From the NCBI GenBank assembly GCA_031316235.1, contig JALDRA010000001.1, forward strand, positions 120,001 to 152,000: a DNA stretch of 32,000 bases. Direction: 5' to 3'. Under the pieces are notes generated by a model. The model ran no database searches. It had not been told where the DNA came from and saw only the letters and a list, made by a program, of their open reading frames with translations. Within the stretch, counting starts at the first letter, position 1. Each line of letters begins with the position of its first letter. A program made the position numbers and the translations under genes. Below, piece by piece: positions 1 through 32,000 of this stretch. The stretch comes from Candidatus Scalindua sp. GTDB lineage: Bacteria > Planctomycetota > Brocadiia > Brocadiales > Scalinduaceae.

Positions 1-755
1 TCTAATTTATCATAGATAAAATCTTCTACCTCTTCAATGTTGCTTTTTATCAATAATTCTTTATCTTGAGAATGTTTGGCATTAAATGCATCCCTGGCTG
101 ACACTTTAATGATCTTTGGTTCAAAGCCAAAGATCCTGTAAAAGTTTTTCTCGATGAAGGGCAATATTTCATTCGTGTCTTCATCGGTTTTCAGGTCAAT
201 CTTATTGAGTATGACCACCAGTTTTCTCCCCCACTTTCCCTTGAGAAGCTGCAGAAACAACTTTTCACTTTCAGTAAAGGGCCGGTCTGCTGATGTGATA
301 AAAAGAACCAGCTCAGCCCGATGGATAAACCCTTCGGTAATCGCCTGATGCTCAGTGATTATTGAATTTGTTCCAGGTGTATCGACAACGGTAATATCCT
401 TTAGTGCATTAAGAGGATATGTCATCCTGCATTGATGATCATCAACCTCTTCAGAAGAGATATCATCACCATACGTCAGGAGCGTAATTTTGTGTGTGGA
501 AGGAGTCGGTCCTGCGGGTAATATCTTCTGTCCGCAAAGTGCGTTAACGAGGCTGGATTTTCCGGCATTATACTCCCCGGCTACAATGATATAGAGAGGC
601 TCCCTCATCTGAGACGCCATTTCTGCAACCTTTTTTTCTATCGCGACATCTCCAACTCGATAAAAAAACCCTTTCGCTTCTTCGAGGAGATTGATAACGC
701 GGGAGAATCTATCCTCTTTTTCTTCAGTTTTTGCTATTTCCAACATAATATTCAT
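1..755 (-). CDS. Dynamin-family (bacterial dynamin-like) GTPase, N-terminal part; the 3' end runs off the window
   Basis: Absent from the ORF track because it has no stop in the window. My minus-strand translation from the ATG at 755-753 gives MNIMLEIAKTEEKEDRFSRVINLLEEAKGFF...REPLYIIVAGEYNAGKSSLVNALCGQKILP...VVDTPGTNS...LVVILNKIDL. It has a P-loop (GxxxxGKS), DTPG and NKxD motifs in the order typical of dynamin-like GTPases. Confidence 0.8.
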   Translation of the reverse strand, partial: MNIMLEIAKTEEKEDRFSRVINLLEEAKGFFYRVGDVAIEKKVAEMASQMREPLYIIVAGEYNAGKSSLVNALCGQKILPAGPTPSTHKITLLTYGDDISSEEVDDHQCRMTYPLNALKDITVVDTPGTNSIITEHQAITEGFIHRAELVLFITSADRPFTESEKLFLQLLKGKWGRKLVVILNKIDLKTDEDTNEILPFIEKNFYRIFGFEPKIIKVSARDAFNAKHSQDKELLIKSNIEEVEDFIYDKL

Positions 756-925
756 AGTGATTAACAAGCCAGCCACAAATTGGATACCCTGATATGGATC
801 TGTATCTAAACCTCCCTCTCAAAAAGATTATATGCTCTCATATGTATGCGTCAAGCAAATTTTCTCTTCATACTCATTGCAATTGAATCAGGTAATCGGG
901 CAAAGTTCTGCCGCAATAGCTGTAA

Positions 926-1843
926 TTAAAACCCTCCACTTAATTGTTTATATATCGATACCTCCCGCATTGCCTTATCCTTATCTCCCTTATTCCAATA
1001 CGCATAGCCGAGATTATTGTGGGCATCAGGAAATGTGGGATTTATCTCTATCGCCTTGAGAAGTATGGTTATGGCCTCATCAAACATCCCCTTTTCACAA
1101 TAAATCATACCAATGTTACTATACGCTTCAACAAATTTTGAATCAAGCTCTATCACCTTCTGAAATTCCTTTATTGCATCATCATGCATTCCACGTTCAT
1201 AATAAAGAAATCCAAGGTTATTGTAGGCTTCCTTAAAATTCGGGTTAAGTTCTATGGACTTCTTAAGTTCAGAAATTGCTTCATCGTACAATCCCATACC
1301 ATGAAGAACATTTTCAAGTGTGTAGTGAATATCCGGATTATCGGGATCAATATCAAGCGCTGACTTAAGTTCCGCCATGGCCTTTTCAAGAAAACCCAGC
1401 TTGAAATAAGCATGCCCGATGTTCCGATACGCTTCAGCATTTCCGGGTTCAATTTCGAGCACTTTCCGCAGCTCTTCAATACTTTCGTTATACTGCTCCT
1501 GATCAGCGTAGAGAAGTGACAGATTGGTTCGTGCCTCAATAAAATCGGGTTTTATCCTGATAGCCTTTTTATACTCAACGACTGCGTCATTATACCTCCT
1601 TTTCTTAGCATACAGAATACCAAGATTGAAATGCGCATCCGGGTTTTCAGGATTTGTCTCAACTTCTTTATTATAGTGTATAATTTTTTTGTCATCTTCC
1701 TTCATACCATGAGTATGCTTGTCTATATGCTCGGCATACTCTTTATCCAAATGCTCCTGATCTTCATCAGCCGCATAGCTGCAACCCGTAAAACCAAAAG
1801 CAACTACCCAAAACACAAAGATGATACACATACACTTGCTCAT
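926..1843 (-). CDS. TPR-repeat lipoprotein
   Basis: 305-aa ORF. The N-terminal hydrophobic signal ends in FTGC (lipobox-like). It is followed by about 7 consecutive 34-aa TPR units (A..N.G..Y...G.Y.EAI..Y.KA.E..P pattern). Confidence 0.85.
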   Translation of the reverse strand: MSKCMCIIFVFWVVAFGFTGCSYAADEDQEHLDKEYAEHIDKHTHGMKEDDKKIIHYNKEVETNPENPDAHFNLGILYAKKRRYNDAVVEYKKAIRIKPDFIEARTNLSLLYADQEQYNESIEELRKVLEIEPGNAEAYRNIGHAYFKLGFLEKAMAELKSALDIDPDNPDIHYTLENVLHGMGLYDEAISELKKSIELNPNFKEAYNNLGFLYYERGMHDDAIKEFQKVIELDSKFVEAYSNIGMIYCEKGMFDEAITILLKAIEINPTFPDAHNNLGYAYWNKGDKDKAMREVSIYKQLSGGF

Positions 1844-1885
1844 GACTCCCTCTCTTTATTTTCAAAAAACCCTGTTCCGATTGAA

Positions 1886-2055
1886 ATATACTAAAACCGA
1901 TCTGGTTTTAGATTTCTCTGAAAACCAAAGCCTGGTTACTGGTATTCCCGGACAAAAGTCGCCGGGGACTTTCCCCTGACACAAAACGCCAAGGACTTTA
2001 TCTGCTCCGTTTTTTCCCGGATTTTATCCGAAAACCCTTATACGGTGAGTATATT
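1886..2055 (+). repeat. Intergenic hairpin repeat, copy 1 (subfamily B, about 170 bp with an internal partial duplication)
   Basis: It starts ATATACTAAAACCGATCTGGTTTTAGATTTCTCTGAAAACC and ends CCCGGATTTTATCCGAAAACCC..GGTGAGTATAT. The sequence aligns with the copies at 11508 and 26923 (reverse). The CCGGACAAAAG..GGACTTT module is present twice. Confidence 0.85.
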
Positions 2056-2186
2056 CAGTTCCAGCCTTCTGCTGAAGCCGGCTATTTATAAGGTAGAGAC
2101 TCTCTCCATGGAATATTATTCACAACAGGTCCCGCCCCTGTTCAAAGGAAAACACCAGATCATGTAATATTGTTCCGGGGTAACGC

Positions 2187-2915
2187 TCAGTGCCCGCCGC
2201 CCATAATCTTTGCCTGCTCAGCCTTTTTCTCGGCTGACAGCTGCTTGAACAGTTCAAACTCTGCAGAAGCATCCTTTGACATCCCTTTCAAAAGGTAGAC
2301 AACCCCAAGGTTGTTGTGAGGTTGAGGGTATTTCGGGTCAATCGCTACCGCGTTTTTATAAGCCCCTATGGCCTCATCATATTTTTCTTTTTTAAGTAAT
2401 GCTGAACCAATTTCGTCATATGCAATCGCCGAAATAGGGTTTATCTCAATCGCCTTCTGTAATACTTCAAGTGATTCATCATACATTTCATTATACCGGT
2501 AGGCTATTCCAAGATTAATATATCCGCTCGGATCTTCCGGAGCAAGCTCCAGCACCTTTTTATAAGCAGCAATTGCTTCTTCCATCATACCGCGTGTATA
2601 ATATGCACGTCCCAGGTAGTTGTGTGCTTTGATCATTGCCGGGTCTATCTCTATAGCCTTATTCCATGCCTCAAGCGCCAGATCGAAATTACCCTTTTTT
2701 ATGGTATCAATCCCAAAATTATAATAAGCTTCCGCATCGGTGTTACCCAGATCGGGGAGTTTCTCTACTACCGCCACCTTCTCCTCTTCTTGAACAATTT
2801 CGTCGAAAACAGTACTCTCAGTCACCGGTTCATCGTTTCCGCATCCATAGGTCAGCAGTACCAGAATCGCAAGATAGAAAATACGGTAACGTGTTACGCC
2901 ATAAAAATTTTTCAT
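2187..2915 (-). CDS. TPR-repeat lipoprotein (paralogous in type to 926..1843)
   Basis: 242-aa ORF. The signal peptide ends LLTYGCG, followed by about 5 TPR units. It ends in a Lys/Ala-rich tail. Confidence 0.85.
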   Translation of the reverse strand: MKNFYGVTRYRIFYLAILVLLTYGCGNDEPVTESTVFDEIVQEEEKVAVVEKLPDLGNTDAEAYYNFGIDTIKKGNFDLALEAWNKAIEIDPAMIKAHNYLGRAYYTRGMMEEAIAAYKKVLELAPEDPSGYINLGIAYRYNEMYDESLEVLQKAIEINPISAIAYDEIGSALLKKEKYDEAIGAYKNAVAIDPKYPQPHNNLGVVYLLKGMSKDASAEFELFKQLSAEKKAEQAKIMGGGH

Positions 2916-2975
2916 GTAATATCCTTATTATAAGTAAAAACGTAGTAAACAGTTAAAAATAATAATAATGAATTA

Positions 2976-3965
2976 TTATGACATGCGCTGAATCATAAAG
3001 TTTGCAATCTCCCGAAAAACTTCCTTGTTGTGAACGGGGATATCATCAACCACGGATATAGCCTGTTTTGTCAAATCTTCTGCGTGACTCTGTGCACTCT
3101 CCATAGCACCGTATCTTTGGTAAATTTCGAGGACAATTTTTATCTCTTTCTCGGTAGTCGACTCTCTCTCTTTCGCCATGATCTCTGCAAGGATCTCTCT
3201 ATCATCGTTGTTTGCGGCTTCATATGCATACGCATATAAGAAGCTGGCCTTTCCCTCTTTTATATCAGAACCGATTACGCCTCCCCGCCCCTTGCCCTTT
3301 GTCAAATCGATCAGGTCATCCTTAATCTGGAAAGCAGGCCCCATAAGTCTGCCCAGCTTCCAGATCTTATCAATTACTTCTTCAGAACACCCAGAAACTA
3401 TTGAACCGCCTACCATGCCGCAGGCAAGATAAAATCCAGTTTTTAATTCTACCATATCGAGATATCTCTTCACGCTAAAATCTCTGGCTGCTCTCGCATT
3501 AATGTCCAATGCCTGCCCCTGCACGGTCTTTTCATATGTCAAAGTAAAAATTTCCAGGAGTTTCATCTTTTTATCGAGCGATACCGGACTCGCAAGAACA
3601 CTTTGATATGCACGGGCAAGCAGATAGTCTCCGGCATTAACAGCATTAGCAATCCCATACTTAACCCACACCGTCGGTTGATCACGCCTCATCGTATCAC
3701 CATCCTCAATATCATCATGGAGGAGAAACATGTTATGCAGAATTTCTATTGCCAGAGCAAAATGCAATGCATCATCTGGATTGCCGCCTAATTCTTCACA
3801 CGTAATAAGACAGATGGCAGGCCTGATGCGTTTTCCTCCGGTACGAAGATGGTGCCAGATAGGCTCACTCAGATTATCATCCCTCTCAGGAGGAATGAAT
3901 TCCCTCAACAGGTTATCTATTTTTTTCCCGTAAGACCGAATAGATTCTTCTATGCTTATCTTCAT
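2976..3965 (-). CDS. trans-Polyprenyl diphosphate synthase (FPP/GGPP-synthase family)
   Basis: It has both Asp-rich motifs: LLHDDIEDGD (first DDxxD) and FQIKDDLID (second DDxxD). I place the start at M14 of the tracked ORF (MKISIEES, ATG 3965-3963). The extra 13 codons up to 4004 abut the truncated repeat copy at 4006-4056. Confidence 0.85.
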   Translation of the reverse strand: MKISIEESIRSYGKKIDNLLREFIPPERDDNLSEPIWHHLRTGGKRIRPAICLITCEELGGNPDDALHFALAIEILHNMFLLHDDIEDGDTMRRDQPTVWVKYGIANAVNAGDYLLARAYQSVLASPVSLDKKMKLLEIFTLTYEKTVQGQALDINARAARDFSVKRYLDMVELKTGFYLACGMVGGSIVSGCSEEVIDKIWKLGRLMGPAFQIKDDLIDLTKGKGRGGVIGSDIKEGKASFLYAYAYEAANNDDREILAEIMAKERESTTEKEIKIVLEIYQRYGAMESAQSHAEDLTKQAISVVDDIPVHNKEVFREIANFMIQRMS

Positions 3966-4005
3966 GTATAACACATTCATGTATGGGCAATGTCCCCATT
4001 GCACA

Positions 4006-4056
4006 TTGATTTCTGGTTTCCGGTAAAACCGAAAACCAAATCGGTTTTAGTATATC
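4006..4056 (-). repeat. Intergenic hairpin repeat, copy 2 (truncated; hairpin end only, subfamily A)
   Basis: TTGATTTCTGGTTTCCGGTAAAACCGAAAACCAAATCGGTTTTAGTATATC matches the last ~50 nt of the copies at 20796-20935 and 23509-23653. Confidence 0.8.
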
Positions 4057-4075
4057 AACATCACGGGTAAGGGTA

Positions 4076-4642
4076 TCATGCTCTCCCCAGAAAGAGTCCG
4101 GTACGTGTGTCTACCTTGATAAGTTCTCCTGAGTTTATGAACATGGGAACTTTTACAACATATCCCGTTTCCAGTGTTGCCGGTTTAAATACATTGGTAA
4201 CGGTATCACCTTTTACCCCGGGATCTGTCTCAATGATCTTCAGAGTAACCGATGCCGGCAATTCAACACTTACAGGATTCTCCTCATAAAAGGAAACGTC
4301 AACTTTTGAATTTTCAGACACATATGGCATCTGTTCTCCAATAACTTCCTTTGAAAGAAGAATCTGGTCAAAGGTTTCTGTGTCCATGAAGCAGTAACTG
4401 TCTCCGTCCTGGTACAGATACTCCATCTCTTTATGCTCAAGAAAAACGTCATCAACCTTGTCTGTAGACCTGAAGCGTTTTTGAATTACATTTCCCAGCT
4501 TCAGGCTTTTTATGCTCACCTGCATATGTGCACGCCCTTTGCCCGGCTTGACATGTTGAAAATCGGATACCGAATACAGCTCTCCGTCAACATTGACAAT
4601 GAGTCCTTTTCTAATATCAGTTGCATTTATCAATTTCCTCAC
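4076..4642 (-). CDS. efp: Translation elongation factor P
   Basis: 188 aa. The sequence contains IRKGLIVNVDGELYSVSDFQHVKPGKGRAHMQVSIKSL with the conserved KPGKG loop. Length and three-domain layout are typical of EF-P. Confidence 0.95.
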   Translation of the reverse strand: MRKLINATDIRKGLIVNVDGELYSVSDFQHVKPGKGRAHMQVSIKSLKLGNVIQKRFRSTDKVDDVFLEHKEMEYLYQDGDSYCFMDTETFDQILLSKEVIGEQMPYVSENSKVDVSFYEENPVSVELPASVTLKIIETDPGVKGDTVTNVFKPATLETGYVVKVPMFINSGELIKVDTRTGLFLGRA

Positions 4643-4738
4643 TCCTTTACTAAATCTGTTCCCTCAGGATATTCACAAATTCCCGAATCAGCTAATTCTG
4701 CTTTCCTGCCAGTGGACCCGGCACGCTCTAACCCACGG

Positions 4739-5953
4739 TTACACAAACTCCATCATCACCGAATCAGCCAGCGTAATCCCCCTTGGCGTCAGCCTCACCC
4801 TTTTGTCCTCAAGAGTGATCAGATCCGCTTGTACAAGGCGGTTTACCTGTTGCCCGAAAAGATCCATGACATCAAAACCTGACCTTTCAACAAACTCTTT
4901 TCTTGAAATTCCACGTGTCATTCTCAGGGCCATAATGAGAATCTCTGATGCCCGTCTTTGCCGGGAAAGTTTCTCAGAAAAGCTGATCAGGCCGCTTTGA
5001 GAAAAAACAGCCGAGACATACTCTTTTACGTCACGTATATTACAGAACCGTTCCCCGTTAAGGTAGGAAAATGCACCGGCACCAATACCCACATATTCCC
5101 TGTTCTTCCAATAGGTGATGTTGTGGAGACACTCCCTTCCTTTTCTTGCATAATTTGATATTTCATAATGCAGAAATCCGTCCTGCTCAAGTGTATCCTT
5201 CAGGCATTCATACATCAGCAATTCCTCTTCCTCGGGAAGTCTGCTCAGAATACCCGAATCGATTAATCTGAGAAGTGGTGTCCCCTCCTCATACGAAAGA
5301 CAGTACGCTGAAATATGGTCAGGTTCCAATCTTAACAACTCTTTCAAGTCCGATTTCCATTCACCAAGGGTCTGCCCGGGATACCCGTAGATAAGGTCAA
5401 TGTTAATGTTGCTGAATCCGCTCTCTCTGAGACGAAAAAAAGTCTCTTTTGCCCTTTCAGCAGTATGGATTCTCTCAAGCATCTTCAGATAGATATCATG
5501 AAATGTCTGGATACCAAGGCTGATCCGATTAATATGGCTTCTCTTTACTATCTCCCTCTTTCTATCGTTTAACGTCCCCGGATTTACTTCGATTGAGTAT
5601 TCAACAGGCTTCGAATCATCAGTATATTCAGATATAATATGAAGTAATCTTTCCAGTTGAGTTTCATGCAAAACAGTCGGGGTACCACCACCGATGAAAA
5701 TTGTCCTGAAAGTATATCCTTTGACTCTCGACCGAAGCTCGTACTCAACTGCCCCAAGGTATTCTTCCACCATTCCCGATTGTATCCTGATCGAATTAAA
5801 ATCACAGTATACACATTTCTTTACACAAAAGGGAATATGAATATATAATGCTTGAGAATTGTTTTCCACACTCATCGATTTTCGTGAACAGTGATCGTCT
5901 ACAGGCATGAACTCAAGAGTCACATCAAGGGAGAAATGAGACTCTTTTCGCAC
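4739..5953 (-). CDS. hemW: Radical SAM HemN/HemW-family protein (heme chaperone / oxygen-independent coproporphyrinogen oxidase-like)
   Basis: It has YIHIPFCVKKCVYCDF (CxxxCxxC radical-SAM cluster motif), GGGTP, and a HemN_C-like C-terminus. The true start may be M27 (5875), which would give about 378 aa, the usual HemW length. Confidence 0.85.
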   Translation of the reverse strand: MRKESHFSLDVTLEFMPVDDHCSRKSMSVENNSQALYIHIPFCVKKCVYCDFNSIRIQSGMVEEYLGAVEYELRSRVKGYTFRTIFIGGGTPTVLHETQLERLLHIISEYTDDSKPVEYSIEVNPGTLNDRKREIVKRSHINRISLGIQTFHDIYLKMLERIHTAERAKETFFRLRESGFSNINIDLIYGYPGQTLGEWKSDLKELLRLEPDHISAYCLSYEEGTPLLRLIDSGILSRLPEEEELLMYECLKDTLEQDGFLHYEISNYARKGRECLHNITYWKNREYVGIGAGAFSYLNGERFCNIRDVKEYVSAVFSQSGLISFSEKLSRQRRASEILIMALRMTRGISRKEFVERSGFDVMDLFGQQVNRLVQADLITLEDKRVRLTPRGITLADSVMMEFV

Positions 5954-6147
5954 AAACGGGATTTCGGTGTTAACGTTGTGTCCGGTATCAGTTTTTCAGC
6001 CTACGGCAGGGTAATTCAATGCACGGGGATCCTGAAATCATGGTCTGGGCAGAGCAACACACCCGGCTGAACGGAAAAACTGATCTTACGGGCAGGACCT
6101 GCCCCTTCTTCCCCTTTCATAAAAACCGGAATGAACTCCAGTACAAT

Positions 6148-6804
6148 CTAATTGTTATCGTAATCTTTTCGTACCAATGGGACAAAAACACACCCAAAGA
6201 GCTGTTCCGTTTTCAACCCCTCCTCTGTTTTCGTTGCTCTAACCAGTACCTGCCGTTCCGCAGTACCTATTGGTATAATAATCTTTCCTTTTCCCGACAA
6301 CTGTTCAATCAGTGGTACAGGGATGTCAAATGTAGCAGCAGTGACGATTATACCGGCAAAGGGAGCCTCCGCTGGAAAACCAAGGTTTCCATCTGCAACG
6401 CGCAGGTGCACCCTGTCGCCATAGCCAAGTTCATTCAAAAGTACCATTGCCTTTTGCGCCAGTTCCGGCCTGATTTCTACGGTGTATATGTTTTCCAATA
6501 GTTCAGCCAGCACCGCAGTCTGGTAACCAGAACCTGTTCCGATCTCAAGGATTTTATCTTCTCTTTCAAGGGCAAGAGCCTCTACCATATAGGCGACCAT
6601 ATAGGGTTGAGAAATTGTCTGTCCCGCATCAATTGGCAAAGGAGTGTCCTCGTACGCCCTGTCCCGGAGATCTACGGGTACGAAGCGATGCCGTGGAACT
6701 TTACTCATAGCCGTAAGGACTTCTTCATTGACTATCCCTCTGGCAGCCAATTGACGCTGCACCATCTGCCTGCGTCTTTCATCATATACCGTATCTGGCA
6801 ACAT
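6148..6804 (-). CDS. pcm: Protein-L-isoaspartate O-methyltransferase
   Basis: 218 aa. It has GQTISQP, the SAM motif LEIGTGSGYQTA, and DG..G.....PF..I.VTAA. Confidence 0.9.
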   Translation of the reverse strand: MLPDTVYDERRRQMVQRQLAARGIVNEEVLTAMSKVPRHRFVPVDLRDRAYEDTPLPIDAGQTISQPYMVAYMVEALALEREDKILEIGTGSGYQTAVLAELLENIYTVEIRPELAQKAMVLLNELGYGDRVHLRVADGNLGFPAEAPFAGIIVTAATFDIPVPLIEQLSGKGKIIIPIGTAERQVLVRATKTEEGLKTEQLFGCVFVPLVRKDYDNN

Positions 6805-6844
6805 AGTTCTCTTTCACCGTTAAGGTCCGAGTAAATCCTGAGAC

Positions 6845-7564
6845 TCAGAATGTTGAATGTTTTACTGTCTCTCTGCTCAGTTCGCGACTCATGATCTCCC
6901 TGTAATACCTCAGTCTTGTTACGGGGTTATCTAATCTGCCACCAAAACGTTTTGATGAATCATTATAGATAAGCCTGACGGGTATCTCCCTGATAAGAAG
7001 GCCCAATCTCCACGCCTGTATCCATAACTGAAGAGGCATACCGTAGCTGTATTCGGTAAGATTCATTTTTTTCAGCACGTCTACTTTGTATGCCTTAAAC
7101 CCGCAAAAGGAATCGGTCAAACGGAGATTTGTTATTGTGTTCAATTCCTCAGTTATTTCCCTGTTTATCGCATACCTGTCAGGAGGTACCTGGCTGTATC
7201 CATTCGAATTGAGATATCTCGATCCGGAAACAATATCGTAGTTTGGAATCTGATCGAGAAAAGCGGGTATTTCGTCCGGCAGATGCTGCCCGTCACAATC
7301 CATTGTAATCAGATACTCATATCCATTCACAATTCCATAGTTAAACGCATCAATTATGGTATACCCATATCCCAGGTTTCTCGCATGGGTAATCAGCTTG
7401 ATACCATCGATCTCTGCCAGACATTTCTGAGTACCATCAGTAGATCCATCGTCTATTACGAGAATGTCTAAATTATACTCCTTTATCTGTGATATTAAGT
7501 CGTTAACATATTTTTTCTCGTTGAAAGCAGGCAGCGTAATCAGTGTATTCATTTTTACGTTCAT
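6845..7564 (-). CDS. Family-2 glycosyltransferase (polyprenol-phosphate sugar transferase-like)
   Basis: 239 aa. The sequence has LPAFNE...VIDDGSTDGT...MDCDGQH (DxD-type motif), the pattern of GT2 / Dpm1-like enzymes. Confidence 0.8.
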   Translation of the reverse strand: MNVKMNTLITLPAFNEKKYVNDLISQIKEYNLDILVIDDGSTDGTQKCLAEIDGIKLITHARNLGYGYTIIDAFNYGIVNGYEYLITMDCDGQHLPDEIPAFLDQIPNYDIVSGSRYLNSNGYSQVPPDRYAINREITEELNTITNLRLTDSFCGFKAYKVDVLKKMNLTEYSYGMPLQLWIQAWRLGLLIREIPVRLIYNDSSKRFGGRLDNPVTRLRYYREIMSRELSRETVKHSTF

Positions 7565-7664
7565 TTATTCTACAATAGTTCTACACAAATAAATCCATCT
7601 CTTTAATTGCTTTAATCTAATAGGGTTGAGAGTTTAAATCAAGAGAAATATATGATTATTTTCC

Positions 7665-7693
7665 TTGACAATTTATAAACACCATGATAAAAG
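7665..7693 (+). promoter_or_regulatory. Candidate sigma70-type promoter upstream of hflX
   Basis: Perfect -35 TTGACA (7665-7670), a 17-nt spacer ending in TGA (extended -10-like), and -10 TAAAAG (7688-7693). It lies about 140 nt upstream of the hflX ATG. This is a motif match only. Confidence 0.3.
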
Positions 7694-7832
7694 CATCTTT
7701 GATCCAGGTGATAGTGTAACACATGAATATGTATTTTAACATACGAAAATTCATCCTTTTTTTGGAGAGAAACAGTTGGCTTCCAGAGAGATGGACTCTT
7801 CATGGAAGTGTGCGGAAAATAACTATTAACGT

Positions 7833-9122
7833 ATGGTAGAACCGAAAAGAACCGTCTTATCAGTGCGGGCAGAACGCGCTATTTTGCTCCATACAAGCCT
7901 CAAGAAAGGAAATGATTACAAAACACACCTCGCAGAACTGACAAACCTTGCAACTACAGCCGGCGCACACGTAGTGGACACCCTTATACAGAGACGATAC
8001 AGAATTGATCCCTATTATTACGTAGGAAAGGGAAAGGCAAAACAACTTGCCAGTCTGTGCAAGGATAAGAGCGCTGATGTCGTAATTTGTGATGATGATC
8101 TCGCCCCTGCACAAGTTCGGAATTTAGAAGAAATAATCGATACTAAAGTGATTGATAGAAGTGAGTTAATTCTCGATATCTTTGCAACCAGGGCAGAAAC
8201 CGCTCAGGCGAAACTGCAGGTGGAGCTTGCGCAGCTGGAATATACAAAACCCCGGTTAAAGCGGATGTGGACCCATCTTTCGCGTATCGAGGGAGGTATA
8301 GGAACACGAGGGCCCGGCGAAAAGCAGCTGGAGGTAGACCGCAGGATCATATCAAATAAAATCATTGCCTTGAAAAAAAAACTACGCCAGATTGAGCAGC
8401 GCAGGGCAAGCCAGGTAAAATCAAGAAAAGAGTTAACGAAGGTTTCTCTCGTGGGATACACAAATGCCGGCAAATCAACACTCATGAACAGATTAACCGA
8501 TGCCGGGGTATTTGTAGAAGATAAACTTTTTGCAACCCTTGATACCAAAACAAGCCTGTGTCAATTGGGTGATGGTAATACGGTTGTCTTAAGCGATACC
8601 GTGGGATTTATCAGGAAACTCCCTCACCATCTGATCGCTTCATTCCTTGCCACGCTTGAAGAGGTTCGATGGGCAGACTTTCTGTTGCATGTCGTTGACA
8701 TCAGTGCGCCTGACGCAATCGAGCAGGTTAACGCCGTTTATCAAGTCCTCAGGGAGCTTGGAAGTGACAAAAAACCGGTAATCACCATCCTTAACAAGGT
8801 CGATGCATCGAGAGACACATCAATAATCAGCTACTTTCAAAGCAAATACGAAAATACGGTAACTATTTCTGCACTCTCAGGAGAGGGACTGGAAAAACTC
8901 AAAAAAGAGATTGTCCGTTTTGCAAATAAGAAACGTAAGGAGATCAAACTGATCTGCAATGCCAGTAATGGAAAATTACAGGCCTACGTACACCGTAACT
9001 GCAGGGTGCTTAATCGAACATTTGAAGATTCATTCGTTCACTTTCATATCCTGATTGATGAAAAAAACCTTTCCGGTTTATACGAACTGGGAGGAAACGA
9101 TGTCTCTATCCAATACATGTGA
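7833..9122 (+). CDS. hflX: GTPase HflX
   Basis: 429 aa. It has the HflX N-terminal domain pattern and a coiled linker (AKLQVELAQLEY..RL). G-domain motifs are GYTNAGKSTLMNRLT, DTVGFI and NKVD. Confidence 0.9.
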   Translation: MVEPKRTVLSVRAERAILLHTSLKKGNDYKTHLAELTNLATTAGAHVVDTLIQRRYRIDPYYYVGKGKAKQLASLCKDKSADVVICDDDLAPAQVRNLEEIIDTKVIDRSELILDIFATRAETAQAKLQVELAQLEYTKPRLKRMWTHLSRIEGGIGTRGPGEKQLEVDRRIISNKIIALKKKLRQIEQRRASQVKSRKELTKVSLVGYTNAGKSTLMNRLTDAGVFVEDKLFATLDTKTSLCQLGDGNTVVLSDTVGFIRKLPHHLIASFLATLEEVRWADFLLHVVDISAPDAIEQVNAVYQVLRELGSDKKPVITILNKVDASRDTSIISYFQSKYENTVTISALSGEGLEKLKKEIVRFANKKRKEIKLICNASNGKLQAYVHRNCRVLNRTFEDSFVHFHILIDEKNLSGLYELGGNDVSIQYM

Positions 9123-9145
9123 GAGGTGCTCTCACAATAGCTGCT

Positions 9146-10024
9146 TCACGATTTCGTTCCTCCGAAATTCCTGCCCCTCCCCTTCCGCTTAACCCTCCCA
9201 ATGAAAAAAAGTGTCACCGTGACGACAAAGACCAGGGCACTGATATTCTGGGAGATTGTCAAACCGTCAAAGAGAGGCGGATTGTCATCCCTTAAGATCT
9301 CCATACAAAAACGCAATACAGAATACAACATGCAGAAGATAATCAATATTTCACCATCTCTTTTACGATATTTGAAAAAAGCATTTGCCATGAAAAAGAT
9401 CGCAAGATTACCCAGTGATGAATAAATCTGTGTTGGATGAACAGGCAGGGAATATCCATCTGAGATAGTTATCAACCCCTTTTCCAGATGGTCAACAAAT
9501 GCAGGACTTCCATCGATCATATTATTCACATCGACACTCTTCGGGAAACTGACAGCCCACCACAGATCAGGATCACAGATGTCACCCCAACAACATCCAT
9601 TAAGAAAACAGCCTATCCGACCAAAGAACAATCCCATTGCAATGGAAGGAGCAATTATGTCAAAAGTAAGCAACAACGGCAGTTTCCTTAACCTTACAAT
9701 AACTATTAAGGTAATTGTAGCAGCCAGCAATCCACCATAAAACACCAACCCGCCATGATAAATCTTCAAGATGTCCACCAAATTGTCTCTATACAGGTCA
9801 AAATTCTGCACTACATAAAACAATCTCCCCCCCGCAATACCAGCAAAAATCAAGTAGATTCCCAAATCTGAGATATGTTCCGGTTTAATCCCTTCCCGTT
9901 TTGCTCTCATGCGTGCAGCGTAAAGTGCAGCAAGAAACCCAATCATAAGCATAAAACCGTATGCGTATACGGGAATGGTCTTCCCAATAAAGGGTATCGG
10001 TATCTGAAACAGGGTCCTAAGCAT
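9146..10024 (-). CDS. lgt: Prolipoprotein diacylglyceryl transferase
   Basis: 292-aa polytopic membrane protein. It has YGFMLMIGF, GGRLFYV, GGLVFYGG, GR.GCF.NGCC.G and HPTQIYS motifs characteristic of Lgt. Confidence 0.9.
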   Translation of the reverse strand: MLRTLFQIPIPFIGKTIPVYAYGFMLMIGFLAALYAARMRAKREGIKPEHISDLGIYLIFAGIAGGRLFYVVQNFDLYRDNLVDILKIYHGGLVFYGGLLAATITLIVIVRLRKLPLLLTFDIIAPSIAMGLFFGRIGCFLNGCCWGDICDPDLWWAVSFPKSVDVNNMIDGSPAFVDHLEKGLITISDGYSLPVHPTQIYSSLGNLAIFFMANAFFKYRKRDGEILIIFCMLYSVLRFCMEILRDDNPPLFDGLTISQNISALVFVVTVTLFFIGRVKRKGRGRNFGGTKS

Positions 10025-10353
10025 GAGTACTCAGCTCCTTCACACGTACAAACGTACCGTTCCCGCACGAAAAGTGCTCAGAAAGGGGGTAGAGTCGATT
10101 CGCTGATTTTCTGATTTTACTTCGTAAGATAAAGATCATATCAATTTTTCTTTCATTTAAATTGACTTCATGTCTCCCTATTCCCCTACAGTGGCAGAAC
10201 AGAAACCCTGTGGTTAAACGAAAGCTGCCCGGATACCAGGCACGCTCTTATTTCGTAACCGGAACGTAATAAGGTACTTGAAGATCATGGAATTATTCCC
10301 ACAACGAAGGAGAAGGGCAGTTTTCGTTCAGCCACATATTGAGAGTCCCGATA

Positions 10354-11226
10354 TCACGTATCCAAAACAATATTATCTATCAACCTTGTACTCCCTATCC
10401 AAACTGCTACTGCTGCAACAGTCTTTCCCGTGATCTCAGTCTTCTCCCGTAATGAGTCGGAATCCACGAGAGAGATATAATCAATTCTCGCATCTTTTAC
10501 CGCATCAATAATATTTTCCATCTCATTGACGATTTTTCTCACTTCCCTCTCATTGGCCGCTACCAGGGACTTTGCCTTTAACAATGCCTCGTAAAGACAG
10601 CGTGCATCAAGACGTTCTTCCGCGCTTAAGTGCTTATTCCTGGAACTCAAGGCAAGGCCGTCTTTATCACGAACAATAGGAAGTACTTTGATATCCATAT
10701 CCATATTCAAGTCCTGAACCAGCCGCTTGATAATCACACTTTGCTGATAATCTTTTTGCCCAAAATAGGCCTTGTCTGGCTTGATTATGTTAAAAAGCTT
10801 GGTTACAATGGTAGTAACACCCTTGAAATGTCCGGGTCTCATCTTGCCGCAGAGTCTATTCGTAAGTTTTTCCTGTTCAACATATGTACAAAATCCTTCC
10901 GGATAGATCTCCTCCCTGCAAGGCGTAAAAACAATATCCACATCTTCATTTCGGCTAATTTCAATGTCGGTTTCCAACTGATGCGGATAGTTTGCCAGGT
11001 CATCTTCCCTCTCAAATTGAATTGGATTTACAAAGATGCTGACGATGAGCTTGTCGCACTCATTTCTTGCACTCCGCATAAGACTCAGGTGTCCTTCGTG
11101 CAGTGCACCCATCGTAGGCACAAAACCGATGGAACACCCCTCAGCTTTCACCGCATTTATCATTAATTGCATTGTATTAATGCTGCGAACTACATCCATA
11201 CACGAATACCAAACTGCAAAGTGCAC
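10354..11226 (-). CDS. panC: Pantoate--beta-alanine ligase
   Basis: It has GFVPTMGALHEGHLSLM (HxGH-type nucleotidyl-transferase motif), FVNPIQF and YFGQKDYQQ. The start is probably internal (M10, 11199), which gives the usual spacing to the PTMG motif. Confidence 0.9.
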   Translation of the reverse strand: MHFAVWYSCMDVVRSINTMQLMINAVKAEGCSIGFVPTMGALHEGHLSLMRSARNECDKLIVSIFVNPIQFEREDDLANYPHQLETDIEISRNEDVDIVFTPCREEIYPEGFCTYVEQEKLTNRLCGKMRPGHFKGVTTIVTKLFNIIKPDKAYFGQKDYQQSVIIKRLVQDLNMDMDIKVLPIVRDKDGLALSSRNKHLSAEERLDARCLYEALLKAKSLVAANEREVRKIVNEMENIIDAVKDARIDYISLVDSDSLREKTEITGKTVAAVAVWIGSTRLIDNIVLDT

Positions 11227-11304
11227 AAAACTTCGAAGCGTTAAGAGAATGCAAAAAAAAGATCATAACAGCTTTGTGTGAGTTATAAATTTAACACGAT
11301 TGTA

Positions 11305-11422
11305 TCTATACTAAAACCGATTTGGTTTTCGGTTTTACCGGAAATCAAATCTTGGTGAAGGTATACTCGCTCAATTTTGTCTCGGATTTTATCCGAAAAC
11401 CATTATAATAAGATGAGTATAC
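11305..11422 (+). repeat. Intergenic hairpin repeat, copy 3 (subfamily A, with an internal ~25-nt deletion)
   Basis: The sequence is TATACTAAAACCGATTTGGTTTTCGGTTTTACCGGAAATCAAATCTTGGTGAAGGTAT|ACTCGCTCAATTTTGTCTCGGATTTTATCCGAAAACC..GATGAGTATAC. It lacks the CCCCGGACAAAAAGCGCCGAGGACTT module present in copy 31184. Confidence 0.85.
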
Positions 11423-11507
11423 ATGGGAAGAAATTGTAAAAAGAGAATCGTATCAACAACACAATTTTTTGTCAAGCTTTCCCTAAGGGGGTATGCAGCG
11501 ATATGAA

Positions 11508-11652
11508 GATATACGAAAACCGATATGGTTTTAGATTTTTCTAAAAACTAAAGCCTGGTTGCTGATATCCCCGGACAGAAAGGCGCCGAGGACCAGTACC
11601 CGCTCCGTTTTTTCCCGGATTGTATCCGTAAACCATTAAAAGATGAGTATAC
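11508..11652 (+). repeat. Intergenic hairpin repeat, copy 4 (subfamily B)
   Basis: The sequence is GATATACGAAAACCGATATGGTTTTAGATTTTTCTAAAAACTAAAGCCTGGTTGCTGATATCCCCGGACAGAAAGGCGCCGAGGAC...CCCGGATTGTATCCGTAAACC..GATGAGTATAC. It lies about 85 nt from copy 3 in the same orientation. Confidence 0.85.
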
Positions 11653-11865
11653 GTTACATTAGGATTGTATGACATTATAGTCTTTATCAGCGTAATGTAC
11701 GGTTCGTAACAATTTTTTCTGTTATGTCTTACCTCCCCCTAAATCCCCATCCCAAGGGGGAATTCAATTGGTGGAGAGCCCAAATTTAATTACATATCCA
11801 TTTTAATTGAGTCGGTTATCCTGATCAAATGATAGCAGACAGATTTTCAGTAAACCCTGAATACC

Positions 11866-11906
11866 AAAAAAGGCGATTACCGTCTCGGAAACGACGGTAA
11901 TCGCCT
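11866..11906 (-). terminator. Rho-independent terminator downstream of the porin gene
   Basis: Perfect 13-bp stem: GGCGATTACCGTC (11872-11884) pairs with GACGGTAATCGCC (11893-11905), with an 8-nt loop. On the minus strand it is followed by a run of 6 T (plus-strand A run 11866-11871). It lies about 90 nt after the stop at 11994. Confidence 0.65.
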
Positions 11907-11993
11907 TGCAATTCACCATACCGATAAATCCAACCCTCTCGACAGGTATACAAACTGGTCTTCGTTCAGGCTGAATCAATCCTGTTAACCGTA

Positions 11994-13559
11994 CTAAAAA
12001 ACGTATTCAACACCTAATCCTGCAATATGTGCATCCTTATCTAACCCATCTGTATCAGCATGACCTCTTGCAGTACCAACGGAATCTTTGTTGAAATGGA
12101 TATACCGGTATTCAGGCCTGAGCAGGAGATTTTCGTGCAGCTTTATATTCAATGTTGCGGTAAAGTCCCACATTGTCTGGCCGAAAAATCTCAAACCGTC
12201 AGCATCATCAAAATACTCCCATCTTGTTGCAAGCTGATACTGGTCAGTAAAGTCGTAGATGGCATACGCTGCGGCTCCCCACCAATGGGCATTACTTTTA
12301 CCCACTACGGTAGAAGTGGTCACCTCCTCATGTGTATGTCCATCACCGGTGGAAACAACTTCTGTAGTATCTATAGTATTAGCCTTACCATCCTCCACCA
12401 TACCATAATCGACGTTCAGCATCAATTTCAGCTTGTCCACGGGCGTCTGCCATGAAACGATAAAATCTACCATCTGTGTAAGTCCGCCATTCGTATCTTC
12501 ACGCTGGTCGGTAGGTGCTCTCCCGGATCGCTGTTCCCAACCCTCGTTTCCATGGATCCCTCCTAAAGAGACGAACCAGTTTTCATTCGGCTCATAGGAA
12601 AGATACCACCCGAATGACTTTGACTCGTTGTTATCAATATTCGAATCCCACCCGTTTACGCCGTAAAGTTTCATGGTCATACCTTCCGGCATATAGTTTG
12701 ACAGATCCATGCTGATACCCGTATGGGTAAACGGTATCGCGTTATTATAGAGGATACCGTGCTGGTAATTGGGGTTACCGATGTTCTCTACCAGCTCCAG
12801 GCCTATCCAGGTGTACATCTTACCCATCGTAAAGGTGATACCTTTTCCGATTGGCGCTTCCCAGGAGATATTGGCAGCAGATACGGTAAAGATATCGTCC
12901 CTGTCTACATCATTTGTACCGTGCAGGCCTGATTTTTCACCATAAAAGGTAATCCTCTTTGCAAACTCACCCCAGTAGGTATGTACCTGCCATCCGATTG
13001 GGTGTTCGTCCGTAACCTGTTTGTCAAAAAAGAGTGCAAAGCTTTGGAACGTAAAGGAGTCATTCTCATTCTCGCCGATAAAGTTGACACCGCCGTCAGC
13101 ACCGGTGGTAAGAGAATTCTGCCTTTGCGCCGTATCACCATGAAGGTCAAAGTTATACATGTAGTTGACATCAACAAATCCGCTCAAGGTGACATCCTTG
13201 AAGGCACTCAGAAACGGAGACTCCTCAGCCCACTTCGCTATTTCTGATCGAATAGAAGAAGTCTGTGCACTCTTTGACTGCTCAATGATCTCACTCCTCA
13301 GCTCTTCTCTGAAACCAATAGATGCCTCCCGGGCAGCCCTCTGAGCATCAGCCCTTGTCTCGACCGCTACCTCCTTCAGCATCTCCTGCCTGATCTCTTC
13401 CAGTAATTCAGCCTTTAACTCTTCTTTCAACTCCGCCTTCATTCTTTCTCTGCTTGTCTCTTGTGCAAACGTTACGCTTCCGAGCGATAAAACCAGCACA
13501 GCAAATAACGGCAGGTACAACATAATTTTCCTCTTCATATAACACTCCTCCCCATTCAC
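11994..13559 (-). CDS. Outer-membrane beta-barrel porin-like protein with an N-terminal coiled-coil segment
   Basis: The signal peptide is KRKIMLYLPLFAVLVLSLGSVTFAQE (likely start M8, 13538). About 70 aa of Glu/Lys heptad-like sequence follows (ELKEELKAELLEEIRQEMLKE). After that come alternating aromatic/Gly-rich strands. The C-terminus is GLGVEYVF, with the terminal Phe typical of BAM-dependent barrels. The family assignment (OmpL-like/bbp2-type) is a guess. Confidence 0.6.
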   Translation of the reverse strand: MNGEECYMKRKIMLYLPLFAVLVLSLGSVTFAQETSRERMKAELKEELKAELLEEIRQEMLKEVAVETRADAQRAAREASIGFREELRSEIIEQSKSAQTSSIRSEIAKWAEESPFLSAFKDVTLSGFVDVNYMYNFDLHGDTAQRQNSLTTGADGGVNFIGENENDSFTFQSFALFFDKQVTDEHPIGWQVHTYWGEFAKRITFYGEKSGLHGTNDVDRDDIFTVSAANISWEAPIGKGITFTMGKMYTWIGLELVENIGNPNYQHGILYNNAIPFTHTGISMDLSNYMPEGMTMKLYGVNGWDSNIDNNESKSFGWYLSYEPNENWFVSLGGIHGNEGWEQRSGRAPTDQREDTNGGLTQMVDFIVSWQTPVDKLKLMLNVDYGMVEDGKANTIDTTEVVSTGDGHTHEEVTTSTVVGKSNAHWWGAAAYAIYDFTDQYQLATRWEYFDDADGLRFFGQTMWDFTATLNIKLHENLLLRPEYRYIHFNKDSVGTARGHADTDGLDKDAHIAGLGVEYVF

Positions 13560-13838
13560 TAAAAAAATAAACTAAAAAACTTCAGGATGATAATACATGC
13601 GAGTTGTGGGTGACACGTATTTCCCCCCAATAGTACCGAGCAAAGCCCGCACACAAAAATTAAGAGACCTGTCGAATGTGCAGAAAACCAATGGGCATCA
13701 ATTTCTCACCATCAATTCAAGTTATTTGACGGAATAAAATCAGCCACTCTTTCACACACATCGCATTCAAGACAATTATGATAAAAGTCAGCGTTGTCCG
13801 GTTAGGTTTTTGCATGATTTATTTATTGTTCCAAAGCC

Positions 13839-13916
13839 GTCATTCCCGCATGTTTTTAGCGGGAATCCAGGATGAACGAGACCCTCTGGATACCCGATAA
13901 AAGCACTCGGGTACGA
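13839..13916. repeat. Double-hairpin small repeat of the GTCATTCCCGC...GCGGGAATCCAG type
   Basis: The sequence is GTCATTCCCGCatgtttttaGCGGGAATCCAGgatgaacgagaccCTCTGGATACCCGAtaaaagcacTCGGGTACGAC. It contains two stem-loops plus a CCAG/CTGG pair. The left half is a motif I recognise as a widespread short intergenic repeat in environmental bacteria. There is only one copy in this window. Confidence 0.5.
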
Positions 13917-14053
13917 CAAAAGCCGCACGTGCAAATTCCTAACCGGAAGCTATTGGATAAAAGTGAATTTTTTTATGAAAATTTACCCCTGTTCATGCCT
14001 ATCATAAACTTAAAAAAATAGACCTTCTCAACCACCGTGGCCATGTTTCAGAC

Positions 14054-14143
14054 AAAGACAAGGCATCGGCAAACAGCTTATCGGACTTTAGGAGAGGTAA
14101 AAGCGCCCTTTTAAGACTATCAAAAGCCGAATGCCTTGTCTTT
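14054..14143. repeat. Long-range inverted repeat (about 17 bp arms, about 55-nt spacer)
   Basis: AAAGACAAGGCATCGGC (14054-14070) is complementary to GCCGAATGCCTTGTCTTT (14126-14143). This gives 13 perfect bp, then 4 more across a 1-nt bulge. A third partial copy, AGAATGCCTTGTT, lies near 14328-14340. Confidence 0.5.
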
Positions 14144-15027
14144 ACACCGAACGCAGGCAATCTGGCAGAAATAAAAACTCAGAGTAACTTTACACCCAAA
14201 ACAAGCAATAATGATACCAAAAAATATTCATTAAGGGATTGATCAGGAACTCGTTGATCTCTGGAAGCAATTTTCCAATAAAAAGAGTCTGTATTGAGAG
14301 GACCAATCCGTCACAAGCCCTTAAATCAGAATGCCTTGTTACTATTAATTGGTATATACGTGAACCATCAAGGTTTCAGTTTATCCCGGAAAACTTTCTC
14401 ATGTCCCCCAGGATTGCACTCACACAGCCGATTCATCGAACAGGCACAAAAACGGTAGATACCAGCCAATACCGGAGCAACGGATAACACTTGATCTTCT
14501 TTCTTATAACTGATGCTGGTCACCAGCGAATCCTAAGTCCCTGATATAAAACACGTACGATAATTTAGCGAATCATGAGACTTCCGGAAAGCACTTCTAT
14601 CCCTGAAGGAAATACTTCACCCCCCGAATAATTGAGCAATTGAACCATTTGCTGAAAAATCCCAGGGAGGCTGACGAGAGTGCTTCCCATCACTCTTCAT
14701 GATTTTGCGCTTAAGACCTCTGGGTAAACCAGCCCCCTCACCGGCAAACCGGTGAAAGCAGGCACGGGATATTTCCCCAGTAAAAGTAATTTGGGATATA
14801 GTGAACGCTGGAATCTGTACATGTGATGATTAAGAAGTACTGCAAATTCGCTTTTGCAGATTTTAAAAGCTGCAGATCAAGATATAAATTGGGGTTAACA
14901 AAAAGCCGATAAAAAGGGATTTACGCGAAAACAATTATCGTGGCTATGCATAAGCTAATAATAAGATTGTCTCATCCATCCTCGCTTAACAAGTTAAAAG
15001 CAGGATTACTTCGCCCATACAGGTAAG

Positions 15028-15408
15028 TTAATGAATTTCGTCACTTTCCAACTCTTTTTCACTCGGGTCACCCAGATGTTTATCACCAGAATGGATGTGT
15101 ATTGAATCTTCCAGAGGTAATACATAAATTCTCCCATCACCCCCCTTATCGGTTTTCGCGACATTTCTGATTATCTCAATCACCTTTTTCAGCTTATCGT
15201 CCGGTACAACGAATTCAAGCTCTTCCCTCTTCAGGGCATCAACCCTTTGCTCATAAACCCTTCCCCGATATACCTGCGTGATTGTTTTTTTCTGTTCTCC
15301 GAAACCCATTGTCTGGTTTGCGGTGATCCCATGATAACCCAAACCGTAGAGTACATCTTTGAGTTCATAAGTCTTTTCCGGCCTTAAGATAACCTTGACA
15401 AGCTTCAT
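15028..15408 (-). CDS. Divergent P-II (GlnB/GlnK) family signal-transduction protein with a C-terminal acidic/His extension
   Basis: 126 aa. The sequence MKLVKVILRPEKTYELKDVLYGLGYHGITANQTMGFGEQKKTITQVYRGRVYEQ...TDKGGDGRIYVLPLEDSIHIHSGD aligns over its full length to P-II. The T-loop is 1 residue longer with the Tyr retained, and the B-loop has GDGRIY for GDGKIF. There is about 14 extra aa at the C-terminus (PSEKELESDEIH). No adjacent amt gene is present. Confidence 0.75.
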   Translation of the reverse strand: MKLVKVILRPEKTYELKDVLYGLGYHGITANQTMGFGEQKKTITQVYRGRVYEQRVDALKREELEFVVPDDKLKKVIEIIRNVAKTDKGGDGRIYVLPLEDSIHIHSGDKHLGDPSEKELESDEIH

Positions 15409-15681
15409 ATCTGTATATCCCCTTTTTCAGCTATGGAAAAAAATAAAACGCATCAACTCCACCTGGAATAGCACCACCAAGCGGAGTATCCATGCATACA
15501 ACGCTGCAGTCCCCTCTCCTTTACACAAAAAAAAAACAGCTTGCTGCGCTATAGTAACTGGCAGCCTTAAATCACTAAACTATATTTCCAAGATAATGTC
15601 AATTGAAAACCAAGGTTTTACCTCTTGCCCGTTTCCTCCATCGTCTGCCTCAATCAACCTCAGCACAATCCCCGCTTAAAG

Positions 15682-16812
15682 TCATTGAACATCCAGAATA
15701 TCCACATCATCAAGCTTGTACGGGGCCATAAACCCTCCAGGAGAGACCAGCCTGCCGCTATACGTTATAACGTCACCCATTACCAGATTCATCATTTTTT
15801 GTTTTTTTGTCCAATCAACTCTCAACTGAACATCTATTGAATTATCCTTGTGCCTGATCCCGATTTTATTCCAGTCGTAAACGGCAATTCCTTTATAACC
15901 AATTTCACCTGTCCATTTCACATATTTCCCTTCGAACCGGTCATTCCACACCCTCTTTCTTTCCGATCTTCCAAGCGAACCTCTTCTTCCAAACAAATTA
16001 TCAAATTCCTGAAATGAGATATCCAAGACGGCAACCTCTTCCCTCTTTCCATCCGTTAAACCATCTTTACGAGGAATTTCACCCTGAAAAGGGATGAGGG
16101 GTGAACCATCAGTCAAAATTCCCTTCATGCCTGCAGCAGGTTCTTCCGATCTGATATTTTCGGGCAGGTTGATGGCTGATAGCCCTGCTTCCCTGGCTGC
16201 CCGGTTTATGGTATCAGCCTTTGCCCCCAAAGATTCCGCATCCTCTTGCCTCTGCTCTTTTTTTACCAGGCACTTTCCATATAACGAGTCAAACTCTTCC
16301 TGAAATTTTTTTATGACATCTGGATCATCAATAAAAAGAGCATTCTCATAATTAAACTTTTCTGAGTATTCAGACCAGCGGTAAGACCCGGTGACAACTA
16401 TCCCGGAGTCGAAGAGAGCAAAACTGTTATTCATGTCACCTCCGATTTTTCCTTTGAGGAATTGCACAGGGAAACCTTCATCCTGCAGAAATTCAACTAC
16501 CGGCTGGTATTTATTCTTTTGTTTATAATCGAGAATAATCCTTACCTCAACCCCTCTCTCCCTTGCCTCATAAAGAGCCTCTGCTATTTCTCCCGCACTG
16601 AACGTGAGGAGTGCAATATCGATCGATTTTTCTGAGGCATTGATAACCTTGATAATATTGTCCCGGATAAATCCGTCAGGAGAAAAAAAGACCTCAGTCT
16701 TCGCAGAGAGGGTGCCTGCAAAACATATGACAATGCAGAGGCACTTCCCCAGCGAGCTGAGTCGTGCTGCAATTTCAGGTGCAAATCTGATACTTTCGCA
16801 AATATAAAGCAT
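15682..16812 (-). CDS. Secreted PLD/Nuc-like domain protein with a degenerate HKD motif and a C-terminal OB-fold-like domain
   Basis: The N-terminal half aligns with Nuc-type single-HKD phospholipase-D-family nucleases (FFSPDG...SIDIALLTFS...RGVEVRIILD...VVTGSYRWSE..NYENALFIDD). The H-x-K-x4-D position reads N-N-S-F-A-L-F-D (16408-16431). The start is placed at ATG 16812, preceded by GAGGGGAG about 10 nt upstream. The tracked ORF extends to 16926. A hydrophobic signal-like segment is present (CLCIVICFAGTLSA). The last ~110 aa show the F.GKYV.W.G.I....V.L.......L..GDVIT..G.L pattern of tRNA_anti-like OB folds; this is an inference. Confidence 0.7.
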   Translation of the reverse strand: MLYICESIRFAPEIAARLSSLGKCLCIVICFAGTLSAKTEVFFSPDGFIRDNIIKVINASEKSIDIALLTFSAGEIAEALYEARERGVEVRIILDYKQKNKYQPVVEFLQDEGFPVQFLKGKIGGDMNNSFALFDSGIVVTGSYRWSEYSEKFNYENALFIDDPDVIKKFQEEFDSLYGKCLVKKEQRQEDAESLGAKADTINRAAREAGLSAINLPENIRSEEPAAGMKGILTDGSPLIPFQGEIPRKDGLTDGKREEVAVLDISFQEFDNLFGRRGSLGRSERKRVWNDRFEGKYVKWTGEIGYKGIAVYDWNKIGIRHKDNSIDVQLRVDWTKKQKMMNLVMGDVITYSGRLVSPGGFMAPYKLDDVDILDVQ

Positions 16813-17203
16813 AGTAAAATAACTCCCCTCTTGTGTCACAATTAATGTCAAAAAACTTACAAGAACATAAAAAATATGGCTGAAATCTGGCAATGAACGG
16901 TCTGCAGGTTTAAACAGACTCGGCAAATTTCAGCTCCTTGAAAAAAAAAGAACTCTACCGAAGTATTATCACGCATACAGAACGAACAGTTTTTCTTTTC
17001 ACCAACTTAAGCAACCAATTTACAAAAACTTAAGCAATTTTTGCCAGACAGATCCTATTCGATACCGTATCATTTCAATGGTCTCAGGAACTCCTTTATA
17101 CCTGGTAATTGCTCTTTAACTTTATCTTTTGGCATTAACCTTGCGAAATTAATGACTCTTAAAGTAACGTGACAGAAAAACAGAGGAGATTTTCCCGGAT
17201 TTC

Positions 17204-17524
17204 TTAATTACCTTTAACGAGACGATTTGCAAGATCTGTGGGAAGCTTTGCTTTCAATATCTTAGCCTTCGTCGCTTCGGTATTATACGCTGAGCGTTTG
17301 AGGCAGATCTTTTTAAGGACAGTGTCATAAATCATATATGACGCCTTTCCATTCTTTAGAAAATTGATGATGGTGCACCACTCGTTCGGATTTGCACCAT
17401 AACCAACGATATCTCCAGGGATCAAAAAGGTATCAATCTTCTCATTAGTGTTGAGTATGTCTAAAAAAACGGCTGCCAGGGCCTCCAAATTACTATGTAT
17501 GTCTGAAAAAATAGCAAATTTCAT
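17204..17524 (-). CDS. Metallophosphoesterase N-terminal fragment (truncated, possibly a pseudogene)
   Basis: 106 aa. It has MKFAIFSDIHSN (DxH motif) and PGDIVGYGANPNE (GD motif). The ORF ends at ...LVKGN-stop, inside the GNH(D/E) motif. The downstream 277 nt (16927-17203) show no continuation of the fold in any frame that I could translate. It starts 9 nt after the kinase-like gene stop. Confidence 0.55.
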   Translation of the reverse strand: MKFAIFSDIHSNLEALAAVFLDILNTNEKIDTFLIPGDIVGYGANPNEWCTIINFLKNGKASYMIYDTVLKKICLKRSAYNTEATKAKILKAKLPTDLANRLVKGN

Positions 17525-17533
17525 TTTTAACCC

Positions 17534-18346
17534 TTATAAAAGATTTTGCAATGATTGTTTCAACTGTTTTGCCGTGGCTATCCTGTTTGAGGGATCTTCC
17601 TCCAGTGAAGCCATTATTACGTCCTCTAGTTTCTGTGGAATCAAGCGGTTTATATCTCTTGGTGGTATTTTTGAATCCTTCCATTTCTGTTTTGTCAAGG
17701 TTTCATACATGACTGCACCGGTAGAATAGATATCTGTCTTATCATCAAGGGACAAAAAGAATGAAATTGCTTCCAGGGGAATATTTTCTGGCTGATTTCT
17801 GAGATTATGCAGCAGGTCAATCTGCTCAGGGGAGGCATAATCCATGCTTATACCCTTTATTATGTCAGCTTTTCTTATGGCGAGTTCAAAATCAATCAAA
17901 TATGTTGTATTCGTATCCGGATCAATCATGATGTGACCAGGTTTAATATCGCAGTGAATAAGGTTTTTTGAGTGGAGATAATCCAGCGGATCACAGACGC
18001 TTATGTAACATTCTATGATATTTTTTATTTGACTGGAAAAATCTTCAGCCATTTTCTCTTGAAAATAACCAACGAGGTCGATGTCACTCGTATGATCAAG
18101 AACGATAAAATACTGGGTAAGGACTACCTCTTTATCCTTATACATGGTGCCTTGCCCATAATCGTAAACCTTGGGTATCTGTTTCTGGTCCAACTGATGC
18201 AAAATACGGAATTCACCATCAAATGACATGTGCGGACAATATTTTATACCTAGACTCGTCTCGTTTTCCAGTACGGCATAATTTGACTTATGCAGATTTG
18301 CAATCGTCTTAAATGATTTAAAGGTGTAGTCCTTGATCCTGTACAT
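17534..18346 (-). CDS. Hanks-type Ser/Thr protein-kinase-like protein with atypical catalytic motifs
   Basis: 270 aa, kinase domain only. The catalytic loop is HCDIKPGH (17933-17956) versus HRDxKxxN. DFE (17885-17893) replaces DFG, and SPE replaces APE. DIYSTGAVMYE and the subdomain XI Arg (PSNR) are present. There is no glycine in the expected GxGxxG region (KTIANLHKSNYAV). The candidate VAIK Lys is in LGIKY. Confidence 0.75.
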   Translation of the reverse strand: MYRIKDYTFKSFKTIANLHKSNYAVLENETSLGIKYCPHMSFDGEFRILHQLDQKQIPKVYDYGQGTMYKDKEVVLTQYFIVLDHTSDIDLVGYFQEKMAEDFSSQIKNIIECYISVCDPLDYLHSKNLIHCDIKPGHIMIDPDTNTTYLIDFELAIRKADIIKGISMDYASPEQIDLLHNLRNQPENIPLEAISFFLSLDDKTDIYSTGAVMYETLTKQKWKDSKIPPRDINRLIPQKLEDVIMASLEEDPSNRIATAKQLKQSLQNLL

Positions 18347-18777
18347 CGCGGGCCCTTATTGATAGTTCGTTATGTTTTTTTCACTTGCGGCATTAGTATC
18401 TATATGGTATTAAGTTACAGTTTATTATGGGAGGATTATACCGTTAGCTTTCTTAACTGCATCGGTAAAGATAAAAAAAATAATGAAGGAAACATGATAA
18501 CCTATTATAAAATAATGTGTTACCAGATTTTCACTTGAATGTAACTATCTTTTTTAACAAAACATTCTTTACAAAGGAGGTGTATAGTGCGCTAAATTGT
18601 GGTGGCATCGTACCAAAATTCCAATTTAATGTAAAATGATTTTTGGTATTGCAGAAGAATTATATTTATTTTATTAATTGAAATCTGTTTAAGCGTTTTT
18701 AACCTTTGTAACATCGTGTTTGAGAAGACCAATAACATGTCTGTTTCAAGGTTAATATAAAATGGAGGAGGGGAATA

Positions 18778-20343
18778 GTGAGGTATTTTCTTTTAAAAAA
18801 TAATAAGTATAAGGGTGCAATGAAATGGATTAATCTGGCTTATTTTATCGTGTGTGTTTCGTGTCTTGTGTATTTTGGCTCAAAGGTTGTATGCGCTGGT
18901 GATCCAAGCGGCGAAAATACCTTTTCTGATAGTATTGAAGGACTTAAAGTCTCCATTAACATGACATGGACTCTCGTTGCTGCATTCCTGGTGTTTTCCA
19001 TGCAGGCAGGTTTTGCATTCCTGGGCGGTTTCTTACAGTCTAAAAACATGTTAGGCTATATGGCACACTGTTTCGTCGATGGAACTATCGGCGCGCTCGT
19101 TTTCTGGATGTTTGGTTTTGCATTGATGTTTGGCGGATCAGGACTCCACTCGGGTCTTGAAAGTGGAAACTCGATTATAGGATACAGCGGGTTCTTTCTT
19201 GCTGGTGAGGCTTATGACGTTCAGTCTATCATGTTCTGGCTATTCCAGATGGTATTCTGCACAAAGGCAGTCACCATTATTGCCGGAGCTGTGGCTGAAC
19301 GTATGAAATTCGCCCCGTATTTAATCTACAGCTTTGTTGTATGCGGATTTATCTATCCTGTTTACGGGCACTGGGTATGGGGTGGTGGCTGGCTAGGAAA
19401 TCTCCCCATTGGCTCAGGCGTCATGGACTTTGCAGGATCAGCAGTAGTGCACACTATTGGTGGTATGCTTGCCCTGGTCGGGGCGTTTTTCCTGGGACCA
19501 CGATCTAAGAAATTCAACCCGGACGGGTCATCAAACGCCATCCCCGGTCACGACCTTACCCTGGTAGTTGTTGGTACACTGCTTCTGGCATTTGGCTGGT
19601 TCGGTTTCAATGCGGGCAGCACATGTGCGGCAACTGACTTAAGGATCTCCGTCGTAGCCGTAAATACCTTTATCGCCGCAGCTGCCGGAGCCACTATCGT
19701 AATCTTTATCTCATATGCTTACTTTGGTTTCAGCGATATCGGTCTTGCATGTAACGGTGCACTTGGCGGGTTGGTAGCAATAACCGGTCCTTGCGCCTTT
19801 GTCGCCCCCTGGGCTGCTGTAGTGATTGGTTTGCTTGCCGGACTGGTAATGTGGGGAACCGTTATCTTTGTTGAATCAAAGCTCAAAATAGACGATCCCC
19901 TTGGTGCAGTCGCCGTGCACGGTGCAAACGGCATATGGGGCATGCTTGCGCTTGGAATATTTGCTGATGGTACATACGGAGGCGTAAACGGCCTCATAAC
20001 CGGTTCCGGTGCGCAGCTTCTTGCCCAGGCAATCGGTGTTGCTGTTGCAATGGGATGGGCACTCGGTATCGGTAGTATCTTATTTTTTGTACTAAAAGTA
20101 ACGATGGGATTACGTGTTTCCGAATTGATTGAACACGAAGGCGTGGACATCCACCTTCATGGATCACCTTGTTACCCTGCCCAGGAAGAGATCACTTCTC
20201 AGGTAGGCCCTGTAATTGAGCAGGAGATAGAGACCAGAGAAACTGCATTACTGGAAGAATCTCTGGCCAAGGATGCGAGCAGGGAAAAAATCTACTCTGA
20301 AAAACTCGGAAGATGGATTTACGCCAAACTGAAGCAAGAGTAG
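18778..20343 (+). CDS. amt: Ammonium transporter (Amt family) with a long acidic C-terminal tail
   Basis: 521 aa. It has the Amt signatures DFAGSAVVHTIGG, GWFGFNAGS and AVHGANGIWG, plus an N-terminal signal-like segment. The GTG start at 18778 sits 4 nt after GGAGGAGGGG. The alternative start is ATG 18820 (MKWINLAYF). About 63 aa follow the EGVDIHLHG motif, versus about 20 aa in the paralog at 21645..23069. Confidence 0.9.
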   Translation: MRYFLLKNNKYKGAMKWINLAYFIVCVSCLVYFGSKVVCAGDPSGENTFSDSIEGLKVSINMTWTLVAAFLVFSMQAGFAFLGGFLQSKNMLGYMAHCFVDGTIGALVFWMFGFALMFGGSGLHSGLESGNSIIGYSGFFLAGEAYDVQSIMFWLFQMVFCTKAVTIIAGAVAERMKFAPYLIYSFVVCGFIYPVYGHWVWGGGWLGNLPIGSGVMDFAGSAVVHTIGGMLALVGAFFLGPRSKKFNPDGSSNAIPGHDLTLVVVGTLLLAFGWFGFNAGSTCAATDLRISVVAVNTFIAAAAGATIVIFISYAYFGFSDIGLACNGALGGLVAITGPCAFVAPWAAVVIGLLAGLVMWGTVIFVESKLKIDDPLGAVAVHGANGIWGMLALGIFADGTYGGVNGLITGSGAQLLAQAIGVAVAMGWALGIGSILFFVLKVTMGLRVSELIEHEGVDIHLHGSPCYPAQEEITSQVGPVIEQEIETRETALLEESLAKDASREKIYSEKLGRWIYAKLKQE

Positions 20344-20369
20344 GATCAGAAACATTTGCCGTAAATCAA

Positions 20370-20398
20370 TTGAAAAAGTACCTGTATGGTAGTATAAT
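20370..20398 (+). promoter_or_regulatory. Near-consensus sigma70-type promoter between amt and glnK
   Basis: -35 TTGAAA (20370-20375), an exact 17-nt spacer, and a perfect -10 TATAAT (20393-20398). It lies about 36 nt upstream of the glnK GTG and its AAGGAGAG Shine-Dalgarno. This is a motif match only. Confidence 0.45.
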
Positions 20399-20434
20399 GA
20401 TTTAAATTTTATATCCAAAGAAGGAGAGTAAAAC

Positions 20435-20773
20435 GTGAAAAAAATAGAGGCTATAATCCGTCCCGAAAAATTTGATATAATTAAAGATGCTCTGACAGAG
20501 CAGGGATACGCGGGTATGTCTGTTACCGAGTTAAAGGGGCACGGCAACCAAAAGGGTGTCAGTGAAGTCTGGCGAGGAAAGAGGTACCGAGTAGACCTCC
20601 TGCCAAAGATAAAGCTGGAAATTGTAGTGAAAGATGAGGATGAGGAAAAAGTAATCAACACGATTATTGCCGAGTCGCAGACAGGCAGCATTGGAGATGG
20701 AAAGATATTTGTACATGATCTTTCCAATGTCTACAGGATTCGAACCGCAGAGCAGGGCGACGTTGCAATCTGA
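20435..20773 (+). CDS. glnK: Nitrogen regulatory protein P-II (GlnK type, adjacent to amt)
   Basis: 112 aa, GTG start after AAGGAGAG. The sequence MKKIEAIIRPEKFDIIKDAL...ELKGHGNQKGVSEVWRGKRYRVDLLPKIKLEIVV...TGSIGDGKIFV aligns colinearly with canonical P-II. The T-loop Tyr51 is present. Confidence 0.92.
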   Translation: MKKIEAIIRPEKFDIIKDALTEQGYAGMSVTELKGHGNQKGVSEVWRGKRYRVDLLPKIKLEIVVKDEDEEKVINTIIAESQTGSIGDGKIFVHDLSNVYRIRTAEQGDVAI

Positions 20774-20795
20774 TGAACGGTACCTGATTTTAAAT

Positions 20796-20935
20796 GTATA
20801 CTCATCTCATACTGGATTTCGGATACAATCCGGGATACAATTGAGCGAGTAAAGTCCTCGACGCTTTTTGCCCGGGGATACCTTCACCAATATTTGATTT
20901 CCGGTAAAACCGAAAACCAAATCGGTTTTAGTTAT
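20796..20935 (-). repeat. Intergenic hairpin repeat, copy 5 (subfamily A, full length)
   Basis: The sequence is GTATACTCATCTCATACTGGATTTCGGATACAATCCGGGATACAATTGAGCGAGTAAAGTCCTCGACGCTTTTTGCCCGGGGATACCTTCACCAATATTTGATTTCCGGTAAAACCGAAAACCAAATCGGTTTTAGTTAT. It is nearly identical to the reverse complement of copy 31184-31326. It starts 22 nt after the glnK stop. Confidence 0.9.
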
Positions 20936-21585
20936 TACTGCTTACTATCCTCCTTCCGCTTTGCGGGCAGGCGGATAGTAAGCAAAAAACAGGATCCACC
21001 GGTTATTCCTGTTCCGCTCCTGCAGGAAGAGAAAACTAGCTGACAACCAGCCTATCTGCACTCTGTACCCTAAACTTAAAAAGTGCCATGAGTCTATGAA
21101 TCTAACCTGTAGAGGGTGCCCAGTGAGACAGAAGGTGATATAGAACCTTAAATGGCTGCAACTATCTCGAAGCACAAAGATAAAATAAATAGCACCTCTC
21201 CTCTTCCCACTTTACCATCAAACCTCTTTGGAAAACGAAATCATCAGCTCATACTAAGGTCGCTACTTGAAAAGAGAGAAATGTAAATTTACCTTTAAGC
21301 AAGCAACGAAGATAACAAAATAGTCTTATTCAGAAATAAATAATGTAAGTTGTTATAAATAATCGACTTAACTCTCTATGGATGGAACAGGCATGATACA
21401 GTAAACCAATCTGTTATCTGGCAGTAACCAGCCTACACAAAATGGTCTGATGGCATAACAGCCATTACTACATACAGTTAGCTGTCACAATAGAACAGGC
21501 TGGCCCCGCGAAAGTAAGCTATCTGTTGCCGGCTTATTTCTGCCAGTTGTCATTGTCTTACATGGATAGACAGTCAGCAAAAGGC

Positions 21586-21622
21586 AAAAAAAAACCCCGC
21601 CTCGAAATCCGGCGGGGTTTTT
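21586..21622 (-). terminator. Rho-independent (potentially bidirectional) terminator after the second amt gene
   Basis: GC-rich 7-bp stem: CCCCGCC (21595-21601) pairs with GGCGGGG (21611-21617). It is flanked by a 9-A run on the plus strand (a 9-T tail for the minus-strand transcript) and a 5-T run on the other side. It lies 23 nt after the stop at 21645. Confidence 0.7.
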
Positions 21623-21644
21623 CGTGAGAATTTTTTATTCACAT

Positions 21645-23069
21645 CTATGCAACAGCACCGTGTGAATTAGCGCCTCCAGCAGGTTCCTGAATTGGATAAC
21701 ATGCTGTGCCATGAATGTTGATGTCCAACCCCTCTTTTTCAACATCCTCAGACACCCTCATCTTTGAATTGCCTTTACTTCCACGCAGCATACTGAAAAT
21801 TACAAAACTTAAACCGCCTGCCCAGGCAAATGCTACACCACAGGCAATTAATTGTGAGACTAACTGACCATAGTGACCGGTTATTACACCCTGAACACCA
21901 CCATATGAACCATCGGCAAAAATACCCAATGCAATCAGACCCCAAAAACCATTAGCACCATGCACCGAGCATGCACCCAGCGGATCATCAACTCTGAATT
22001 TATTTGCAATAATCCAGACTGAAATCAGATAGAGAATAGAACCGATAAACCCTATCAGAACTGCTCCCCACGGTGCAACATAGGCACAAGGTGCGGAAAT
22101 AGCAACCAGGCCGGCCAGGCACCCGTTACACGCTTCACCAACATCGGTGTGCCCTGAAATCAGGTAAGTAAGAAACAGTACCGTAACAGCCCCTACTGAA
22201 CCCGCAAGCAATGTGTTTGCAGCAATTACGGACGCTCTGAGGTCACCAGATGCCAAAGTGCTTCCTGCATCATACCCTAACCATCCAAACATCAGGAGTA
22301 TCGTACCGATAATCATGTAGCCAACATTATGACCTTCTATGGTATTCGAAGAACCATCATCGTTGTACTTCCCTTTTCTTGCTCCCAGGAAAGCGGCACC
22401 CACAAAACCGATTGTACCACCGATTGCATGTACTACACCTGAACCTGCAAAATCTCGAACACCCACACCATACGGAAGATTCCATAGCCAGCCTTCTCCC
22501 CATACCCAATGCCCATAGATGGGATAGATAAAAATATACACGAAGAAAAGAAGCAGCACATAGGAACAAAGTTTCATTCTCTCGGCAACAGCCCCGGCAA
22601 TAATGCTGCCTATGAAGGTTGCAACAACGGCCATGAACAGAAACAACAGTATTGTTCTGACGTCATATGCATCTCCCAGTAACATGAAACCGCTGGTCCC
22701 CAGATATTCATTTCCTTTCCCGATATGCGCTCCTAAGAATTCAAATCCTCCAAACATGAGCCCGAACCCTACAAACCAGTATATGAGTACACCAAGGGTG
22801 GTGGCAATGAAACAATGGGTCATATAATTTAATGTATTCTTTGCGGGAATTAACCCGCCTAACAATACAAAACCCACCTGCATGAATAAAATAGTAAATC
22901 CGGTCAGCAGGATCCAAGAAAAACTGTTAGATAAATTAATCCCTCTGAGATCTAACGCAAAAGTTTTATCTCCGGTCGGATCTCCCGCTTCAGAAATACC
23001 AAACAACAGAAAAACAGTAATGCTGGCAACAAATAAATACAACCACAAATTTTTCATTTTAAACACCAT
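21645..23069 (-). CDS. amt: Ammonium transporter (Amt family), second paralog
   Basis: 474 aa. It has DFAGSGVVHAIGG, GWLGYDAGS and SVHGANGFWG. The ATG at 23069 is preceded by AAGGAGGAG at 9-nt spacing. The N-terminal signal-like segment is followed by AGDPTGDKTF, versus AGDPSGENTF in the other paralog. Confidence 0.9.
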   Translation of the reverse strand: MVFKMKNLWLYLFVASITVFLLFGISEAGDPTGDKTFALDLRGINLSNSFSWILLTGFTILFMQVGFVLLGGLIPAKNTLNYMTHCFIATTLGVLIYWFVGFGLMFGGFEFLGAHIGKGNEYLGTSGFMLLGDAYDVRTILLFLFMAVVATFIGSIIAGAVAERMKLCSYVLLLFFVYIFIYPIYGHWVWGEGWLWNLPYGVGVRDFAGSGVVHAIGGTIGFVGAAFLGARKGKYNDDGSSNTIEGHNVGYMIIGTILLMFGWLGYDAGSTLASGDLRASVIAANTLLAGSVGAVTVLFLTYLISGHTDVGEACNGCLAGLVAISAPCAYVAPWGAVLIGFIGSILYLISVWIIANKFRVDDPLGACSVHGANGFWGLIALGIFADGSYGGVQGVITGHYGQLVSQLIACGVAFAWAGGLSFVIFSMLRGSKGNSKMRVSEDVEKEGLDINIHGTACYPIQEPAGGANSHGAVA

Positions 23070-23508
23070 ACGCTATTACTCCTCCTTTCTCCTATTATAA
23101 AAACAAACAACCAAAAACATAATAGACAACAATACCCTCAGACATCTTCTCTCGCAGCTTAAGCATCCCGGTTAAGCCAGCGGTACCTGTCAAAAGAGCC
23201 TGACTGTTTAATTGTCTCTTTTGACTTTTACTCACACCAGCAACGCTGATACCAAAAACCCATCAAGTGAGAATAAAATTTATGTGCATCCAAGCAGCCA
23301 CAGTGTATGCCGGAAACAAACGGCAAAATGCTGAAAGGGTAAAAAATCATAACATGCAAGGTAAAGGACCCTTACACAAAGAAAGCGTTTACCTATTCAA
23401 TACAAAACAAGAAAACAGGCTGATACGTTTGTTACCATAACAGGGGAATCTTACAATTCTCATTTCACACAAACAGTGGCTTGTTTCAGCCAGTAAGGAT
23501 TTCAGCAA

Positions 23509-23653
23509 ATTATACTCATCACATAATGGTTTCCGGATAAAATCCGAGATAAAATTGAGCGAGTATAAGTCCTCGGCACTTTTTGTCCGGGGATACCTGT
23601 AACCAAGATCTGGTTGCCGGTAAAACCGAGAACCAGATCGGTTTTAGTATATC
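23509..23653 (-). repeat. Intergenic hairpin repeat, copy 6 (subfamily A, full length, with a compensatory stem change)
   Basis: The sequence is TATACTCATCACATAATGGTTTCCGGATAAAATCCGAGATAAAATTGAGCGAGTATAAGTCCTCGGCACTTTTTGTCCGGGGATACC...GATCTGGTTGCCGGTAAAACCGAGAACCAGATCGGTTTTAGTATATC. Confidence 0.9.
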
Positions 23654-23797
23654 ATTCGGTCAAAAAATGAAACTCATCCTTGCTTTTAAATTTTTTTGTT
23701 TCATAATAGGGAGCTTTACCTGTATTACTATCATCAAGAAAAAACAAGGAGTTTCACGGCTTCATATCGAATAAAGCCTGGGAAGAGAAACGAGCAC

Positions 23798-26533
23798 ATG
23801 ACTTTTAGTACTTTAGGAAAAATACATAGTGATATAGACAAAGTCAAGCTAATTCTCCGAAAAAAAGACAAAACTTTCTTCAATAAGTACTGTCATCTAT
23901 TTGAGCAATTAAAACAATCACGGCAAAGATTTATCGATACCATAAATCTCACTATGGAAGACGGCAGGACAAAACCCATAAAACTCTTTCTGGTTCAACA
24001 CAACCTTGCCTTCGGGCCAGGCCATGGTGTCCTGCAATTTATCAAAGAAATACACCTCCCAAAGGGTGTGCTGAGGTCTCCATCCCACAATACCATGGAC
24101 ATGGTTGAGAAATGGATTCTTGAAGAGGTGGAAGCTGCGGCTACCAGTACAAGCCTGCGCCACGTGCTCCATAATATAAAGCTTGGCGGAGCATGCTGCG
24201 CTGTTGCCCTGCTGGAACTTAAAAGGATTGATGATCATATTGAAATCGTTCCTATTAATCTGACAGATATTGAGGAAGCACGGCTCTCCAGAGAAATCGG
24301 GCACCGTCTTGTGAAATATCATATTATGGGAACTGAGAGTTTATGGCTTGAGCCTGATAACCTTACAACAAACGAACAAATCATACAATGGGTAGAGGAT
24401 GAAGCCTTAAAAACTCTCTCATTAAGACAACTCTTTACACCAAGAGACAAAAAACTGTTTGAAACACTGAACAGGATTCACCACCATGCAGGAACGATAA
24501 ACAGAAATTCAGTTGATCCTGATAAAACAAAAAGAATACTAGAAACACCTTATCACGATGAAGCCCAGGACTGGTTAAAGGAATGGAAATCAACAAGACG
24601 GGGAGAAACTGCAACAGAAGAGCTGCTCTCGAGGACTTCAAATGCTGGCAAACACTACAGGCGTCAAATACTGAGAATTTCCCTGAAGTACCGGATCCTC
24701 CCCTCTTTGGCAAAAAAAATCCTGCCTGTCCAGCGTCTTCTTACCGTAATGCACCTCCCCATTAAAGACTATAAACCCAACGGTCAGATAGCCATCCTTG
24801 ACACGGGAATTGCCCCCGCCATTGTCGAACAGCATATAACAAAACTACCGAACCTCCATGATGAAGATATTGTAGTCATAAGCGTATTAGCAAAGCGTCT
24901 TGGGGGAAGTTCTCCAGAGATGATCGTTCAGCTTTGCCGGATATACATTGAAGCCGCTTATAATCTGGGAGCAAAAGTCGTACTCCTTTGCAACACAATG
25001 GATGCTAATGCACGGGAAACTCTGGCGAAAGAGTTCAACATACCAATTCTTGGCCCCATAAGACCTGCAATACAGGCAGTAAAAAAATATCTGGAACCGA
25101 AGAATTCCGGGAGACATACTATTGGAGTTATTGCTACCAGGGCAACGATTGCCGCTGGCGCATATGAACGTGAAACCGGTAAATCCATGCCTGCCGCGAG
25201 AATACTTAATGTCATAGCACCGTTGTTAGCAACCCTGATTGATATGATTGCAACCGGCGTAAGCGGGTCAGAGATCACCCACCAGAGAAATGTGGCAATA
25301 CTCGAAGCAAATCTTCTTCCGCTTACAAAAAAAAACATCGATATTCTCGTCCTGGGATGTACCCATTACAGTGTATTCGAGCAGGCTATACACGATTTCT
25401 GGATTCGCTCTACCGGAAAAGATATTGTTATTGTAAACTCTTCCAGAGAACTTCCAAAATTTACTGCAGCCTATTTGAAAGAAAACCGTATATTATCAAC
25501 CAGGAGTAATGCCCATAAAGGCACCCTGTCGCACATAGCCAGCCAGGAATATGCTGCTGAATTTAAACGGGGAGTCATGAATATCACCGGTCGCAATGTC
25601 AAGGTAATCCCGATGGACATTGGTAAAGTCGTCGGAAGATTGAGCGAGAAAGAGAGATTCTTTCAGGAAACGGTATACAAGGAGAGCAGGGAAGATGTTA
25701 ATCTCCGGGCTTTCATTATCAACTCGAATCTTTCCGCTGAAGCCAAAGTGGCCATTGCAGACACATTATATGGGGCAGGGAATTTGAATAAAAACCACTC
25801 TCATCGCGAAATACTGACAATTGAGCTAACTGACGAGCTCATGAGAGAACTGGTATTGCTCGCCATCCGGGATACCGGCATGCTGAGGATTCTATCTTCC
25901 GCCGTACATTCTGATCTTGAAGTAGTAGAAGCGGAAAACAGGAAAGGTGAACACAACATCTTTGTAAGAAATACTACCCAAAACTTCTTTATTATTGGAG
26001 AAAATAATCACTTTACTCGAGTCTTACTGCCATCAGAAAAAAACTTTTTTTCCGGTTTGCTGTATTTTAAAACGGCAGCAGGTAAATTCATACATGTGGA
26101 CCAACTGGACCTGTCGTTTTTCCCAAATACTCTCTTTCAGCCCCGTCATCACAGAGAATTAAATGAATTTAATGAAGCGCTCAAAGAAATCAAAAAAATC
26201 AAGCAGGAGATGGAATGGAATAAGGAGTACCCCAGGCACTCAAAAGATTCTGCCTTGAAAGTTAAGAACTATCTCGATAGGATCGGCTTTCAAGGTGTTT
26301 CGTTGGAAACAAAAAAAACTGAGGATATTATTCATACGTATGTTATTCTTATCCTTATGGATACCGAAGTTATTGTCGACATTTCCGCAAGCCAGTATGA
26401 AGTATGGAAAGGTGCTGGAGCTGTCTCCTGCATGAGAGACCTCGGGGTTGTCGTTATCCCCCGTTCTGAGGTTGAAAACATGCAGAAAAGTGACCCTGAA
26501 TCTCTTTTTTTCTATCACGGCAAACATCCGTAA
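23798..26533 (+). CDS. Large multidomain protein: Glu/Leu/Phe/Val-dehydrogenase N-terminal (substrate-binding) domain lacking the catalytic Lys, plus a glutamate-racemase (Asp/Glu racemase superfamily)-like domain, plus about 330 aa of unknown C-terminal region
   Basis: Residue numbers follow the tracked ORF (start 23696). Residues 76-236 (RFIDTINLTMEDGRTKPIKLFLVQHNLAFGPGHGVLQF...EVEAAATSTSLRHVLHNIKLGGACCAVAL...LTDIEEARLSREIG...EPDNLTTNEQIIQWVEDE) align colinearly with the GDH pattern (V..PV.MDDG....F.GYRVQHN.A.GP.KGG.R.H...EV.ALA..MT.K.A...LP.GG.KGG......LS..ELE.LSR.......PD.G T....M.W). Residues 364-600 (IAILDTGIAP...VVLLCNTMDANA...IPILGPIRPA...IGVIATRATI...ILVLGCTHYSVF) follow the MurI order with both Cys motifs (Cys codons 24989-24991 and 25358-25360). 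The start is placed at ATG 23798 (MTFSTLGK). The tracked TTG at 23696 is the alternative. Confidence 0.7.
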   Translation: MTFSTLGKIHSDIDKVKLILRKKDKTFFNKYCHLFEQLKQSRQRFIDTINLTMEDGRTKPIKLFLVQHNLAFGPGHGVLQFIKEIHLPKGVLRSPSHNTMDMVEKWILEEVEAAATSTSLRHVLHNIKLGGACCAVALLELKRIDDHIEIVPINLTDIEEARLSREIGHRLVKYHIMGTESLWLEPDNLTTNEQIIQWVEDEALKTLSLRQLFTPRDKKLFETLNRIHHHAGTINRNSVDPDKTKRILETPYHDEAQDWLKEWKSTRRGETATEELLSRTSNAGKHYRRQILRISLKYRILPSLAKKILPVQRLLTVMHLPIKDYKPNGQIAILDTGIAPAIVEQHITKLPNLHDEDIVVISVLAKRLGGSSPEMIVQLCRIYIEAAYNLGAKVVLLCNTMDANARETLAKEFNIPILGPIRPAIQAVKKYLEPKNSGRHTIGVIATRATIAAGAYERETGKSMPAARILNVIAPLLATLIDMIATGVSGSEITHQRNVAILEANLLPLTKKNIDILVLGCTHYSVFEQAIHDFWIRSTGKDIVIVNSSRELPKFTAAYLKENRILSTRSNAHKGTLSHIASQEYAAEFKRGVMNITGRNVKVIPMDIGKVVGRLSEKERFFQETVYKESREDVNLRAFIINSNLSAEAKVAIADTLYGAGNLNKNHSHREILTIELTDELMRELVLLAIRDTGMLRILSSAVHSDLEVVEAENRKGEHNIFVRNTTQNFFIIGENNHFTRVLLPSEKNFFSGLLYFKTAAGKFIHVDQLDLSFFPNTLFQPRHHRELNEFNEALKEIKKIKQEMEWNKEYPRHSKDSALKVKNYLDRIGFQGVSLETKKTEDIIHTYVILILMDTEVIVDISASQYEVWKGAGAVSCMRDLGVVVIPRSEVENMQKSDPESLFFYHGKHP

Positions 26534-26655
26534 AGGTATTATATCGCCAGACAACTTCAGGCCGAAAAAAGCTTTCTGTTCGCTTGACTTCAAGAAATTA
26601 TCCGGTAGAATGGAAAATTAATTTTACTATAAAACAGATAGAGAGGGGTGACCTT

Positions 26656-26910
26656 ATGCATAAAAAAGGTAAAACAGTAAGAAAATGTTATGATTGTATC
26701 CTTAATCTGGGAGACCATTGTGCTGTTTATGAAGAGCCACATGATAGATGGCATCACTCTAAGTGTTCAAGTTATAATGACAAAGAGCTGTATAACGAGT
26801 ATCTTGAAAATCAAAAAAAACATCCCGTAGACCAGGCCAAAGAGCTAAGAAAGGAAAAGGCAAAAAAAGTACATACCGCAGAACACCGACAGGGGAGAAA
26901 GAGCCCTTAG
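26656..26910 (+). CDS. Small Cys/His-rich basic protein (hypothetical, possible metal-binding)
   Basis: 84 aa from ATG 26656, preceded by GAGAGGGG 7 nt upstream. The sequence is MHKKGKTVRKCYDCILNLGDHCAVYEEPHDRWHHSKCSSYN... followed by a Lys/Glu-rich tail. It has a CxxC...HC...H...HH..C pattern. It lies 122 nt downstream of the fusion gene on the same strand. I recognise no family. Confidence 0.45.
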   Translation: MHKKGKTVRKCYDCILNLGDHCAVYEEPHDRWHHSKCSSYNDKELYNEYLENQKKHPVDQAKELRKEKAKKVHTAEHRQGRKSP

Positions 26911-26922
26911 GTCATAAATTGT

Positions 26923-27066
26923 GATATACCTATCTTATACTGGATTTCGGATGAAATCCGGAAAAAAACGAAACGGGGAAATTCCTCGGTGCCTTTTGTC
27001 CGGGGATGCCGGCAGCAGGGCTTCGGTTTTTAGAAAATCCTAAAACCAAATCGGTTTTAGGATATC
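26923..27066 (-). repeat. Intergenic hairpin repeat, copy 7 (subfamily B, full length)
   Basis: The sequence is GATATACCTATCTTATACTGGATTTCGGATGAAATCCGGAAAAAAACGAAACGGGGAAATTCCTCGGTGCCTTTTGTCCGGGGATGCC...TTTTTAGAAAATCCTAAAACCAAATCGGTTTTAGGATATC. It starts 12 nt after the stop of the 84-aa ORF. Confidence 0.85.
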
Positions 27067-27157
27067 TCTTCCGTTTACCGCTGTCAGTAAAAAGCGACCC
27101 TGCCTCTTTGCGGTAAATGTTGGAAGGGATCTCAATCAGGAATCTGCGAACACTTAA

Positions 27158-28495
27158 TCAATTGTGTGCCGTTTCAAGTTTCTTTAAGACGGTATCTTTT
27201 ACCAGCCCATAGTCCGGAGGAAGTTCTACCGGCAGATTTACATATTGTGGTTGAACTTCCTCCAATTTGTTCTCATGGTACCTGACCTTAAAATCGGTAA
27301 ATTTCAACCCATGAGCCGTAGAGATAATCACAATTCGCTCATCCTTCCTGATCTGTTTTCTTTTAACCAGCTTAAATAACGCTGCCAATGCAACACCCGT
27401 ATGAGGGCAGTTGAAAAGCCCCGTAGTATCAGCCAGTGCTGCAGCATTCGCAAGTTCATCCTCTGTTGCCTGCTCTACAATCCCGTCAAACAGTTTCAAA
27501 ATCTTAATCGCCTTGTTGATACTGATGGGATTACCTATTTGAATAGCACTCGCAAGTGTTTTTTTCGCCTTTATCGGATGATACTCCTTAAAACCCTTCT
27601 GATAACACCGATACAGGGGATTAGCCCTTGAGGCTTGAACACACACTATTCTGGGAAGTTTCGTAATCATACCCAGGTCCCTCATCAGGAGAAATCCTTT
27701 ACCAAGTGCACTGATATTTCCCAGATTTCCACCCGGTATTATAATAACGTCAGGTACTTCCCAGTCAAACTGCTGGACTAATTCAATGCTGATGGTCTTC
27801 TGCCCCTCAATTCGAAGAGAATTCATCGAGTTCGCAAGATAAATAATATTTTCTGCACAGATCTTACGCACTATTTCCATGCAACCATCAAAATCGGTAT
27901 CTAATGAAAGCGTCAGGGCTCCATTCGCTATCGGCTGAATCAACTGTGCCGTCGAAACCTTGTCTTTAGGCAGGAATACTATGGCAGGTATACCCGCGGC
28001 AGCACAATATGCAGCAAGAGCTGCAGAAGTATCACCTGTCGAGGCACATGCAACACCCCGTATCTCCTTTCCCTCAGAAATCATCTGCTTCACCATGGAA
28101 ACAAGGACTGTCATGCCAAGGTCCTTAAATGAACCGGTATGAGCATTCCCGCACTGCTTAATCCATAAGTTATCTACCCCGATAATATTACCAAGACGTT
28201 CTGCCCAGAAGAGATTGCTGGCCCCTTCATAAAGAGAAACAATGTTCGTATCCTCCACATTTGGACAAACCACCTCCTTCTTCCCCCAGACAGCGCTGCC
28301 GTAGGGCCATCTCGTCCTTCTGTAGCGGTCGTCAAACAGCTTTTTCCACGATTCGGGTTTACGTCGTTTCAGCTTCTCAATATCGTGCTGGACCTCAAGT
28401 AACCCCCCACACTTTCTACAGGTGTAGATAATCTCGTTCAGCTCATACTTCTCATCACACCCTGACGAGCACCGAAACCATGCCTTTTGCCCCAT
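27158..28495 (-). CDS. thrC: Threonine synthase (long form with an N-terminal zinc-ribbon)
   Basis: 445 aa. It has an N-terminal C..C...C..C ribbon (CSSGCDEK...TCRKCGG). The PLP-Lys motif is [10 protein letters not shown], followed by [10 protein letters not shown] and PGGNLGN, as in ThrC. Confidence 0.9.
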
Positions 28496-28598
28496 TAGTA
28501 TCCTTTATCAGTCATCCAAAAACGCTAAAAAATTAATTATAAAAATATCACTGTTTATTACAAGCAAAATATGCACCCCTGCAGCGCTCAACCACTAT

Positions 28599-29180
28599 TT
28601 ATTCAAGTAAAAGTAGACCGAAATATTTAACATATTCATTTTTATGTTCAAGGAATTTTATCTCAAAACCATTATTCCGTACAGTACCAAATACATCAAT
28701 GCCACATGCCTCCATTGACGGCCTTGCATCTGTTGGTAAAGTACACGATTCCCCGATAGTGCATTCTGTACAAAGCGGGCATGGACCGGCACCTAAGGCA
28801 AAAGCCTTATAGAACCCTGCAAAATTTGCCTTGTGCTCAACAGCAAGAAGCATATCCTTGAAATCTCTTCCGGGCGGCTGTCCTTCAATGAGAAGAGCGC
28901 TCTTATAGGAGTTCAATAGCTCGCGGGTCTCTTTATAGGAAGGTGTATATGGAGGGCAGGTCTTAAACTTACCAAATTTTGAACAACCGAAACGGCATTT
29001 CAACTGAACCCAGGGCTCAACTATTACGCTCTCCGTAGTGATCAACCGTGAAGCCGTTGCCCCCAGCTTTACCAGCTCACTACATAACGGTTCCACCCTG
29101 TCATCATTTACACAATACATAGACTGATCACCTGAAAAACATAGAGTAACAAGGTAAAATAGTATGGGTAACCGCGTCAA
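28599..29180 (-). CDS. DUF2284-like predicted metal-binding protein
   Basis: The Cys pattern LKCRFGCSKFGKFKTCPPYTP ... GAGPCPLCTEC is what I recall for the DUF2284 family. The start is likely M21 (29120, MYCVNDD), because the first 20 codons look non-native. Confidence 0.6.
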   Translation of the reverse strand: MTRLPILFYLVTLCFSGDQSMYCVNDDRVEPLCSELVKLGATASRLITTESVIVEPWVQLKCRFGCSKFGKFKTCPPYTPSYKETRELLNSYKSALLIEGQPPGRDFKDMLLAVEHKANFAGFYKAFALGAGPCPLCTECTIGESCTLPTDARPSMEACGIDVFGTVRNNGFEIKFLEHKNEYVKYFGLLLLE

Positions 29181-29371
29181 ATGTCAACATGAAAGTACAA
29201 TTTGACAGTTCTTTCCTAATATGGTACTTTACCGCACTGAAACATTCCGGAAAATTGCTTCATGCAATGATACCTCTGCCTTCTCTTTACTTATTTGAAA
29301 AGGAATTTGCTATTCCCGCATTAACGTTTTAGTTTTGAAATCTCTATTACCGTTGTAACGGACCAGGTCTC

Positions 29372-30373
29372 ATGAAATTCACCTTACAGCAAATTAATGA
29401 AATTATTGATGGAAAGCTTTTCGGCAACGGAAACACCCTTATTACGGGTGTAGCAAGTATAGATCAGTCACAAGAGGGTGATATCAGCTTTATCAAAGAT
29501 GAAAGCCTTATCAATAAAATTTACACAACCAGGGCATCTGCCATTGTGGCGCACAGACCAATAAAAGATACTCAAAAACCTTTAATCGTCGCCGGAAACC
29601 CATTCCTGGCATTCACAAAATTTTTATACGTTGTTTCAGATCAGAAAAAATCTCAGATTTGTGCTGTCCATGAATCTGCAGTTATTGCAGACACCTCCTG
29701 TATCGGCCAGAATGTCTCTATAGGAGCAAATGTAATTATCGATGAAGATACCAAGATCGGCAACAACGTTACCATATATCCACATGTCTACATTGGGAAA
29801 AACTGCACGATAGGTGATTACTCCACAATCTATCCACACGTAACAATCCGGGAAGATGTAGTGATGGGCAAACGAGTGATAATCCATCCAGGTACAACAA
29901 TTGGCGGAGACGGATTTGGATACCTTCAAATAAAACAGAAGCATGTAAAAATCCCACAGGTTGGTTCCGTTGAAATTGGCGATGATGTTGAAATTGGTTC
30001 AAATGTCACGATAGACAGAGCAACTCTTGACAAAACGATCATTGGTTCCGGTGTAAAGATTGACAATCATTCCCACGTAGCCCATAACGTCATTATCGGG
30101 GAAAACAGCATGCTTATTGCATATGCAAAAATTGCGGGAGGAGCAAGAATTGGTAAAAATGTCATGATTGCTGAAGATGTAGGCATCACAGATCATGCAG
30201 TCATTGGCGACAACTGTATTATCGGCGGAGGTTCAAATGTGTATAAGAGCCTTGAACCAGGCTCTGTAGTCTGGGGTTCTCCAGCCAAACCAATTAACCA
30301 GGAAAAAAGAATACAGATAATACTGAAGAAGCTCCCGGCAATTTATAAGAAGATAAAAGATATTACTCATTAA
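29372..30373 (+). CDS. lpxD: UDP-3-O-acylglucosamine N-acyltransferase
   Basis: 333 aa. It has an LpxD N-terminal domain (L..I...I.G.L.G......I.GVASI..A..GDISF). A long run of hexapeptide (left-handed beta-helix) repeats follows, then a C-terminal helix. Confidence 0.9.
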   Translation: MKFTLQQINEIIDGKLFGNGNTLITGVASIDQSQEGDISFIKDESLINKIYTTRASAIVAHRPIKDTQKPLIVAGNPFLAFTKFLYVVSDQKKSQICAVHESAVIADTSCIGQNVSIGANVIIDEDTKIGNNVTIYPHVYIGKNCTIGDYSTIYPHVTIREDVVMGKRVIIHPGTTIGGDGFGYLQIKQKHVKIPQVGSVEIGDDVEIGSNVTIDRATLDKTIIGSGVKIDNHSHVAHNVIIGENSMLIAYAKIAGGARIGKNVMIAEDVGITDHAVIGDNCIIGGGSNVYKSLEPGSVVWGSPAKPINQEKRIQIILKKLPAIYKKIKDITH

Positions 30374-30384
30374 TATCAAGACAG

Positions 30385-30458
30385 GTATACTCATCTCATA
30401 CTGGATTTCGGATAAAATCCGAGATAAAATTGAGCGAGTAAAGTCCCCGGACAAAAAA
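30385..30458 (-). repeat. Intergenic hairpin repeat, copy 8 (truncated/rearranged; non-hairpin end only)
   Basis: GTATACTCATCTCATACTGGATTTCGGATAAAATCCGAGATAAAATTGAGCGAGTAAAGTCC is identical to the reverse complement of copy 31184-31326 over about 62 nt. It then switches to CCGGACAAAAAAGG, the same module in the opposite orientation, and ends. It starts 11 nt after the lpxD stop. Confidence 0.8.
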
Positions 30459-30656
30459 GGGGTCAGAATGATGAAAGAATAAAGCTGAACCAACCGTTTC
30501 TCTCTTCTTACCTATAATTCCGGCATTTGCAAAAAAACAGTTCTCTTTAAAATAGTACTTGACATTATCTGAATATTTTTATTACCATCTTGCCGAATGG
30601 TATTCAGTAGAATTATCCCCGTTGATTTTCTCTGTCGACGTAACATTTCAGATTTT

Positions 30657-31022
30657 ATGATTATAGATACGAAATTAAAGCAAGTGCATTTCACGAAAGC
30701 ATGCTTAGTTTTACTATTATGCTTCTCAATTCTTTCGGAAGCTGTTTTCTCGTTTGAAGACACTTTCGATAGAGGAGAAATAGGTTCTGCTTCCTCAGAA
30801 GGCACGAGCACCTGCAATGAACACCACTGTCCTGTTGTCCCCAATCAACCCTGCCAGCATTGCCCGGTCTGTTGTACCGTTTCTCATCATTTTACAAATC
30901 AGTCAACCGGAATTACTTTCCATTTTAACAATTCATCTCAACCTTTTTCACTTGCTGAAGAGGTTCTTGACAAAGAACTCTTTGCAAAAACACTCTTTCG
31001 TCCTCCACAATCAATTCTTTAA
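30657..31022 (+). CDS. Small secreted Cys/His-rich protein (hypothetical) upstream of the outer-membrane efflux gene
   Basis: 121 aa from ATG 30657. It has a signal-like segment, MIIDTKLKQVHFTKACLVLLLCFSILSEAVFS, then CNEHHCPVVPNQPCQHCPVCCTVSHHF. It overlaps an antisense 110-aa ORF (30512..30844), so coding status is uncertain. The alternative start is 30597. Confidence 0.4.
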   Translation: MIIDTKLKQVHFTKACLVLLLCFSILSEAVFSFEDTFDRGEIGSASSEGTSTCNEHHCPVVPNQPCQHCPVCCTVSHHFTNQSTGITFHFNNSSQPFSLAEEVLDKELFAKTLFRPPQSIL

Positions 31023-31183
31023 TTCTTCCATTTTTATTCAAGTGTTCCCCTGTTTCATTGATGACTCAATACACAATAGAGTTTGTTTGTGAAAAACAAG
31101 ACTTGCAGTCGGTCATGTGGTCCAATTACGTTCATAGAAAACTATTTTGTAGCTCAAGTATTAGTCAGCAATCAGTGATACAG

Positions 31184-31326
31184 GATATACTAAAACCGAT
31201 TTGGTTTTCGATTTTACCGGAAACCAAATCCTGGTGAAGGTATCCCCGGACAAAAAGCGCCGAGGACTTTACTCGCTCAATTTTATCTCGGATTTTATCC
31301 GAAATCCAGTATGAGATGAGTATATC
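31184..31326 (+). repeat. Intergenic hairpin repeat, copy 9 (subfamily A, full length; used here as the reference copy)
   Basis: The sequence is GATATACTAAAACCGATTTGGTTTTCGATTTTACCGGAAACCAAATCCTGGTGAAGGTATCCCCGGACAAAAAGCGCCGAGGACTTTACTCGCTCAATTTTATCTCGGATTTTATCCGAAATCCAGTATGAGATGAGTATATC. The 8-nt terminal inverted repeat is GATATACT / AGTATATC. Confidence 0.9.
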
Positions 31327-31428
31327 ACTGACGAGTACGTGTTTTCATGCATAAACCATCCATTATGGGAATTGCACTTTTATACGTATGCAACACTTCA
31401 GTAAACAATTTCTAACAAGAGGTAATAC

Positions 31429-32000
31429 ATGATCTATCCGGTACATCATTTTAAGTATGTAACTGTTGTAACATTATTAGCGTCTATACTCTTTTTGACT
31501 TCTCATGTGTCAATTGCTCGGGAAGAGACAGATGCTGAAACTGTCAATCTCGAAGAATGTATCACAAGAGCATTTGAGAACAATTTACAGATCGCTGCTG
31601 CAAGAAACAGATTAGGTACATCAGAGGCTGACCGCATTAAGTCGTCATTGCTTTTTCCTTCAAATCCTAAATTGAATACCAGAATAGGAACAAGAAATTC
31701 ACCATCACCTGCAGACAGACATACGGACTATTCGGTTTCACTATCTCAGGAGTTTCAGGTTTATGGCCAGAGACGAAAAAGAATAAACGTATCTGATAAA
31801 TTGATTGAAAGGGTGAAATTTGAAATTTCTGATGTGGAAAGAAACGTTATTGCGAAGGTCAAGACTAATTTTTATGAGGCGTTAACTGCCTTGGAAATTT
31901 TAAAGCTTCGCGAATATGTCGAAAGTATTTTCGAAAAGTTATGGGATGCTTCCAGTGAGCGATTCAAAGCCGGTGCAATATCCTCACTTGAACTCAATTC
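31429..32000 (+). CDS. TolC/CzcC-family outer-membrane efflux protein, N-terminal part; the 3' end runs off the window
   Basis: Absent from the ORF track because it has no stop in the window. My translation from ATG 31429 gives MIYPVHHFKYVTVVTLLASILFLTSHVSIAREETDAETVNLEECITRAFENNLQIAAARNRLGTSEADRIKSSLLFPSNPKLN...LSQEFQVYGQRRKRI... The pattern signal peptide plus L.L.E.I..A...N..L..A is the usual start of OEP/CzcC-type proteins. Confidence 0.8.
   Translation, partial: MIYPVHHFKYVTVVTLLASILFLTSHVSIAREETDAETVNLEECITRAFENNLQIAAARNRLGTSEADRIKSSLLFPSNPKLNTRIGTRNSPSPADRHTDYSVSLSQEFQVYGQRRKRINVSDKLIERVKFEISDVERNVIAKVKTNFYEALTALEILKLREYVESIFEKLWDASSERFKAGAISSLELN

Follow-up and report, generated by a model that had tools for sequence, protein, structure and literature searches.

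A TA-duplicating MITE family of the Scalinduaceae, probably moved by an IS630/Tc1-mariner-type transposase

The hairpin-rich repeats of Candidatus Scalindua constitute, with a probability that we put at about 0.8, a MITE family specific to the Scalinduaceae (marine anammox Planctomycetota), whose transposase probably belongs to the IS630/Tc1-mariner type. The family is an ordinary kind of element, a standard TA-duplicating MITE previously undescribed in Scalindua, and it opens no new mechanism; in the literature searched, no paper was found describing MITEs or this repeat in Scalindua. The original prediction had named nine copies of a mobile, MITE-type repeat in the window (the whole 32,000-nt stretch of DNA that was analysed), and on both points it was borne out: all nine copies (9/9) are present where they had been placed, and the search beyond the window returned many more copies with conserved termini. 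A 19-nt core motif of the repeat has 8 matches in the window, against 0.02 expected from shuffled sequence. The nine copies are:

1887..2053, + strand: family-1 MITE copy of 167 nt including both flanking TA, with the central module tandemly duplicated
4011..4054, - strand: truncated copy, only the 5' end and hairpin 1 (model positions 2-46)
11307..11421, + strand: copy of the 115-nt short subfamily, without the central module
11510..11651, + strand: standard copy of ~142 nt, hairpin 1 being a TAGA...TCTA variant
20797..20935, - strand: standard copy, beginning 23 nt past the glnK stop codon
23511..23651, - strand: standard copy, intergenic between amt and the divergently oriented gene for 945 aa
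26925..27064, - strand: standard but diverged copy between convergent genes
30386..30450, - strand: truncated copy, only the 3' part (model positions 78-142), 12 nt past the lpxD stop codon
31186..31324, + strand: standard copy, nearest to the family consensus and with the top nhmmer score (154 bits)

According to the ORF calls every window copy is intergenic, as had been claimed, and the three copies said to start just after a stop codon do so, at distances of ~12-23 nt. The first copy gave two overlapping nhmmer matches (model positions 2-91 and 61-142), and its tandem central-module form was also seen in other genomes; the truncated copy at 4011..4054 is flanked by a polyprenyl synthetase gene and efp, and the copy at 20797..20935 has a mutated 5' terminus (AGTTAT in place of AGTATA on the + strand). 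Other details of the first description had to be corrected. The copy first placed at 11305 is not a full-length one that has been damaged; it is a member of the common 115-nt subfamily that has no central module. The hairpin called degenerate in the copies at 11508 and 20796 has an intact CGGAT...ATCCG stem in both, and the loop alone differs. The three copies at 20796, 30385 and 31184 are indeed closely similar, but 'almost identical' overstates a pairwise identity of 93% for 20797/31189 and 98% for 30386/31260.

The scan of species-representative genomes gave more than 119 matching stretches, nearly all of them in Candidatus Scalindua or other Scalinduaceae MAGs. With a profile built from the window copies, nhmmer found 170 matches in all, of which 108 were full length and 160 additional to the window. 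Past the index copy about one further copy was met per 18-28 kb, and the genomes, sampled in part, hold at least 27-55 copies each. Between genomes the MITE copies share 78-90% identity, and within a genome 86-94%. In the gene calls of a crude longest-ORF caller, on which all context statistics are based, 112 of the 126 scorable copies were intergenic, though ~73% of the sequence is ORF. No match to the element was found in the plasmid, phage and viral collections, nor by BLAST, and five viral 19-mer matches that might have indicated viral carriage were set aside as chance.

Across 107 copies only TATACT...AGTATA is conserved, and the element proper is TACT...AGTA, the outer TA being the target-site duplication. 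The 8-nt inverted repeat GATATACT...AGTATATC given in the original prediction was therefore drawn too wide: its outermost bases (G/A...T/C) are flank, vary across the 107 copies and reflect an A-TA-T target preference. The two ends form a bipartite, imperfect inverted repeat of 24 nt, in which 16/24 positions match; the 5' end is TACTAAAACCGATTTGGTTTTCGG, the 3' end read inward is TACTCATCTCATAATGGTTTTCGG, and the matching part comprises the outer TACT and an inner TGGTTTTCGG (3' counterpart CCGAAAACCA). A subterminal hairpin of the TTTTCGG-loop-CCGAAAA type lies at each end. The interior is modular, with forms of ~55, ~115, ~143 and 165-205 nt that have the termini in common; interior modules, hairpins included, are missing from the short and mini forms and hence dispensable, and no ORF is conserved across copies of 55-205 nt. 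A sibling family of ~180 nt (family 2) has the same end architecture as family 1.

The TA duplication was read from three independent comparisons of filled with empty sites. At the first, the filled loci L011 and L018 read GCGCCTTG-TA-[TACT...GAGTG]-TA-CCTGGGCAG; in eight paralogues the empty site is GCGCCTTG-TA-CCTGGGCAG, and in a ninth, L107, the junction reads TAT. At the second, filled L037 (CTCTGA-TA-[...]-TA-TCTCG) is matched by empty L040 (CTCTGA-TA-TCTCG), and at the third, L117, a family-1 copy has an element of the sibling family nested in it; the site is CCGGTA-TA-AAATTG, and TA stands on either side of the insert. As an alternative, the original prediction had read the TA outside TACT...AGTA as a target-site duplication, and this is thereby borne out. 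TA stands directly outside TACT in 102/107 copies and directly outside AGTA in ~105/107; one base further out, the left side has A in 61/107 and the right side T in 49/107, a palindromic A-TA-T target preference. A duplication of 3 bp (NTA) or 4 bp, suggested by L011, was ruled out by the flank table of the 107 copies.

Insertion is also polymorphic. In ~7/9 comparisons of orthologous sites the copy was present in one genome and absent in the other, e.g. in the window versus L003 and L098, L054 versus L062, and L055 versus L005; the copies at 11307..11421 and 11510..11651 are absent at the syntenic site of L003, and no copy corresponding to 26925..27064 was found at that of L098. Most insertions are lineage-specific, which indicates mobility after speciation. 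The repeats combine several general features of MITEs: they are short and non-coding, have conserved terminal inverted repeats and a target-site duplication, and are multicopy with insertion polymorphism.

We infer the IS630/Tc1-mariner assignment from two features, the duplication of 2 bp at TA targets and the A-TA-T preference. Strict TA with A-TA-T preference is the classic signature of that superfamily. A DDE transposase supplied in trans would bind the inner motif at both ends, cut at the TACT termini and integrate the element at TA, preferably within A-TA-T, with the duplication of TA that the empty sites display; this transposase would most likely be of the IS630/Tc1-mariner type. As only the ends would be needed, the interior would be free to evolve as hairpin modules are gained, lost or duplicated. 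Copies persist chiefly in intergenic DNA, and the majority resemble neutral passengers, not regulatory or RNA elements. IS630-family insertion sequences have been reported in other anammox genomes (PMC7814187).

The family resembles the MITEs of the IS630/Tc1-mariner group (eukaryotic Stowaway and bacterial IS630-mobilised elements) in being small, non-coding, bounded by terminal inverted repeats and present in many intergenic copies, with a strict TA duplication in palindromic, AT-rich surroundings and with subfamilies that differ in the interior. It differs from them in its bipartite, imperfect terminal repeat (16/24) and its anammox planctomycete host, and its sequence resembles that of no described family. 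Correia elements (CREE/NEMIS) of Neisseria are alike in length (~100-160 nt), in long and short forms distinguished by an internal segment, in the TA duplication, in ends beginning TATA..., in many intergenic copies (hundreds in Neisseria) and in having no autonomous partner known in the host. Their terminal repeats are 26 bp long, they possess an IHF site, and promoter and RNase III effects of theirs are documented; none of these was seen in the Scalindua family, and the host belongs to another phylum. The Scalindua termini, TACTAAAACCG... / TACTCATCTC..., appear to differ from those of Correia elements, the sequences appear to be unrelated, and the likeness is functional only. The ERIC/IRU and RUP/BOX repeats of enterobacteria and streptococci are likewise imperfect palindromes of ~100-150 nt, intergenic and with internal indel variants, but are unrelated in sequence, and ERIC has features linked to orientation and transcription, a bias that the Scalindua family does not show.

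No autonomous element was found when ~1 Mb of Scalinduaceae sequence was searched for matching ends paired as TATAC...GTATA at a spacing of 0.7-3 kb, and the IS630/Tc1-mariner motif P[DEQ][LFM]NP[IVLAM][ED] is absent from the six-frame translations of 126 sequences. End pairs 0.6-4 kb apart proved to be neighbouring MITEs; one such pair is a family-2 copy that bears a group II intron. The ORFs that recur at the loci (a sugar transferase, an alanine dehydrogenase and an rve/HTH transposase) were rejected as partners, the last belonging to a 1417-bp insertion sequence with unrelated ends, which we take to be IS481-like.

The lack of an IS630-type transposase or signature motif in the ~1 Mb sampled leaves some room for a MITE derived from, or moved by, an IS5-family element (IS427/ISL2/IS1031) or another DDE family, which we consider unlikely. 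Some IS5-family subgroups (IS427/ISL2/IS1031) make duplications of 2-3 bp (ISfinder family descriptions), and in L011/L018 the 3' end, GTGTA, agrees with TTGTA in the left flank, which might point to an NTA duplication of 3 bp; moreover, the terminal repeat is short and imperfect in comparison with many IS630-derived MITEs, which counts against the IS630 assignment. Over the 107 copies, however, the bases outside TA on the left and right do not match (e.g. GG-TATACT...AGTATA-T), so that a 3-bp duplication is not general, and the strict TA with its A-TA-T preference fits IS630/Tc1-mariner.

A quite improbable reading is that the constant ends define a Scalinduaceae superfamily without a recognisable autonomous partner, perhaps moved by an unrecognised type of transposase, with the hairpin loops perhaps serving as landing pads for tiny mobile modules in a nested-parasite system. 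Its members may include both families (family 1 and the 180-nt family 2), the mini forms of 55 nt and a lineage-specific end variant, TACACATCACAAAATAGTTTTCGG, and the modules that land might be the GC-rich palindromes P1 and P2, the family-2 elements and the group II intron. The junctions of P1 and P2 are identical in all copies, which argues instead for single insertions followed by amplification.

It is more doubtful still that the repeats are functional RNA or DNA structures under selection (terminators, REP/BIME-like mRNA-stabilising hairpins or small RNAs) whose mobility is incidental. The copies do fold better than shuffled controls (z -2 to -6.5), the TATACTCATC... strand consistently folds better through G-U pairs, many copies lie within 30 nt of gene ends, and 2 of ~9 orthologous sites are common to different species. 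Against this, orientation relative to transcription, which had been suggested to be shared by 6-7 of the nine copies, is random in the wider set (33 vs 31 in 64 tandem intergenic cases; up to 40 nt from 3' ends 14 vs 16, and near 5' ends 11 vs 14), and 3' gene ends are not favoured over 5' ends (26 vs 21 copies within 30 nt). An RNA-level role, which the original prediction itself had tied to a bias in orientation and stop-codon proximity, falls with the absence of both. Covariation contributes just -0.4 kcal/mol, with double changes in 2/20 pairs, a negligible support for an RNA structure, the copies being too much alike; the interior modules are dispensable, hairpins included. A search of the whole window against Rfam gave nothing at gathering score, a search of 11250-15100, where two copies lie, gave nothing even at E<=1, and scans for consensus terminators and promoters found nothing notable at the copies.

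The subterminal hairpin at each end and the shortness of the strictly terminal repeat would suit REP/REPIN- or IS200/IS605-type palindromic elements (PATE), moved as ssDNA by a Y1 HUH transposase (RAYT/TnpA) that recognises such hairpins, but this is scarcely credible: Y1 HUH transposition makes no target duplication, whereas all three comparisons with empty sites show one of 2 bp, the ends form symmetric inverted repeats and not the asymmetric left and right ends of IS200/IS605, and the target is the palindromic A-TA-T and not a one-sided tetra- or pentanucleotide. Short, palindromic, intergenic and highly repeated as they too are, REP/BIME and REPIN have no target duplication, a conserved GTAG-type head and a link to a RAYT gene; in Scalindua TA is duplicated, the ends are TACT and neither RAYT-type features nor a RAYT context were seen, so that the label 'REP-like' first given to the repeats fails.

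The MITE family explains fragmentation of Scalindua assemblies: a 6.9-kb Logan contig with the glnK of the window stops 48 nt past the stop codon, where the window carries a copy. Knowledge of the family is needed for clean intergenic annotation in these uncultured, biogeochemically important anammox bacteria, and its presence/absence sites could be fine-scale strain or lineage markers in metagenomes of oxygen-minimum zones. Furthermore, the inverted copies 20797/31189, ~10 kb apart and 93% identical, are potential inversion substrates.

The ~143-nt repeat, here family 1, is a previously undescribed family of a known kind of MITE with an unsurprising mechanism, and no paper describing it was found in the searchable literature. 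All nine copies listed by the original prediction were recovered by a repeat finder as direct or inverted families, and their nine-way alignment gave a consensus of ~143 nt. Allowing for up to two mismatches, the 19-nt core CTAAAACCGATNTGGTTYT matched eight times in the window versus 0.02 times in dinucleotide shuffles, and an nhmmer profile made from seven window copies re-found all nine. In the profile search four copies departed from the standard form:

1886: central module tandemly duplicated (two profile hits, model positions 2-91 and 61-142)
4006: 5' fragment
11305: without the central module
30385: 3' fragment

ORF calls and Pfam placed every copy between ordinary chromosomal genes, as had been read from the sequence; the neighbours include genes for TPR proteins, polyprenyl synthetase, efp, panC, a porin, amt/glnK, a PLP enzyme and lpxD.

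Scanning species-representative genomes with the 19-mer yielded at least 119 stretches (loci with L numbers below), among those listed nearly all from Candidatus Scalindua or Scalinduaceae MAGs (SCAELEC01, RBC_AMX3, CBDCUS01, B27T3L11, S. arabica and others). About a dozen matches in unrelated taxa were discarded as chance, being without any profile match. The window accordingly derives from a Scalindua-like anammox planctomycete. The window and the 119 loci together gave 170 nhmmer hits, 108 of them full length. Three partly sampled genomes held 50, 55 and 27 elements; their density past the index copy, about one further copy per 18-28 kb, extrapolates roughly to a few hundred copies per genome. 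Searches of viral contigs, plasmids and phages returned no true family-1 copies. A few short MAG contigs with true copies carry the labels Marinamargulisbacteria or Neomarinimicrobiota (L103, L104) and may be mis-binned.

Many copies with conserved termini thus exist beyond the window, as a mobile element predicts: in 107 full copies with flanks the termini read TATACT...AGTATA and the bases further out vary. TA directly precedes TACT in 102 of the 107 and directly follows AGTA in ~105, the next outward base being A on the left in 61 and T on the right in 49. By this flank table, the 8-nt terminal repeat GATATACT/AGTATATC proposed earlier mixes sequence of the element with the duplication and the target preference. 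Read inward, the 5' end is TACTAAAACCGATTTGGTTTTCGG and the 3' end TACTCATCTCATAATGGTTTTCGG, identical at 16 of 24 positions, namely the outer TACT and an inner TGGTTTTCGG, which at each end forms the left arm of a subterminal hairpin. The interior is dispensable: mini forms of ~55 nt have one hairpin only (e.g. L106, L002), a ~27-nt central module separates the 115-nt from the 143-nt class, and classes of 165-205 nt carry either a duplicated central module or the GC-rich palindromes P1 or P2 in hairpin loops. Constant ends and a free interior are expected from selection on transposase recognition alone. P1 (CCTGCCTGTGCGTAAGGAACGCACGCAGACAGG) sits in the loop of hairpin 3 and P2 (CCCGCCCGGCCTGTCAGCCGTTCGGACGGG) in that of hairpin 1, with junctions identical across many copies (e.g. 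L074:4527-4559, L054:6328-6360, L118:2324-2353); P2-like sequence is present outside the MITE too.

The suggestion that the TA outside TACT...AGTA is a target-site duplication was borne out by comparing filled and empty sites. Within family X, another Scalindua repeat, L011 and L018 read GCGCCTTG-TA-[TACT...GAGTG]-TA-CCTGGGCAG, where eight uninterrupted paralogues read GCGCCTTG-TA-CCTGGGCAG and in a ninth (L107) the junction carries TAT. L037 reads CTCTGA-TA-[element]-TA-TCTCG versus CTCTGA-TA-TCTCG in its empty paralogue L040, and the family-1 copy of L117 holds an insertion of the sibling family 2 at CCGGTA-TA-AAATTG with TA on either side. Two cruder cross-species comparisons, of L054 (two copies) with the empty L062 (...TTGA-TA-TAAGGAAGG) and of the window panC-porin spacer with L003, agree with insertion at TA. 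A 3-bp duplication, raised by GTA on both sides in L011, was ruled out by the flank table.

Insertions are lineage-specific. The window is syntenic with L003 (CBDCUS01) and L098 (SCAELEC01) at ~75-87% identity; its copies at refined starts 11307, 11510 and 26925 are missing at the syntenic loci, and conversely L003 carries a copy that window 15450-15684 does not. About seven of nine orthologous sites are filled in one species only and two look shared (L011/L099, L039/L044). MITE identity is 86-94% within and 78-90% between genomes, with orthologous genes at ~75-87%; identities and site occupancy fit an amplification that would have gone on after the lineages split.

Family 2 (~180 nt) is a near-perfect fold-back, TA|TACCCATTGCAAAATGGTTTTAGG...CCGAAAACCAATTTGTGATGGGTA|TA, sharing with family 1 its end architecture and the inner TGGTTTTCGG motif. 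Its copies, all outside the window, are:

L013: 4156-4337
L098: 3600-3776
L014, L018, L040, L075, L084 and L106: further copies
L117: 390-2607, three nested elements, a family-1 MITE containing a family-2 element (429-2506) containing a 415-aa ORF (580-1827)

A family-2 element fills the L098 spacer matching the empty window site 29121-29179. With its YADD motif, the 415-aa ORF looks like a putative group II intron reverse transcriptase.

Multicopy, with conserved inverted ends, a TA duplication and an A-TA-T preference, family 1 would be mobilised in trans, by cut-and-paste, by a DDE transposase of the IS630/Tc1-mariner superfamily. This assignment is made because strict TA duplication is not known to be the hallmark of any other prokaryotic IS family; derivation from an IS5 subgroup is the main rival. 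Neither a REP/REPIN nor an IS200/IS605 PATE identity fits, given the target duplication and the symmetric ends. IS630-family elements have been reported in other anammox genomes (PMC7814187). Among matching ends 0.7-3 kb apart in ~1 Mb of Scalinduaceae sequence no candidate for an autonomous partner was found, the pairs being neighbouring MITEs and the one family-2 copy with the putative intron, and six-frame translations of ~1 Mb gave zero matches to the ...P[DE]LNP[IV]E motif. The sole repeated transposase (rve/HTH) belongs to an insertion sequence with unrelated ends, read as IS481-like:

L055: 5823-7239, 1417-bp insertion sequence of RBC_AMX3, ends …CCACAACATCGTATACAC
L061: 144-1559, second copy, 99.7% identical

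Functionally, IS630/Tc1-mariner-type MITEs are closest to family 1. Of the familiar bacterial repeats, the Correia elements of Neisseria come nearest, likewise having a TA duplication, long and short forms, intergenic sites and no resident partner; they are not known to be related to family 1 in sequence.

A role at the transcript level was not supported by its predictions. Family-1 copies form more stable folds than shuffled sequence does (z between -2 and -6.5), and the TATACTCATC... strand has the better fold because of G-U pairs. The suspected orientation bias relative to transcription vanished in 64 tandem intergenic cases (33 versus 31, p = 0.9), with splits of 14:16, 18:25 and 30:29 within 40, 80 and 150 nt of gene 3' ends and similar ones at 5' ends. 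Nor did copies prefer stop codons: median distances were 130 nt to 3' and 157 nt to 5' ends, and 26 copies lay within 30 nt of a 3' end, 21 within 30 nt of a 5' end. The covariation term was only -0.4 kcal/mol (RNAalifold, 33 copies), with a double change in just 2 of 20 pairs; Rfam gave no match (whole window at gathering score, two-copy stretch at E<=1), and terminator and promoter scans gave nothing notable at family-1 copies. The strong intergenic excess, 112 of 126 copies although ~73% of the sequence is in ORFs, is expected of any MITE when gene disruption is selected against; individual copies could conceivably have been adopted for host function.

Family 1 is of use in Scalindua annotation, assembly and strain typing. 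The only public contig encoding exactly the window's GlnK, L120 (Logan SRR28338161, 6.9 kb), stops 48 nt past the glnK stop codon, at the place of the window copy at 20797; this contig end suggests that assemblies break at the repeat. Copies 20797-20932 and 31189-31324, inverted, 10.3 kb apart and 93% identical over 136 nt, bracket amt, a 945-aa gene, the PLP enzyme and lpxD; they are a potential inversion substrate.

Other elements lie nearby. Window 10190-10343 is an overlooked copy of family X (~147 nt, near-palindromic, ends like GTGAACGAAAAC), which is abundant in Scalindua (64 BLAST hits spread over 36 of the 119 loci) and at whose central TA family 1 has inserted repeatedly. Between a PII-like and the porin gene, window 13560-15028 is an ORF-poor 1.47 kb. 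Here positions 14046-14150 (105 nt) match L003:3393-3497 at 94% identity (flanking genes ~80%), include a long stem, AAAGACAAGGCATCGGC...GCCGAATGCCTTGTCTTT, and have no Rfam match at E<=1; they are a candidate conserved non-coding RNA or regulatory element, at a locus for nitrogen metabolism. Positions 13796-13955 are a further short repeat, ~81% identical to L057 and L093 and more weakly similar to L017; its inverted ends are CCGGTTAGG.TTTTGCA...TGCAAATTCCTAACCGG.

Follow-up and report, generated by a model that had tools for sequence, protein, structure and literature searches.

The window analysed here, a stretch of 32,000 nucleotides from Candidatus Scalindua sp., contains on its forward strand an open reading frame which starts with TTG at 23696 and ends at 26533. 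Read from the ATG at 23798 in the ORF listing, it encodes a protein of 911 residues; NCBI has this protein, at 100% identity, from Candidatus Scalindua sp. (4.15-Mb contig), and it is related to 108 clusters of homologues. This protein is made of three parts, a relic of domain I of glutamate dehydrogenase (GDH), a racemase domain of the MurI type and a C-terminal third without known match. Its gene diverges from amt and lies 3 kb from amt-glnK, as a preliminary description of the locus had noted; the motifs quoted there were likewise all found at the positions it gave. Scanned in full with Rfam, the window returned zero matches, with no riboswitch detected in the 729-bp gap upstream of the fusion gene. 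The features of the locus are the following:

21645..23069, minus strand: amt, ammonium transporter gene, divergent neighbour of the fusion gene (ORF translation)
23798..26533, plus strand: fusion CDS, pseudo-GDH / MurI-type racemase, complete, 911 aa plus stop
23798..24418, plus strand: GDH domain-I relic, first part, aa 1-207, with GPGHG at aa 73-77, GGACCA at aa 130-135 and Asp187 of EPD kept
24419..24697, plus strand: helical segment, aa 208-300, in place of the deleted Rossmann domain (hhalign to P0109, MAFFT)
24698..24772, plus strand: return helix, aa 301-325 (LPSLAKKILPVQRLLTVM...), counterpart of the helix by which the GDH C-terminus packs back onto domain I
24773..25567, plus strand: MurI-type Asp/Glu racemase domain, aa 326-590, with D335-T336 (DTGIAP), C398-N-T, T447/T450, D482 and C521-T-H523
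25568..25921, plus strand: C-terminal core domain (aa 591-708), conserved throughout the Scalinduaceae homologues, largely helical
25922..26530, plus strand: C-terminal extension, aa 709-911, mixed beta/alpha, lineage-specific, found in the window's close clade only
24014-24031, plus strand: GPGHGV, His codon at 24023-24025
24185-24202, plus strand: GGACCA, coordinates checked
24800-24817, plus strand: DTGIAP, coordinates checked
24983-24997, plus strand: LLCNT, coordinates checked
25352-25369, plus strand: LGCTHY, coordinates checked

The racemase-like domain had been correctly recognised. It passes the Pfam model Asp_Glu_race (PF01177) with 36.2 bits for a gathering cut-off of 31, it matches the MurI of PDB entry 2dwu at E 1e-16, and its AF2 model, compared by Foldseek with 2dwu_A (E 3.4e-13, target TM 0.86, rmsd 3.1), displays the two-lobed alpha/beta fold of MurI; in the PDB search aspartate and other racemases score far below glutamate racemases. 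With NCBIfam TIGR00067 it reaches 91.1 bits over aa 331-566, under the equivalog cut-off of 146.65, and it stays far under the cut-offs of the PRK00865 models. Both catalytic-type cysteine motifs, CNT and GCTHY, are intact, as had been claimed: D335, C398-N-T, T447, T450, D482 and C521-T-H523 are invariant in all 41 homologues of the residue count, which share only about 50-60% identity. Around these residues a number of substitutions are fixed. The N-terminal loop DSGxGG has become DTGIAP (Ser to Thr in 38 of the 41, GG to AP), the equivalent of Glu153 is Asp482 throughout the 41, PYG is replaced by LGG and GT by AT, that is, G to A before Thr447. The replacements in the loop and at the Glu153 position are conservative ones, though fixed deviations from the motif; such changes in the active-site shell could mean that the substrate is a different one. 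The domain thus shares with glutamate racemase MurI/RacE (TIGR00067; PDB 2dwu, 1zuw, 2jfn) the fold, the two cysteine motifs and the Asp and His partners; canonical MurI, however, is a protein of about 270 residues, whereas here it makes one of four or five modules in a chain of 911, with the DSGxGG, PYG and Glu153 positions altered. Escherichia coli MurI is regulated by UDP-MurNAc-L-Ala, as the title of 2jfn has it, and no counterpart of this control is known for the Scalindua fusion.

The GDH-derived moiety is more distant from its models. Taken singly, the fusion obtains 21.6 bits with ELFV_dehydrog_N (PF02812), under the cut-off of 25.3. A profile built from 12 sequences of the family finds the GDH of P. 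furiosus at E 5.8e-9 through two blocks, aa 27-81 and aa 146-207, that are colinear, the AF2 model is matched by Foldseek to GDH structures at about E 1e-7, and the proteins of the Brocadiaceae score about 100 bits with the profile of this N-domain. Assignment to GDH domain I was accordingly right, while its extent had been underestimated: the GDH-derived part covers about 230 residues rather than ~160, and what had been taken for a ~125-aa linker is the rest of domain I followed by a helical insert and by the GDH return helix. The announced loss of the GDH lysines is real. The equivalent of K89 is H76 (Q, H or K among orthologues), that of K113 is R121 (Y, F, H or R) and that of K125, the catalytic lysine, is C133 (S, C or G), unlike D187, which is invariant in the family. 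As these former glutamate-binding positions vary among orthologues, a conserved GDH-type pocket for glutamate or 2-oxoglutarate is argued against.

The absence of a Rossmann NAD(P) domain, also claimed beforehand, is borne out by the lack of any PF00208 match in the fusion and by a MAFFT alignment with the Brocadiaceae fusion, in which the Scalindua protein shows the domain cleanly excised; all members from Scalinduaceae are devoid of it. In its place, aa 208-300 have no Pfam match, form an all-helical model of low pLDDT, and are partly homologous to an insert that precedes the Rossmann domain specifically in Brocadiaceae (PY..W..R.G motif). The helix at aa 301-325 aligns to 'SLAGDVVAIRRIV' of P0109, a Brocadiaceae-type fusion, and the equivalent stretch of P0281, 'agdvvaikriis', is matched with the helix that ends T. 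maritima GDH (2tmg). That the return helix was kept when the Rossmann domain had gone can only be understood if a full GDH underwent an internal deletion. The relic therefore retains from hexameric GDH (PF02812 + PF00208; 1gtm, 2tmg) the sequence and fold of domain I, the Asp of PxPD (D165 equivalent) and the return helix, while it has lost the Rossmann domain and the equivalents of K89, K113 and K125. To judge from these residues and domains, it cannot be a dehydrogenase, having neither the NAD(P) domain nor the catalytic lysine. It is nevertheless conserved as much as the racemase domain (pairwise identity 0.71 versus 0.69), and we may take this as the mark of selection for something besides catalysis.

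The C-terminal third was said to match nothing, and for some 320 residues this holds. Neither aa 585-708 nor aa 709-911 matched Pfam or NCBIfam; phmmer and profile searches of the PDB and a word-indexed search of 5.8 billion proteins found nothing for this third, and aa 600-911, modelled on their own by AF2 (pLDDT 63), gave no fold match in the PDB by Foldseek, the best E value being 0.13. The extension at aa 709-911 is present only in the window protein and in P0002-P0006; by tblastn it was found only at L001/L011 and L006, and it is truncated in the syntenic L025. Several identities were considered: a marginal likeness of the third to FIH/JmjC (E 0.03) vanished with a profile and was rejected, no support was found for a candidate transglutaminase- or papain-like reading of the H-[ST]-Y...D-I-x-A-S motif of the extension, and homology of the Scalindua C-terminal core to the tail of the Brocadiaceae protein was not established (hhalign E 0.015, probability 3%).

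An exhaustive search of 1.84 billion representative proteins found this family in anammox bacteria exclusively, where it exists in two forms. In Scalinduaceae the Rossmann domain is missing, whereas the Brocadiaceae (Kuenenia, Brocadia) possess a complete GDH fused to MurI, in proteins of 911-920 residues. Scanned directly, P0109 displays ELFV_dehydrog_N, ELFV_dehydrog and Asp_Glu_race, passing both GDH models (41.8 and 116 bits, the latter for ELFV_dehydrog); precomputed Pfam data list all three domains in P0277, P0278, P0279 and P0281 and no Asp_Glu_race for P0280 and P0282, and the racemase motifs are conserved in all seven aligned Brocadiaceae proteins. The cluster of P0109 bears a 'Patescibacteria' label, probably from a mis-binned contig, its close relatives being Kuenenia, Brocadia and other Brocadiaceae. 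The copy of K. stuttgartiensis, identified by synteny, annotation and accession, is KSMBR1_1085 / kuste3038, published as 'gdh_1'. This type, of about 916 residues, is likewise restricted to the anammox order and has in common with the Scalindua protein the N-terminal helices, a GDH domain I in which an insert peculiar to anammox separates GPxKGG from GGGx, and the return helix, after which comes a MurI-type domain. It differs by its whole Rossmann domain (GFGxxG in six of the seven aligned, GFDAIG in P0282), by two surviving lysines (GPPKGG, TTLK), the third, catalytic one having become Met, by canonical MurI motifs (DSGQGG, PFG, Glu) and by the absence of the Scalindua C-terminal domains. 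The hhalign comparison of the Scalindua family with P0109 (probability 99.8, E 1.4e-27, 528 columns) agrees with what these alignments tell, that the window protein is a domain-deleted derivative of an anammox GDH-MurI fusion family. The Scalindua MurI domain scores about 115 bits on free-standing MurIs, versus 48-62 bits on the MurI domain of the Brocadiaceae fusion, so that simple orthology of the two fused MurI domains is not proven.

We can therefore understand the Scalindua protein along the following lines. A fusion of GDH with MurI, peculiar to the anammox order, would have survived complete in Kuenenia and Brocadia, and the two families would represent two stages of decay, the catalytic lysine being first replaced by Met and the Rossmann domain then excised; in the Scalinduaceae all three GDH lysines would have gone as well, leaving the core of domain I and its return helix. 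It is, in our opinion, somewhat probable that the result is a working racemase of the two-thiol kind, joined to a GDH moiety that is no longer catalytic and serves as a scaffold in assembly or in regulation. The enzyme is predicted to be cytoplasmic and cofactor-independent, of the glutamate racemase (MurI) type, and, from its invariant residues, it would interconvert L- and D-glutamate or a close analogue, with Cys398 and Cys521 as the opposing acid/base pair helped by Asp335 and His523. The GDH remnant at its N-terminus would carry out no redox chemistry, lacking Rossmann domain and catalytic lysine; as domain I builds the core of the GDH hexamer, it is probably an oligomerisation and/or regulatory scaffold. 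The missed TIGR00067 cut-off (91 against 146.65) and the fixed shell substitutions speak against this favoured reading. A GDH core conserved like the adjoining racemase would show clearly, in a natural case, how a pseudoenzyme domain is kept for a non-catalytic job.

A precedent exists in Thermus thermophilus, where a catalytically poor GDH paralogue serves as regulatory subunit in the GdhA/GdhB system. PDB entry 3aoe, which we take to be this GdhA/GdhB hetero-hexamer, contributes both its chains, as separate sequences, to the GDH profile matches. There too a GDH-family polypeptide is kept for assembly or regulation and not for catalysis; Thermus GdhA is however a full-length, unfused two-domain GDH, and any hetero-oligomer of the Scalindua fusion is hypothetical. 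That the relic assembles like a GDH hexamer core, with itself or with true GDH subunits, displaying the racemase on a GDH-like particle, seems to us quite improbable. If true, it would couple L-glutamate derived from ammonium and 2-oxoglutarate directly to D-glutamate, in a manner specific to anammox, or, in reverse, convert D-glutamate from peptidoglycan or marine dissolved organic matter into L-glutamate and then into ammonium, an anammox substrate. On this improbable view the relic could also be an allosteric switch, and a racemase whose quaternary scaffold is a reused pseudo-dehydrogenase would be a new kind of enzyme organisation. Anammox organisms drive much of oceanic nitrogen loss. Other MurI fusions surfaced in the search, with Ham1 (P0237) and with DUF1934 (P0252): they too join MurI to an unrelated module, but their partners are different, none being derived from GDH.

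A simpler view would make of the fusion the sole glutamate racemase of Scalindua, supplying D-glutamate for peptidoglycan, its additional domains being structural baggage. D-glutamate is indeed a component of anammox peptidoglycan (PMC4432595), each Scalindua-type genome sampled has the gene, in one copy, its catalytic residues are invariant, free-standing MurIs are closer to the MurI domain of Scalindua than to that of the Kuenenia fusion, and several members are already called 'glutamate racemase' at JGI and UniProt. In the 84 loci compared, tblastn of canonical MurIs found only the fusion's own domain; if Scalindua has no second canonical murI, the fusion would be the housekeeping enzyme. 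We nonetheless hold this view rather unlikely, because the genome of Kuenenia has, besides its homologous fusion, a separate murI (KSMBR1_1293 / kustd1506), which makes the fusion an extra paralogue there and, by analogy, probably an accessory paralogue in Scalindua also; the family misses the equivalog cut-off, and the non-racemase domains are conserved as much as the racemase itself, which is unexpected for baggage. A second protein of the glutamate racemase type across the anammox order would imply some D-glutamate-related function beyond the supply of cell-wall precursors. The two-cysteine machinery might also have been retained for a substrate other than free glutamate, such as a glutamate that is N-acylated or gamma-linked, or a different acidic amino acid. 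The shell changes, fixed in Scalindua where the Brocadiaceae keep the canonical form, agree with this, as does the location of the gene, in most Scalindua genomes, beside a divergent GNAT acyltransferase and an amino-acid 2,3-aminomutase of the KamA family. Yet genuine glutamate racemases come out on top in all the comparisons, far ahead of aspartate and other racemases, and the GNAT/KamA neighbourhood, which the clade of the window does not have, may reflect no more than synteny between closely related genomes, which leaves a change of substrate decidedly unlikely. Least credible of all is that neither module is catalytic and that the protein works by binding or regulation, perhaps as a MurI-like modulator of gyrase. 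MurI moonlights as a gyrase inhibitor in other bacteria, and the low equivalog score and altered DSGxGG loop would fit; but full invariance of both catalytic Cys, of the Asp and of the His is hard to explain without catalysis.

The preliminary description had itself proposed a role tied to nitrogen status, in sensing glutamate or 2-oxoglutarate or in modifying glutamate; as considered here, the GDH relic would be the sensor and would link nitrogen status to the ammonium transporters next to it. A regulatory, inactive GDH subunit is known in Thermus, and the neighbourhood speaks for such a role: a divergent amt with amt-glnK 3 kb away in the window and a similar arrangement at L001/L011, L006 and L025, with amt-glnK within 10 kb at L013. 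Three distinct Brocadiaceae neighbourhoods were examined, and in two of them the fusion follows an NtrB/NtrC-like pair, a gene with a Glu_synthase domain and RidA. Linkage to nitrogen genes is not, however, a property of the family. Amt is found within 10 kb of the fusion only in the window, at L001/L011, L006, L013 and L025, its divergent adjacency being conserved only at L001/L011, L006 and L025; about 20 other Scalindua loci lack it, having GNAT and KamA-type radical SAM genes upstream and LexA-DinB downstream, and no Brocadiaceae locus examined displays any amt linkage. As the description had made the inference depend on conserved linkage among homologues, these loci undercut it. Together with the variability, even within the family, of the former ligand-binding lysine positions, and with the finding that gdh_1 of Kuenenia shows no differential expression when ammonium is limiting (PMC7438415 supplement), this renders nitrogen sensing very improbable. 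In the loci of the short type, an MR_MLE neighbour that might have been taken for an L-Ala-D/L-Glu epimerase is menC, o-succinylbenzoate synthase (347 bits).

The architecture had been presented as one not seen described. It is rare, and no paper describing a GDH-racemase fusion, or such a fusion gene in anammox bacteria, was found in the literature; the Kuenenia counterpart, however, already has names, 'gdh_1' in the literature and 'glutamate dehydrogenase/leucine dehydrogenase/glutamate racemase' at JGI. Some records name the Scalindua form after its dehydrogenase domain although the NAD(P) domain is absent. Models of anammox nitrogen assimilation count two GDH genes in Kuenenia, gdh_1 among them (PMC7438415), and as this protein lacks the catalytic lysine it is probably not a working GDH.

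Read from the ATG at 23798, the fusion gene (window 23798-26533, +; the open reading frame opens with a TTG at 23696 and ends at 26533) encodes a 911-aa protein whose sequence equals that of a Candidatus Scalindua sp. protein at NCBI, encoded on a 4.15-Mb contig. The preliminary description had recognised a glutamate dehydrogenase (GDH) N-domain of about 160 aa, a linker of about 125 aa and a domain resembling glutamate racemase (MurI); the feature is real, this reading was largely correct, and all the motifs quoted lie where they had been placed. Assignment of the racemase domain is solid: Pfam Asp_Glu_race gives 36.2 bits against a cut-off of 31, the best E among matches to PDB glutamate racemases is 1e-16, and the AF2 model (pLDDT 70.8) superposes on B. 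anthracis RacE1 with a TM of 0.86. Compared with MurI, the protein has the fold and the catalytic residues, while its motifs are changed and its TIGR00067 score (91 bits, aa 331-566) stays below the equivalog cut-off of 146.65. Outside the racemase domain, the following parts can be distinguished.

aa 146-207: GDH block, 'L..E..RL.R...PxPD..TN.QI..W..DE', from the family profile against GDH
aa 208-300: helical segment between GDH block and return helix, of low pLDDT in the AF2 model
aa 301-325: return helix, PSLAKKILPVQRLL, aligned to 'SLAGDVVAIRRIV' of the Brocadiaceae protein P0109
aa 591-708: C-terminal core, found in all Scalinduaceae members
aa 709-911: C-terminal extension, found only in the close clade of the window

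The GDH signal is weak when the fusion sequence is taken alone (ELFV_dehydrog_N, 21.6 bits, below the cut-off of 25.3). It becomes significant because other comparisons add to it: the family profile matches P. furiosus GDH (E 5.8e-9) in two colinear blocks, aa 27-81 and 146-207, Foldseek matches to GDH structures reach ~1e-7, and the same profile scores about 100 bits on the Brocadiaceae proteins, of which P0109, the only one that was itself scanned against Pfam, clears the two GDH models (41.8 and 116 bits). The homology proposed at the outset is therefore borne out, with an extent that had been drawn too small, as the GDH-derived part runs to aa 207 and includes aa 301-325. The C-terminal helix of hexameric GDHs returns to domain I, and it is to this helix of the T. 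maritima enzyme that the counterpart of aa 301-325 in another homologue, P0281 ('agdvvaikriis'), aligns. The segment aa 208-300 has no Pfam match, and part of it is homologous to an insert that precedes the Rossmann domain in the Brocadiaceae proteins. In the alignment, that domain (about residues 337-500 of P0109) is cleanly absent from the Scalindua proteins. Since the return helix was kept although domain II is gone, the relic must have arisen when a complete GDH lost an internal part; it was not captured as an isolated N-domain.

What survives is homologous to GDH, yet has none of the features on which the function of that family depends. The sequence of the relic shows neither a Rossmann domain that could bind NAD(P) nor the catalytic lysine, and the equivalents of the GDH lysines are gone and variable within the family: position 76 reads Q (35 sequences), H (4) or K (2), Y, F, H and R all occur at position 121, and position 133 reads S (33), C (7) or G (1). 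D187, equivalent to Asp165, is unchanged throughout, and domain I and the racemase domain are equally well conserved (pairwise identity 0.71 versus 0.69). At the other end of the protein, neither aa 591-708 nor aa 709-911 found a family, sequence or fold match in Pfam/NCBIfam, sequence and Foldseek searches. Most of the extension is deleted in L025, a syntenic relative with 75% identity, so that it is either dispensable or recently lost; there (Ca. Scalindua sp. SCAELEC01, L025 9902-12235) the gene ends about 50 aa into the extension, and a small Cys/His ORF directly follows.

The architecture is restricted to the anammox order. A word-indexed search returned 108 clusters, all the names given being Scalindua, Scalinduaceae or Planctomycetes, and HMMER, run exhaustively over 1.84 billion representatives, returned only two family clusters, some fragments and one distant relative, P0109 (169 bits), followed in rank by ordinary MurIs at 115 bits or less. 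P0109 is a complete GDH (N-domain and NAD domain) fused to MurI, with relatives of 911-920 aa in Kuenenia, Brocadia and Brocadiaceae. Among GTDB species representatives, about 26 genomes carry the Scalindua type and 5 the Brocadiaceae type, the remaining hits being plain MurIs, for the most part of Patescibacteria; the longer MurIs in the list are joined to different modules, Ham1 or DUF1934 for example. A literature search for a GDH-racemase fusion found no paper describing one. The free-standing MurIs nearest to the Scalindua racemase domain (loci L039-L084) are overwhelmingly from Patescibacteria/CPR, not from Planctomycetota, and that domain scores 115 bits on them versus 48-62 on the racemase domain of the Brocadiaceae fusion.

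In an alignment of seven Brocadiaceae proteins, all MurI motifs are canonical, TTLK and PGPD are present in all seven, GPPKGG is kept in six (Thr replaces Lys in P0278) and GFGxxG also in six (GFDAIG in P0282), while every one of them has Met in place of the catalytic Lys in GGGK. The P0282 cluster includes K. stuttgartiensis QII10822.1 and SOH03588.1, annotated 'putative glutamate dehydrogenase' or 'strongly similar to glutamate dehydrogenase'. The contig that carries P0282 reads sigma54 regulator, histidine kinase, B12/radical-SAM, argG, CBS, fusion and a xanthine-dehydrogenase pair, in agreement with the order KSMBR1_1077 (atoC_2), 1082 (miaB_2), 1083 (argG), 1084, 1085 (gdh_1, kuste3038) and 1091/1092 (xdhBA) in the supplement of PMC7438415, where the fusion corresponds to gdh_1. 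On the K. stuttgartiensis-type contig L009 (10001-12751; KSMBR1_1085 / kuste3038), gdh_1 is a 916-aa GDH-MurI fusion. It was counted among two low-affinity ammonium-assimilation GDH genes (PMC7438415), and its expression, about 31-39 RPKM, was not differential under ammonium limitation (PMC7438415 supplement). Because the catalytic lysine is replaced by Met in 7/7 sequences, gdh_1 is probably not a functional GDH. In practice, the fusion matters for how 'GDH' genes of anammox genomes are annotated. Compared with this nearest, uncharacterised relative, the Scalindua form is a derivative that has lost the Rossmann domain and gained domains at its C-terminus.

We propose that the fusion protein functions like a MurI, and that glutamate or a close analogue would be racemised via the Cys398/Cys521 pair. 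The relic may have been kept for assembly or regulation; the hexamer-building core of GDH survives while the pocket residues drift. It is very improbable that the fusion is a double pseudoenzyme: D335, C398-N-T, T447, T450, D482 and C521-T-H523 are unchanged in 41/41 sequences, a catalytic set that, judged by its residues, is complete and invariant. The domain also differs from canonical MurI motifs by fixed substitutions (T336 replacing Ser, AP for GG, LGG for PYG, Asp for Glu), and action on a shifted substrate is a rather doubtful reading beside that of a glutamate racemase.

That the Scalindua fusion is the sole housekeeping MurI seems unlikely. The Kuenenia genome has a separate murI (KSMBR1_1293 / kustd1506), which makes the Kuenenia fusion a paralogue beside a canonical MurI; consistent with this, its MurI domain matches E. 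coli MurI weakly (E 5e-7 over 70 aa). By analogy, the Scalindua fusion would be an accessory paralogue. A role as nitrogen sensor has little probability. The linkage to nitrogen genes, expected from the gene's surroundings in the window, is not conserved family-wide: the divergent amt (ammonium transporter gene) and nearby amt-glnK are common to the window, L001/L011, L006 and L025, and in L013 amt-glnK lies within 10 kb of the fusion gene. About 20 other Scalindua loci have upstream a divergent GNAT (Acetyltransf_1, 24.3 bits), often with a KamA-family aminomutase, and downstream LexA, a small ORF and DinB. Two of three distinct Brocadiaceae neighbourhoods show upstream an NtrB/NtrC-like pair, a CADD-like protein, a Glu_synthase-domain protein and RidA, and the Kuenenia stuttgartiensis locus has argG and CBS near the fusion. 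Genes that hint at amino-acid or nitrogen metabolism thus come back around these loci, while no single linkage is shared by the whole family.

In L003, the GNAT is a divergent 287-aa acetyltransferase (8937-9800, -), and the neighbouring KamA-family radical-SAM amino-acid 2,3-aminomutase (7625-8749, -) scores equally on Arg, Lys and Glu aminomutase models. Both have equivalents in about 20 Scalindua loci and lie ahead of the fusion gene in most marine Scalindua genomes, where they may form an amino-acid-modifying neighbourhood. In the window, an 84-aa Cys/His-rich ORF (26656-26910, +; MHKKGKTVRKCYDC...) lies on the same strand about 120 bp after the fusion stop; without a Pfam or NCBIfam match, it is 84-91% identical in the syntenic L001 and L025 and absent from other Scalindua loci. 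An Rfam scan of the whole window gave no match. A short 270-aa Ser/Thr protein-kinase-domain gene (17534-18346, -) adjoins the amt-glnK cluster, its homologues adjoin amt genes in L001, L006, L013 and L025, and it may be linked with the transporter cluster, which is arranged differently in L001 and L006 and includes additional genes there (amt, dCache and kinase). Directly upstream of glnK, the 521-aa ammonium transporter (18778-20343, +) extends beyond the Pfam Amt domain, which ends at residue 464, by a charged C-terminal tail of about 55 aa (…EEITSQVGPVIEQEIETRETALLEESLAKD…), and the ~870 bp from glnK to the second amt (20774-21644) hold no ORF of at least 80 aa on the coding strands. Further along, a DUF2284 predicted metal-binding protein (28599-29180, -) adjoins a threonine-synthase-like PALP gene (27158-28495, -), and this pair is syntenic, together with lpxD, in L001 and L025.
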